From Ylistrum balloti (taxonomy: Eukaryota), in assembly GCF_031769215.1 (NCBI RefSeq), contig NW_026782889.1:1-64000 (forward strand): a stretch of 64,000 bases of DNA, in the 5' to 3' direction. The translations under genes and the position numbers were made by a program. Shown piece after piece: positions 1-64,000 of this stretch; positions within the stretch are counted from its first letter, which is position 1, and each line of letters opens with the position of its first letter. The notes below the pieces were generated by a model, which saw nothing but the letters and a program-made list of their open reading frames with translations, did no database searches and had not been told where the DNA came from.

Positions 1-1410
1 TTTTTATCTCGAAGATGTTGAAATCACTGATTGATATCTATTATGTCTATGTTCGCTATATTAAGTCACATTTTCACGAGATTTTCGTCTGATTTTCAAT
101 TCGAAATACTAGTCAAACATTTTAACGAACCGTACAAATTGTACGATCCTGTCATATGCACAACATTATGTTCTAAAAGTATTATTGTCTCCCGTTCACT
201 CTGACAAGTACATCTGACATATTATGTTACTTTTGTTGGAAATGTAGATGGATTCAACAAATTCTTTCACTGAAATGTTCACTTTGTTCAAAGTATATTT
301 GATCCGGTATCTTTTTTGAAATCATTCATATTACAGAGATTCGTTAAATTTACTCAATTTTTATCCCACTCGGACAATTATGTCTGTCATACCGTCCGTA
401 CTGCTGTACATCTTCTTCTGTCCCTGTGTTCAATGTCGTACTAATAACAAATGTATTCATTAAAGGTCTTTTAAATACACATTACAGCTTGATGGCGTTT
501 CAGGTTAAAACAATCAGCTCTTCGATAGATGAGGATGTTGCCGGCCACAACTGTTGATAATGTAGATAAACGTGCTGTTAAGGGTTTCCATAAGACGTTG
601 TATAATGATATTCCATGTGTAATACAATGACTAAACACGGTGGTTACTTGGGTTGACCGAAACGTTTATTTCATCGTATAGTGGTTTTCCATAGTTAGTA
701 CTTCGCGTTAATATCCATTACTAAAGATAGTTCCTAATCAACACACAGCAGCATGCCGTGGTACCAAACATAAGCACCTGTGTAAGGCAGACAAAAACTA
801 AACACCTGCCCATCCATATCAAAGAGTTTCATACAAATCGCGGAGCAGGTCCCATACGTCTCCACGTTCGACTCCCAACTCTCTCTAGCCACTCGAACCC
901 AGACTCGACTAGACATCTGCTGGCTATTGTCTTTGTATTAATAATACCCAAATACTTTATTTCAGCCTAGTCCGAACTGGACAACAATAACCCAGCCCCC
1001 GGAGCATCTAATTATGAAGGCACGTGCGACTAGGAGTACGCGTTATCAACTTCCCATCTTTGATCTACCTTATACATTGTTTCTTATCTTGTTTACTTAC
1101 AAATATGTTCGCCAGTGCGAGGCATACAAAAGAGAGCATCTATCTGTCCTGATCAATCATACTGGCGATATTCTGCCACGGTGCTTCACCACTTGGGTAC
1201 ACACCCCGCCCGTTATCAGGCGTTCATCACTACCTATCACTCACGGGTTTTTTTTACCTCGGTCCAGCATTGACTGACTTTTGACCTGATGTACTTAAAA
1301 CTAAGATGCTGCTCTCTACGACACACACCATTCTAAAGTTATCATTAAACCCATTTTTACTCATTTTGTTACACATGTTATTTTATTAACTTGTATAAGT
1401 GAATCACTCA

Positions 1411-4400
1411 GTAAATGTCAAACAGTTCTGGAAACAAATTTGTTAAAATATATTTTTAATAAAAAATCGATTTCATGGATCAGTTAATGTGCTTATTTGT
1501 CCGATATCTTCTTATCCATTGTACATTGTAAATAAAATGACACCAATGAAATAACACGAGAGATACAAAAAAGTCTATCATTAACTAATGGCTGCATTTT
1601 TCATCTCAAACAAATAATATATTGTTGTACCACATCATACACACTAAACATTGCAGAATTAAAAAAAATATGTTTTTATCTTTGTTTTGAACTGTATCAT
1701 GTTATGTGTAAGTCCCCTACCAAGAATTAAATCAATGCTACAGTATAGACATATAGTCCTTCATTTTTTTAATGTAAGAAATCAGGTTCCTTAATGAGAA
1801 ATAAAACTTATGATATTGCCGATGTCAATTGTTCCTATCATTCACAGCATACACATTTGTAGATATAAGTTAAGTAGATTCGAGCCAAACTTGCGCTGTT
1901 TCCTAATATCCATATTCGATATTTTTGCTCATGACAAGCTCCCAATCAGATAAAAAAAAAAAAAGAAAAATAAAACAGATTAATTTTCGATTCGTTAGCG
2001 TTTCTGGCCTTTCTGGTTGTGGATTTAATAACTTAATGTTACGATGTATATTTTATGAACTTATGGGGACATATGAACGAGGATAATGTCAAATAGTATA
2101 ATATACCACGTTGTTCGACAAAATTGTGTTACGTATAGTAAATGTCTAAATATCTGGTTTGTTAAAATGGATAGAAAGGGGATTCCCCAATGACTGATCA
2201 TATCCAGGAGTCATGTTGTCTGAAACCTTTTATGTGTTGTGATTCGATATCAAACGATAGATGAGAGTTTGTAAAATGCTGTTTGAAATCTAAGGTAAAT
2301 GACATATTAACACAGACGTATTTCATATTTGAGTCGATTGCTGGCGGTGATGATAGTTAACTGCCGTCAAGGTTTTACTGTGTTGTCAGACTGTTTTCCT
2401 CTCCATACTAATTTGTTCGAAGTGTGTGGTATCGTTTTCACACACTTTACAATAAAAGGTCATTCCGATCTGTACAGTTGATGTAAACCTCCGTTCGCAT
2501 CTATAGTTATTCTGTCACCCATGCAGATATTTTTGATCAACGGCATAATATTGCATCAATAATCAAGCAGTAATTGATGATCATTTTGTCCTATCCATAA
2601 ACGAAGTGATACTTTTGAATTGCGAACACAGTGTACACAAAGGATCCTTGCACATGCAAACTAATGAACATCAAACACGTCTAGCTGGATATTTTACGAA
2701 GAAAAAAAATAACGATTTTTCAAAGCGATCACTATGAAGATCTTAACACTTCCCCGTAACTGGCACCAACCTGCATCTATTGAATTCCTGTGTTACGAGT
2801 TTGTCCGTCAGTTGACGATTTCTTGATCGCAAATTGTGATGATGGGTATAAGCATTTAAATCTCAAATAAACGTCAACCTGTAAACACAATAGGTTTGGA
2901 GTTTGGGAATGTTGCTATTCTAGAAATTGAACATCAACAGTATGGAATCACTTAGTTCACATAGGCTCAGGTATTCAATTAGTCTGCCCTCAGCATCTTT
3001 CTCAGCACAAAGTGTTTATTCCATACTCGAGGACTGTTGTGCAAAAAGGCGATAAAAACACGGCACCGTTGCTGTATAAATTTAAACACGAAACGATGCT
3101 GCAGCTTTAGATCTTTTTCAATAATTTAAAATGTTGTTGGTCGTTCCATATACTGACACCCCTATAATGCCATACTTTGACACTGGTATAACGCCTTATT
3201 GATGTAACAACACGTGGCACAGTTATGTTTAGTAAAGAAATGTCACACCTCACTAAACCCATACGTTCATAAGAAAGGACATTAGAAAAAAAGAGGGAAA
3301 ACGATGTTCAGTTTGAGAAGCAAGTAAAATAAAAGTAAATGTCAAACAGTTCTGGAAACAAAGTTGTTAAAATATATTTTTAATAAAAAATCAGTTAATG
3401 TGCTTATTTGTCCGATATCTTCTTATACATTGTACATTGTAAATCAAAATTATACCAATGAAATAACACGAGAGATACAAACAAGTCTATCATTAACTAT
3501 TGGCTGCATTTTCCATCTCTAACAAATAATATATTGAAGTTCCACATCAGGAATACTATACATTGCGCAATTATAAAAAAAAACATTTTTTTTATCTTTG
3601 TTTTGAACTGTATCATGTTATATGTAAATTCCCTACAACGAATTAAATCGCCCAAATCAATGCTACAGAATAAAGATATAGTCCTTCATTTTGTCATTTA
3701 AGAAATCAGGTTCCTTAATGAGAAATAAAACTTATGATATTGCCGATGTCAATTGTTCCTATTTAAGACATTCACAGCATACACATTTGTAGATATAAGT
3801 TAAGTAGATTCGAGCCAAACTTGCACTGTTTCCTAAACTCTATTCGTATTCAATATCTTTGTCCATGGCAAGGTGCCAATCAGATAAAAAAAAAATCGAA
3901 CAGATTAATTTTCGAATCGTTAACGTTTCTGGTCATAACCATCTGGTTGTGGATTTAATAACTTAATGTTACGATGTATATTTTATGATATTATAGGAGA
4001 CATAGGAATCAGGATACTGTCAAATAGACACTTTTTTTGTAATAAACCACGTTTGTGTTACGTTAGTAAATGTCAAAATATCTGGTTTGTTAAAATGAAT
4101 AGAAATAAATTACCTAATGATTAATCATATCCAGTAGTCCAGTTGTCCAAATGTGATACGATTCGATATCAAACGATAGATGAGAGCTTGTAAAATGCTG
4201 TTTGAAATATAAGTTAAATGATATAATAACACAGGCGTATTTCATATTGGAGTCGATAATTTCTGGTGCTGACGGTGATGACAGATAACTGCTGTCAAGG
4301 TTTTACTCTGCTGTCAGAAAGTTTTTCTCTTCATGCTAATTTGTTTGAAGTGTGTGGTATCGTTTTCACATACTTTAAAATAAAAGGTCATTCCGATCTG

Positions 4401-4920
4401 TACAATTGATGTAAACCTCCGTTTGCATCTTTAGTTAGTCTGTCACCCATGCAGATATTTTTGCTCAACGCCATAAAACAATACTGTATCAAATAATTGA
4501 TGATCATTTTGTCCTACCCATAAACGAAGCGATCATTTTTAATTGCGAACACAGTGTACACAAAGGAACCAACAGGCAAACTAATGAGCAACAAACACGT
4601 CTAGCTGGATATGATTACTATGAAGATCTTAATACTTCACCGTAATTGTCATCAACCAGCATCTATTGAATTCCTGTGTCACGAGTTTTTCCGTCAGTTG
4701 ACGATTTCCTGATCGGAAATTGTGATGATGGGTATAAGCATTTAAATCTCAAATGAACTTCAACCTGTAAACACAATAAGGTTGGAGTTTAGGAATGTTG
4801 CTCTTCTAGAAATTGAGCATCAACGGTATGGAATCACTTAGTTCCCATAGGCTCATGTATTCAAATAGTCTGCCCTCAGTATCTTTCTCAGCACAGTGTT
4901 TATTCGATGCTCGAGGACTG
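1411..4920. repeat. Local tandem duplication of a block of about 1.7-1.9 kb (A1 1411-3140, A2 3336-4920, resuming at 5472-5570)
   Basis: Both copies start gtaaatgtcaaacagttctggaaacaaa and stay collinear with scattered substitutions and indels. Confidence 0.9.
2640..2960 (-). mobile_element. Degenerate Penelope-like (PLE) RT C-terminal relic; homologous pieces at about 4560-4830 and 25070-25290
   Basis: The minus strand reads ...RNRQLTDKLVTQEFNRCRL..., resembling the R..LT.KL..QGF...RL motif of an abundant molluscan RT family. Family assignment is from recall. Confidence 0.45.
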
Positions 4921-5879
4921 TGGTGCTATAACAAAACATCGTTTCTTCTTGCTTTTTAAAAGTTGTTGTTAAAGTTGCAGTGATGAACCAGGCCATTGTA
5001 GTACTAATGAAGTCCACGCTTGTGTAAAGTTTTGGTGTATTTTGTTGTGATGTAGTTCTAAGGACTGAACCTCAGGGTCCAGCCCCTCCTGGGTGACCGT
5101 TGAGTAGACAACCCCAAGTATCTACTGCCCAAGTATCGACTGAGAGTGACCAAGCTCTCTGCTGTATTTATACCACGGTCCTATATTATTCAACATCTTG
5201 ACTGATAAAGACAAGTGACCAGAAGAATTACTTAATGGTCTTAAACTCTACATAACCGGTATTAAACTCTACATGACCAACACGCATATCTAACATGTCT
5301 GAATATATAAACACAGGTGTTGACGTTTGAGATATAAGGGTATTTTGACCACAGGGTATATGTAACAATATGATGTAATATTTAAAGGTCCATGCAATAC
5401 TCAAAGGTCAGCTGAACTCTATAATAATTTAAAGGTCAGTTCAAGATTAATTCTTAAAATGGTTCATTGCAAACAGGCGATAAAAGTACGGTACCGTGGC
5501 TGTATAATTGTAAACAAGAAACGGTGCTACAACTTTAGATCTTTTTCAATAATGTAAACTGTTGTTGGTAGAATGAAAGATGTAAAAGATGTTGCAATTA
5601 CCTTACAATGTATTTGTTTCAGAATGATAGAAATTTGCGAATAATACGGACGTAATATGAATATAATTTGTTTTCTGATGGTATAAGATTTTAGTGGATT
5701 CATTGCCGAAAAGAAAACCACGTCCATTTATTGTTCACATATCATATATATAATGATTATCTATACACTATGACTGGTCACACTTGACACTGTATACAAA
5801 CTACAGTTAATGTCGAGAGTATATAGATATTCAGTACCTATTACATATATATGTTTCTAAACTTTGAAAGATGAGAAAG

Positions 5880-6300
5880 GTGAGAATCTTTAAAACTCAA
5901 TATATCTCAATGTGAAGATCTCCCAACGAAAAGATTTCTCCATGTGAAAATCTCTCAAAGTAAAGACATATCCGAGTGGAAATCTTTAAGTAAAGGCCTT
6001 TTTCTGAGTGAGAATCTCTCATAGAAAATACCTATCCGATTGAAGATCTCTCAAAGTAAACATCTCTCTATGTGAAGATCTGTCAAATTTCAGACATTTC
6101 CAACTGCGAATCTCTCAGAGAAAAGATCTCTCCGAGCGAAGATCTCTCAAATGACAATCTCTCAAAAAAGAGATCTCTCAGAGTGAAGATCTTTAAACGT
6201 TAAGATCTCTCAAAGTAAAGATTTCTGAGAGTGAAGATCTCTCAAAGAAAAGAACTATCTGAGGGAAGATTTCTCAAAGTAAAGATATCTCGCGGGGTCG
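5880..6300. repeat. Degenerate 16/32-bp GAAGATCTCTCAAAGT-type repeats (seed of the 32-bp satellite), unit 1
   Basis: Repeated gaagatctctc and aaagtaaa motifs with high divergence. Confidence 0.8.
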
Positions 6301-7779
6301 CGACTTGGTAAAAGTGTTTGTGAGAACGGAACATAGATTCTAACTTTGTAAGGTGATTTTTTTCAGTCTGTTTGTGTAAAGTTGCGTTTCTCTGGGTTAC
6401 TAAAGTATTGAGGTCAAGAGTCAAATGGCTCACGGACTATTTACCCACAAATAATTAGTATTCAGAGATAATATCAGTTTGTTAAATTTTTGGACGTGAT
6501 ATATATATTTTTTACAGAAACGATTCAGGAGACGTACATCGACGACCATTTTAATACATACGTATACTTTAGTTAGGTGTAGTACATTGTCAATATTCAA
6601 TTAAAATGTTGTTATTATACCCGGCAGCGTGAGGAACATGACATTAGACGATTACGTGGTCACGGGTTAATATAAATATAATAAGATAAAAAATATTATC
6701 CTACCAATAACCATACATTAAGTACACTGTACCATCGATAGCATTGGGAACATTCTGTCATGTTCTTGGGCACGCACAGCTGCACTCTATATGACAGAGT
6801 GAATATGCTAGCAATTAATTTTCTCCTGGGTGCAATAGCACTGACGTTATGGCTCTGTTTATAAAAAAAGGAAATATCACGTGATATTACTAACTTTGAA
6901 TAACCACGAAATAAACGGCGCTGGTCGTCGATGAAGCCGATGGCGCGTACTAATCTGGAACAGCGCCTCACCACGAATGTATATGATCTTCCTTGTTTGG
7001 TCCACATATATTTTAGGTTTTATCAAAATCTAGTTTGAATTAATATGTCAACATGTCGGCATATTCGTTATTGTTTTGTTTCACTAGGCAAATGATTTGC
7101 GGGTGGACCGTTTTGTCCCCGAAAACAGTCACTACTGAGTAACATTTTTAAGTAGCTGAAGATAATTAATGTGGACATAATAAATCGGCGGCCAGTATGG
7201 AATTACTACTTAGTGAATTGCCTCACTACAGGATTAATATTGTGCTCATTGATCATTCAAATAATATAATATTTTCCTTATTTTTTTGGAAAATTTAATG
7301 CAAGGATTGGACTCCTCGGCACCACTATAACCATGTGAAATCGATTTTACTGATTGCATTTATTCAACCTCTCCTACTACCTTGAAATCCTTAGCTTTGA
7401 TCCCTTGAAATGTAAAAAGCTAAAGGTTGTGTATAATATTGAATTAGTGCTATGTGGTTATATACGTGACGGTGTAGAAAATCAATAGGGGTACCAACGT
7501 TTTAGAATCTCTGATCATTCTAAACTGTTGAGGAGTGTTCGCGTCCTGGAACTGAAAAGTCAACATACAAACAAGATATCAATATTGGTAGTTGTGAATA
7601 GAAAACCAATGCATTCATATAAATGAAATGTTGTAAGAATTAATGTTGTATTAAATGTTAAAATGTTATCATTACCAATTATGCCCTGATAACAAATATA
7701 GCGATGGATATGATAACAAACAAGATGTTGACATAATACCAAATATTTTAACATAATAACCAAAAATTTTGATATTATA

Positions 7780-8380
7780 ACGCAGATTTAGACATGATAG
7801 CGGATATGTTGACATGATATCAGAGATGTCGACATGATATCACTGATTTGATATGAAAACGGAGATTTTGATATGATATAAGAAATTCTGACATGATATC
7901 GGAGATGTTGAGATGACATAAGATATTTTGATATGGTAACGGCGATGTTGAGATGATATAAGATATTTTGACATGAAATCAGTGATGTTGACATGATGTC
8001 AGTGATTTTGACATGAAATCTGTGATGTTGACATGATATAAGAGATGTTGATATGATATCAGAGATGTTGATATGATAACGGAGATTTTGATGTTGACAT
8101 GATATAAGAGATGTTGATATGATATCAGAGATGTTGACATGATATCAGAGATTTTGACATGATATAAGAGATGTTGACATGATATCAGTGACTTTGACAT
8201 GATATCAGTGACTTTGACATGATATCAGTGATGTTGACATGATATCAGATATGTTGACATGATATCAGAGATGTTGACATGATATCAGAGACGTTGACAT
8301 GATATCAGAGATGTTGACATGATATCAGATATGTTGACATGATATCAGAGATTTTGACATGATATTTGAGGTTTCGACAT
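7780..8380. repeat. 20-bp tandem repeat GACATGATATCAGAGATGTT, unit 1
   Basis: The 20-bp period is directly visible. The array is diverged on the left and homogeneous at 8100-8360. A related ATAATAACAGAGATGTTTAC 20-mer lies at 8575-8650. Confidence 0.95.
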
Positions 8381-9231
8381 GATACCGGGGATTTTTAAAT
8401 GATAGCGGAGATTTTGACAAAGCCACAAATGTTTAAATAAAAATAGAAAATTTGATATGATCACACAAAGTTGACATGATAAAACTTCAGAGATTTCGAC
8501 ATTATAAGAAAGATATTTACATAATAAACAAAATGATGACATTACAAAAACATGTTTATGATAACAGAAAGGTAAATATAATAACAGAGATGTCTACATA
8601 ATAACAGAGAGGTTTACACAATAACAGAGAGGTTTACATAATAACAAATGTTGATATCATAATCAATATGTTAACATCATAACAAAGAATATGACAAGCT
8701 AATAAATGCAATGAAAAGTCCCAAGGTCTCTATTTGTTGTTATTGTTAGAAATAAGTTCTTCATTCTTTCAGAATATCTATTGAAAATGGCGACAGACTA
8801 TGTAACGATCGTATTTGATACTTAGTACCGGACGAGAAAGGCAATGGAACCAAGCGATGATATCGATATATTGTTACACCTGTTTTTTTTTCTATACAGA
8901 AGTGATACTAGTTCGATTGTTCATGAAAGACTCAGATTATAGGGGCATGCGAGTTGTTTCCCTTGTAACGATGAAATTTGTAACAATGTCCTTAGCATTA
9001 ACAGTTTGTTTTCAAACAAATAAAACTCTTATATCACCCAGACAATTTGTGGCAACAAAATTACACTCATGTTTCGAAATGTATAATGTTGTTTGAAAGA
9101 ATCCCAACTCTCGTCTTTTTCTATTACTTTTATGCCGATGAAAATTTGAGATTCACTCTTACTTTACACAATATTTTCCAAACATACGGCAAGAAACAAT
9201 GATTGGGTTTGTAAATTTACTTTCAGAGATA

Positions 9232-9251
9232 CAGTGAAACCTGTCTAATCC

Positions 9252-9316
<65 letters not shown>

Positions 9317-9728
9317 GACTTTTTGGTCGGATTAGGCAGGGTGTCGGAAAAATCAGGTATTGTTGTCGACTTCACTTTGTACACAAAAATATATGCTACC
9401 GCCGGTAGATACGTTAAGCATACTACTAATGTGCATACAAATACACGCTGGTGTTAAAAATAAAACAAAACAATTAAGTATTAATTTACTGACGTTTACA
9501 CATCTGTGGTGCGATGATGACTTACGTGTCGGATTTACCAGGTATAATTAACTAACAAAGATAGCCTGACGTCATAGAAATATGTGTCGGAATTAGGAAC
9601 TGACAGTGACCGGAAATATCAGTGTTTTAATACATTGACAAATAACGCAATTTTACGGGAATACGGTACAGTGTCAGATTTGACAGGATGTCGGAAAAGT
9701 CAGGTGTCGGATTAGACAGGTTTCACTG
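9232..9728. mobile_element. MITE with TIRs CAGTGAAACCTGTCTAATCCGA and a TA target duplication (Tc1/mariner-pogo type)
   Basis: 22-bp perfect TIRs, TA at 9230-9231 and 9729-9730, internal gtcgga subterminal repeats. Absent at the orthologous site in unit 2 (about 29200). Confidence 0.9.
9254..9315. repeat. 62-nt poly-G run inside the MITE
   Basis: Directly visible. May be a sequencing or assembly artefact. Confidence 0.9.
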
Positions 9729-12700
9729 TACTTGTGATATAGATTCCGGATTTCGGTTGTAAAATGCCAAGTTGTGATTTGACGCATTCCATTTAAAATG
9801 TGAATGATGTTTCTATACCAACGACATTCTCAACAACATGAGAATGTCTATTTATAACATTTACCGATTATATAATTATAACGGGGCTGCGATAACTCAT
9901 TCGCTTAGGAGGTTGACCTATGCAACCTATTCGCGTGTTTCGACACTCCCTACCCATGGTTGTTTGTTTCTGGGAAGATGAGAAATTATTTGGTCAGTGA
10001 CTATGTACGTATTTTTGCTGCACTTTGCTATGAAAACTATCAGCCTTCAAATGGTTGGAATCTAGAGGATGACCGGATCTCTGCTGCCAAAATAAAAGCT
10101 CCAACATCGTAATAACAGTGGTAATCTGGAGTGTTTCATGGAGTAAAATAAATGCAGATAGATGAAGTTGAAACCAGCTTTCAATCATTTTCAGGGAGAT
10201 TTGCACAGAATCTCACTAGGTTTTTGCCAGTTAAAATTAGTACGAAGCTTTATTATGGAGCATTTGAACGATGAAGTTGACTATAAGATCATGATTGATG
10301 GTTTTGTGTCAAACATTGCCAGAGTTCAAATTCAGTGTCCAAATACTTCTGTCAAGCTTGTGTTTGATTAGGTATGATTAAGAAGTAGTCAAATCTTAGT
10401 TCTGTCAGTGCCGCACTTTGTCCACAGTAATAAGTGCATATTTCCATTTGTCTTCTATATAGGGGCACCTAGCTTTTGGAGGACATACAGAAAAGGTATA
10501 AGGAGTAAGGAATTTCGGTACTTCATTCGGAAGATTGAAGATTCTTCTCGCATACTGGTCCTTTTAGATATTTCAGACACGGACAGTGATCCAGACCAAT
10601 AAACCTGTGTAGATAATAATCACAAGATAATTGGAAATATAATCTTCCAGACAAGTAAATATGCTAAATAGCTTAATAGATACCTTTTATTTAACTCGAT
10701 AGTTTACAGAAAATACTTGTTGACAGACCAACATGTATTCCATTCGATTTTTATAACTTAAAGAGCATCATCATGGTCAATCAAAGTTCTATCAAATTGT
10801 AGACATTTTTATAGTAAATGCAAACAGTGATAATCAATACTGATGTACCTGATAACGAATACTTGTCTAATCTGAGTGTTTATTAACATCACAGTTTTAA
10901 TTGAAATAATTGTAAATTCCATTTACATCTAGTATGGTTACAAAACTGACCATCACAAAAAACCCGTTATGTTTAATAAGATTATAGAATGCGTGATCAT
11001 TTGCATGTTATAAGTTTTGTAACTAAATGTCTTACAGAAGACAAACAAAGAGTTAGTTTTCACTCAATTGTTTTGTCTAAGGAGTAGGATTTGTCTTGGC
11101 AGTACAACACAAACAACCGTTGTTATGGAAAATAAGATGTTTCTATAAAGTTAAAAGAAAAAGCTGTTGATTAAAGATATATCATTGTTACACATTGTAG
11201 TGCGTTCTATTTCTATTTGATATCGATTACATTCTGATGAACAATTTTACAACTGCTTCATCCTTAAACATGGCTTACCATACTGATTTTGAAAATCCAA
11301 AGTTGAGCCAAATTCGACCCTTCTTTTTCTGTATATTGTGACCTCATGCTTTGACTGATTGAGAAGAAAGGGCATCAATGAAAATATTTTTGAAGTAGGT
11401 CAAAAATCCAATACGGCCGCAATGACGCCAAATGTCGAAAACGTAAAACCGGCATAACTAAAAAACAATTGAATGTATTTTATTTGATTTTTTTTTTATT
11501 TTACAAATGCTCAGAAAAAATTATTGATCGATTTGGGATGTCAATCCTATCCAATGGATGTGAATTCTTTATAACTTAGAGTGCACATTTTGCTATATCT
11601 TAGAATTAACTCCGGTCCCCAAACATTGTTATTTATTTGAAATGTACACCTTTAGCTCAGCGGCGATTCCACATCTGTGACGGCAGAAGTTAAACCTGTA
11701 TGGAGGTATCAAAACACGCATCCGGATGTTACATGTATCTTAATAAAGCCGTTAATCTAGTGATTATAAATAGTATACTTCTCATCACTTTCGTTACAGT
11801 ATTGAATATACGATTGAAATCGACTTGTACCGAGAAACGACATAAGTGTATTTAAAAAATAACATGAAAATTAAGTACATTGTATGTAGTATTTGTCACA
11901 TCAGCTGTCTCGTATAGTAGCATTAATTAACGGTATGAGGAAGAGGTAATTTTGTTATGTTCATGCTTTATGCAATCTAAAGATATTACGTTATGCATAT
12001 AACTTCAGCATATTACGGAAGGAGTATAGTCTGTTCAATTCCCGCATAAGTAAGGCAATTAATTCGATGATATTTTTTCCTGATCATACTTCCTGATTAC
12101 ATTCTTGTAACGTGGAAAATCTGAAGGAACATAATATACACCAATCTGCAAGTTCTTGTTACCCCTTACTGACCTACTGACACCCTTTTAATGCCATACG
12201 TTGACACTGGTATAAAGCCTTATTGTTGTGACAGCACGTGGCACAGTTATGTTTAGTGTTTGTACAGGTACACAATTTAACATCTATGTAGACTAAGATA
12301 GTAGATTGAGATTATTTGATTACTTAACGAAGGTAATAAATCATATACTGTGTATATTACACGTGTACGGAGAACAAAAGCTATTTTTCATATTCGTGTA
12401 GCTTAAATCATGTAGATACTTCATCTAACCCAACTTATCATTAATCAACAACAGTAGCAATCAACGTCGGAGATATTTTGAAAAAATAAAAAATGAAAAT
12501 GACAAATCATGAAGCCAGTTCATTAATAAACACAAATTCAGAAACCTGAAAGGGTTGTTTGTAACACGACCTTCAATTCATTAGTAATTCTTCATTGCCA
12601 TGAAAGTCAACAAACAATGCAACACAAATGACCGTATCAGAGATTGAACCAAATTTCCAACCCGAATGTCTAGAGTGTGGAGCTGATAGGTTAGTCATTT

Positions 12701-15589
12701 GAAGAAGAATCTTGACATCAACAGCTGTAGATTGTGGCCATATTTAATATTTGATATGAATAAGTAACATTTTTAATGTGAACATAAAAATGAATTTAAA
12801 TTATAATTGTTTTATGTTTGCACGATGTCTGCATGATGTGCGATGTTTGCAAGATGTCTGCTAAGATCTGCGATAGGAAAACTGGACGAAATAAGCCATC
12901 TCACATCTATTGCACAAATGTGGTTCGTTTACTGACAAACATTATATTACATTATGCATGTAAACATTACATGGACGTCTCTTTATGTCACAGTAATAAA
13001 TCATCTGAAATCTTTTACCGTCAGCAAGGAAACTTTATTTTCATTTCTTCTATATAACTCTCATTATTCAATCATATTGTAAACAAAAAATATCTGCTCA
13101 AGGAAATGTTAAGTGTTTTGTCTGTAAGCCAGGCGACCCAGTTTGTAAAGATCCAGACCTTTCACGTATGTACCCGTATACAGGTAAACGTTTGCTACCC
13201 GAGGCAACACTACTCACCACAGTCTGAGGTGTGAAACTATATACGATCAGACTAATAAATGCAGGTCAAGCGTTATTTAAAAAAAATGTCGAATTAAAAA
13301 ACCTGATTGATTGTATTGTGTGCGTGTGCGCGCATGATCTCCGGACTATGTGCGTAGGAAGTTTTGATACTATATGTATATTCATTTCTAAGTACATTTT
13401 AATTAAAAAAAAAACAAACAAAATGGCCACCATGAAGTCATATCCGTTTTTATCTAAATTGCTATAAACTTCATAACGACACGTCATGTTGAATTCAGCT
13501 GTAAAAATGTTTTGTAAAATAATAAAGAACAGAAAAACATATTTATTATTCAACTAGAACTTCCGATACATGGCATAGCCATTGTTGAAAATGCTAGATT
13601 GGATAATAATCTACAGAGTCTAGAGTCTTCATATTTGATATATAAGAAGATCAGTTATAGGCTATCAAGTTTATCAAAATAAATGTGATATTTGGTCAGA
13701 TGCATATTGAGACCAATGGTCATCGATAGTAATAAGGAAACGAATAGTACAATATCAACTTTGGTTAACATTCAGAAATGCAATTTTGAATAACAAAAAC
13801 TTCTCACGAACTACAGGATATGGTATTTGATAAGTAAAACGTCCATGTATTTGTGTATGAAACTTGATAACATGAATAATTTTCCTCCCCCCTGCCAAGT
13901 CACAAATCATGAAATGGATTCTTATCAATAACAAAGAGAAACAATGTGGCGTTATTTGTTCAGTTGCATACTGCGACCAATTGCTATCAACAATTGTACG
14001 AAAAACATTGTGCTTGGTCAACTTCAATTCTTCTATTTAGGTCAATATTCAAAAGTGTTTTTTATGTTATCAAATCTTGAAGAACTTCTCAAGATACTCA
14101 TTGTCTAAAATGTTAATATTTCACATGTTAGATGTCCAGGTCATTAGATATCAGGTTGACTAATATGAATGACTTTAATTTCAAGGTCACATGGATCAAG
14201 TTTGTAAAATCTCAATGGTTTATTTTCAATAACCAAAAGGTACAAGATGATGGTATTTGGTCAGTTGTATATTGCAATCAAATAATAATGATGGTTGTGA
14301 ACAAATAAAATGTCAAAGGTCAACTTCTGGTTTTCAGAAAGGGTCACATTAAGAATCGTTTAGCGCAAATCCATCATCTGAAATTGCACAGTCTAGAGTC
14401 TGGGTGTTATATAAATCACTTGAGTGGTTGGTCATCACGTTTGTGGAAATAATTCAACTTAGGGTAAGAGGTCGAATATAGGTGAAAACTGCGTCAAATT
14501 GTTGGCTCATCATTTCTAGTTGACTTTGAATTATGATGATGGCATGTTGGCATTTTCTTTTTATTTAGAATACATCAAGTGTTTATTCTCTGTTTTGTTT
14601 TTTAATCCGCTTTCTTACTTTTATAGGAAACTGTTGAATACTTGAATACATCATTCATTCATTTGATGTTCTAATTAATACCCCCAATTATTGTATCGTG
14701 CGTCACCGTGCCCTAATATACTGTTATTTATAAATACTTATTACAGCTTAACTCGGAATGATAATGCCATTGATAACTACCCTGATGACAATTGTTAAAA
14801 AAGGAAGTTTTGTAGAAAGTATTTAGCATAGAATGAGGGAATGATTCTTGCAGACATGTTGATCAAAGACACTCTAATTCAATGTTGATTTGTGTCACGG
14901 TTTTGTGTTTAGACTGTTGATCATTGAAACTAGTGGAATCGACATAAGGAAGAAATTCATCTTATGAATTGAAATAACATCTGTGTGTTGTCGAATATAT
15001 TATTACACAACAACACAGGAAGGATTTTAAACAGCGTGTTACGTTGTATTTTTGTAAGAATCAGTACAACATTTTTGGATGAAGGTTTGACTTGTTTTGC
15101 ATTTACGTCTAAACGATAGACAATCTTGACGTCATAAAAACGTGTGCATTAATGTTTAGCTTCTGGAACTACTCCCAAAAGTGATGAAAACATTTTTTTT
15201 CCAAATATTTTAAGAAAAACATGACAACAATTTGGTCCTTTAGATAGGTTTTAATGGTATAAAATTCTTGTCTAGGAAAGCGAATCATTATCTGGTTGAA
15301 ACAGATAAAAGCAAGTGTAAAAATCTTGTTTGGCAAACACAAATATCCTTTTGATCCCGTTATATCAATTTGAAAACTGACAGCTCAGGCGAGATACCCA
15401 ATAATTAACAAATTTGGAATAAACGATGACGAAAATTGATGATACTGATAATATCTAACATTATGAAATCATCAAATATTCTTTTTAATTAACATAGTTC
15501 GTTTATCAGTTGTCAAGACCTATCTTATTATCAATAATCTTTTGTACGGACAAAAGTCTTCACGGCTATCACACATGCACACGTGGTAA

Positions 15590-15732
15590 TCAACGTACTC
15601 TATGACGCTTCCTCCAAATTGCTGATGCCGTGTATAAGAAAGGGTTGATGGCGGCATTGACTGGCAGCACAAATACCATTACCCAGGCATAGGCATCATT
15701 CGGAATCTCGTATCCACTTTTTGACATCACAC
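15590..15732 (-). CDS. LGR type-C GPCR copy 1, exon 3 (end of TM6, TM7, short C-tail, stop)
   Basis: Acceptor ttttttcag at 15733-15735. The phase-1 join gives G-VMSKSGYEIPNDAYAWVMVFVLPVNAAINPFLYTASAIWRKRHRVR*, with the LPxNxxxNPxLYT TM7 motif of relaxin-receptor-type LGRs. TGA at 15592-15590. Confidence 0.9.
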
Positions 15733-16154
15733 CTGAAAAAATAGTATTGTTTGACACTTATCTTGAGTATTCATCCTACATTAGGACAACTGATGGTATA
15801 CATGGAATAGAAGTTTTATTATCAATTAATGATATTAATTATAGGTGGTAATTCCTTATCTAAGCATGAAATACTTTGTTTTCGTACTTGCGGAACCATC
15901 GTCTTCCACGACTTCCGCGAGTCACTCAAACACTTATATGACCATTTGTTTACGTGTGTTATTTCTGGTTACTTTATACAGATGCACTTTTGTCGGAATG
16001 TGTGTATATAACAATATATCTAAATTCTTTTAAAAGTGACCTGATGGTCGTCGTCAATGACGTTTGGTTTATTGCTGGAAAGAAACTCAATTGAGAACGT
16101 TATAATTCAAAGCTTTGTTCTACATTTCGTAATGCGATAAGATAAGTTATTTAC

Positions 16155-18011
16155 CCATGACTCCAATAGGAAACCAGCAGCAAAAGTCTGTCGCCACCAC
16201 CAAGAAGAGGGTTTTAGCTACCGTCAGGTCTCGTTGTCGAGTCTGTGATGAAGCTACCCGACCCCCACCACTTGTTACAAGGCTTTTAAACATGCAGAGT
16301 TGGCCTATGGCGATGATAACGAAAATGAAACTGTTCAGGCAAACAAACACTGCAAAAGAATAACCCGAACCAGGTTGTTCGTCACGTGTCAGTGGTAAGG
16401 CAAGACACACTCCTGACTGAGAATAATATTCTCCCTTGAAGTAGAATTGCATAGAAACAACAGGGATGACAGCGATTGTGATAGCAACCAACCACAGGAA
16501 AAATGAGATGATGCATGCTTGCTTCCCGGATATATTTCGCCGAGAAAGACGAGACATGGGAAATACTATGACAATTACTCTGTCTATTGTCACCATAAGA
16601 ATCAGAAACGTCGACATTTCACTAGATATATTCGACAGGATTCCAGCTATGGTACATACAATATTGTTTCTCCAATCCTGATCATTCCACGCATATACAT
16701 CTCGATAATGTATATCAAATGATCCTATAATCATGAGATAGATACTCATGAGAAAATCAGACATACTTAAATTCAATACAAAAATCGAATAACTTGTTGT
16801 AATATTATCTCTATCGATAAGAAGTCGGTAAAACATGACAGTAAAATTCCCAATTAAAGAGCAAAAGCCAATAATCCAGAGAAAAACTCTAAGTAAATCT
16901 GAACCTATCAAATTTTTACACGAGGATATCACATCTCCTTCTGATTTGCAGGCTGCTTCTTCAAACCAGCAATGCATTAATTTAGATGGATCCTTTAGAC
17001 ACTTATCGTCAGGAACCGACTTAGGTTTAACACAACACATAAAAGGAGTGTCTGTCAGCAAAACAGTCAGATTGTCTAAACCTTCAAACATGTGTTGCTT
17101 AACTTCCAGTTTGTTACCAATGATATTCAAAGTAGACAAATAACTAGAATTAGTGAATGTACCCGCAGGCAAAGTTGCAAAATTATTGTATGATATATCG
17201 AGCAATTCAATAGAAGCAGGTAGGATAGGTAGAACAGATAAGAAATTTCCGTTAATTGTGATTACTTTGATATTAAAAAAAACAGTGAACGAATAGTCAG
17301 AAAGGGACAGTATCCGATTGTTGTCGAGGAGCAGGTATATAAGGTATTGAAGCTCATTAAAAAGGTTATCAAGTAGAACTGATATCTGATTGTTCGATAA
17401 GTCCAAATACATAAGATCAGGGAGACCGCTAAACACAGAGTCTGGTAGAACTGATATCTGATTTCTAGATAAGTTCAAATACGCAAGATTAGTGAGACCG
17501 CTAAACACAGCGTCTGGTAGAACTGATATTTGATTGTTAGATAAGTCCAAATACCTAAGAAAAGGAAGACCGTAAAATGTATTTATCGATAACTGATTTA
17601 TCTTATTATTACATAACTCTAGATGTTCAATACCTGACATGTCGCTGAACATGCCTTCAGGAAGTAACATAATGCCGTTATTAGATAGATCTAATGACCT
17701 GAGGTTCTGTAAACCTTTGCTGAATGTTTTGTACACATTGTATTTATCTTTAATGACTAAATAACTGATCTTCGATAGTCCCAGAGATAGTAAATGATTC
17801 CACATGGTATTGGAAGGGAAGTGTATAGTCGCCAAGAAAGGGTCGCTTAAGTTGACTGTGAGACCAATACACATACAAATTGGTTGGCACGGATGGACAC
17901 ATGCAGACTCGTCATCGGAATCTGGACATTGGATTTTATTGTCACATACTTGTTGTAGAGGAATGGTGTGTCCGTTAGGGCAGTGATGTATTCCTGCACA
18001 ATTGAATAGTC
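16155..18011 (-). CDS. LGR type-C GPCR copy 1, exon 2 (most of LDLa, LRRNT, about 10 LRRs, hinge, TM1-TM6)
   Basis: ORF track 16147..17874 shows LxxLxLxxN repeats, hinge TDTPFMCC...SSCKNLI, TIDRVIVIVFP and TDFCCWFP. The frame extends upstream to acceptor tttcag (18014-18012) and adds GLFNCAGIHHCPNGHTIPLQQVCDNKIQCPDSDDESAC (LDLa). Donor G|gtaaat at 16155/16154. Confidence 0.93.
17375..17590 (-). repeat. 72-bp LRR-encoding tandem repeat inside copy 1 exon 2
   Basis: Three near-identical 24-codon units containing ...gtagaactgatat(c/t)tgatt...gataagt(c/t)caaatac... Confidence 0.85.
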
Positions 18012-19959
18012 CTGAAACAAGGACGATTTAATGTACTTGCATACAAAATCAATAATCGACGACGATACCGATGATCTGTTGGAAATATACAACAAAGTAT
18101 AAACCCTTTACACTACAGACATATACTTAATATCAAGAAAGTTTGATATTCAACCTAGTAAGCAGTACGTCTTCATTAGCAATAGTATGCGTCAATTACT
18201 GTATTTAGTGAGAAGGCAACTGATAATGTACACATGACGTCATGTTTGTCTATTTTTAGACGTCTGATTATTTTCATGTTAATGAAATTGAAAGAAATCG
18301 AAATATTTTAGAGTATGATTTATGTTTTCACAGTGAAATAATCATCTCTCACACCTACCACAGTTGTTGTTTTCTGTTTCCTGTTTCTGGCATCGAATGT
18401 CACATTTGTAGCTGACGTGCTGACAGAACGTATAAGGACACTTGACCTTCTCAGTAAAGCTATGTCCTTCTCTTCCTAATGTAAAGATGTGAAATGAAGT
18501 TATTGTACTCGATGATTTAACAGGAATAAAACTCTGATTTCACGTAAATTAATGTCGAATGAAAGAATTAAAACGAAGAATCATCAATCTAATAAGAATC
18601 GATAATCGATCAAAAATCTGCGATGATCGATGCCTTTCACAAATAGTACGTTTATATAGAGACATGTTTGTTTATAACTTCTGAGATATATTCCCACGCT
18701 CAGGATTCTTGGTGCGAGTAGCATTGAAACGCCGAATAAATATCGTGATTCATCTTCCTCTACTCGAAGTAAATTTTAGGACGTGTCTACTTGAGGTTTT
18801 GACATAATCTAAAATGTTGGCAACGTATAAGCACGATCATTTTGTGGACGGAGTGATATAGTTTTACTATCGCATTCAATTGATCAATCAAGCGTTTTAT
18901 TCCATATCGAATTATTAGGAAGTAAATATTGCTAATGTTTTTCTTCATATTCAATAATAACAATGTCGTTTTGTAATGTTCTTGTTTTAAAAGGAGAAAA
19001 CGAGTTTCTTTTTCTTTTTGATATACTTTTTTATTTTCATCTTTACAAACATTCGTGATACTAATTGAAAAAAAAATATATATATGAAAGCGTACAATTT
19101 TTTTAGAGTGAAGTCACTTATTGCTCTTATATAAACACAATTAAAGGACAAAGAACATGATTTCCCAACTAATATGACGTAATGATAGTTGTAAATCACG
19201 AGACTCCACCCCTCACTACACCTACGTGACTGACCAACGAGATACGCCAACCAATAACTGATTCTTCTTAATATGCATTTTGAGTGGACGATAACGAGGC
19301 TGATTGACTTGCTACCTTACTGGTGCTCTCCTGTCGATATTCGGCCACTATAATGCTAGTACATAAAGTCATGGATCTGAAAAAAAAAATCTTGTTCTAT
19401 TCAAATTTCTTCAAATATTCAATAGATTTTTCATTCATTACTAAATCATTAAGATTGATTTTTTGATATTTGTAAATAAAAATATTAAAAAGCTTAAGGA
19501 TAAAACTACAGGTGTAAAATAGCGGTTTACACAGACCATGTTAACGAAAGAATTTTTTTTAATCATCTTATCCCAGCAAACAATAATGCACAGAATAGTT
19601 TATAGTAAATGTTGTCAACAGTTCAGAGTGTATTGATCGGTTGGTGTATTTGACTTAGCAGATGTGCCGTAAATGCGGAACGTGCAGATAAAGAGTTTTC
19701 TACTGCAAAAAGTCAACACCAATGGTCATATATAATATTTACCGTATTATTATTATAAGAAAAGGAAAACTATTTTCAGTTCCCCCATTTCTGTGAATGT
19801 TTTAAAATTTCAGGTAACTAACATAGAATGTGAACAAATTACAAAGAGACTTATGAAAAAGTGAAAGGAGATTAAGACCAAGTGTTACGGAAGAGTAAAT
19901 GTCTTCTGCTTAATCGACGTCTTCCGTCATGTAAACCTATGTCAATCCAAGTAAGTAAT

Positions 19960-20345
19960 GTCACATTCTCAAATGATAGCGATTTATACAACCACGGAAC
20001 CAACAGGAAAAATTAAAAGCTCCACAACAACAAAAGAGATCGTAGTTTTTTCGATTGGGTCACAATGTGGATCATAAACCTTCTCCGTAGTTTTCATCAA
20101 TCTGCATCTTTTAAAAACCCTGTGTTACGAGATTGTCCGTCCGTTGAAGACGTCTTGATCAAAGCAAAAAGCAAAAACGTGATAATTGGATCATGCCTTT
20201 GAATATTGAATTAACTGTGACATGTAAATACCATGGGTTGGGGATGCAGGTACAGTGCTATCCAGAAATAGAAAGTTCACAATAGTGAAATTCAAATCAT
20301 TAAGCATACAGCTTGGTGAAGTCTTCAAATGTATGAACATATCAA
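19960..20345 (-). mobile_element. Penelope-like RT relic in LGR copy 1 intron 1
   Basis: Reads NDLNFTIVNFLFLDSTVPASPTHGIYMSQLIQYSKA*SNY..., resembling the DDFNFxIVNFPFLxSNIPxxPAYGVYISQLIRYxRAC motif recalled for molluscan PLE RTs. Contains stops and frameshifts. Confidence 0.55.
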
Positions 20346-22560
20346 AGATACATAAATACCTATCTCCACTTGAAAGATTCGTATTGACAACTTCTGTGGA
20401 AGCTATTGTCACATGCCAATGCCTCTCCACGATGTCCGTCGTTTTATCGATCTACTTTTGTAAACAACTACCTTTACCATTCAGAGAAAGACGTTAAGAA
20501 TTTCAGGTATTGCACGAATAATCAATATACTCTAATATTTAGACAGATTATCCATGCAGTGTAGCCTACATCCTGACCCGCATCTATTAAACACTAGAAT
20601 GGAAAGTAGGCGGAGCCTCTACGTCATCAATGGTTGAAGGGAGCGATTTGATTGACTAAACACGTGTGAGGGACCGTTTCGAACAGAAATACAAAGATAA
20701 TTAAAACAAGAATTCGCATGACATTGCATAATCAACAGCCCGGTGACAAAATCAGGGTATTAGCTATATTCACCCGATAACATTCTGTTAGAACAAAAAA
20801 GACGATAAGTTAATAAAAATGTCAACGCTCAACAATATTCATTATGACACTTTCCTGTGTATATGGAGTGTGTTTAATATGTCAATTTTGACAATACAGT
20901 TGACGTCATCAATCCATGAATAAAGTCAACATTTTTTCTGTTCCTTATGTTCTTGTCACGAGTATAATTTATTATGAAAAACACAAATTATAAAAAGTCA
21001 GGCGGCTCTCTTTTTTTTATCATTCCAAGTATCGAATCATATGTTGCCAAGCAGAGACAGTTGAAATCATGTCATGGTTTAGTTTTATACTGAAGCATCT
21101 TTCTCACCTTTTGAAAACAACCTTTTTGGTGACTATGCGGTTTTGAGATCCTAATATCAAAGTGAAAATCTGGGCAATTCTCTGTTATTCCAACATAATT
21201 TTATTTAAAAAAGGATTTGTTGTAAAAATTATAGGCACGGCAATTACGTAAATGTGATTTTATGCAGAAGCATTATTCGTTAAAGTATGTTTTCTTTTGA
21301 ACATATTCGGACACCTGTATCTAAAAACAATCAAAGCTTAAATAAATGAAAAAGTGGAATAGTTCTCCTCAATTTTAAAGTTACATTTTAAAACTTTTTT
21401 TTTTCAAAATGCTACCAAGAACAAAATGCGAAAATTTACTTAGAAGTTTCAACCCCCAGGGACCGTATTCTTGAAGGATTTGAAGAAATTTCAGTAAGAT
21501 ATTGCGTTATTTAATATTTCAAATTTATTCTTTTCTCCTTAAAGTGGTATTTATAGCAATTGAAAGAAAGTGTAGTTGAATCTAGATTTCACGCGTGAGC
21601 ATGAGAATATTTTCATCTATCCTGGCCCTAACTTTGATGTAATTTGAAATTTATGATACAATAGAATTTAATCCTTTCTCGTGTTGGCTAATTAAACCGT
21701 ACAAAATATATATTGTGTTTCTTCTTTTCCGCTGATCTCATCAACATCTGTATCCATTGTTCAACACTAAACAATCCAGCAAAATAACGAATAGAAAAAC
21801 ATATTATTTTTCATACATTTAAAGCAGGTATCAAATTAACGACATAAAAATGCATATACTACAATACTGTTCAATATGATTCTAGAATGTAATGCACGAG
21901 TATATATGTGTTAAAGTATCGTGAGCACGACTGCTAGATAAAATTGCACATTTTGTGCAGTTTAGTAAATATAGTTGACTAGTATAACGGAATAAACATT
22001 TAACGGAAGACATGTGTAGTTATAACAAAATAACGATCACACGAATATTACAACTAATTGGTTATAAACACAACACATAAGATTTACCTAGTATTTAGTA
22101 TATTATTTTGTTTACAATAATATAGAAGTAATGAAAATAAAATGACCTTTGTAGCGGTAAGAGATTCATTGCCGAGACAAAAGGAGATGTCCATTTAATG
22201 TTTACATATATCATGTATATATAATGAGTGTCCTTACACTAAAGCTGGTCCAGTTTTTCTGCATCGTGCGCAAATCGCACATCTTGTTACGTTGTGTGAT
22301 ACCACAACTGTATAAGTGCACTTTAGAAATAATACTTTTATAATACCAACATATAGAAATGTCACTTTACATTAGTCTGTGTGATAAGTGAACTGATTGG
22401 CTGAACCAGCAGTTCTAAAGCCATATATAGCTCATACAATTACCTGGTTCTTTGTAATACTAGTTTCACTTATAAATTGATGCCGTATATACTTAAATAG
22501 CCATGAGATAATTGTTCACCTTTCTTTAGGATACCATCGCTTAACCTTTGATAATATTAC

Positions 22561-22798
22561 CTTTTGTACATTCCTGTGCTGGCAGTGGCTCCGTCTGGTC
22601 TACAGAACGTTTTCTTCTGATGTTTTCGATGGCGTCAGCATGTGTCGAAAGTCTTTCATCAAACATTTTATTCTTTCCATGGCTGAGGTCCCGAACAAAA
22701 TTCTGCCTCTCGCCTAAGTGTTTCATTGAGTATGCGCCATGGTTTAATGCACAAATGATTGCAATAAAATATGGCACCAAAAGCTTGAAAACGTTCAT
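22561..22798 (-). CDS. LGR type-C GPCR copy 1, exon 1 (signal peptide, pro-region with RRKR, first LDLa Cys)
   Basis: MNVFKLLVPYFIAIICALNHGAYS is signal-peptide-like. Donor aaag|gtaata at 22561/22560 is phase 1 and matches the exon 2 acceptor. The join completes a six-Cys LDLa (ECTKGLFNC...). Total CDS is 238+1857+143=2238 nt. The splice join is inferred, with no transcript evidence. Confidence 0.8.
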
Positions 22799-23094
22799 AG
22801 TGAAGTACTCTTAATCATAAATGTAGCCTTGATGGAGTTAAATGAGTTAAAACAGTTTATGCTAAAACGCATGTAAACATGTAACAGACGAAGATATCAG
22901 CGTCCTGTATAGGGTACCATTGCAATGGTCACGTACTGTTAGCAACGTCCCGGGCGTTTGCTTTTAAACATATCAATGATTAATATCTAAGCATATTCGC
23001 CAGAAATGATGAATATTAATTTGGTTCATTTGACATATTAAAGCCATTAGCTTATTTTGATAAAAATATATAATCTGTCTACAAAGCAATTGGA

Positions 23095-23225
23095 TGGTTT
23101 GAAGCGCGCAGATTGTCCTATTGTTGGTGGAAACTGGAGTACCTGCGGAAGACCCACGTGGACGAGCAGGTCATCATATACAATTTTCACGTCCGCTCTG
23201 GGATAATCGAACATGTTAATAAGGA
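23095..23225 (-). mobile_element. Degenerate tRNA-derived SINE-like fragment (paralogue at 49965-50095)
   Basis: ggtggaaac(t/c)ggagtacctgcggaagacccac resembles a common invertebrate SINE core. The minus strand has a B-box-like GTTCGATT. Confidence 0.45.
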
Positions 23226-23953
23226 CACATATCAATAGGTAATCAAAGCTTATTTCATAAGGAATGTAAAAAGATTAGTTGAAAAAAAAAATAAATAAAG
23301 ATAATAATAATGATGTGCTGTTATTTACCTTAACAAGGTAACAAAGTACTTGATAAAAAAACGTCTATCAAGAATGATAAGTAAGAAAAGTGATAGGACA
23401 GATGAAAATTATAAAACCATACGTCAGTCATTACGTAAAAGGGTAAAACAGGCGTAAGTGCTCGTTTCATTACATTCCAGTTCAGTTGTTGTCGGGACTT
23501 ATGTTTCCAACATACACTTGTAATGACGATACTTGCACAATGCGTGCACAATAGAATAATTGGACGAAATTTGTTATAACATAGAGTACATGTTAGTCCG
23601 CACAGTGTGGCGACCTATCATACATCTTGTTGAAATAGATTAAGAAATGACCTGTGAACACTCGTGGTGTAGGGTTTATCTATTTTCGTGGTATATAAGA
23701 GTAAAACTATGTATATATTCCTAAGCCATATATCTATAGGTTAGACACATGTAGATCTATCACGTAAATACTAGTTATATACACTCGTATTTAAGAATAG
23801 TTTGTTTACACGTGACCAGTCTTAGTATACTGTCATGCATATCGTATAAGCATTATCAATGTTAGCACTACATGAACGTCTATTTTCGTTTCGGAAATTA
23901 ATAATCCAAAATCCCATATGTCAGATAGGAAATTTTTATTTTCATTACTCTCA

Positions 23954-24200
23954 TTTTTATATACCCGTCGAAAGACGGACGTATTATGGTATGGCGCTGT
24001 CCGTCCGTCCGTCTGGCGTCTGTCGTAAACTTTTATTTGTCCGGAGATCTCCTCCTCAATTTTTCAGCCGATCTTTATGAAACTTGGTAGGCTTAATCAC
24101 CATATGAAGTTGTGTTTTCCTGACCGGGGTGATTTGAACAAGAGTTATGGTCCTTTGTTTATTTCCTTATAGAAATCTTGTCCGGAGAAGATCTCCTCTG
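23954..24200 (+). mobile_element. Helentron-associated non-autonomous element (HINE/DINE-1/pearl-like), partial
   Basis: Starts in a T-run (tttttatatacccgtc), with hairpin CCGTC-GAAA-GACGG, a (GTCC)n microsatellite and then the core tcagccgatctttatgaaacttggtagg. Confidence 0.65.
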
Positions 24201-25606
24201 TTAACTCATGTAAGAAATAAGGTTCGTTCATGAGATTTAAACTGATGATATTGCCGATGTCAATTGTTCTTATACATTTGTAGATATAAGTTAAATAAAT
24301 TCGAGACAAACTTGCACTGTTTCCTAATCTCTATTCATATTCAATATTGTTGCTCATGGCAAGGTTCCAATCAGAAAAAAAATCTAACAGATTAATTTTC
24401 GATTCGTTAGCGTTTCTGGTCATAACCATCTGGTTGTGGACTTAATAACTTAATGTTACAATGTATAATTTATGAACTTATAGGAGACATAGGAATCAGA
24501 ATACTGTCAAATAGACACTTTGTTATAAGATACCACGTTGTTAGACAAACTTGTGTTACGTTTACGAAATGTCAAAATATCTTGTTTTCTAAAATAAATA
24601 GAAAGAAATTATCTAGTGATTAATCATATCGAATAGTCCAGTTGTCTGAAACCTTTCATGTGTTGTGATTCGATATCAAACGATAGAAGAGGGCTTGTAA
24701 AATGTTGTTTGAAATATAAGTTAAATGATATATTAACACAGACGTATTCCATATTGGAGTCGATTGCTGACGGTGATGACAGCTACCTGCTCTGAACGTT
24801 TTACTCTGCTGTCAGAAAGTTTTTCTTTTCATGCTCATTTGTTTGAAGTACGTGGCATCGTTTTCACATACTTTACAATAAAATGCCATTCCGATCTGTG
24901 CATTTAATGTAAACCTCCGTTTGCATCTATAGTTATTTCGTCACCCATACAGATATTTCTGCTTAACGCCATCTAACAGTATTATATCAATAATCAAACA
25001 TTAATTGATGATCATTTTGTTCCACCCATAAACGAAGTGATAATTTTGAATCGCGAACACAATGTACACACGGAACCAACAGGCAAACTAATGAGCAACA
25101 AACATGTATAGTTTCATATTTGATGAAGAAGAAGAAAAAATCTCAATGCGATCACTATGAATATCTTAAAACTTCACCGTAATTTTCATCAACCTGCATC
25201 TATTGAATTTCTGTGTTTTGAGTTTTGTCGTCAGTTGACGATTTCTTGCTCGCAAATTGTGATCATGGAAATAAGCATTTAAATCTTTTTGTTTTCTGAT
25301 GGTATACAATTTTAGTGGATTCATTGCCGAAGAGAAAACAACCTCCATTTATTGTTCACATATAATATATATAATGATTATCTATACACTATGACTGGTC
25401 ACACTTGACGCTTTGTATACAAACTACAGTTATTGTTGAGTGTATATATATATTCTGTACCTATTACATATCTATGTTTCTGAACTATGATTTTATGGCT
25501 TTATTAAACTTATCTGTATTCCAGAAAAAATGCATGATTTACATAGTTCTTTTCAAGAGATAACAATCAGAAAATGATAGAAATCCAAATACAAGATGGC
25601 TGATTG

Positions 25607-26040
25607 AAGATCTCTCTAAGTAAAGATCTCTCAATGTGAAGATTTCTCATAGAAAATATCTTTTAGAGTGATTATTTCTCATAGTAAAGATCTCTTAGAG
25701 TGAAGATCTCTCAAAGTGAAGACATATCCGAGTGAAGATATCTCAAAGTGAACACCTCTCCAAATGAGAATCTCTCAAAATAAAGATATCTCAGAGTGAA
25801 TATCTTTCAAAGTAGAGATTTCTCTAAGTATAGATCTATCCCAGTGAAGAGCTCTCAAAGTAAAGGCATATGTGAGTGAGAATGTCTCCAAGTAAAGACG
25901 TATCAATGTGAAGATTTGTCAGAGAAAAGATTTCTCTGATTGAAGATCTCTCAAAGTAAAGATTTCTCAGTGTGGAGATCTCTCAAAATAGAGATTTCTC
26001 AGTTTGAATATCTTTTAAAGTAAAGATATCTCGCGCGGTC
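25607..26040. repeat. Degenerate 16/32-bp repeats, unit 2
   Basis: Orthologous to 5880-6300, with a clearer 32-bp period. Confidence 0.8.
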
Positions 26041-27049
26041 TCGACTTGGTAAAAGTGTAAATTTGTGAGAACGGAACTTAGAATCTAACTTTGTAAAGTC
26101 AAGAATCTTTTTCAGTCTGATTGTGTAGAGTTACGTTTCTCTAAGTAACTAAATTATTGAGGTCAAGAGCCAAATGGCTGGCGGTCTATTTACCCACAGA
26201 TAATTAGTATTCAGACATAATATCAGTTTGTAAAATTTGAATAACAACGACTGGTCGTCGGTGGAACCAAAGGCGTTTACTACTCAGGAACAGCGCCTCA
26301 CCACAAGTGTATATGATCCTCCTTGTTTGGTCCACATATATTTTAGGTTTTATCAAAATCTAGTTTGAATTGATTTGTCAACATGTTGCATATTCTTTAT
26401 TGTTTTGTTTCACTACACGAACGGTTTTGCGGGTGGACCGTTTAGTCCCCGTTCTTACTGAGTAACATTTTAAATTGCTTGTTGAAGATAAAAAATGTAG
26501 ACATAATGAATCGGCAGCCAGTATGGAAATCACTGCTTAGCGAAATACATGGTTACAGGATTAATATTGTGCTCACTGAGCGTTCAAATGATGTAATATT
26601 TGCATGTTTCGTTAAAAAAAAAAAATTAATGCAAGATTCGGACTCCTCGGCACCACTACAATCATTTTGGTGATTGCCTTTGTTCAATCTCTCCTACTAC
26701 CTTGAAATCCTTAGTTAGGTTGTGGATAATATTGGATTAGTGCTATGTGATTATATACGTTGATGGTGTAGAAAATAAATATTGTTACCAACATTTTAAA
26801 TTCTCTGATCATTCTATACTGATGAGGAGTGTTCGCGTCCTGGAACTGAAAAATCAACATACAAAAAAGATATCAGTATTGGTAGTTATGAATAGATAAC
26901 CAATGCATTCATATAAATGAAATGTTGTTAGAATTAATGTTGTATTAAATGTTAAAATGTTATCATTACCAATTATGCCCTAATAACAAATACATTGATG
27001 CATATGATAACAAACAAGATTTTAATATTATAACGCAGATAACGTATAT

Positions 27050-28330
27050 GTTGACATGATATCAGAGATGTTGATAACATATCAGTGATTTTGACATGAT
27101 ATCAGTGACTTTGACATGATATCAGTGACTTTGACATGATATCAGTGATGTTGACATGATATCAGAGATGTTGACATGATATCAGAGATTTGACATGATA
27201 TCTGTGATGTTGACATGATATCAGAGATTTGACATGATATCTGTGATGTTGACATGATATCAGTGATGTTGACATGATATCAGAGATGTTGACATGATAT
27301 CTGAGATGTTGACATGATATCAGATATGTTGACATGATATCAGAGATTTTGACATGATATCAGAGATGTTGACATGATATCAGATATGTTGACATGATAT
27401 CAGAGATGTTGACATGATATAAGAGATGTCGACATGATATAAGAGATGTTGACATGATATCAGTGATGTTGACATGATATCAGATATGTTGACATGATAT
27501 CTGAGATGTTGACATGATATCAGAGATGTTGACATGATATCAGAGATTTTGACATGATATCAGAGATTTTGACATGATATCAGAGATGTTGACATGATAT
27601 CAGAGATGTTGACATGATATCAGATATGTTGACATGATATCTGAGATGTTGACATGATATCAGAGACGTTGACATGATATCAGAGATGTTGACATGATAT
27701 CAGAGACGTTGACATTATATCAGTGACTTTGACATGATATCAGTGACTTTGACATGATATCAGTGATGTTGACATGATATCAGAGATGTTGACATGATAT
27801 CAGAGATGTTGACATGATATCAGAGATGTTGACATGATATCAGAGATGTTGACATGATATCAGATATGTTGACATGATATCAGTGATGTTGACATGATAT
27901 CAGAGATGTTGACATGATATCAGATATGTTGACATGATATCTGAGATGTTGACATGATATCAGAGATTTTGACATGATATCAGAGATTTTGACATGATAT
28001 CAGAGATTTGACATGATAGCAGAGATTTTGACATGATATCAGTGATGTTGACATGATATCAGAGATTTGGCATGATATCAGAGATGTTGACATGATATCA
28101 GAGATTTGGCATGATATCAGAGATGTTGACATGATATCAGAGACTTTGACATGATATCAGATATGTTGACATGATATCAGAGATTTGGCATGATATCAGA
28201 GATGTTGACATGATATCAGAGATTTGACATGATATCTGTGATGTTGACATGATATCAGATATTTTGACATGATATCAGATATGTTGACATGATATCAGAG
28301 ACGTTGACATGATATTTGAGGTTTCGACAT
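27050..28330. repeat. 20-bp tandem repeat GACATGATATCAGAGATGTT, unit 2 (expanded)
   Basis: About 1.28 kb and highly homogeneous, roughly twice the length of the unit 1 array. Confidence 0.95.
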
Positions 28331-30328
28331 GATACCGGGAATTTTTAAATGATAGCGGAGATTTTGACAAAGCCTCAAATGTTTAAATATAAATAGAAAT
28401 TTTGATATGAAAAAGGTTGACATGAAACAAATTCAGAGATGTCGACATTATAAGATAGATATTTATATAATAACCAAGATGTTGACATCCCAACAAACAT
28501 GTTGACATGATAACAGAAAGGTAAATATAATAGCAGAGATGTTTACATAATAACAGAGATGTTTACATAATAACAGAGATGTTTACATAATAACAGAGAG
28601 GTTTACATAATAACAAATGTTGATATCATAATCAATATGTTAACATCATAACAAAGAATATGACAAGCTAATAAATGCAATGAAAAGTTCCAGGGTTTCT
28701 ATTTGTTGTTATTGTTAGAAATAAGTTCTTCATTCTTCCAGAATATCCATTGAAAATGGCGACAGATTATGTAACGATCTTATTTGATACTAAGTACCTG
28801 ACGAGAAAGGCAATGAAACCAAGCGATGATATCGATATATTGTTACTACTGGGGTTTTTTTTCTAGAAAGAGGTGATACTAGTTAGATCGTTCATGAAAG
28901 ACTTAGATTATACGGGCATGCGAGTTGTTTCCCTTGTAACGATGAGATGTGTACCATTGTCCTTAGCATAAACAGTTTGTATTAAGACAAATCAAACTCT
29001 GATATCCCCCAGACAGTTTGTGGCAACAAAATCATACTCATGTTTCGAAATGTATAATGTTGTTTGAAAGAATCCCAACTATCGTCTTTTTCTATTACTT
29101 TTATGCCGATGAAAATTTGAGATTCACTCGTACTCTAGAAAATATTCCAAACATACGGCAAGAAACAATGATTGGTTTTGTAAATTTACTTTCAGAGATG
29201 TTTGTGATATAGATTCCAGATTTCGGTTGTGACATATTTTCCTGATTTCCGAACTAATACATTAAAAAAGCCAAGTTGTGTTTTGACGCATTCCATTGAT
29301 AAACTGAATGATGTTTTTATATCAACGACATTCTCAACAACATGAGAATGTCCATTTATATCATTTACCGAGTATCTTAATTATAACGGGGCTGCGATAA
29401 CTCATTCGCTTAGGAGGTTGTCCTATGCAACCTATTCGCGTGTTTCGACACTCCCTACCCATGGTTGTTTGTTTCTGGGAAGCTGGGAAATTATTTGGTC
29501 AGTGGCTAGGAACGTATTGTTGCTGCCCTTTGCTATGAATGCTATCGACCTTCAAACAGTTGGAATAAAGAATAAGACCGGACCTTTGACCAAAATGAAG
29601 GCTCCAACATCGTGGCAACAGTGATAATCTGGAGTGTTTCATGGAGGAAAACATATGAAGATAGTTACGTTGAAACCAGCGTTCAATCTTTTTCAGAGGA
29701 AGATTTGCACAAAATCTACCAGGTTTTTGCCAGTTAAAATTAGTACGAAGCTATATTCTGGAGCATTTGAACGATGAAGGTGACTATAAAATCATGATTG
29801 ATGGTTTTGTTGCCAGAGTTCAAATTCAGTGTCCCAATACTTCTGTCAAAAATTAGTAGTCAAATCTTAGTTCTGTCAGTGCCGCACTTTGTCCAGAGTA
29901 ATAAGTGCATATTCCCATTTGTCTTCTATATAGGGGCACCTAGCTTTTGGAGGACATACAGAAAAGGTATAAGGAGAAAGGAATTTCGGTACTTTATTCG
30001 GAAGATGGAAGATTCTTCTCGCGCACTGGTCCTTTTAGATATTTCAGACAAGGACAGTGATCCAGACCAATTAACTTGTGTAGATAATAATCACACGATA
30101 ATTGGAAACATAATCTTCCAGACAAGTAAATATGCTTAATAGTTTAATAGACGTCTTTTATTGAACTCGATTGTTTACAGAAAATACTTTTTGGCAGACC
30201 AACATGTATTACATTCGATTTTAATAAGTTAAAGATGTTTGCATCGTTATGGTTAATCAAAATTCTATCAAAGTGTAGACATTTTTATAGTAAATGCAAA
30301 CAGTGATAATCAATACTGATGTTTCTGA

Positions 30329-31075
30329 TGTAACAGGGTCGAAATTATCAAATTATTAAACTATTTTATTGTTTTGTCCGTGAAACACGCGTTACGTTTT
30401 ATTAGTCCGAGTTCTTACCGGTTGGCGTATATAACCGGGTATAGCGCGAGCACGTTCTTTGTTTGTTCTGTGTACATGTATGTAAGCATGTGGAATGTGA
30501 GCGAGTTGTGGTCATCGACGGACTGGACATGTGACTCTAGATGGACTTTGACGAAGTTGTTTCATTGGTTGAAAGTTTCGTACTGGTCTATATCTTTATT
30601 GTTCTTTTGTGTCTCGGTACATTTGAATTTCTTCTTTCAAGGCGTTCAGTTGAATTCCTATGTCATTGGATCGTTCCTTCGCATTTTTGGTATTTGTACC
30701 TGCTACATGTATTTGCCGACTGAGTGCGAGACATAGGTCTCTGGTGCTAGCCACATCATGTGATGTGATACGATTTCCTAGTGCTACGTCACATGCTACG
30801 TTAACGCACGATACGTGTTGTAAGTGTATTTATTATCTATTGAAATTCCGTAAATATTGTAAATGTTATATCTCTGTAAGTTTTGTTATCTTCACTCTGA
30901 TTGTTAATTTTTTGAAATCTGAATACGTATTTAAGTCATATGTGTGAGATGTGAGAGAGATTCTTATTGTGTTTTAACATGTTTCAAAACGTCTTCATCA
31001 TCTTCGATGAAATAAATTATCAAACAATCGAACCCAGCGGCTTTGTCATTATTAGACATTGAATGCCCCGCTACA
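30329..31075. mobile_element. Solo LTR (747 bp), Ty3/Gypsy-type
   Basis: Ends TGTAACAGGG...CCCCGCTACA form imperfect inverted termini. 4-bp TSD CTGA at 30325-30328 and 31076-31079. The empty site with a single ctga is in unit 1 at about 10850. Confidence 0.85.
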
Positions 31076-32073
31076 CTGATCACCAATACTTGTCTAATCT
31101 GAGTGTTTGCTAACATCACAGTTTTAATTGTAATAATTGCAAATTCTTTTTAGATCTAGTATGGTTACAAAACTGATCATCATACAAACCCGTTATGCTT
31201 AATAATACAATATAATATGCTTAATACAAACAAACAGTTGGTTTTCACTCACCTGTTTTGTCTAAGGAGTTAGATTTGTCTTGGCAGACACAAAAAACCG
31301 TTGTTATGGAGAATAAGATGTTGCTACAAGTTAAAAGAAAAATCTGTTAATTAAAGATTTCATTCTGATATTGAAAACAAATTTATTAACAATTTTATAA
31401 CCGTTTCACTCATTAACCAGGCTTACCATACAGATTTTGGTAATTCTAAAGTTGAGCCAAATTTGACACTTCTTTTTCTGTATATTGTGACCTTATGATT
31501 TGACTGATTGAGAAGAAAGGGCATGAATGAAAATATTTTCGAAGTAGGCCAAAACTCCAAAACGGCAGCAATTACGCCAAGGGACGAAAACGTAAAACCG
31601 ACATAACACAAAATAGGGATGTCAATCCTATCCAATGAATATAATTTTTTTGTAACTTAAAGTGCACATTTGCTATATCTTAGAATTAGCTCCGGTCTCC
31701 AAACAATGTCATTTATCTGAATTGTACACCTTTGACTCAGCGGCGATCAAACATCTGTGACGTCAGACATTAAATGTCAAAACACCCCATCGTGCGCTTA
31801 ATATTTGAGATATTGCGTTCAGCTTCTTCTGTAATATGTCCCGTCGACACTTATTGCGTAGGTTATAATTAAATGTCTACATAAAAAGAAATGACTTACT
31901 ATTAAGTACAAAAAATAGACTGTATGGAGGTATCCGAACACGCATCCGTTAAGTTAAAAAAATCGCACCTCACCCATTTCGTTATAGTATGGATTGTACG
32001 ACTGGAATCGACTTATACTCGAGAAACGAGATATATATGTATTTTCATGAAAGCATGAAACAACAAGTACATT

Positions 32074-33320
32074 TGTAACGTACCGGGATCCGTACCCTAG
32101 TCACTTCTTAGGATTCCTGTGTTATGAGCTTGACTATATAGTTCTATACCACAGATGCAAACATATACAAATACGAGTTACTGCCTTGTAACCAACATCC
32201 TTAATGTTTATTTTGTAGCATGTACAAAACCAACGCTACATGACATCCTAAAACTACAACCAAAGCTATCTGCTTAATTATTAATATAACAACTAACTAT
32301 ATACAAACACTATCGTACCAACCAGGCACAGCCCCACTCGACCACTACGTCGTAGCTCGCCCTAACTGTAGTCACTATAGTAGCCCTATGACCATGAGCT
32401 GTCGCTATACCTAGTCGCGCAAAGCACGACAAGCTAATAACCACTAACAGCCTACACGTGCTAGGGTTACAGCGACACTAATGACCACGAGTAACCCTAG
32501 TTCTGGGCGACTACCTATACTCAATGTATATATACGGGTATGGCTGCCCTAGTCGCGACTACACAACACTATAGTCACGACTACTCAGAACCAGTAACGA
32601 CTATACAACACTATAGTCAACCACTTCATGTAAAAAAAGCTCTAGCCACGACAACCTAACACTGTAGTTGCTACTTCGTGCACACAACACTAGCCACGAC
32701 TATATACAGCTCTAGTAGCGACCACACAGCCCGGTTGGCTTATAGCTATCGCCAACACCTGAGTAGCTCACTACCGCACACTGTCTTTTATTAATTATGT
32801 CTAACACAGCAGTGTTTCGGTCAAGGGAACACTTATTCCCAAACTACAGCCGGTCACATACACACTACTTACGGTACTAGTGTATTGTTGACGTTGAAAC
32901 ACCGAGCTCCACAATAGTTCTCTAGCAACTTGCTGGTTTTCGAGTAGTTATATCCGATGTCTTTACTAACGCCACGTAGCGGTGAGAAATGATATATTCC
33001 CCAATACGTTTTACTTGTGCCTATATAAACACTACTTCTGTCAAGCGTATAAGTACAGAGATAACCAAAAATGATTAACACCAGTCGATCTGTTCACATG
33101 TTTCTAACCTGAATGATATGCTACATTAACGGAGGTAGGATTACGATATACACATTCATCACATTACCCACGCCTCCGAGAACAACGTGTCCCACGTTAA
33201 AGAAAACAAAAGATATCTAATCCAGAACTCTCCAAGATGTAATGACATCAATTAAAGTATACACGTTGATTTGGCACAAAACTCTGATATACGTGTGAAT
33301 GAATGAACCCCGTTATGTCA
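32074..33320 (-). mobile_element. 3' LTR of a minus-strand Gypsy element
   Basis: Begins TGTAACG exactly where homology to unit 1 (aagtacatt|gtatg) breaks and ends ...ATGTCA. It is followed on the plus strand by cttctcttttt, the polypurine tract on the minus strand. Segment 32780-33020 recurs at 35110-35281 plus 38738-38840. Confidence 0.65.
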
Positions 33321-33329
33321 CTTCTCTTT

Positions 33330-33880
33330 TTACTGATTCCTTGAGCAACCGGGACACAAAATGGGGACTTCCTTGAACTCAACAACCTCAACTGATTTGT
33401 CACAATTCTTGTATCTGGTTGTTGTAGTGACAGTTTGCCTGGACTGGACAGGGAGGGTTTGCACGGCCACTGTTTTCATCAAAGGTGTCTGTTTTACCCA
33501 TGAAGCACTAGGCGTCACAACAGCCTGTGGAATGGTGTTCCTGATGTCTTTAGGGTGGAGTCTTTCTGCTAGATCTTGGGCTGTCACAGTAGTCCGCGGA
33601 CGTTTCAAAGATACTGGTAGGGAAGGCTGTGTTCTCTTTCTTATGATCCTTCCAATCAGTAGTTCTTCCTCGTCTTTCTCGACAACTTCATCGCCAGAGG
33701 ATTCCACGACCTCATCCTCTGAGCTAGACACGATCAATTCCCCGGATATTGTTGTTGCCAGTCTTCCATTGACCCACTCGCAGCGTCGCCCTCCCGAGCA
33801 CCTTGGGGCCGTCTCGTCCTGTATCTGCCGTCGTATGGGCACACAAGGGACACTTTTTCAAGTTTTCTTGGTGTTTACCA
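33330..33880 (-). pseudogene. Additional ORF between Gypsy integrase and PPT (acidic tract, basic patch, CxxC motifs), disrupted at the 5' end
   Basis: ORF track 33330..33842. An upstream ATG (MVNTKKT*) and an alternative-frame KCPLCAH imply a frameshifted longer ORF. The stop abuts the PPT. Confidence 0.5.
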
Positions 33881-33949
33881 TGATCCTCCTACAACGACAC
33901 AACTATTCCTTAATATAGTGTTAGCACAAATAATTTGTCCTACTTGTAT

Positions 33950-35075
33950 CTAATATTCTGAAGTATAACTAGAATGCCATGGAGGTGGTCGTCGGGTACG
34001 TGTTTGCCTGGTGTTGCTCTCTAACCCTTTCTGACTGAATCACTGCCAATCACAGCATTCGCCACCTCTAAAGCAACATCATCCATCACACTCTCATTCT
34101 TTTTCCTAGATGACGCAGCATGCTCCTCTTTCAAATAACTGAAACAATTTTCGTCGGCCTGTGTTTGTCGATCTGTCAACCCCTGGCTTCTTTAGTATCT
34201 TCCCCATCCATGGCCTGGCCCACTTGTAACTTCATACGGTCTGCATGGATGACTTGTGCCTTCCCCTTGCGTCCACAACACACTCGGTAAGTGACGTCTG
34301 TCAACTTCGCTAGCAGCTTGAACGGTCCTTTTCACCGACTTACTAACTTGTGACTTCGTCCTAACTTCACATTGGGAAAGAACACAAAAACTTCATTGCC
34401 TGGTTTGAAGTTCTGCCAGGACAGCTTGGAGTCATGAGTCTTCTTTTGCCTCAACATGGCCCCTTTCACATGCTGTCTTACCATATGATGGGCTTTTTCC
34501 ATCTTCTCTTTTAGCTGCCATGCCCACACATTTTGGGGTATAACTTTGACATCACGAGGCATGGAATACGTAATATCCAATGGCGTGCTGGTCTCCCGGC
34601 CCAACATCATGAGGTTTGGAGTGTTGGCCGTTGTCTCATGTTCTGCTGACCTGTAAGCCATGGTCACATATGGTAGATTTAGGTCCCAGTCAGTTTGTTG
34701 ATCATTGACAAAATCTTTTAACATGTTAACCAGGGTCTTGTTAAATCGTTCGACCATGCCATTCGACTTTGGGTGGTAGGGGGTCGTCCGCGTTTTCTTG
34801 ATATCTAACAACTTGCACACTTCCTGAAAAAGAGCACTTCAAATTGGGAACCCTGGTCTGAGTAAAGGTAGCTTGGTACACCAAACCTACAAATCACTTT
34901 CCCAACTAGAAATCTGGCAACAGTCTGCTTCAACCAGTTGCATTGGTGCTCTCTTCGCTTAGACAGGAGACTTCACTCGACAACACTTTACACACCCGGC
35001 TACATACCGCTTGATATCTGCTTTGAGTCCTGGCCAGTAAAACTCTTGCCTAATCTTTGCTCGAGTTTTCTTCAT
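33950..35075 (-). mobile_element. Degenerate Ty3/Gypsy integrase
   Basis: FYWPGLKADIKRYVAGCVKC (zinc-binding region), RFGVP..SDQGSQFE, TTPYHPKSNGMVERFNKTL (rve core), then *KGPF...IHADRMK and a terminal RTRRPPPWHSSY. Contains stops, frameshifts and an internal deletion. Confidence 0.92.
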
Positions 35076-35109
35076 TCCCAAATGGCCAGCTGTCTTATTG
35101 TCATGTAAA

Positions 35110-35281
35110 TGAGAAAGAACTGTCCTTCGTTCTGTTATTAGTTATGTCTAACATAACAATGTTTGGGTCAAGGGAGCACTTATTCAGTGACTTCTATCTT
35201 CCCAAACTACAGCCGGTCACATACACACTACTTGCGGTACTAGTGTATTGTTGATGTTGATACACCAAGCTCCACAATAGT
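35110..35281 (-). mobile_element. Remnant of the second Gypsy LTR, left of the LINE insertion; continues at 38738-38840
   Basis: Direct repeat of 32780-32920 ending ccacaatagt. The continuation agttctc...gcaacttgctggttttcgag follows the LINE. Confidence 0.75.
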
Positions 35282-38200
35282 CGTGACGTTTTGACGTCAC
35301 TTCCTGGGTACAGTCGGAGTTTTTCTGCGCTCCGACAATCAACTTACTTAATCAAGCGTGTAAAATCAGTTGTAATGGAAATCGGGACAACTTTTTCAAA
35401 TTTGGCTGGTGTCTTGAGCAACTTGAGCTAGAGAAGAACAAGATATAGATCAGGATACGATGGGCGAAACCAAGGAGAAAGACAACAAACATGGTGCCAC
35501 GTCACCAAGGGAGTCAACAGGCAAAACACAGGCAACGCGATCGTCTAGTAGGAGCGACATACAAGGCAGCAGAAGCAGGTACAAGGAAAATGAATCATCT
35601 TTCCAATTGAATTGGAATTGTGATGATGTACATGATAACCGGTATGAATGTTTTGTGTGTAAAGCGGAAGTTTCGATGAGTTCGAAACTTTTAGAATGCG
35701 GACGCTGCAAAGAACGATTTTGCATAAAAAGCCTGAAAATCAAGGACAATGAATATAAAATCTTAAGTCGAACCGACTTCATGGTGTTTTGTATAGAATG
35801 CCGGCCTTATGTAGAAAAAAGCATATTCGGTCGACAGAACGATAGAACAGAAATGCAACGAAATATTCAAGGAATTTAGGGAACGAGTCACAGAAATAGA
35901 GAAGTTGTCTTGTCAGCAAATGTGACGAAAAAAGAGTACGTGAGATAGTGAAAGAGGAGCTAGGTCAGGAGAATGTCCGGGTTACAGATACAATGGAAGG
36001 GAAGAAGGAAAGGACTCGTACACTTAATACTGTTATGTCCGAAATATCGGAAAGGAAAAACAGAGAGAGAAATATTGTTGTTTACGGTATTCCGGATCAA
36101 ACAAGTACATCTGGTCAAGAGAGGAAGGAAATGGATTTAGAGAAAATACGGAAACTATTCTTGGCATGCGATTTGGAACTGGAGGAAACGGAAATCCTTC
36201 AATCTCAAGACTAGGAAAGTACAAATAAACAGAAAGTGCTGAAGCATCAAAGAGACCCATGCTAGTCGTTTTTTAATCCGAGCAAATAAAGCGGGACCTA
36301 TTCCGCAGTATTAGCAATCTATCACAGCAACTAGGTGTCGGGTACAGATAAACTTAATTTACTGGATCTTGTATTAACAAATGAGGAAAACATGGTTACA
36401 AATATAGATCATCAGAGTCCACTAGGAGAAAGTGACCACTGTGTACTTTTCTTTCAATTCGAATGTTACTCCACAACAAAGAAACCATCACGACCTAAGA
36501 GAGTATATGATAAAGCCAATTTCTCAAAAATTAACAAGGAAATAGGAGAATTTGATTGGAAAAATCACTTTAAACCAAACGATGTTAATAACAGTTGGAA
36601 AATATTTTACAACAAAATTAGGGAGGTTGAGGAAAAGTATGTACCGGTGAAAATACCAAAACCAACACATGCGAAACATGATTACCCAATCAACAGTGAA
36701 ATAAAAGAAATCATCAGGAGGAAACATTCTCTTGGAAAGAAAGCAATAAACGGTGGCGAGTATGCTAGGAAAGAATACTTCAGAATAAGAAACAAAGTAA
36801 GGGAAATCACGAGAAAATTAAGAAAACAAATTCGAAGACAAATTATCATCAGAGGATAAACAAAATCCAAAGGCTATTTGGAGATATATCAGATCGAAGT
36901 CGAAAAGTAAAGCTGAAATTGAAGATTTGTATACAGAATCTGGTAATAAACAATCACATAAAGAACAAAATGATAAGGTTAAGGCAAATATATTAAATTC
37001 TTATTTTAAAAGTGTGTTTGTTACAGAACCGGACGCAGAAATGGAAATCCCTACTCTTTCTTCTAAAAAAACACGTTATCCGATGTATTCAATAATAGTA
37101 GACAGGGACTCCGTTTTTAAGGAACTTCTAAAGTTAAAAGTCGACAAATCGCCAGGAATTGATAGGTTACATCCACTGTTTCTTAAGAAAATTGCAGAAG
37201 CAATCGCGGCGCCATTAGCAATTTTGTTCTCGATCTCCTTGAGGACCAGCACAAATCCAAATGAGTGGAAAAGGACACAAATAACAGCAATCTTTAAGAA
37301 GGGGACAAATGCAAACCAGGGAATTGCAGACCTGTGAGCTTAACTTCAAATGTGTGCAAAGTACTTGACTCTTTAATAACAAGTCACATCACTGATTATA
37401 TGAAACAGAACTATTTTTTTCTCAAAGAAACAGTTCGGATTCATGCCTGGCAGGTCTACGTCACTGCAACTACTGAAAGTTTTGGATGAGTAGACTGATC
37501 ATATGGATAATGGACACTCAATCGATTGTATCTATATGGATTTTCAAAAAGCATTTGGTACAGTGCCACACAAAAGACTTTTTGGTAAAATGGAGTGATA
37601 TGGAATCAGCGAGGAGATCGTAAAATGGACGGCGAGTTTCATTTCAAACAGGAAGCAAAGAGTCTCGTTAAATGATCAACACTCGAACTGGAGCGATGTG
37701 TCTTCGGGAGTTCCCCTGAGTTCCCCAGTGTTTGGACCTACACTGTTCGTCATATTTATTAATTTCTTGCCGGAAACAATACAGTCTGAAGCATATCTTT
37801 TCGCAGCCGACACTAAATTGTCCAGAAGCATAAAAGAAAATACCGATGTGAATGTACTTCAAGATGATATGGATCGCCTTTCAGCTTGAAGTGAAAAATG
37901 GTTATTGCAATTTCATCCTAAAAAATGTAAATTTTTGCGCATTGGCAGGCAAAGTGGAGACAGAAAATATTATTTAAACAACGAAGAATTAAAGGAAGTC
38001 TATCAAGAAAAAGATATAGGAGTAATTGTAGACAATTCTTTATCATTTGATGAACACATAAGTACACAGGTCAAAAAAGCAAACTCTATGTTTGCAATAA
38101 TAATGAGAACGTTTCAATTTCTCAATGGACATAACTTCCCATTACTGTACAAAACAATAGTAAGGGTTCATCTGGAACATTCTTTTACTGTATGGCATCC

Positions 38201-38737
38201 ATATAAAGTCAAACATATAGACATGATCGAGGCAGTGCAACGGATAGCAACAAAACAATTATCAGGATTTAAGGAACTAACTTATTCGGAAACACTGAAA
38301 CGCCTAAAATTACCAACATTGGCATTCAGGAGGATTCATGGGGATATGATTAAAGTCTTCAAAATTACGAACAATTTTTGCGATAGTAACGCTGCTGATT
38401 TCCTTAAATTGTGGATCGACAAAGGGGTCACTCCAAAAAACTTTACATGCGCTACTGTAAACTTGACATCAGGAAACATTCTTTTGTTTTGCGTGTGGTC
38501 AAAATATGGAATAATCTTCCGGAGTATATTGTATCGGCATCAACCGTTAACTCTTTCAAAAATAGATTAGATGAACACTTGGCAAATCAAGAACTGGTTT
38601 ATAATTATAAAGCAGAAATTCTGTAGTTCCTGGATCTGACGTCTCAAATGAGAATAATTATAATCGTTATCATTATATCACTGACACCGGTATAGAGGAT
38701 CGTAACGATCCTGCACTGGTAATAAACTAAACTAAAC
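35282..38737 (+). mobile_element. CR1-clade LINE, degenerate, with both ends apparently present and an internal deletion of most of the endonuclease
   Basis: ORF1 relic has a PHD-like CxxC...CxxC...CxxC and RERNIVVYGIPD. ORF2 relic has LDLVLTNEE...LGESDH, KSPGIDRLHP, QFGFMPGRST, YMDFQKAF, SGVP...GPTLF and FAADTKL. 3' (TAAAC)n tail, with AGT duplicated at 35279-35281 and 38738-38740. Confidence 0.92.
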
Positions 38738-39908
38738 AGTTCTCCCGCAACTTGCTGGTTTTCGAGTATTTATATCCTATGGCTATATCAACGCCACCTA
38801 GCGGTGAGAAATGATATAATCCCCAATACGTTCACTGGTGCTGCGCATACAACATCGGGAAATGGAGAATTCAGCTTATGAATGATAAAATATATCCATA
38901 ATAAAGCGATACACGCGCCTAAAACGTCAATTTTTGTTGTTTTTTTTTGTGTGCATATTTTCCGCGTCGGAACATTGTTTATCTTGACTGTTGTTTATAA
39001 ACATGTTCACGCTCGGTTTATTATGAAGAAAGCCGAGTGGGTCACATATGTATATTTTTTTTTTTAATTGTTTTATATTTACAAATCATGATGTTGCCTG
39101 TGAAAATGTAATAAATAAAATATTTAATTGCCAGTACACTGGTGCTGCGCACAACATGAAAAGCTACACGCACCTAAAACGTCAATTTTTGGTTTTTTTG
39201 TGTGTGCATATTTTCCGCGTCGGACCTTCAATTCATTGGTAAAGTGGGTCACATGGCTTGTCACGTGACGAATTCATTTACTTCCGTCGGAAAGGGAAAA
39301 AAAGGATTATGAGGAAAGTGTAACGCACGCAAATGTCTTATGTATGACACTTGCTTTTGCGCCTTTCTGTTCATTCTTGTTTACAGTAAATGATTCTATA
39401 GTGTTATGATATATAATTTTTAACAACCAATCTTAGTAATTCGTTTTGTTTTGGCTCTTCGTGCGATAATTATCTATGTCAATCGCGGGCGCTATACTAG
39501 TGGGACTCCAAAGGGGGTAATTACAATCAGAATAGAAAAAAACTCATTGTGCATAAATGCACAGGAATTTATGCTTTGTCGGTACACATTAATATTGTTT
39601 ACCATTCAACATGTGTTTATGTGTTTATTATGAAGGTTATATGTATTATCACGGTCTTTATACTTACAGCAACACAAGTACCGTCATATTTTTACACTTA
39701 CAACGAATACCCCCAATTGGGCCCCACTTTGCAGTCAACAACAAACACGTTGTCGATAGCAAATTCAAGCGAAAAACACAACTTTTTCATTTAATATTTA
39801 TCAGATAACACTTATAGTAGTGTTGTTCATAACATATTCACGCGTCAAACACTGGATATTGGATTATAATCAACGACAGGCGGATATGTTATAATTATAT
39901 GGCTCACG

Positions 39909-40121
39909 TTAAGCTAAGCAGTCTAGCAGCAGCTTCGCAAATTCCGAATCCGTATTCAGTCCAAGATCACCCTTCATCTTTCGCCATCTATCGATCTCCT
40001 GTCTTATATGAATTCTTACCTGTCCTCTTTTCTGGTCTGACTCCATCATCTTACGCTTTTTGTCACTTTCTGTAAGGTAACTTTTAGGTCCTTATCGCCT
40101 TTTCGTATTTGCGTTCGACAT
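39909..40121 (-). pseudogene. Short orphan ORF relic (70 codons, one in-frame stop), possibly from a DNA transposon
   Basis: Manual translation: MSNANTKRR*GPKSYLTESDKKRKMMESDQKRGQVRIHIRQEIDRWRKMKGDLGLNTDSEFAKLLLDCLA*. Strongly protein-like; family not confirmed. Confidence 0.5.
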
Positions 40122-42912
40122 ATTGCTTCTTTCTAGGCTTATACGCATGCGCAGCATCAGGGCTACGAGCAGTAATGTATGAATTTGATCAAGACCACAC
40201 TGTTTACATTCTTTAACATTATAGTCGCTTTAGTTTTTGTTGTTTACGGATACACATTATATATACATTATACATGTAAACATTAAATTGACGTCTCTTT
40301 ACGTCACAGCAGATAAATCATCTAAAATCTTTCACCGATCAGCAAGGAAACTTTATTTTCATTTCTTCTATTTTACTCTCATTTTTTCATTCATATTGTA
40401 AACAAAAATATCTGCTCAAGGAAATGTTAAGTGTTGTGTCTGTAAGCCAGGCGACCCAGTTTGTAAAGATCAGGACCTGTCACGTATGTACCCGTATACA
40501 GGTAAACGTTTGCTACCCGAGGCAACACTACTCAACACAGTCTGAGGTGTGAAACTATATACGATCAGACTAATAAATGCAGGTCAAGCGTTATTTAAAA
40601 AAAATGTCGAATTAAAAAACCTGATTGATTGTATTGTGTGCGTGTGCGCGCATGATCTCCGGACTATGTGCGTAGGAAGTTTTGATACTATATGTATATT
40701 CATTTCTAAGTACATTTTAATTAAAAAAAAACAAACAAAATGGCCACCATGAAGTCATATCCGTTTTTATCTAAATTGCTATAAACTTCATAACGACACG
40801 TCATGTTGAATTCAGCTGTAAAAATGTTTTGTAAAATAATAAAGAACAGAAAAACATATTTATTATTCACCTAGAACTTCCGACACATGGCACAGCCATT
40901 GATGAACATGCTAGAGTGGATAATAATCTACAGAGACTAGAGTCTTCATATTTGATATATAAGAAGCTCAGGTCATCGGTTTTTAAGTTTATAAATATAA
41001 ATGTGATATTTGGTCCGATGCATATAGAGACCAATGGACATCGATAGTAATAAGGAAACGAATAGTGCAATATCAACTTTGGTTAACATTCAGAAATGCA
41101 ATTTTGAATAACAAAAACTTCTCACGAACTACAGGATATGGTATTTGATAAGTAAAACGTCCATGTATTTGTGTATGAAACTTGATAACATGAATAATTT
41201 TCCTCCCCCCTGCCAAGTCACAAATCATGAAATGGATTCTTATCAATAACAAAGAGAAACAATGTGGCGTTATTTGTTCAGTTGCATACTGCGACCAATT
41301 GCTATCAACAATAGTACGAAAAACATTGTGCTTGGTCAACTTCAATTCTTCTATTTAGGTCAATATTCAAAAGTGTTTTTTATGTTATCAAATATTGAAG
41401 AACTTCTCAAGATACTCATTGTCTAAAATGTTGATATTTCACATGTTAGATGTCCAGGTCATTAGATATCAGGTTGACTAATATGAATGACTTTAATTTC
41501 AAGGTCACATGGATCAAGTTTGTAAAATCTCAATGGTTTATTTTCAATAACCAAAAGGTACAAGATGATGGTATTTGGTCAGTTGTATATTGCAATCAAA
41601 TAATAATGATGGTTGTGAACAAATAAAATGTCAAAGGTCAACTTCTGGTTTTCAGAAAGGGTCACATTTAGAATCGTTTAGCGCAAATCCATCATCTGAA
41701 ATTGCACAGTCTAGAGTCTGGGTGTTATATAAATCACTTGAGTGGTTGGTCATCACGTTTGTGGAAATAATTCAACTTAGGGTAAGAGGTCGAATATAGG
41801 TGAAAACTGCGTCAAATTGTTGGCTCATCATTTCTAGTTGACTTTGAATTATGATGATGGCATGTTGGCATTTTCTTTTTATTTAGAATACATCAAGTGT
41901 TTATTCTCTGTTTTGTTTTTTAATCCGCTTTCTTACTTTTATAGGAAACTGTTGAATACTTGAATACATCATTCATTCATTTGATGTTCTAATTAATACC
42001 CCCAATTATTGTATCGTGCGTCACCGTGCCCTAATATACTGTTATTTATAAATACTTATTACAGCTTAACTCGGAATGATAATGCCATTGATAACTACCC
42101 TGATGACAATTGTTAAAAAAGGAAGTTTTGTAGAAAGTATTTAGCATAGAATGAGGGAATGATTCTTGCAGACATGTTGATCAAAGACACTCTAATTAAA
42201 TGTTGATTTGTGTCACGGTTTTGTGTTTAGACTGTTGATCCTTGAAACTAGTGGAATCGACATAAGGAAGAAATTCATCTTACGAATTAAAATAACATCT
42301 GTGTGTTGTCGAATTAATTATTACACAACAACACAGGAAGGATTTTAAACAGAGTGTTACGTTGTTTTTTTGTAAGAATCAGTACAACATTTTTGGATGA
42401 AGGTTTGACTTGTTTTGCATTTACGTCTAAACGATAGACAATCTTGACGTCATAAAAACGTGTGCATTAATGTTTAGCTTCTTGAACTACTTCCAACAGT
42501 GATGAAAAAAAGTGCTTTTTCCCCCAAATGTTTTAGGGAAAACATGACAACAATTTGGTCCTTTAGATAGGTTTTAATGGTATAAAATTCTTGTCTAGGA
42601 AAGCGAATCATTATCTGGTTGAAACAAATAAAAGCAAGTGTAAAAATCTTGTTTGGCAAACACAAATATCCTTTTGATCCCGTTATATCAATTTGAAAAC
42701 TGACAGCTCAGGCGAGATACCCAATAATTAACAAATTTGGAATAAACGATGACGAAAATTGATGATACTGATAATATCTAACATTATGAAATCATCAAAT
42801 ATTCTTTTTAATTATCATAGTTCGTTTATCAGTTGTCAAGACCTATCTTATTATCAATAATCTTTTGTACGGACAAAAGTCTTCACGGCTATCACACATG
42901 CACACGTGGTAA

Positions 42913-43055
42913 TCAACGTACTCTATGACGCTTCCTCCAAATTGCTGATGCCGTGTATAAGAAAGGGTTGATGGCGGCATTGACTGGCAGCACAAATACC
43001 ATTACCCAGGCATAGGCATCATTCGGAATCTCGTATCCACTTTTTGACATCACAC
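42913..43055 (-). CDS. LGR type-C GPCR copy 2, exon 3
   Basis: Same sequence as 15590-15732. Acceptor cag at 43058-43056, TGA at 42915-42913. Confidence 0.9.
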
Positions 43056-43477
43056 CTGAAAAAATAGTATTGTTTGACACTTATCTTGAGTATTCATCCT
43101 ACATTAGGACAACTGATGGTATACATCGAATAGAAGTTTTATTATCAATTAATGATATTAATTATATGTGGTAATTCCTGATCTAAGCATGAAATCTTTA
43201 GTTTTCGTACTTACGGAACCATCGTCTTTCACGACTTCCGCGAGTCACTCAAACTCTTATATGACCATTTGTTTATGTGTGTTATTTCTGGTTACTTTAT
43301 ACAGATGCACTTTTGTCGGAATGTGTGTATATAACAATATATCTAAATTCTTATAAAAGTGACCTGATGGTCGTCGTCAATGACGTTTGGTTTATTGCTG
43401 GAAAGAAACTCAATTGAGAACGTTATAATTCAAAGCTTTGTTCTACATTTCGTAATGCGATAAGATAAGTTATTTAC

Positions 43478-45343
43478 CCATGACTCCAATAGGAAACCAG
43501 CAGCAAAAGTCTGTCGCCACCACCAAGAAGAGGGTTTTAGCTACCGTCAGGTCTCGTTGTCGAGTCTGTGATGAAGCTACCCGACCCCCACCACTTGTTA
43601 CAAGGCTTTTAAACATGCAGAGTTGGCCTATGGCGATGATAACGAAAATGAAACTGTTCAGGCAAACAAACACTGCAAAAGAATAACCCGAACCAGGTTG
43701 TTCGTCACGTGTCAGTGGTAAGGCAAGACACACTCCTGACTGAGAATAATATTCTCCCTTGAAGTAGAATTGCATAGAAACAACAGGGATGACAGCGATT
43801 GTGATAGCAACCAACCACAGGAAAAATGAGATGATGCATGCTTGCTTCCCGGATATATTTCGCCGAGAAAGACGAGACATAGGAAATACTATGACAATTA
43901 CTCTGTCTATTGTCACCATAAGAATCAGAAACGTCGACATTTCACTAGATATATTCGACAGGATTCCAGCTATGGTACATACAATATTGTTTCTCCAATC
44001 CTGATCATTCCACGCATATACATCTCGATAATGTATATCAAATGATCCTATAATCATGAGATAGATACTCATGAGAAAATCAGACATACTTAAATTCAAT
44101 ACAAAAATCGAATAACTTGTTGTAATATTATCTCTATCGATAAGAAGTCGGTAAAACATGACAGTAAAATTCCCAATTAAAGAGCAAAAGCCAATAATCC
44201 AGAGAAAAACTCTAAGTAAATCTGAACCTATCAAATTTTTACACGAGGATATCACATCTCCTTCTGATTTGCAGGCTGCTTCTTCAAACCAGCAATGCAT
44301 TAATTTAGATGGATCCTTTAGACACTTATCGTCAGGAACCGACTTAGGTTTAACACAACACATAAAAGGAGTGTCTGTCAGCAAAACAGTCAGATTGTCT
44401 AAACCTTCAAACATGTGTTGCTTAACTTCCAGTTTGTTACCAATGATATTCAAAGTATATAAAATACTAGAATTAGTGAATGTACCCGCAGGCAAAGTTG
44501 CAAAATTATTGTATGATATATCGAGCATTTCAACAGAAGGAGGTAACATAGGTAGAACAGATAAGAAATTTCCGTTAAGTATAATTATCCTTATATTAAA
44601 AAAACCAGTAAATGAATAGTCAGAAAGGGACAGTATCCGATCGTTTCCGAGGGACAGGTACATAAGGTATTGAAGCTCATTAAACAGGTTATCAAGTAGA
44701 ACTGATATCTGATTGTTAGATAAGTCCAAATACATAAGATCAGGGAGACCGCTAAACACAGAGTCTGGTAGAACTGATATCTGATTTCTAGATAAGTCCA
44801 AATGTTCAAGAACAGGGAGACCACTAAACACAGAATCAGGTAGAACTGATATATGATTACTAGATAAGTTCAAATACACAAGATCAGTGAGACCATGAAA
44901 TGTATCTATTGATAACTGATTTATCTTATTATATGATAAATCTAGATGTACAATACTTGGCATGTCACCGAACATGCCTTCAGGAAGTAACACAATGCCG
45001 TTATTAGATAGATTTAATGACCTGAGGCTTTGTAAACCTTTGCTGAATGTTTTGTACACATTGTATTTATCTTTAATGACTAAATAAGTAATCTTCGATA
45101 GTTGTTGTAATTCCGGAGATAGTAAATGGTTCCACGTGGTTTTGGAAGGGAAGCGTGCAGTCGCCAAGAAAGGGTCGCTGAAGTTGACTGTGAGACCAAT
45201 ACACATACAAATTGGTTGGCACGGATGGACACATGCAGACTCGTCATCGGAATCTGGACATTGGATTTTATTGTCACATACTTGTTGTAGAGGAATGGTG
45301 TGTCCGTTAGGGCAGTGATGTATTCCTGCACAATTGTATAGTC
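43478..45343 (-). CDS. LGR type-C GPCR copy 2, exon 2 (LDLa, LRRs, hinge, TM1-TM6)
   Basis: ORF track 43470..45206, extended to acceptor tttcag at 45346-45344, which gives GLYNCAGIHHCPNG... Donor G|gtaaat at 43478. Confidence 0.93.
44698..44915 (-). repeat. 72-bp LRR-encoding tandem repeat inside copy 2 exon 2
   Basis: Same 72-bp period as in copy 1. Confidence 0.85.
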
Positions 45344-47259
45344 CTGAAACAAGGACGATTTAATGTACTTGCATACAAAATCAATGATCGACGACGATAC
45401 CGATGATCTGTTTTAAATATACAACACAGTATCAACCCTGTACACTACAGACATACACTTAATATCAAAAAGTTTGATATTCAACCTAGTAAGCAGTACG
45501 TCTCCATTAGAAATAATATGCGTCAATTACCGTATATAGCGAGAAGACAACTGATAATGTACACATGACGTGATGTTTGTCTATTTTTGGATGTCTGATT
45601 ATTTTCATGTTAATGTAATTGAAATAAATCGAAATATTTTAAAGTATAATTTATGTTTTCATCACAGTGAAATAATCATCTTTCACACCTACCACAGTTG
45701 TTGTCTTCTGTTTCCTGTCTCTGGCATCGGTTGTCACATCTGTAGCTGACGTGCTGACAGAACGTATAAGGACACTTGACCTTCTCAGTAAAGCCATGTC
45801 CTTCTCTTCCTAATGTAAAGATGTGAAATGAAGTTATTGTACTCGATGATTTAACAGGAATAAAACTCTGATTTCACGTAAATTAACGTGTCGAATGAAA
45901 GAATTAAAACGAAGAATCATCAATCTAATAAGAATCAATAATCGATCAAAAATCTGCGATGATCGATGCCTTTCACAAATAGTACGTTCATATAGAGACA
46001 TGTTTATTTATAACTTCTGAGATATATTCCCATGCTCAGGATTCTTGCTGCGAGTAGCATTCAAACGCCGAATAAATAACGTGATTCATCTTCCTCTACT
46101 CGAAGTAAATTTTAGAACGTGTCTTCTTGAGGTTTCGACGTAATTTACAATTTTCATTTAGGCGAGGTATACGCACGATCAATTTGTGGACGGAGAGGAT
46201 ATAGTTTTACTATCGCATTCAACTGCTCAATCAAGCGTTTTATTCCATATCGAATTATTAGGAAGTAAATATTGATAATGGGTTTTTTCATATTCAATAA
46301 TAACAATGTCGTTTTGTAATGTTCTTGTCTTAAAAGGAGATAACAAGTTTCTTTTTCTTTTTGATATACTTTTTTATTTTTATTTTTACAAACATTCGTG
46401 ATGCTAATTTAACAAAATATATGAAAGCTTACAATTTTTTGGGGTAAAGTCACTTATTGCTCTTATATAGACACGATTAAAGGACAAAGAACATTATTTC
46501 CCAACTAATATGACGTAATGATAGTAGAAAATCACGAGACTCCACCCCTCCCCTACACCTACGTGTCTGACCTACGAGATACACCAAGCAATAAAGGATT
46601 CTTCTTAATATGCATTTTGAGTGGACGAAAACGAGGCTGATAGACTTGCTACGTTACTTGGGCTCTCCTGTCGATATTCGGCCACTATAATGCTAGTACA
46701 CAAAGTCATGAATCAGAAAAAACAACTTTTCTATTCAATATTCTTCATTCATTACTAACTCACTAAGATTGTTTGTTTGATATTTGTAAATAAAATAGTA
46801 AAAAGCGTTAGGATAAGAATACATGTGTAAAATATCTGTTTACACTGATCATGTTTACGGAAAAATATTTTTTTTTCAAATCATCTTATGCCAGAAAAAA
46901 ACAAAAACGAACAGAATAGTTTATAGTTATTGTTGTCAACGGTTAAGTGTGAAGTGATCGGTTGGTGCATTTGACTTAGCACTGTAAACACGATGACGTC
47001 AAAATTGAGGAACGTGCAGATAATAGTCATATGTAATATTTTACCGTATTGTTATTATAAGAAAAGAAAAACTATTTTCAGTTCCCCCATTTCTGTGAAT
47101 GTTTTAAAATTTCAGGTAACTAAGACAGAATGTGAATAAAATTACAAAGAGACTGATGAACAAGTGAAAGGAGATTAAGACCAAATATTACGGAAGAGTA
47201 ACTGTTTTCTGCTTCATCGACGACTCCCGTCATGTAAACCTATGTCAATCCAAGTAAGT

Positions 47260-47650
47260 AATGTCACATTCTCAAATGATAGCGATGTATACAACCACGG
47301 AACCAACAGGGAAACTTAAAAGCTTCACAACAACAAAAGAGATTGTATATTTCTCGACTGGGTCACTATGTGGACCATAAACCTTCCCCATAGTTTTCAT
47401 CAATCTGAATCTTTTAAAAACCTGTGTTACGAGATTGTCCGTCCGTTGAAGACGTCTTGATCAAAGCAAAAACAAAATCGTGATAATTGGAACAGGCCTT
47501 TGAATATTGAATTAACTGTGACATGTAAATATCATGGGTTTGGGATGCAGGTATAGTGCTATCCAGAAATAGAAAGTTCACAATAGTGAAATTCAAATAA
47601 TTAAGCATACAGTTTGGTGAAGTCTTCCATTGTATGAACATATCAAAGAT
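47260..47650 (-). mobile_element. Penelope-like RT relic in LGR copy 2 intron 1
   Basis: ORF track 47414..47710 contains LNFTIVNFLFLDSTIPASQTHDIYMSQLIQYSKACSNYHDF. Confidence 0.55.
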
Positions 47651-49436
47651 ACAATTATACCTATCTCCACTTGAAAGATAACTTCTGAGGAATCTATTGT
47701 CACATGCCAATGCCTCTCCACGATGTCCGTCGTTTTATCGATCTACTTTTGTAAACAACTACCTTTACCATTCAGAGAAAGACGTTAAGAATTTCAGGTA
47801 TTACACGAATAATCAATATACTCTACAATTTAGACAGATTATCCATGCAGTGTAGCCTACATCTTGACCCGCATCTATTAAACACTAGAATGGAAAGTAG
47901 GCGGAACCTCTACGTCATCAATGGTTGAAGGGAGCGATTTGATTGACTAAACACGTGTGAGGGACCGTTTCGAACAGAAATACAAAGATAATTAAAGCAA
48001 GAATCCGCATGACATTGCATAATCAACAGCCCGGTGACAAAATCAAGATATTAGCTATATTCACCCGACAACATTCTGTTAGAACAAATAAGACGATAAG
48101 TTGATAAAAATATCAACGCTCAACAATTATCTTTATACCACTTTCCAGTGTACATGTAGTATGTTTAATACGTCACATGTGACAATACAGTTGACGTCAT
48201 CAATCCATGAATAAAGTCAACGTTTGCCTGGTCCTTATGTTCCTATTAAAAGTATAATTCATTATAAAAAACACAAATTATGAAAATTATAAAAAGTCAG
48301 GCGGCTCCCTTTGTTGATCATTCCAAGTATCTACTCATATGTTGCCAAGCAGAGACAGTTGAAATCATGCCATTGTTTAGTTTTAGACTGAAGCATCTTT
48401 CTCACTCTTCAAAAAAACTTTTTGGTGACTACGATTTTGAGATCCTAATATCAAAGTGAAAACATTGGCAATTCTCTGTTATTCCAACATATTTGTATTT
48501 AAAAAGGGATTTGTTTTAAAAATTATAGGCACGGCAATAAAATTAAATCCTTTCTCGTGTTGGCTTATTAAACCGTACAAAATATATGTTATATTTCTTC
48601 TTTTCCGCTGATCTCTTCAACATCTGTATCCATTGTTCAATACTAAACAATCCAGCAAAATCACGAGTAGACAAACATATTATTTTTCATACATTTAAAG
48701 CAGGTATCAAATTAACGACATAAAAATGGATATACTACAATACTGTTCAATATGATTCTAGAATGTAAAGCACGAGTATATATGTGTTAAAGTATCGTGA
48801 GCACGACTGCTAGATAAAATTGCACATTTTGTGCAGTTTAGTAAATATAGTTGACTAGTATTACGGAATAAACATTAAACGGAAGACATGTGTAGTTATA
48901 ACAAAATAACGATCACACGAATATTACAACTAATTGGTTATAAACACAACACATAAGATTTACCTAGTATTTAGTATATTATTTTGTTTACAATAATATA
49001 GAAGTAATGAAAATAAAATGACCTTTGTAGCGGTAAGAGATTCATTGCCGAGACAAAAGGAGATGTCCATTTAATGTTTACATATATAATGTATATATAA
49101 TGAGTGTCCTTACACTAAAGCTGGTCCAGTTTTTCTGCATCGTGCGCAAATCGCACATCTTGTTACGTTGTGTGATACCACAACTGTATAAGTGCACTTT
49201 AGAAATAATACCTTTATAATACCAACATATAGAAATGTCACTTTACATTAGTCTGTGTGATAAGTGAACTGATTGGCTGAACCAGCAGTTCTAAAGCCAT
49301 ATATAGCTCATACAATTACCTAGTTCTTTGTAATACTAGTTTCACTTATAAATTGATGCCGTATATACTTAAATAGCCATGAGATAATTGTTCACTTTTC
49401 TTTAGGACACAATCGCTGAACCTATGATAATATTAC

Positions 49437-49665
49437 CTTTTGTACATTCCTGTGCTGACAGTGGCTCCGTCTGGACGACAGAACATTTTCTTTTGATGTT
49501 TTCGATGGCATCAGCAAGTCTTTCATCAAACATTTTATTCTTTCCTTGGTTGAGGTCACGAACAAAATTCTGCCTCTCGCCTAAGTGTTTCATTGAGTAT
49601 GCGCCATGGTTTAATTCACAAATGATTGCAATAAAATATGGCACCAAAAGCTTGAAAACGTTCAT
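49437..49665 (-). CDS. LGR type-C GPCR copy 2, exon 1
   Basis: Paralogous to 22561-22798, with a 9-nt in-frame deletion (STH) and RRKR changed to KRKC. Donor aaag|gtaata at 49437/49436. Total CDS is 229+1866+143=2238 nt. Confidence 0.8.
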
Positions 49666-50849
49666 AGTGAAGTACTCTTAATCATAAATGTAGCCTTGAT
49701 GGAGTTAAATGAGTTAAAACAGTTTATGTTAAAACGCATGTAAACATGTAACAGATGAATATATCAGCGTCCTGTATAGGGTACCATTGCAATGGTCACG
49801 TACTGTTAGCAACGTCCCGGGCGCTTGCTTTTAAACATATCAATGATTAATATCTAAGCATATTCGCCAGAAATGATGGATATTAATTTTGTTCATTTGA
49901 CATATTAAAGCCATTGGCTTATTTTGATAAAAATATATAATCTGCCTACAAAGCTATTAGATGGTTAGAGGCGTGCGGAGTGTCCTATTGTTGGTGGAAA
50001 CCGGAGTACCTGCGGAAGACCCACGTGGACGAGCAGGTCATCATATACAATTTTCACGTCCGCTCTGGGAGAATCGAACATGTTAATAAGGACACATATT
50101 AATAGGTGATCTAAGCTTATTTCATAAGGAATGTAAAAAGATTAGTTGAAATAAAAACAAAAACAAAAATAAATAAATAAAGATGATAATAATGATGTGC
50201 TGTTATTTACCTTAACAAAGTAACAAAGTACTTGATAAAAAACGTCTATTAAGAATGATAAGTAAGAAAAGTGATAGGACAGATGTAAATTCTAAAACCA
50301 TACGTCAGTCATTATGTAAATGGGTAAAACAGGTGTAAGTGCTCTTTTCATTACATTCCAGTTCAGTTGTTGTCAGGACTTATATTTCAATCATACACTT
50401 GTAATGACGATACTTTCACAATGCGTGCACAATAGAATAATTGGACGAAATTTGTTATAAAACAGAGTACATGTTTGTCCGCACGGTGTGGCGACCTATA
50501 AAACATCTTGTTGAAATAGATTAAGAAATGACCTGCGAACACATGTGGTGTAGGGGTTATCTATTTTCGTGGTATATATGAGTATAACTATGTATATTTC
50601 CTAAGCCATATATCTATAGGTTAGGCACATGTAGATCTATCACGTAAATACTAGTTATATATACTTAATATTTATATTTATTTATATTTAAGAATAGTTA
50701 GTTTACATGTGACCAGTCTTAGTATACTGTCATGCATATCGTATAAGTATTATCTATGTTAGCACTATACGAACGTCTCTTTTTGTTTCGGAAATTAATT
50801 ATCCAAAATCCCATACGTCAGATAGGAAATTTCATTTTCATTACTCTCA

Positions 50850-51010
50850 TTTTTATACGCCTGTCGAAAGACGGACGTATTATGGTATGGCGCTGTCCGT
50901 CCGTCGTAAACTTTTGTTTGTCCGGAGATCTCCAACATTTTTCAGCAGATCTTTATGAAACTTTGTAGGCTTAATCACCATGATATGAAATGGTGTTTTC
51001 CTGAATGGGG
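50850..51010 (+). mobile_element. HINE-like element, unit 2 copy (shorter)
   Basis: tttttatacgcctgtcgaaagacggacgtattatggtatggcgctgtccgtccgtc, paralogous to 23954. Confidence 0.6.
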
Positions 51011-51019
51011 TTTTAATTA

Positions 51020-51565
51020 GACGATGATATTGCCGATGTCAATTGTTCTTATACATTTGTAGATATAAGTTAAGTAAATTCGAGCCAAACTTGCACTGTT
51101 TCCTAATCTCTATTCATATTCGATATTGTTGCTCATGGCAAGGTTCCAATCAGAAAAAAAGAAAAAAATCGAACAGATTAATTTTCGATTCGTTAGCGTT
51201 TCTGGTCATAACCATCTGGTTGTGAATTTAATAACTTAATGTTACAATGTATATTGTATATTTAATGAACATATAGGAGACAGGAATTAGGATACTGCCA
51301 AATAGACATTTTGTTATAATATACCACGTTGTTAGACAAGTTTGTGTTACGTTTACGAAATGTCAAAATATCAGTTTGTTAAAATGGATAGAAAGGGGAT
51401 TCCCCAGTGATTAATCATATCCAGGAGTCCGAAACCTTTTATGTGTTGTGATTCGATATCAAACGATAGATGAGATCTTGTAAAATGCTATCTGAAATAT
51501 AAGTTAAATGATATATTAACAATGATGTATTTTATATTGAAGTTGTCATCGGTGCTGACGGTGAT
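51020..51565. repeat. Start of a truncated third unit (block A copy 4)
   Basis: atgatattgccgatgtcaattgttcttatacatttgtag... matches 24245 onward and stops at gacggtgatgacag, directly before the 32-bp array. Confidence 0.8.
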
Positions 51566-51574
51566 GACAGATCC

Positions 51575-54325
51575 TCTCTCAAATCTCTCAAAGTAAAGAT
51601 TTTCAGAGTGAAGATATCTCTCAAAGTAAAGTAAAGTGAAGATCTCTCAAAGTAAAGATTTCTCAGAGTGAAGACCTCTCAAAGTAAAGATTTCTCAGAG
51701 TGAGATTCTCTCTGAAAATAAAGATCTCTCAGTGTGAAGATCTCTCAAAGTAAAGATTTCTCAGAGTGAAGATCTCACAAGGTAAAGATTTCGCAGAGTG
51801 AAGATCTCTCAAAGTAAAGATTTCTCAGAGTGAAGATCTCTCAAAGTAAAGATTTCTCAGAGTGAAGATCTCTCAAAGTAAAGATTTCTCAGTGTGAAGA
51901 TCTCTCAAAGTAAAGATTTCGCAGTGTGCAGATAACTCAAAGTAAAGATTTCTCAGAGTGAAGATCTCTCAAAGTAAAGATTTCTCAGAGTGAAGATCTC
52001 TCAAAGTAAAGATTTCTCAGAGTGAAGATCTCTCAAAGTAAAGATTTCTCAGAGTGAAGATCTCTCAAGGTAAAGATTTCTCAGAGTGAAGATCTCTCAA
52101 AGTAAGTTTTCTCAGAGTGAAGATCTCTCAAAGTAAAGATTTCTCAGAGTGAAGGTCTCTCAAAGTAAAGATTTCTCAGAGTGAGATTCTCTCTGAAAAT
52201 AAAGATCTCTCAGTGTGAAGATCTCTCAAAGTAAAGATTTCTCAGTGAGTGTAAAGATTTCTCAGAGTCTCTCAAAGTAAAGAAAGATCTCTCAAAGTAA
52301 AGTAGTGAGATCTCTCAAAGTAAAGATTTCTCAGTGTGAAGATCTCTCAAAGTAAAGATTTCTCAGTGTGAAGATCTCTCCAAGTAAAGATTTCGCAGTG
52401 TGCAGATAACTCAAAGTAAAGATTTCTCAGAGTGAAGATCTCTCAAAGTAAAGTTTTATCAGAGTGAAGATCTCTCAAGGTAAAGATTTCTCAGAGTGAA
52501 GATCTCTCAAAGTAAAGATTTCTCAGAGTGAAGATCTCTCAAGGTAAAGATTTCTCAGAGTGAGATTCTCTCTGAAAATAAAGATCTCTCAGTGTGAAGA
52601 TCTCTCAAAGTAAAGATTTCTCAGAGTGAAGATCTCTCAAGGTAAAGATTTCTCAGTGTGAAGATCTCTCAAAGTAAAGATCTAAAGATTTCTCAGAGTG
52701 AAGATCTCTCAAAGTCAAGATTTCTCAGAGTGAAGATCTCTCAAAGTAAAGATTTCTCAGTGAGTGAAGATCTCTCAAAGTAAAGATTTCTCAGAGTTCT
52801 CTCAAAGTAAAGATTTCTCAGTGTGAAGATCTCTCAAAGTAAAGATTTCTCAGAGTGAAGATCTCTCAAAGTAAAGATTTCTCAGAGTGAAGATCTCTCA
52901 AAGTAAAGATTTCTCAGAGTGAAGACCTCTCAAAATAAAGATCTCTCAGTGTGAAGATCTCTCAAAGTAAAGATTTCTCAGAGTGAAGATCTCTCAAGGT
53001 AAAGATTTCTCAGAGTGAAGATCTCTCAAAGTAAAGATTTCTCAGAGTGAAGATCTCTCAAAGTAAAGATTTCTCAGAGTGAAGATCTCTCAAAGTAAAG
53101 ATTTCTCAGAGTGAAGATCTCTCAAGGTAAAGATTTCTCAGAGTGAAGATCTCTCAAGGTAAAGATTTCTCAGAGTGAGATTCTCTCTGAAAATAAAGAT
53201 CTCTCAGTGTGAAGATCTCTCAAAGTAAAGATTTCTCAGAGTGAAGATCTCTCAAAGTAAAGATTTCTCAGAGTGAAGATCTCTCAAAGTAAAGATTTCT
53301 CAGAGTGAAGACCTCTCAAAGTAAAGATTTCTCAGAGTGAAGATCTCTCAAGATCTCTCAAAGTAAAGATTTCTCAGAGTGAAGATCTCTCAAGGTAAAG
53401 ATTTCTCAGAGTGAAGATCTCTCAAGGTAAAGATTTCTCAAAGTGAAGATCTCTCAAAGTAAAGTTTTCTCAGAGTGAAGATCTCTCAAGGTAAAGATTT
53501 CTCAGAGTGAAGATCTCTCAAAGTAAAGTTTTCTCAGAGTGAAGATCTCTCAAAGTAAAGATTTCTCAGAGTGAAGATCTCTCAAAGTAAAGATTTCGCA
53601 GATCTCTCAAAGTGAAGATCTCTCAAAGTAAAGTTTTCTCAGAGTGAAGATCTCTCAAGGTAAAGATTTCTCAGAGTGAAGATCTCTCAAAGTAAAGATT
53701 TCTCAGTGTGAAGATCTCTCAAAGTAAAGATTTCTCAGTGTGCAGATAACTCAAAGTAAAGATTTCTCAGAGTGAAGATCTCTCAAGGTAAAGATTTCTC
53801 AGAGTGAAGATCTCTCAAAGTAAAGATTTCTCAGAGTGAAGATCTCTCAAAGTAAAGATTTCTCAGAGTGAAGACAGAGTGAAGATCTCTCAAAGTAAAG
53901 ATTTCTCAGTGTGAAGATCTCTCAAAGTAAAGATTTCTCAGAGTGAAGATCTCTCAAGGTAAAGATTTCTCAGAGTGAAGATCTCTCAAAGTAAAGATTT
54001 CTCAGAGTGAAGATCTCTCAAAGTAAAGATTTCTCAGAGTGAAGATCTCTCAAAGTAAAGATTTCTCAGAGTTTCTCAGAGTGAAGATCTCTCAAAGTAA
54101 AGATTTCTCAGAGTGAAGATCTCTCAAAGTAAAGATTTCTCAGAGTGAAGATCTCTCAAAGTAAAGATTTCTCAGAGTGAAGATCTCTCAAAGTAAAGAT
54201 TTCTCAGAGTGAAGATCTCTCAAAGTAAAGATTTCGCAGTGTGCAGATAACTCAAAGTAAAGATTTCTCAGAGTGAAGATCTCTCAAAGTAAAGATTTCT
54301 CAGAGTGAGATTCTCTCTGAAAAAA
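51575..54325. repeat. 32-bp satellite GAAGATCTCTCAAAGTAAAGATTTCTCAGAGT (dimer of two 16-mers), about 85 units
   Basis: Period is directly visible, with recurrent variant units. Confidence 0.97.
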
Positions 54326-54479
54326 GCCAAATTACTCTAGTGTGCAAAGTAAAGATTCACTCTCAAGTGACAAAAGATAGTCTCATTAAGTAAAAGATTG
54401 TAAAGGCAAAAATAATGTATCTGTCTATAAAAATGTTACTTATGCATGTGACTCAAAAGTAAAAAAGAGTTTAATCTGT

Positions 54480-54775
54480 GACAGGAAACATCAAGAGGAT
54501 ACCAACATGGCAACATAATCATCTAAAATTTGGCCAAAATTTGACCACAGCTGACCGCTCAGATGACCGATTGGAAAAATTCAGGTGGCCTGCACTCCGC
54601 CTCTCATGTATTAATTTGTGTGTAAATTTTGTTAAATTCCATGCAATAGTTTTTGAGAAACGCGTCGGAAACCTCGCAGGCGGAAGAAAGTGAAAGAAAT
54701 AAGAATAATAGATAATGATAACAATAAGAAACGGAGCAAACACAATATGTCCCCCCACTTCGTCTGGACATAATA
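54480..54775 (-). mobile_element. HINE/pearl-like non-autonomous element fragment
   Basis: The minus strand begins ttattatgtcc...cgaagtggggggacatattgtgtttgctccgtttc, followed by an A/T-rich simple repeat and a core with aaatttggcc/aaaatttgacc motifs. Confidence 0.45.
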
Positions 54776-54829
54776 AGACGATACGTTTCGGAAGACGACA
54801 TCACCCCTGTAAACCTTGGTCAATCAAAG

Positions 54830-55165
54830 TAAGTAATATCATGTTCTCAAATGAGAACAAGGTACACACTAACGGAGCCAACAAGCAAACTAACGAGCAT
54901 CAAATATATCCAGAAAAAAAAAAAAAAAAACAGAATTAAATATTTCGTAATGAGATCACTATGGCGACCATGAAACTTCCCCATAATTTTCATCAACCAG
55001 CATCTTTTGAACCCTTGTGTTTGTTAGTCAGTTGGCGACTTTTTGTAGGAAAATCGTGATGATGGAAACAGGCCTTTGACAATCGAATCAACTGCGACGT
55101 AAATACCATAGGTTGGACATGCAGGGATATTGCTATTCAGAAATGGAAAATTCACAATAAGAAAT
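54830..55165 (-). mobile_element. Further Penelope-like relic, homologous to 19960-20290
   Basis: Shares gtaaacct...gtcaatc.aagtaagtaat, ttttcatcaa...gcatc, aggcctttga and cagaaatggaaaattcacaata with the intronic copies. Confidence 0.55.
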
Positions 55166-57459
55166 CAGGACGCAAGTGCGTAATAACATGTTTTTGTTAG
55201 GAAAAGGATCACGTGAGTGAATACGGGTGGTGTGTGACCGGGAAGGTAAGAACGGCAACCATTGTGTATGGTCCCGGTTTACCCGTATTCGGGTCAGTGT
55301 ATTGTATAGTATGTTATGGAACGGAGCCCAGAACTCTGACCAGGGTAGTGTTCTTTCTAACGCTCGTAATTTGTCATTTAAGTTGACTGTTTTCTGCCAT
55401 ATTTAGCTTCATCCCATTACTGGTCAAGCAATCTATTTATCAATGAGTGTCTACTTGAGCATAACTGTTTGTTGTTATCGTAAACAGGTGTATTAGTAGA
55501 AATATCATTATAAATAGTAAAGAGAAACTTATTTTTTTATGTAGAAATGTTACTTAACTAAATTATTAATAGGTATATGTAATTTAATGACTGTAAATCT
55601 GTTTATTTCACTTAGTGACGTAGTTTTGTTCATGTGAAATATGTATGGAAGCCCTGAGCTGCATCGTATTTACCTGTATTAGTGTGAGTGCGCACAGATG
55701 TACGGAAGCCTATAGACAGCATATATATTTACGATGATAAGTTGTTTCCGTGTTTCTAAATATCGTATTTGGTCAAGCATCATCAAATTTAATATATTTG
55801 TCGGGTGATATGTGCAGTGGGTGTATTATTGTTGAATTTGGAATAATTATAGTAACATATTGGGGCGGATTATTTACAGTATGGAAGTATGAGTGGTTGT
55901 TATATTCATATAGCTTCACATGATGGGCAGATGATATGAGCGCCACTTAGAGCCAGCAACAAGGTGACTAACAGACAGTGACATTAGGACCGACCAGCAT
56001 TATATGTCATCGGGGTCAAGGTCAGCTGCTATAAGGCGACGTGGAGAGTCCAGGATTGTACCGAGCTTCTGGTTTGATGGCCAGGGTTACTGGACCGAGG
56101 TCGTTAGCCTCATCACCAGAGAAGTCTTGCTTCTTGTACCTTGTATACTGCTAGCACGGCCTGTGCTACTGAAGATATATTCACTGTCAACGAATGCTGT
56201 TAAATGAAGCATTACAACAACCTCTCTATCTGTGAAGGGACTGTAGGGTCTGCCATTATTAGTATATAAGTGACTAAATGATAGCGAGCGTGAGAGCGAG
56301 TGTCAACTGGTCAGTATTTAGGTTTATTTAATGTAAATACTATATATATATATGTAATTATTCTGGTTCCTGTGATTCCCCCTCGGATGCTAAACTGAGG
56401 CTCGTTCCGTGTTACAGCTATCAGAAATCAGTCAAAATATCGGAAAATGATGTATCTCTATGAAGACTATCCAATGGTATGACGAGCAGTGTAATCCAAT
56501 GTCACACCACTGCTGTGCACGATAGTTCCCCGTTTCGTGCTTTTCCCGGAAGACATCGTCACGCAATACAATAATGCAGCATTCGATACAGGACTGAGTG
56601 CACTGCAACATATAAAGTTGCCCGACCGATTTTCATCGTTTTTTAACAACGTGTTCGCAAGGTAATGCAAATAACATCACCCTGCGTTTCTTTATCACCT
56701 ATGATGTATATTGATTTCGCCATTTCCCGTTCTTGGCGAAGAAGCTCACATTACGAGAGCATGAAGGCGTTCCTTCAGTTTAGAATGAGATATGGTTTAC
56801 AAGGTGGAAAAAGATAATTTTTTTTTAAAAGAGGGTGTGTCAGATTAGTCAAAAGCCCCTTAGAGTTCTTCAAAATCAACATACCATTAATTTCACTTAT
56901 TGAGTATTCAGTATCAAAACAAGACTGTAACCCAATCTAAATTATTGTAATACCGAATATGTTTACCTTGTATTTCGTCTTTTGAAAGATTACATAATGT
57001 ATGGGTGGTGTTTCCTTCGTTATCGACCAAGCCCAGTTCAGGAAATGTACTAATCTTTGCAGACACGGATCAAGTTATTGGAGGCCTTATTTCACACACA
57101 CAATCACATACCTGTCATGTAAATCTTGAGGAGTGGATTTAACATCAAGGTTTCGACCCCAGGGATGCGTGAAACGAAGGGACTAGAGATAGGCCAATCA
57201 CGTGTATTCGTCTCTCTTAATTTCCAGCATAAGTATGTGTAAGTAGAGGGGAGGGGGGCGGGGGGTTTTAACTCTTCACACGTATAAACCCCCGGGAAAA
57301 GACCTCATGGACTAAGGATTGTCCCGAGATTTGAGATCAAGTCTTAAATTATGTGTGACTCCATCTCTCCATTCCTAATATATATTTGTGTAGTTATATA
57401 GTCCCCGAATCCGTTTTCAAAGCGGGTCCATTATCAACGTTACACCGACAGCTTACATA

Positions 57460-57683
57460 CTGTAAACCAATTAATTTTAGTGGGTCTTTATTTTCGTTGT
57501 TTTTATGGGTGTTTTTAATATAAGAATTCCTATGTCTTCGAATGTTTAACATGTCATAAATAGCTATATTACATTACTATATTATAGTATATTTACTCTA
57601 ACAATCAAGTGTCCGTGTAGTCATGCATTTTTTTTTCTTCAAAACCACGAAAAATCAGCAAACGAAAACATGTGATTTTACAG
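57460..57683. mobile_element. Small TA-flanked MITE (CTGTAAA...TTTACAG)
   Basis: Terminal TACTGTAAA / TTTACAGTA, with degenerate subterminal ttttcgt(t/g)g motifs on both arms. Confidence 0.55.
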
Positions 57684-58978
57684 TATATGGCATTAGCCTC
57701 ATATTTCCAAGCATATATATTGGTATGGCACCCTGTAATACATGTGATTGTTTTAGTTATTATAATTGTCATATTCGTGTCCATTTGCGCAGGCGTCGGT
57801 TGCTTTCGTTTTGTCAAATATATATGTATATAGTAGGCCCGGAATAGGCATACTATTGTTGTTGGTTACACATTGTACATGTTCTGGACAATGACTGACC
57901 ACTTGACCTGTGACATGCGCTGTTCAATTCTATCTTCCTTTTCCCTCCTAACCTTTTTCTGCTTTATAAATTCTGTTTTTGGGCTCGAACTGGAAAGACA
58001 TGCTTTTATTCTCATCTTGCATTAATTTGACGTCCGTCGTGCCATACACGGGGTAAGTCTTCCATTTATATTGCAAATTGTTTATATCTACACAAATTAT
58101 TCATAAAGATCATTTGTTTATCTATTTCAAAGCAGCAATTCAATTATTTTAGATTAATCTATATTTTCACCCGATCGATCAGGATGAGAACAATATGTCT
58201 TAGAGTATGATATGTAATACACTATTTATGTGTAGATCTTTTTTAAGGTCATTTATGTCCCATGTAAATTAAAGTAGTGTGTAGCATATTTGTAGTAAGC
58301 TACGTATTGTTCAGTTTTGTACTACAGAGAAAATATGTTTTGTCAGTAACGTGAATGTGAATGTTACTGAGTGTTGTTCGTAAATGGGTTTGCTTTAGAG
58401 TGCGTTCTAATACGAGTTTTATCAAGTATTGTAATTTGCTATTTGTGCTGTTTGATGGATTTTGAAAGCTATGAGTGTACGATGAATAAATATGGAATGA
58501 CATCGTCTGGTTCCGTTGGTTATTGAATCCCGGCTGTGCTACATAAGTTTTCTTCCTCGTCATCATTTTCTATGATATTATGACACAACATGTTTATCAA
58601 ATCATTAAACTGCTTCATCTCTACTTTAATAATTATTATTCATTTCAACTTGTTTTGTTTCAGTAATATAAGCAATGTGTGTACTACATTACATTATCAT
58701 CCTATTATCTTAACCCTTTCTCAAACCATGAAATGTACATCCTGTATAGGTATCATATAAGTATTAGTGAATCACAGTATACAATGTACATGCCATGTGG
58801 ATTATAATCAACAAGGATACGCACACTCATTCTTCTATTTGAAGCACTATCCACTCCAAATAACATTTAACAGAAACATGATAACAGCCTAGGGAAAACG
58901 TGACCAAGGCCTTGGACGACTAAAGTGTCAAATACTGTATAAAGTTGTAATAATGATTAGAGAGTACAGACCTTTTAT

Positions 58979-61113
58979 GTGTGACCCCTGTTATGTCGTA
59001 TGTATTGAGAGTCTCGAGATCAATATAGAAGAGTGTGAATATGTGACCCCTGTTATGTCGTATGTATTGAGAGTCTCGAGATCAATATAGAAGAGTGTGA
59101 ATATATGAGCCCTGTTATGTCGTATGTATTGAGAGTCTCGAGATCAATATAGAAGAGTGTGAATGTGTGAGCCCTGTTATGTCGTATGTATTGAGAGTCT
59201 CGAGATCAATATAGAAGATTGTGAATATGTGACCCCTGTTATGTCGTATGTATTGAGAGTCTCGAGATCAATATAGAAGAGTGTGAATATGTGACCCCTG
59301 TTATGTCGTATGTATTGAGAGTCTCGAGATCAATATAGAAGAGTGTGAATATGTGACCCCTGTTATGTCGTATGTATTGAGAGTCTCGAGATCAATATAG
59401 AAGAGTGTGAATATGTGACCCCTGTTATGTCGTATGTATTGAGAGTCTCGAGATCAATATAGAAGAGTGTGAATATGTGACCCCTGTTATGTCGTATGTA
59501 TTGGGAGTCTCGAGATCAATATAGAAGAGTGTGAATATGTGACCCCTGTTATGTCGTATGTATTGAGAGTCTCGAGATCAATATAGAAGAGTGTGAATGT
59601 GTGAGCCCTGTTATGTCGTATGTATTGAAAGTCTCGAGATCAATATAGAAGATTGTGAATATGTGACCCCTGTTATGTCGTATGTATTGAGAGTCTCGAG
59701 ATCAATATAGAAGAGTGTGAATATGTGACCCCTGTTATGTCGTATGTATTGAGAGTCTCGAGATCAATATAGAAGAGTGTGAATATGTGACCCCTGTTAT
59801 GTCGTATGTATTGAGAGTCTCGAGATCAATATAGAAGAGTGTGAATATGTGACCCCTGTTATGTCGTATGTATTGGGAGTCTCGAGATCAATATAGAAGA
59901 GTGTGAATGTGTGAGCCCTGTTATGTCGTATGTATTGGGAGTCTCGAGATCAATATAGAAGAGTGTGAATATGTGACCCCTGTTATGTCGTATGTATTGA
60001 GAGTCTCGAGATCAATACAGGAGAGTGTGAATATGTGACCCCTGTTATGTCGTTTGTATTGGGAGTCTCGAGATCAATACAGGAGAGTGTGAATGTGTGA
60101 CCCCTGTTATGTCGTATGTATTGAGAGTCTCGAGATCAATATAGAAGAGTGTGAATGTGTGAGCCCTGTTATGTCGTATGTATTGAGAGTCTCGAGATCA
60201 ATATAGAAGAGTGTGAATATGTGAGCCCTGTTATGTCGTATGAATTGGGAGTCTCGAGATCAATATAGAAGAGTGTGAATATGTGAGCCCTGTTATGTCG
60301 TATGTATTGGGAGTCTCGAGATCAATATAGAAGAGTGTGAATATGTGACCCATGTTATGTCGTATGTATTGAGAGTCTCGAGATCAATACAGAAGAGTGT
60401 GAATATGTGATCCCTGTTATGTCGTATGTATTGGGAGTCTCGAGATCAATACAGGAGAGTGTGAATGTGTGACCCCTGTTATGTCGTATGTATTGAGAGT
60501 CTCGAGATCAATATAGAAGAGTGTGAATATGTGACCCCTGTTATGTCGTATGTATTGGGAGTCTCGAGATCAATACAGGAGAGTGTGAATGTGTGAGCCC
60601 TGTTATGTCGTATGAATTGGGAGTCTCGAGATCAATACAGGAGAGTGTGAATGTGTGAGCCCTGTTATGTCGTATGAATTGGGAGTCTCGAGATCAATAC
60701 AGGAGAGTGTGAATATGTGATCCCTGTTATGTCGTATGTATTGGGAGTCTCGAGATCAATACAGGAGAGTGTGAATGTGTGAGCCCTGTTATGTCGTATG
60801 TATTGGGAGTCTCGAGATCAATACAGGAGAGTGTGAATGTGTGAGCCCTGTTATGTCGTATGAATTGGGAGTCTCGAGATCAATACAGGAGAGTGTGAAT
60901 ATGTGATCCCTGTTATGTCGTATGTATTGGGAGTCTCGAGATCAATGCAGGAGAGTGTGAATGTGTGAGCCCTGTTATGTCGTATGTATTGGGAGTCTCG
61001 AGACCAATACAGGAGAGTGTGAATGTGTGAGCCCTGTTATGTCGTATGTATTGGGAGTCTCGAGACCAATACAGGCGAGTGTGAATGTGTGATCCCTGTT
61101 ATGTCGTATGTAT
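58979..61113. repeat. 62-bp tandem repeat, 34 full units plus a partial
   Basis: Unit gtgacccctgttatgtcgtatgtattgagagtctcgagatcaatatagaagagtgtgaatat. First unit at 58981, last start at 61089 (34 x 62). Confidence 0.97.
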
Positions 61114-61762
61114 CTATCTAAAGTGTTGTTAATCTTTCTATAAACCAGGCTAGGAATTCAGATGTAGGAAAAAGGCATAGAAAACTTTAAAATGCAAAGT
61201 ACAATGTTTAAGAAATTGATTGCTTTTAATCATCTACATTGAGTTAGTAACACTTACTTCAAATTTAAGTTTTTGTGGAAATCAACTTTTATAAACATTC
61301 GGGTAAATGTTGGTGTAATAACCAATGATTATGTTATAGATGTAGTACTGGGACTCTGGCATTAAAGGATGTATATAGTTTATTTAAGGATAAAGTATAT
61401 GAAATATTATGGGAGTATCTGCAAAAATTCATAATCACACTTAAACCAGAAGGACATCGTGTCTAATGGGCCGGTTACGGATCTGGGGTAAACGACACCA
61501 GTTTTATTGTACAGAAAATAAGCGGCTTTAAAAGGAAAAAAACCAAATATCCTTTCTCCGTTTTTATTAAGTCCATTATTACGTTCATATTCTTGTAATT
61601 GTCTGCCTTGGCAGATGATGGACTATTTCAGTTTACAATTAGTTAATTAATTAATGAACCGAGTTAATTAATAAGAATAAATATGAAAAAGCAGGTAAGG
61701 AACTAACGAGTATAAGTGATAATTCTGATCCTTTGGCAACATGCAAAATACATAACAGTTAC

Positions 61763-64000
61763 AAAATGTGTGTCGGCCTGACATTTTCCCCTTTTGAGAT
61801 CTCTGTTCAGCTGCTTGATTTGTCTCCTTAACTAAATACATAACAGTTAAAATATGTGTCGGCCTGACATTTTCCCCTTTTGAGATCTCTGTTCAGCTGC
61901 TTGATTTTCTCTTTAACTTAATACATTAAAGTACCAATATGTGTCGGCTTAACATTTTCCCCTTTTGAGACCGCTGTTAAGCTGCTTGATTTGTCTCCTT
62001 AACTATATACATAACAGTTAAAATATGTGTCGGCCTGATATTTTCCCGTTTTGAGATCTCTGTTCAGCTGCTTGATTTTTCTTCCTATCTAAATACATTA
62101 AAGTACCAATATGTGTCGGCCTGACATTTCCCCCTTTTGAGATCGCTGTTCAGCTGCTTGATTTGTCTTCCTATCTAAATACATTAAAGTACCAATATGT
62201 GTGGGCCTGACATTTTCCCCTTTTGAGATCGCTGTTCAGCTGCTTGATTTGTCTTCCTATCTAAATACATTAAAGTACCAATATGTGTCGGCCTGACATT
62301 TTCCCCTTTTGAGATCGCTGTTCAGCTGCTTGATTTGTCTTCCTATCTAAATACATTAAAGTACCAATATGTGTCGGCCTGACATTTTCCCCTTTTGAGA
62401 TCGCTGTTCAGCTGCTTGATTTGTCTTCCTATCTAAATACATTAAAGTACCAATATGTGTCGGCCTGACATTTTCCCCTTTTGAGATCGCTGTTCAGCTG
62501 CTTGATTTGTCTTCCTATCTAAATACATTAAAGTACAATATGTGTCGGCCTGACATTTTCCCCTTTTGAGACCGCTGTTCAGCTGCTTGATTTGTCTTCC
62601 TATCTAAATACATTAAAGTACCAATATGTGTCGGCCTGACATTTGCCCCTTTTGAGATCGCTGTTCAGCTGCTTGATTTGTCTTCCTATCTAAATACATT
62701 AAAGTACCAATATGTGTCGGCCTGATATTTTCCCCTTTTGAGACCGCTGTTCAGCTGCTTGATTTGTCTTCCTATCTAAATACATTAAAGTACCAATATA
62801 TGTCGGCCTGACATTTTCCCCTTTTGAGATCACTGTTCAGCTGCTTGATTTGTCTTCCTATCTAAATACATTAAAGTACCAATATGTGTCGGCCTGACAT
62901 TTTCCCCTTTTGAGATCGCTGTTCAGCTGCTTGAATTGTCTTCCTATCTAAATACATTAAAGTACCAATATGTGTCGGCCTGACATTTTCCCCTTTTGAG
63001 ACCGCTGTTCAGCTGCTTGATTTGTCTTCCTATCTAAATACATTAAAGTACCAATATGTGTCGGCCTGACATTTTCCCCTTTTGATACCGCTTGTGAGCT
63101 GCTTGATTTGTCTTCCTATCTAAATACATTAAAGTACCAATATGTGTCGGCCTGACATTTTCCCCTTTTGAGACCGCTGTTCAGCTGCTTGATTTGTCTT
63201 CCTATCTAAATACATTAAAGTACCAATATGTGTCGGCCTGACATTTTCCCCTTTTGAGACCGCTGTTCAGCTGCTTGATTTGCTTCCTATCTAAATACAT
63301 TAAAGTACCAATATGTGTCGGCCTGACATTTTCCCCTTTTGAGACCGCTGTTCAGCTGCTTGATTTGTCTTCCTATCTAAATACATTAAAGTACCAATAT
63401 GTGTCGGCCTGACATTTTCCCCTTTTGAGACCGCTGTTCAGCTGCTTGATTTGTCTTCCTATCTAAATACTTACCCTATTTTCCCCTTTTGAGACCGCTG
63501 TTCAGCTGCTTGAATAAATACATTAAAGTACCAATATGTGTCGGCCTGACATTTTCCCCTTTTGAGACCGCTGTTCAGCTGCTTGATTTGTCTTCCTATC
63601 TAAATACATTAAAGTACCAATATGTGTCGGCCTGACATTTTCCCCTTTTGAGACCGCTGTTCAGCTGCTTGATTTGTCTTCCTATCTAAATACATTAAAG
63701 TACCAATATGTGTCGGCCTGACATTTTCCCCTTTTGAGACCGCTGTTCAGCTGCTTGATTTGTCTTCCTATCTAAATACATTAAAGTACCAATATGTGTC
63801 GGCCTGACATTTTCCCCTTTTGAGATCGCTGTTCAGCTGCTTGATTTGTCTTCCTATCTAAATACATTAAAGTACCAATATGTGAGTCGCTGTTCAGCTG
63901 CTTGATTTATGTGTCGGCCTGACATTTTCCCCTTTTGAGATCGCTGTTCAGCTGCTTGATTTGTCTTCCTATCTAAATACATTAAAGTACCAATATGTGT
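61763..64000. repeat. 86-bp tandem repeat, about 26 units, running off the window end
   Basis: Unit atatgtgtcggcctgacattttccccttttgaga(t/c)cgctgttcagctgcttgatttgtcttcctatctaaatacattaaagtacca. Period checked from 62281 to 62367. Confidence 0.97.

What the first reader, a model, noticed from the sequence alone, without database searches (positions are those of the whole stretch)
16155..45343. Paired LDLa-LRR-GPCRs with a hypervariable LRR ligand face on an invariant signalling module
Seen: from the LRRNT to the last LRR (about 250 aa) I count 47 amino-acid substitutions and a 3-aa indel between the copies. The following about 325 aa of exon 2 and all of exon 3 show no amino-acid change, and the exon 2 part of LDLa differs only by F/Y. 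Many changes fall on the x positions of LxxLxLxxN: IEHLELCNN/IVHLDLSYN, LRYLDLSNN/LVYLNLSSN, LAYLNLSRN/LEHLDLSRN, LIYLLLDNN/LMYLSLGND, IKVITINGN/IRIIILNGN, LSTLNIIGN/LYTLNIIGN. In the stretches aligned by codon (17130-17340), most changes are non-synonymous. Established: those x positions form the concave ligand-binding sheet, and in RXFP1 the LRRs bind ligand while LDLa/linker and 7TM drive activation. Diversification of this face is typical of immune LRR receptors such as lamprey VLRs and plant NLRs, rather than of conserved hormone receptors. Inference: this may be a diversifying recognition system (immune, allorecognition, gamete or chemosensory) wired to a constant GPCR output.
Basis: partly seen in the sequence, partly recalled or inferred. 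Interest (0 to 1): 0.85.

Follow-up and report, generated by a model that had tools for sequence, protein, structure and literature searches.

The report
Scallop LRR-GPCR twins, half-homogenised
Two neighbouring scallop genes for an orphan leucine-rich-repeat G-protein-coupled receptor are identical in their signalling half because that half was recently copied from one gene to the other, while the ligand-binding repeats keep older differences that evolve at about the neutral rate. This pattern is known from other receptor families and does not prove an immune-type hypervariable system.

Summary
Two intact tandem 745-aa GRL101-like (type C LGR) genes of Ylistrum balloti differ by 47 substitutions and a 3-aa indel in the LRR block. 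They show no amino-acid change in the hinge, 7TM or exon 3.

- **The "invariant signalling module" is not evidence of constraint.** Silent sites there are identical too (dS 0.005). The identical tract (16030-17135, one difference) runs 125 bp into intron 2. Intron 1 differs by 6.3%. This is recent gene conversion (permutation P<1e-5).
- **A second near-identical tract** covers the LDLa and the exon 2 acceptor, so the LRR block is a 700-bp island of divergence.
- **"Hypervariable" overstates the LRR result.** dN/dS is 0.57-0.67 overall and 0.42-0.47 at scaffold positions. At concave-face x positions it is 1.0-1.6, never significantly above 1.
- **Site-model tests are mixed** (p = 0.005, 0.09, 0.03) and confounded by exchange between paralogues, which I demonstrated.
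- **LRR silent divergence** is about twice that of the adjacent intron, so the LRR lineages are older or imported.
- **Expression could not be tested.** Only DNA runs were available.

The closest precedent is TLR1/6 and avian TLR2A/B. Tandem GRL101 expansions in molluscs are already published. Modest interest.

The parts
15590..22798 (-). Copy A: a GRL101-like type C LGR gene of 3 exons (22798-22561, 18011-16155, 15732-15590) encoding 745 aa. Parts in order: signal peptide, pro-region, LDLa-like module, LRRNT, 11 LRRs, Cys-rich hinge, 7TM.
   Evidence: The gene model was built from tblastn of Y. balloti paralogue proteins and from splice sites. Pfam finds LRR_8 at 2e-61 and 7tm_1 at 1e-20. The public model P0001 is this gene with part of the LRR spliced out and the N-terminus missing.
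42913..49665 (-). Copy B: the tandem paralogue with the same 3-exon structure (49665-49437, 45343-43478, 43055-42913). It encodes 745 aa with an intact ORF. No protein model for it was found in the searched protein collection.
   Evidence: Searches give the model. The best database protein for its LRR is P0002, from another contig, at 77% identity.
12927..24782 (.). Segmental duplication unit 1. It pairs with 40242-51570 at an offset of about 27.3 kb and about 94% identity, with patchy divergence of 0-16% per 200 bp.
   Evidence: Self-blastn and a sliding-window alignment.
40242..51570 (.). Segmental duplication unit 2, the partner of 12927-24782.
16030..17135 (-). Main gene-conversion tract in A, matching B 43353-44458. 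It spans 1,105 bp with one difference, at 16558. It covers the last 125 bp of intron 2, the 7TM, the hinge and the last two LRRs.
   Evidence: P(<=1 difference | 6.25%) = 7e-29. GENECONV-style permutation: 0 of 100,000.
17135..17835 (-). LRR island of divergence in A, matching B about 44458-45167. Nucleotide divergence is 9.8%, dS 0.15 and dN 0.096. It holds all 47 amino-acid differences and the 9-nt indel.
17835..18034 (-). Second near-identical tract, matching B 45167-45366, with 2 differences in 200 bp. It covers the LDLa-like module and LRRNT start, the exon 2 acceptor and 23 bp of intron 1.
   Evidence: LDLa dS is 0.
15492..15804 (-). A further identical tract (312 bp) covering exon 3 and both of its flanks. 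A 4.9% divergent patch of intron 2 (15804-16030) separates it from the main tract.
17563..17652 (-). Patch in LRR2-3 where copy A groups with paralogue D and copy B with paralogue C (5 AD|BC sites against 2 AB|CD). This is a trace of exchange with other family members.
   Evidence: Quartet site counts.

Best explanation
The window is the first 64 kb of a Ylistrum balloti (saucer scallop) contig. It carries two tandem, intact copies of a lineage-expanded orphan receptor of the GRL101 / relaxin-receptor-like (type C LGR) kind. Each copy has a signal peptide, one LDLa-like module, 11 LRRs, a Cys-rich hinge and a rhodopsin-type 7TM.

The contrast between a variable LRR and an invariant rest is produced mainly by partial interlocus gene conversion. 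Recent conversion tracts have overwritten the hinge, 7TM, part of intron 2, exon 3 and the 3' flank. A second tract covers the LDLa and the exon 2 acceptor. The 700-bp LRR block between them was not converted.

The LRR block therefore shows older divergence. Its scaffold residues are under purifying selection. Its solvent-exposed concave-face residues change at about the neutral rate. It also carries traces of cassette exchange with other paralogues.

**Shown:** gene structure, domain content, conversion tracts, substitution rates and mosaic ancestry. **Inferred:** both proteins fold and signal alike through G proteins but present different ligand-binding surfaces, including different predicted N-glycan sites on the concave face. 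The LRR escapes homogenisation either because its divergence and internal repetition block heteroduplex formation, or because selection favours keeping the two surfaces different.
For: **Identity of the locus.**
- Best hits are Y. balloti GRL101-like proteins. The locus fetched for P0001 has the same coordinates as the window.
- The best solved-structure match to the 7TM is RXFP1, 7tmw_R, at 2.5e-56.

**Gene conversion.**
- Hinge plus 7TM dS is 0.005 (1 silent difference in 214 silent sites) against LRR dS 0.149.
- The identical tract 16030-17135 crosses the exon 2/intron 2 border. Divergence is 6.25% in intron 1 and 6.5% in the 5' flank.
- Silent sites of the 3' half differ from intron 1 at P=8e-6. 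Permutation gives P<1e-5.
- Regions disagree on ancestry. In the last 1.5 kb of intron 1, A-B is 0.071, A-C 0.069 and B-C 0.083. In intron 2 and the 3' flank, A-B is 0.02-0.03 and A-C 0.12-0.13.

**Ordinary constraint on the 7TM.** Omega is 0.20 by ML and 0.24-0.30 among A-D. The M1a/M2a LRT on the 7TM is 0.

**LRR rates.**
- Omega is 0.57-0.67 overall and 0.42-0.47 at scaffold positions. At x sites it is 1.17-1.57, with p=0.14-0.67 against 1.
- Polarised counts are 23N:8S on the A branch and 15N:5S on the B branch. The neutral expectation is 3.5:1.

**Exchange and precedent.**
- There is an AD|BC patch in LRR2-3. LRR number varies among paralogues C, E and F.
- In TLR1/6 and avian TLR2A/B, conversion homogenises the N- and C-terminal parts and leaves the central LRRs divergent (PMC3125219).
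Against: - LRR silent divergence (13.5% of silent sites) is 2.3 times that of intron 1 (P=4e-4). 'Conversion of the 3' part alone' therefore does not explain everything.
- M2a beats M1a on unambiguous columns for six paralogues (LRT 10.8, p=0.005, omega2 2.5 for 22% of sites, 8 of 13 top sites at x positions). It also does so for A, B and D (p=0.03).
- The island is bounded on both sides by converted tracts. Three of the 47 changes toggle N-x-S sequons at position 5 of the beta-strands. Both features would fit selection for different binding surfaces.
- No RNA data were available, so function of either copy is unproven.
Confidence: 0.7

Rival explanations
1. One reading: the pair belongs to a diversifying recognition repertoire (immune, chemosensory, gamete or allorecognition). 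Positive or diversifying selection drives the concave LRR face and actively opposes homogenisation. A constant GPCR output is kept uniform by conversion.
For: - Variable residues are 5.4-fold enriched at concave x positions.
- Point estimates of omega at x sites are at or above 1 in nearly all comparisons (1.0-1.9; one of ten pairs, C-E, gave 0.74).
- M2a beats M1a at p=0.005 and p=0.03 in two of three sets.
- The LRR island lies between two converted tracts, and its dS is about twice the intron's.
- N-glycan sequons on the concave face differ: A has N259, B has N187 and N235.
- At least 6 close paralogues vary in LRR number.
- Many variant contigs appear in four DNA runs.
- In the literature, GRL101 clusters are linked to chemosensory organs in apple snails (PMC6573481). 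They are also linked to a schistosome-resistance region in Biomphalaria (PMC12297450).
Against: - No test shows omega above 1 at x sites (p>=0.057 pairwise; 0.14-0.67 by ML).
- Whole-LRR omega is 0.57-0.67.
- The A-D set gives p=0.09.
- Site-model LRTs are known to give false positives under recombination, which is present here.
- The E/F pair of the same family shows almost no LRR substitution (dN 0.007-0.015).
- Paralogue D carries a frameshift in the LRR, which suggests relaxed constraint.
- There are no expression data.
Confidence: 0.2
2. The LRR island is imported. The two genes were almost fully homogenised or recently duplicated. One copy then received its LRR cassettes by ectopic conversion or unequal exchange from another family member, which brought in older divergence at silent and replacement sites together.
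For: - In LRR1-4, A-B dS (0.20) is as large as A-C (0.18), A-D (0.15) and B-C (0.18). That is a star pattern, whereas the 7TM gives (A,B) against C and D.
- There is an AD|BC patch at 17563-17652.
- B shares many states with C and D where A differs.
- LRR dS exceeds intron divergence.
- An earlier scan note had suggested 72-bp cassette shuffling.
Against: - Across exon 2, AB|CD sites still dominate (50 against 9). No fetched paralogue is a close donor for the whole island.
- Intron 1 also carries 6% divergence, so the genes were not recently identical throughout.
Confidence: 0.07
3. Assembly artefact. The two copies are divergent haplotypes wrongly placed in tandem, or short-read polishing erased real differences in the most similar stretches.
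For: - The assembly is fragmented (contig of 111 kb).
- Exact identity over 0.5-kb runs alternates with divergent patches.
- Copy B has no matching protein model in the searched protein collection.
Against: - The 27-kb units differ in their intergenic content. One has a retroelement insertion at about 32-38.6 kb. Satellite arrays differ in length and are 74-88% identical. A third partial unit starts at 51.0 kb.
- Paralogues on other contigs show the same regional pattern.
- Contigs of four other DNA runs carry A-like pieces at 99% or more, and also the alternative letters found in B.
Confidence: 0.03

Closest known systems
Type C LGRs: vertebrate relaxin receptors RXFP1/RXFP2 and Lymnaea GRL101
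   Same: They share the N-terminal LDLa-type module, about 10 LRRs, a Cys-rich hinge and a rhodopsin-type 7TM. RXFP1 (7tmw_R) is the best solved-structure match for the 7TM at 2.5e-56. Public names of the closest proteins are 'GRL101-like' and 'relaxin receptor 2-like'. CWxP (CWFP) and NPxxY (NPFLY) are present in the sequence.
   Different: The LDLa is divergent and below Pfam's threshold (19 bits against a cut-off of 24.1). Lymnaea GRL101 is noted for its N-terminal LDL and LRR repeats (PMC12297450). From my own knowledge, it has about 12 LDLa modules, against one here. The family is locally expanded, with at least 6 close paralogues in this species, and it is an orphan. No relaxin-like ligand is implied.
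Partial gene conversion between tandem LRR receptor paralogues: mammalian TLR1/TLR6 and avian TLR2A/TLR2B (PMC3125219)
   Same: Conversion homogenises the signalling end. In avian TLR2A/B it also homogenises the N-terminal end. The central ligand-binding LRRs stay divergent. Tracts can extend into non-coding sequence. The paper itself proposes that conversion limits divergence of critical regions while the ligand-binding domain diversifies.
   Different: Here the output module is a 7TM GPCR rather than a TIR domain, and the host is a bivalve. The tract is very young (dS 0.005). Ligands are unknown.
Tandem GRL101-like expansions in molluscs: apple snails (PMC6573481) and the Biomphalaria sudanica SudRes2 cluster (PMC12297450)
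   Same: These are lineage-specific tandem clusters of LRR-GPCRs. They are proposed as environmental or chemosensory receptors (29-132 genes, expressed in tentacles), or lie in a hyperdiverse region associated with parasite resistance.
   Different: The scallop genes lack the C-type lectin domain of the SudRes2 genes. No expression or association data exist for them. Those papers did not describe domain-restricted gene conversion in the passages I read.
Hypervariable LRR immune receptors: lamprey VLRs and plant NLR/RLP xxLxLxx sites
   Same: Variation concentrates on the exposed residues of the LRR beta-strands.
   Different: There is no somatic assembly. Omega at those sites is statistically indistinguishable from 1. 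Only two to six close copies were compared.

Membership tests
Type C LGR (GRL101 / relaxin-receptor-like GPCR) | Rhodopsin-type 7TM related to the LGR/RXFP 7TM | tested here: met
   PF00001 matches at E=1e-20. RXFP1 7tmw_R matches query residues 345-617 at E=2.5e-56, followed by LGR4, LHCGR, FSHR and TSHR. CWFP and NPFLY motifs are present in the translation.
Type C LGR (GRL101 / relaxin-receptor-like GPCR) | Extracellular LRR domain of about 10 repeats between the LRRNT and a Cys-rich hinge | tested here: met
   PF13855 matches at 2e-61 for A and 8e-43 for B. The AF2 model shows 11 regularly spaced strands with pLDDT above 90.
Type C LGR (GRL101 / relaxin-receptor-like GPCR) | N-terminal LDL-receptor class A module | tested here: inconclusive
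   PF00057 gives E=0.0016 and 19 bits, below the curated cut-off of 24.1. Six cysteines and the C-x-D-x-S-D-(D)-E motif are visible. The AF2 model is of low confidence there, with pLDDT below 60.
Type C LGR (GRL101 / relaxin-receptor-like GPCR) | Activation by a relaxin or insulin-like peptide | not testable with these tools
   No ligand information is available.
Interlocus gene conversion between tandem paralogues (TLR1/6-type) | Identity at silent and non-coding sites within the tract, far below background divergence | tested here: met
   dS is 0.005 in 366 codons. The tract runs 125 bp into intron 2. Background divergence is 6.25%. P=7e-29 and P=8e-6.
Interlocus gene conversion between tandem paralogues (TLR1/6-type) | Tract significant by permutation of polymorphic sites (GENECONV logic) | tested here: met
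   The longest run of polymorphic sites with A equal to B is 48. The maximum in 100,000 permutations is 43.
Interlocus gene conversion between tandem paralogues (TLR1/6-type) | Different genealogies inside and outside the tract | tested here: met
   In intron 1, A-B is 0.071 and A-C 0.069. In intron 2 and the 3' flank, A-B is 0.02-0.03 against A-C 0.12-0.13.
Diversifying (immune-type) hypervariable LRR receptor | dN/dS significantly above 1 on the concave face | tested here: not met
   Omega at x sites is 1.57 (p=0.14), 1.17 (p=0.67) and 1.50 (p=0.41) by ML. Pairwise values are 0.74-1.9, with p>=0.057.
Diversifying (immune-type) hypervariable LRR receptor | A site class with omega above 1 supported by site models | tested here: inconclusive
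   M1a/M2a LRT is 10.8 (p=0.005) for six paralogues, 4.8 (p=0.09) for A-D and 7.0 (p=0.03) for A, B and D. Using all columns gives LRT 51, but that set includes non-orthologous repeats. Recombination is present. These are my own ML implementation, not PAML. The 7TM control behaves as expected.
Diversifying (immune-type) hypervariable LRR receptor | Expression in immune or sensory cells, or induction by challenge | not testable with these tools
   The five runs found are DNA, since their contigs contain the introns. No RNA run was served.

The most novel reading that the evidence does not exclude
In scallops, the GRL101-like cluster may be a germline-encoded recognition repertoire. Selection would keep the concave LRR faces of neighbouring paralogues different, including by moving N-glycan sites along the beta-sheet. 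Recurrent gene conversion would keep the LDLa and 7TM activation machinery uniform. That would be a GPCR counterpart of the TLR1/6/2 arrangement, used for chemosensory or immune discrimination.
Probability: 0.2. Interest if true: 0.6.

Novelty: new member of a known kind. Interest (0 to 1): 0.33.

Why it matters
The locus is a clean example of how partial gene conversion can imitate a 'constant module plus hypervariable module' design. An amino-acid comparison alone would over-read it, and the silent sites and introns settle the question.

It also adds a bivalve case, with a GPCR output, to the pattern known from TLR1/6 and TLR2A/B. It marks a small scallop GRL101-like family as a reasonable candidate for expression and ligand studies. 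Related mollusc clusters have been linked to chemosensation and to parasite resistance.

As it stands, it does not open a new kind of system.

Tried and rejected
- **Purifying selection as the cause of the invariant half.** Rejected: silent sites and intron sequence are identical too.
- **RNA evidence.** Both run searches returned only DNA-like runs. Laying four of them showed contigs that contain the introns and no exon 2-exon 3 joint, so expression stays untested. The contigs are short (about 200-400 bp) and come from many paralogues. I did not use them for copy number or allele frequencies.
- **M1a/M2a on all ectodomain columns.** It gave LRT 51. I discount this result because many top sites lie in columns where only E and F are present, or where C's repeats are not orthologous.
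- **E/F as a replicate pair.** They differ mainly in LRR number, not in substitutions, so they do not reproduce the pattern.
- **Search for an annotated protein of copy B.** None was found.
- **Mapping variable sites in 3D.** The structure tool returns no coordinates. I used only the strand register of the model.
- **Scan-notes search by words.** It returned nothing.

PAML and HyPhy were not available, so the codon models are my own implementation.

Full report
**What is there**

The window is AT-rich animal DNA. A self-comparison shows a tandem segmental duplication, 12927-24782 against 40242-51570, with an offset of about 27.3 kb and about 94% identity. Satellite arrays flank it, and a retroelement-rich insertion lies between the units.

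Each unit carries one long minus-strand ORF with LRR_8 and 7tm_1 domains. The closest proteins are 'GRL101-like' and 'relaxin receptor 2-like' proteins of scallops, led by Ylistrum balloti. The locus fetched for P0001 has the same coordinates as the window. The window is therefore the first 64 kb of contig JAUZWB010000931.1 of GCA_031769215.1.

With paralogue proteins and splice sites I built two complete three-exon genes of 745 aa each.
- Copy A: 22798-22561, 18011-16155, 15732-15590.
- Copy B: 49665-49437, 45343-43478, 43055-42913.

Each encodes a signal peptide, a short pro-region, one LDLa-like module, an LRRNT, 11 LRRs, a Cys-rich hinge and a 7TM with CWFP and NPFLY. The LDLa-like module has six Cys and a DSDDE motif, but Pfam gives only 19 bits against a cut-off of 24.1. 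The best solved-structure match of the 7TM is RXFP1. An AlphaFold2 model of the ectodomain is confident in the LRR part. It puts a strand at positions 3-5 of every repeat, which fixes the register used below.

**Check of the observation**

It is exact.
- LRRNT to last LRR: 47 substitutions and a 3-aa indel.
- Next 320 codons of exon 2 and the 46 of exon 3: no amino-acid change.
- LDLa part: only F/Y.
- Positions 2, 3, 5, 7 and 8 of the repeats: 20 of 50 residues changed, against 20 of 183 other LRR residues (P=8e-6).

**Why the signalling half is invariant**

The cause is not constraint. The hinge and 7TM differ at one silent site in 214 (dS 0.005), while the LRR has dS 0.149.

At the DNA level, the stretch 16030-17135 has a single difference and includes the last 125 bp of intron 2. 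Exon 3 with both flanks (15492-15804) is identical. A 4.9% divergent patch of intron 2 lies between these two tracts. Long stretches of the 3' flank are nearly identical as well.

By contrast, intron 1 differs by 6.25%, exon 1 by 4.4% and the 5' flank by 6.5%. The chance of one difference or fewer in 1,105 bp at the intron rate is 7e-29. A GENECONV-style permutation gives P<1e-5.

Genealogies also disagree between regions. In the last 1.5 kb of intron 1, copies A and B and paralogue C from another contig are equidistant (0.069-0.083). In intron 2 and the 3' flank, A-B is 0.02-0.03 and A-C is 0.12-0.13.

Against paralogues C-F, the same 7TM evolves at an ordinary omega of about 0.2-0.3. A site-model control finds no positive selection there.

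The conclusion is recent, patchy interlocus gene conversion. A second near-identical tract (17835-18034) covers the LDLa and the exon 2 acceptor. The LRR block (17135-17835) is thus a 700-bp island between two homogenised tracts.

**How the LRR evolves**

*Pairwise estimates (Nei-Gojobori).* dN is 0.096, dS is 0.149 and omega is 0.64.

*Paralogues used.* I fetched four close paralogues: C (L001), D (L002, with a frameshift in the LRR), and E and F (L003 and L004, head to head). I aligned them by codon.

*Maximum-likelihood codon models.* These are my own implementation. The one-ratio estimates of omega are:

| Partition | Omega | Test against 1 |
|---|---|---|
| Whole LRR | 0.57 | p=2e-5 |
| Ectodomain | 0.67 | p=8e-4 |
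| LRR scaffold positions | 0.42-0.47 | clearly below 1 |
| Concave x positions | 1.57, 1.17, 1.50 (three sets) | p=0.14, 0.67, 0.41 |

*Polarised changes.* With C and D as outgroups, the A branch has 23 non-synonymous and 8 synonymous changes. The B branch has 15 and 5. The neutral expectation is 3.5:1.

*Site models (M1a against M2a).*
- Unambiguous columns, six sequences: p=0.005, with omega2 2.5 for 22% of sites and 8 of 13 top sites at x positions.
- A-D only: p=0.09.
- A, B and D: p=0.03.
- All ectodomain columns: LRT 51, but this set includes non-orthologous repeats.

Such tests are unreliable under recombination, and recombination is present. In LRR2-3 (17563-17652), A groups with D and B with C. 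LRR number also differs among C, E and F.

The exposed face is therefore free to change and may be weakly diversifying, but 'hypervariable' is not demonstrated.

**An unexplained excess**

LRR silent divergence is 2.3 times that of intron 1 (P=4e-4). In LRR1-4 the four paralogues A-D are about equally distant (dS 0.15-0.24). Their 7TM dS is 0.09-0.11. The LRR lineages are therefore older than the rest of the genes. There are three possible reasons:
- everything except the LRR is repeatedly homogenised across the family;
- cassettes are imported from other members;
- repeat-to-repeat conversion within a gene inflates both dS and dN.

Selection against homogenisation would produce the same picture, so I leave it as a live minority reading.

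One detail fits functional divergence. Three D/N changes at position 5 of the strands toggle N-x-S sequons. A has a predicted glycan site at N259 (LRR4). B has them at N187 and N235 (LRR1 and LRR3).

**Expression and population data**

Only five runs were found, and all are DNA. Their contigs include the introns, and no exon 2-exon 3 joint was seen. They hold A-like pieces at 99% or more, together with many more divergent pieces. About half of the best-supported alternative letters are those of copy B. This supports a real multi-copy family but says nothing about transcription. Copy B has no protein model in the searched protein collection.

**Comparison with what is known**

*Membership.* These genes belong to the type C LGR / GRL101-like family. 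That holds for the 7TM and the LRRs, and is inconclusive for the LDLa.

*Mechanism of the pattern.* It is the same as in mammalian TLR1/TLR6 and avian TLR2A/TLR2B. There, conversion homogenises the terminal and signalling parts and spares the central ligand-binding LRRs (PMC3125219).

*Published GRL101 expansions.* Tandem expansions are reported in apple snails, with expression in tentacles (PMC6573481). A GRL101-like cluster lies in a schistosome-resistance region of Biomphalaria sudanica (PMC12297450). The idea of GRL101-type receptors as environmental or immune sensors is therefore already in print.

**Verdict**

The best explanation is tandem GRL101-like paralogues shaped by partial gene conversion, with an unconverted LRR island that evolves nearly neutrally at exposed sites (confidence 0.7). 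True diversifying selection remains possible (about 0.2). This is a new member of a known kind, of modest interest.

Noticed in passing
window 22561-22798 and 49437-49665 (exon 1 of A and B): The pro-region before the LDLa ends in a dibasic, furin-like motif in copy A (…ENIRRKR|SV…). Copy B has …ENIKRKCSV… and a 3-aa deletion. The N-terminal processing of the two receptors may therefore differ. This agrees with the earlier scan note s1-258973.
   Followed up: partly
window exon 2: A codons N259; B codons N187 and N235: D/N changes at LRR position 5 toggle N-x-S sequons on the concave beta-strands. The two copies therefore have non-overlapping predicted N-glycan sites on the putative ligand face.
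   Followed up: partly
L002:9605-11625 (paralogue D, contig JAUZWB010000397.1): Paralogue D needs a frameshift inside the LRR region to be read through. It also has two small in-frame deletions in the 7TM. The public model P0004 avoids the frameshift by starting late and skipping part of the LRR. D is probably a pseudogene, or the assembly has an error there.
   Followed up: partly
L003 and L004 (contig JAUZWB010000226.1): Paralogues E and F lie head to head about 20 kb apart. They are nearly identical in sequence (7TM dS 0.024), but E has more LRR units than F. This points to gain or loss of 72-bp repeat units.
   Followed up: partly
window 17670-16102 versus P0001: The public protein model for copy A (P0001, 504 aa) lacks the signal peptide, the LDLa and the first LRRs. 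It also splices out 49 residues of LRR5-7. The ORF in the window is continuous there, so the model looks like an annotation artefact.
   Followed up: partly
window 32000-38600: A GC-richer block (43% against 33-35%) lies between the two duplication units. It holds retroelement-like ORFs on both strands, including a sub-threshold integrase-core match at 34332-34820 (rve_3, E=2.8e-5). The block is absent from the corresponding place of the other unit.
   Followed up: partly
window 7723-8419, 27048-28650, 51583-54317, 58980-61113, 61765-63999: Large satellite arrays with periods of 20, 20, 32 (16), 62 and 86 (258) bp. The 20-bp array occurs downstream of both gene copies with very different lengths. 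A third partial copy of the unit's upstream element starts at about 51.0 kb.
   Followed up: no

What the first reader, a model, noticed from the sequence alone, without database searches (positions are those of the whole stretch)
17375..17590. LRR modules appear reordered between paralogues, suggesting 72-bp cassette shuffling
Copy 1 has the order LPFLRYLDLSNN / LTNLAYLNLSRN / LPDLMYLDLSNN. Copy 2 (44698-44915) has LTDLVYLNLSSN / LPVLEHLDLSRN / LPDLMYLDLSNN. The LT..YLNL type is second in copy 1 and first in copy 2, while the repeat count is unchanged. The units are near-identical 72-bp DNA repeats with no intervening intron. Inference: out-of-register conversion or unequal exchange between LRR units generates new binding surfaces, loosely analogous in outcome to VLR cassette assembly but probably in the germline.
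Basis: partly seen in the sequence, partly recalled or inferred. Interest (0 to 1): 0.7.

Follow-up and report, generated by a model that had tools for sequence, protein, structure and literature searches.

The report
Scallop LRR-GPCR repeats: no cassette swap
Two neighbouring scallop receptor genes (GRL101-like LRR-GPCRs) carry three 72-bp leucine-rich-repeat units each; the apparent "reordering" rests on two or three single-base changes and is not shown. The wider gene family does gain and lose such units and patches them by ordinary germline gene conversion.

Summary
The quoted peptides, coordinates, 72-bp period and equal unit count are all correct. They lie on the minus strand, in the large exon 2 of two tandem GRL101-like LRR-GPCR genes of the scallop Ylistrum balloti. 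The claimed swap of whole cassettes is not supported. Only 5 of 72 sites tell in-register from crossed pairing (3 against 2; 21 against 17 mismatches). AU tests do not reject positional homology (p 0.27 and 0.19). Synonymous or rare markers (CTT1, AGA11, CAA/CAG13, AAT3) favour in-register homology. The "LT..YLNL type" comes down to two codons (P/T at codon 2, D/N at codon 8) that switch repeatedly across the family.

At least 10 paralogues carry 2 to 8 central units, and some units look like hybrids. A 185-bp tract (about 17243-17427) is the main block of difference between copy 1 and an otherwise about 99.9% identical 11-kb repeat on contig C560. There, C560 matches a third paralogue (C693) at 184 of 185 bases. 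The hinge/7TM half of copies 1 and 2 is homogenised (dS 0.005), while the LRR half is not (dS 0.14). I found no orphan cassettes and no sign of VLR-like assembly. This is a known kind of evolution (as in plant R-gene clusters) in a new family.

The parts
16155..18011 (-). Copy 1, exon 2: one LDLa module, about 10 LRRs, Cys-rich hinge, TM1-TM5
   Evidence: ORF; Pfam LRR_8 1.8e-47 and 7tm_1 1e-20; Ldl_recept_a 24.3 bits against a cut-off of 24.1; splice sites read
22561..22798 (-). Copy 1, exon 1: signal peptide and pro-region ending in RRKR
   Evidence: tblastn with the N-terminus of P0001; donor site read
15590..15732 (-). Copy 1, exon 3: TM6-TM7 and C-terminus, stop TGA at 15590-15592
   Evidence: tblastn with the C-terminus of P0002, 100%; acceptor and stop read
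17497..17568 (-). Copy 1 central unit u1 (L4), LPFLRYLDLSNNQISVLPDAVFSG
   Evidence: nearest non-self unit is C693_u1 (7/72; 3/33 in the 5' part); shared L3/u1 junction with C693
17425..17496 (-). Copy 1 central unit u2 (L5), LTNLAYLNLSRNQISVLPDSVFSG. Codons 2-8 resemble first units of other paralogues; codons 9-24 are identical to copy 2 u2
17353..17424 (-). Copy 1 central unit u3 (L6), LPDLMYLDLSNNQISVLLDNLFNE. Hybrid-looking: central-type 5' part, terminal 'NE'-type 3' part
   Evidence: 2/72 mismatches to copy 2 u3; nt 1-57 nearest to C693_u1, nt 58-72 nearest to terminal units
17243..17427 (-). Gene-conversion tract. Copy 1 and the otherwise about 99.9% identical C560b repeat differ by 39 substitutions within this stretch, and C560b equals paralogue C693 (1 mismatch)
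13119..17130 (-). Stretch homogenised between copy 1 and copy 2 (hinge, 7TM, intron 2, exon 3, 3' flank), about 99% identical; its boundary falls at the end of the LRR array
   Evidence: dS 0.005 here against 0.14 in the LRR part
43478..45343 (-). Copy 2, exon 2 (same architecture as copy 1)
44820..44891 (-). Copy 2 central unit u1, LTDLVYLNLSSNHISVLPDSVFSG
   Evidence: 3/72 mismatches to C644_u1
44748..44819 (-). Copy 2 central unit u2, LPVLEHLDLSRNQISVLPDSVFSG
44676..44747 (-). Copy 2 central unit u3, LPDLMYLDLSNNQISVLLDNLFNE
49437..49665 (-). Copy 2, exon 1 (KRKC in place of RRKR); ends set by analogy with copy 1
42913..43055 (-). Copy 2, exon 3; ends set by analogy with copy 1
12923..24130 (.). 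Segmental duplication unit of copy 1, paired with 40239-51011 (93-94% overall)
   Evidence: self-BLAST

Best explanation
The two stretches are the central LRR units of exon 2 of two tandem paralogues of a GRL101-like / type-C LGR receptor of Ylistrum balloti. The architecture is signal peptide, pro-region, one LDLa, about 10 LRRs, hinge and rhodopsin-type 7TM. The three central units of the two copies are most likely positional (in-register) counterparts. They have diverged about as much as the adjacent intron, with amino-acid replacements concentrated at the variable x positions of LxxLxxLxLxxN. The impression of a swap comes from two single-base switches: CCT/ACT at codon 2 (P/T) and GAC/AAC at codon 8 (D/N; N8 creates an N-L-S sequon). 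These recur at many units and positions in the family. A short out-of-register micro-conversion of at most about 30 nt into copy 1's u2 cannot be excluded. Separately, the family does evolve by germline unequal exchange between 72-bp units (gain, loss, hybrid units) and by gene conversion between paralogues. Conversion has homogenised the 7TM half of copies 1 and 2 and has written a 185-bp patch of another paralogue into the LRR array of a near-identical repeat. Shown: architecture, divergence profile, unit counts, mosaic tracts. Inferred: the recombination mechanisms, the direction of transfer, and any adaptive value.
For: Architecture and identity. Divergence profile: 1 mismatch in about 1000 bp of hinge/7TM, about 8-15% in the LRR part, and about 5-15% per 200-bp window in the upstream intron. 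dS is 0.14 in the LRR part and 0.005 in the 7TM part. Omega is 1.08 at x positions and 0.24 at scaffold positions. L2, L3, u3 and L7 pair with their positional counterparts (6, 11, 2 and 9 mismatches, against at least 32 to any non-homologous unit type; u3 is 14-20 from u1/u2, which are the same repeat type). Only 3 against 2 sites discriminate crossed from in-register pairing for u1/u2, and AU p is 0.27 and 0.19. In-register markers: CTT1, the TAC-GGT junction and CAA13 link cp1_u1 to C693_u1. AGA11 is found only in cp1_u2, C560b_u2 and cp2_u2. AAT3 is shared by cp1_u2 with the u2-u4 units of C560a and with C693_u2. ACT2 occurs in 10 units and AAC8 in 9 units, at several array positions. Family dynamics: 2, 3, 5, 8 and 7-8 central units per paralogue; a conversion tract with 39 substitutions within about 300 bp inside about 10 kb that is otherwise about 0.1% divergent, where C560b matches C693; and discordant similarity matrices for the N-terminal LRR part and the 7TM part.
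Against: The unit tree does place cp1_u2 with the first units of copy 2, C644 and C560a (82/78 and 89/79). In its first 33 nt cp1_u2 has 3 mismatches to cp2_u1 against 7 to cp2_u2. All 7 differences from cp2_u2 fall in the first 24 nt and none in the next 48. That clustering is also what a short conversion tract would leave. With 72 columns no test has much power, so a failure to reject is weak evidence.
Confidence: 0.62

Rival explanations
1. Short out-of-register micro-conversion. A tract of about 19-30 nt (codons 2-8/10) from an LT-type first unit of a paralogue such as copy 2 or C644 was copied into the second unit of copy 1. This makes a chimeric unit without moving any whole cassette.
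For: cp1_u2 matches cp2_u1 and C644_u1 at 30/33 in its 5' part, and cp2_u2 at 48/48 over its last 48 nt (39/39 in the 3'-part window). In the triplet cp1_u2 / cp2_u1 / cp2_u2, five sites favour u1, then five favour u2, with no interleaving (read; about 2/252 by chance, but the triplet was chosen after seeing the data). The LT clade has 82/78 support. Conversion is demonstrably active in this array.
Against: The five 3' sites are mostly changes private to cp2_u1, so they are not evidence of shared ancestry with cp2_u2. AAT3 and GCG5 of cp1_u2 match in-register u2 units (C560a_u2, C693_u2) as well as they match u1 units. In the donor the sequence upstream of u1 is L3, which differs at 36-37 of 72 bases, so there is little homology to start an out-of-register heteroduplex. 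AU tests are not significant.
Confidence: 0.25
2. True unit-level rearrangement. Copy 1 gained an LP unit ahead of the LT unit and lost one unit by unequal crossover between the LT and LPVLE units (or the two cassettes were exchanged), keeping the count at three.
For: cp1_u2 looks like the 5' part of cp2_u1 joined to the 3' part of cp2_u2, which is the product expected of a one-unit deletion. Unit number clearly changes in this family. Crossed pairing saves 4 mismatches.
Against: It needs two compensating events. cp1_u1 is joined to L3 exactly as C693_u1 is, so it is an ordinary first unit and not an insertion. cp1_u1 is not close to cp2_u2 (10/72 overall; 8/33 in the 5' part by my count from the sequences), so it is no reciprocal swap. 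The positional clades are not rejected.
Confidence: 0.08
3. Somatic, VLR-like cassette assembly or somatic conversion of the LRR array in immune cells.
For: Only the loose resemblance of tandem LRR units that differ between copies. Frameshifted paralogues exist that could serve as donors.
Against: Both germline genes are complete open reading frames with intact arrays. No orphan LRR cassettes occur anywhere in the 64-kb window. All the variation seen is between germline assembly copies. No somatic data could be examined.
Confidence: 0.02

Closest known systems
GRL101 of Lymnaea stagnalis and GRL101-like / relaxin-receptor-like (type C) LGRs of molluscs, including the 12-gene GRL101-like cluster at SudRes2 in Biomphalaria sudanica (PMC12297450)
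   Same: An LDLa module, an LRR array and a rhodopsin-type 7TM. Tandem clusters of mutually paralogous genes, with gene presence/absence and truncation differences between haplotypes. NCBI names the nearest proteins GRL101-like or relaxin receptor 1/2-like.
   Different: There is a single LDLa and no C-type lectin domain. From what I read of that paper, LRR-unit gain/loss and conversion tracts within the array are not described there.
Plant LRR resistance-gene clusters (NLR and receptor-like protein loci), which evolve by unequal crossing-over and gene conversion within LRR arrays (established knowledge; reviews such as PMC3645687 and PMC3017797 appeared but were not read)
   Same: Tandem paralogues, variable LRR number, mosaic tracts between paralogues, and replacements concentrated at solvent-exposed x residues.
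   Different: This is an animal GPCR, and its ligand and its role (immune, chemosensory or endocrine) are unknown. Omega at x positions is about 1, not clearly above 1.
Lamprey/hagfish VLR assembly
   Same: Only that LRR modules are the variable element.
   Different: VLR genes are incomplete in the germline and are completed somatically from flanking cassettes. Here the genes are complete, no flanking cassettes exist, and all the variation is germline.

Membership tests
Type C LGR / GRL101-like GPCR | Rhodopsin-family 7TM domain | tested here: met
   PF00001 7tm_1, E 1e-20 in both copies; TM6-7 lie in exon 3
Type C LGR / GRL101-like GPCR | Extracellular array of leucine-rich repeats before a Cys-rich hinge | tested here: met
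   PF13855 LRR_8, E 1.8e-47 and 7.6e-43; about 10 units read
Type C LGR / GRL101-like GPCR | N-terminal LDL-receptor class A module(s) | tested here: met
   PF00057 scores 24.3 bits against a cut-off of 24.1, E 3.6e-5, for copy 1. This is marginal, and there is one module only
Type C LGR / GRL101-like GPCR | Closest named relatives are GRL101 / relaxin-receptor-like proteins | tested here: met
   The top hits are GRL101-like and relaxin receptor 1/2-like proteins of scallops
Type C LGR / GRL101-like GPCR | Activation by a peptide or protein ligand through the ectodomain | not testable with these tools
   No ligand data are available
VLR-like somatic LRR cassette assembly | Germline gene incomplete, lacking most LRR-coding sequence | tested here: not met
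   Both copies have intact ORFs through the whole array
VLR-like somatic LRR cassette assembly | Banks of promoter-less LRR cassettes flanking the gene | tested here: not met
   A consensus scan of both strands of the window finds only the six in-gene units
VLR-like somatic LRR cassette assembly | Somatic sequence diversity between cells | not testable with these tools
R-gene-like germline LRR diversification (unequal exchange plus gene conversion) | LRR unit number varies among paralogues | tested here: met
   2 (C171), 3 (cp1, cp2, C560b), 5 (C560a, C693), 8 (C644, C493) and 7-8 (C129a/b) central units
R-gene-like germline LRR diversification (unequal exchange plus gene conversion) | Discrete mosaic tracts shared between paralogues | tested here: met
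   A 185-bp tract where C560b equals C693, inside a repeat about 99.9% identical to copy 1; a 4-kb homogenised 7TM tract; discordant identity matrices
R-gene-like germline LRR diversification (unequal exchange plus gene conversion) | Positive selection at solvent-exposed LRR residues | tested here: inconclusive
   Omega is 1.08 at x positions and 0.24 at scaffold positions, from one pairwise comparison of 42 codons
R-gene-like germline LRR diversification (unequal exchange plus gene conversion) | Out-of-register exchange that reorders or hybridises units | tested here: inconclusive
   LT clade at 82/78, but AU p is 0.19-0.27. Hybrid-looking u3, by a small margin of 4 against 5-7 mismatches

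The most novel reading that the evidence does not exclude
The GRL101-like cluster of this scallop may evolve under an R-gene-like regime. In that reading, conversion keeps the signalling (7TM) half uniform, while the LRR half is held apart and is re-patterned by unit gain/loss and by conversion from diverged, partly frameshifted paralogues that act as a donor reservoir. This would suit a recognition receptor (non-self or chemosensory) more than a hormone receptor.
Probability: 0.3. Interest if true: 0.5.

Novelty: new member of a known kind. Interest (0 to 1): 0.27.

Why it matters
GRL101-like LGR clusters are turning up as candidate recognition or resistance loci in molluscs, for example SudRes2 in Biomphalaria (PMC12297450). 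This work shows that the LRR ectodomain of such a cluster changes by unit number and by conversion patches while the 7TM half is kept uniform. That gives a concrete, testable picture of how ligand specificity could diversify. It also warns that the automatic gene models at this locus are unreliable. It does not reveal a new diversification mechanism.

Tried and rejected
1. Whole-cassette swap. I tested it with unit distances, nearest-unit tables split into 5' and 3' parts, an ML unit tree, AU tests of positional and crossed clades and a column bootstrap. It is not significant either way, and the synonymous and rare markers favour in-register homology.

2. C560b as a simple allele of copy 1. 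I rejected this as unproven. C1032 positions 1-838 match C560:167675-168559 at 100%. C1032 starts 146 bp before the 11-kb repeat begins, and C560 ends about where it ends. The contigs therefore probably break at a near-identical repeat, and the array has at least 3 genes. Whether C560b is an allele or a paralogue stays open.

3. Elevated divergence of the LRR part taken as evidence of hypermutation. Rejected: the LRR part diverges no more than the adjacent intron, and it is the 7TM half that is unusually identical.

I have no data on individuals, tissues or read support for the patch.

5. C693_u1 as a clear out-of-register copy of u3. This is only suggestive: 4 mismatches in nt 1-57, against 5-7 for the next-nearest units.

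6. The scan's earlier notes held nothing on LRR shuffling.

Full report
**What is there**

The coordinates fall on the minus strand, inside a long open reading frame that occurs twice in the window: 16147-18027 and 43470-45359. Each frame encodes:
- one LDL-receptor class A module (PF00057, 24.3 bits against a cut-off of 24.1);
- about ten leucine-rich repeats (LRR_8, E 1.8e-47 and 7.6e-43);
- a Cys-rich hinge;
- TM1-TM5 of a rhodopsin-type receptor (7tm_1, E 1e-20).

Splice sites and tblastn with annotated relatives give a three-exon gene. Copy 1 has exon 1 at 22561-22798 (signal peptide and a pro-region ending in RRKR), exon 2 at 16155-18011 and exon 3 at 15590-15732. Copy 2 has the corresponding exons at about 49437-49665, 43478-45343 and 42913-43055.

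The nearest database proteins are "G-protein coupled receptor GRL101-like" and "relaxin receptor 1/2-like" of scallops. The best hits come from Ylistrum balloti, on contigs whose lengths equal those of this assembly. So the window carries two tandem paralogues of a type-C LGR (GRL101-like) of that scallop. They lie 27.3 kb apart inside an 11-kb segmental duplication (12923-24130 against 40239-51011, 93-94% identity).

**Check of the observation**

- TRF reports period 72, 2.8 copies and 84% matches, without indels, at 17373-17576 and 44691-44895.
- The units lie in one exon, and both copies have three "central" units (u1-u3, equal to LRR 4-6).
- "Near-identical" is too strong: the units differ at 7-20 of 72 bases.

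**Is the order really changed?**

Mismatches per 72 bases between the central units:

| Pair | Mismatches |
|---|---|
| cp1_u1 / cp2_u1 | 14 |
| cp1_u1 / cp2_u2 | 10 |
| cp1_u2 / cp2_u1 | 7 |
| cp1_u2 / cp2_u2 | 7 |
| cp1_u3 / cp2_u3 | 2 |

In-register pairing of u1 and u2 costs 21 mismatches and crossed pairing costs 17. Only five columns discriminate: nt 4, 8 and 22 favour crossed, and nt 33 and 39 favour in-register. A column bootstrap prefers crossed pairing in 83% of resamples.

To add power I took every paralogue of the genome and cut out all central units, 50 in total from ten loci. An ML tree of the 29 units of the seven closest loci places cp1_u2 (with its twin C560b_u2) beside cp2_u1, C644_u1 and C560a_u1. 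Support is 89/79 and 82/78, which is moderate and below the tool's threshold for strong support. AU tests do not reject the positional alternatives: {cp1_u2, C560b_u2, cp2_u2} has p 0.27, and "all first units together" has p 0.19.

Site by site, the signals split as follows.

In-register signals:
- cp1_u1 is joined to L3 by TAC-GGT-CTT-CCT, exactly as the first unit of C693 is. It also shares the synonymous CAA13 with C693_u1 and C560a_u1. It is therefore an ordinary first unit of LP type, and LP at position 1 is not peculiar to copy 1.
- cp1_u2 is identical to cp2_u2 from codon 9 to codon 24. This includes AGA11 (Arg), a state found in only three of the 50 units: cp1_u2, its twin C560b_u2 and cp2_u2.
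- cp1_u2's AAT3 is the state of the u2-u4 units of C560a and of C693_u2.

Crossed signals:
- What links cp1_u2 to first units is ACT2 (Thr), AAC8 (Asn) and a G-G at codon 5.
- ACT2 occurs in 10 units and AAC8 in 9 units, at array positions 1, 2, 3, 5, 7 and last. The D/N switch is also seen in L2 and L3 of other copies.

So the "LT..YLNL type" is defined by two single-base changes that recur across the family. N8 also creates an N-L-S sequon in the beta-strand of the repeat (read directly from the sequence; whether it is glycosylated is inferred).

My reading is that the three units are positional counterparts. A short out-of-register micro-conversion (about 19-30 nt, codons 2 to 8/10) into cp1_u2 remains possible. 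A swap or shift of whole 72-bp cassettes is unlikely.

**Divergence profile**

Between the two copies the LDLa part and the hinge/7TM part are almost identical. There is 1 mismatch in about 1000 bp of hinge/7TM, and the near-identity runs on through intron 2 and exon 3 to about 13119. The LRR part (17137-17850) differs at about 8-15% per 60-bp window, and the intron upstream at about 5-15% per 200-bp window.

Nei-Gojobori estimates:

| Region | dS | dN | omega |
|---|---|---|---|
| LRR part | 0.14 | 0.092 | 0.64 |
| Hinge/7TM | 0.005 | about 0 | - |
| x positions of L2-L7 | - | - | 1.08 |
| Scaffold positions of L2-L7 | - | - | 0.24 |

The LRR part is therefore not hypervariable relative to neutral DNA. 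It is the 3' half of the gene that has been homogenised by a recent conversion of about 4 kb, whose boundary falls at the end of the LRR array.

Identity matrices over ten paralogues disagree between the two halves. In the N-terminal LRR part, copy 1 is the outlier (90-93% to cp2, C644, C560a and C693, which are 94-97% to each other). In the 7TM part, cp1, C560b and cp2 are 99.9-100% identical and C644 is 98.3%. This is a mosaic history.

**Family-level evidence for unit gain/loss and conversion**

Central units per paralogue:

| Paralogue | Central units | Note |
|---|---|---|
| C171 | 2 | |
| cp1, cp2, C560b | 3 | |
| C560a | 5 | has lost L7-L8 |
| C693 | 5 | |
| C644 | 8 | six nearly identical IPVLEYLDLSNN units in a row |
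| C493 | 8 | |
| C129a/b | 7-8 | |

The u3 unit of copies 1 and 2 looks like a hybrid. Its nt 1-57 are nearest to a central-type unit (C693_u1, 4-5 mismatches, against 5-7 for the next-nearest units). Its nt 58-72 are of the terminal "NE" type. That is the form expected from an unequal crossover that removes units, but the margin is small.

C560:168705-179919 matches C1032:23958-12756 over 11.2 kb. Divergence is about 0.1% everywhere except three places: a 5' block (23072-23958), one 9-bp indel, and 39 substitutions within about 300 bp (17231-17530). Within about 17243-17427, C560b has one mismatch to paralogue C693, while C693 differs from C560b on both flanks. This is a discrete conversion tract of about 185 bp covering u3, L7 and part of L8. 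Because the tract in C560b is almost identical to C693, C560b is probably the recipient (inferred). In the assembly, C693, C644 and C493 carry frameshifts or stops in the array, so they may be pseudogene donors or may contain assembly errors.

**Allele or paralogue?**

C1032 positions 1-838 match C560:167675-168559 at 100%. C1032 begins 146 bp short of the start of the 11-kb repeat, and C560 ends about where it ends. The contigs seem to break at a near-identical repeat, and the array has at least three genes per haplotype. I cannot say whether C560b is the allele of copy 1 or its downstream neighbour. The conversion tract is real in either case, unless it is a polishing artefact.

**VLR analogy**

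Both genes are complete. A scan of both strands of the window with the unit consensus (up to 28 of 72 mismatches allowed) finds only the six in-gene units. Nothing here points to somatic assembly.

**Comparison with what is known**

Tandem clusters of GRL101-like LGRs with structural differences between haplotypes are described in Biomphalaria sudanica (SudRes2, 12 genes; PMC12297450). Those genes carry an extra C-type lectin domain, and the passages I read do not treat LRR-unit dynamics. Change of LRR number by unequal crossing-over, and mosaic conversion between clustered paralogues, is textbook for plant resistance loci (established knowledge; relevant reviews were listed but not read). The present case is a new member of that known kind, in an animal GPCR family.

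**Verdict**

- Cassette reordering is not shown: about 8% for whole units, about 25% for a short out-of-register micro-conversion.
- Germline unit gain/loss and conversion in this family are well supported.
- There is no VLR-like system.

Interest is modest.

Noticed in passing
window 13119-17130 against about 40435-44455: The hinge/7TM half of exon 2, intron 2, exon 3 and the 3' flank are about 99-100% identical between the two copies, while the LRR half and intron 1 are 8-11% divergent. The switch falls at the end of the LRR array. This is concerted evolution of the signalling half only.
   Followed up: yes
window 15590-22798 and 42913-49665; C560 (P0121): The NCBI models of copy 1 (XP_060084314.1, 504 aa), copy 2 (XP_060084315.1, 503 aa) and C560b (XP_060078035.1, 607 aa) are truncated. 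Two of them read the LDLa region in the wrong frame, and all three skip parts of the LRR array; copy 1's model lacks exactly 48 codons, which is two units. Only the C560a model (XP_060078034.1, 747 aa) matches the long ORF. These are probably annotation artefacts at repeats, and they need RNA-seq to settle.
   Followed up: partly
window 1-838; C560:167675-168559 and the C560 end at 180087: C1032 starts 146 bp before, and C560 ends about at the end of, an 11-kb repeat that is about 99.9% identical between them. Spacer A (837-13515) lies downstream of copy 1 in C1032 but upstream of C560b in C560. The assembly seems to break at the repeat, and the array has at least 3 genes.
   Followed up: partly
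window 22561-22798 against 49437-49665: The pro-region ends in RRKR in copy 1 and C560a, but reads KRKC in copy 2, which also has a 3-residue deletion upstream.
   Followed up: partly
L005 (C644), L006 (C693), L009/L010 (C493): These paralogues have frameshifts (unit spacings of 70 or 71 nt instead of 72) or stop codons inside the LRR array. They are pseudogenes or carry assembly indels. C693 is the apparent donor of the 185-bp tract.
   Followed up: partly
window 51583-54317, 58977-61113, 61746-64000, 27046-28665, 7723-8419, 5880-6291, 25602-26032: Several long tandem-repeat (satellite-like) arrays appear in the self-comparison, with offsets of about 32, 62, 86 and 20 bp. Some are shared between the spacers of the gene array.
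   Followed up: no
window 30330-40240: The spacer between copy 2 and spacer B is absent from C560. It matches many dispersed loci in the genome at 83-93% identity, so it looks like transposon insertions that account for the 27-kb against 25-kb gene spacing.
   Followed up: no
units (for example 17473-17475 and 44868-44870): D/N switching at LRR position 8 creates or removes an N-L-S sequon in the repeat beta-strand, and it recurs in many units and paralogues. This could be on/off variation of glycan sites on the binding face.
   Followed up: no
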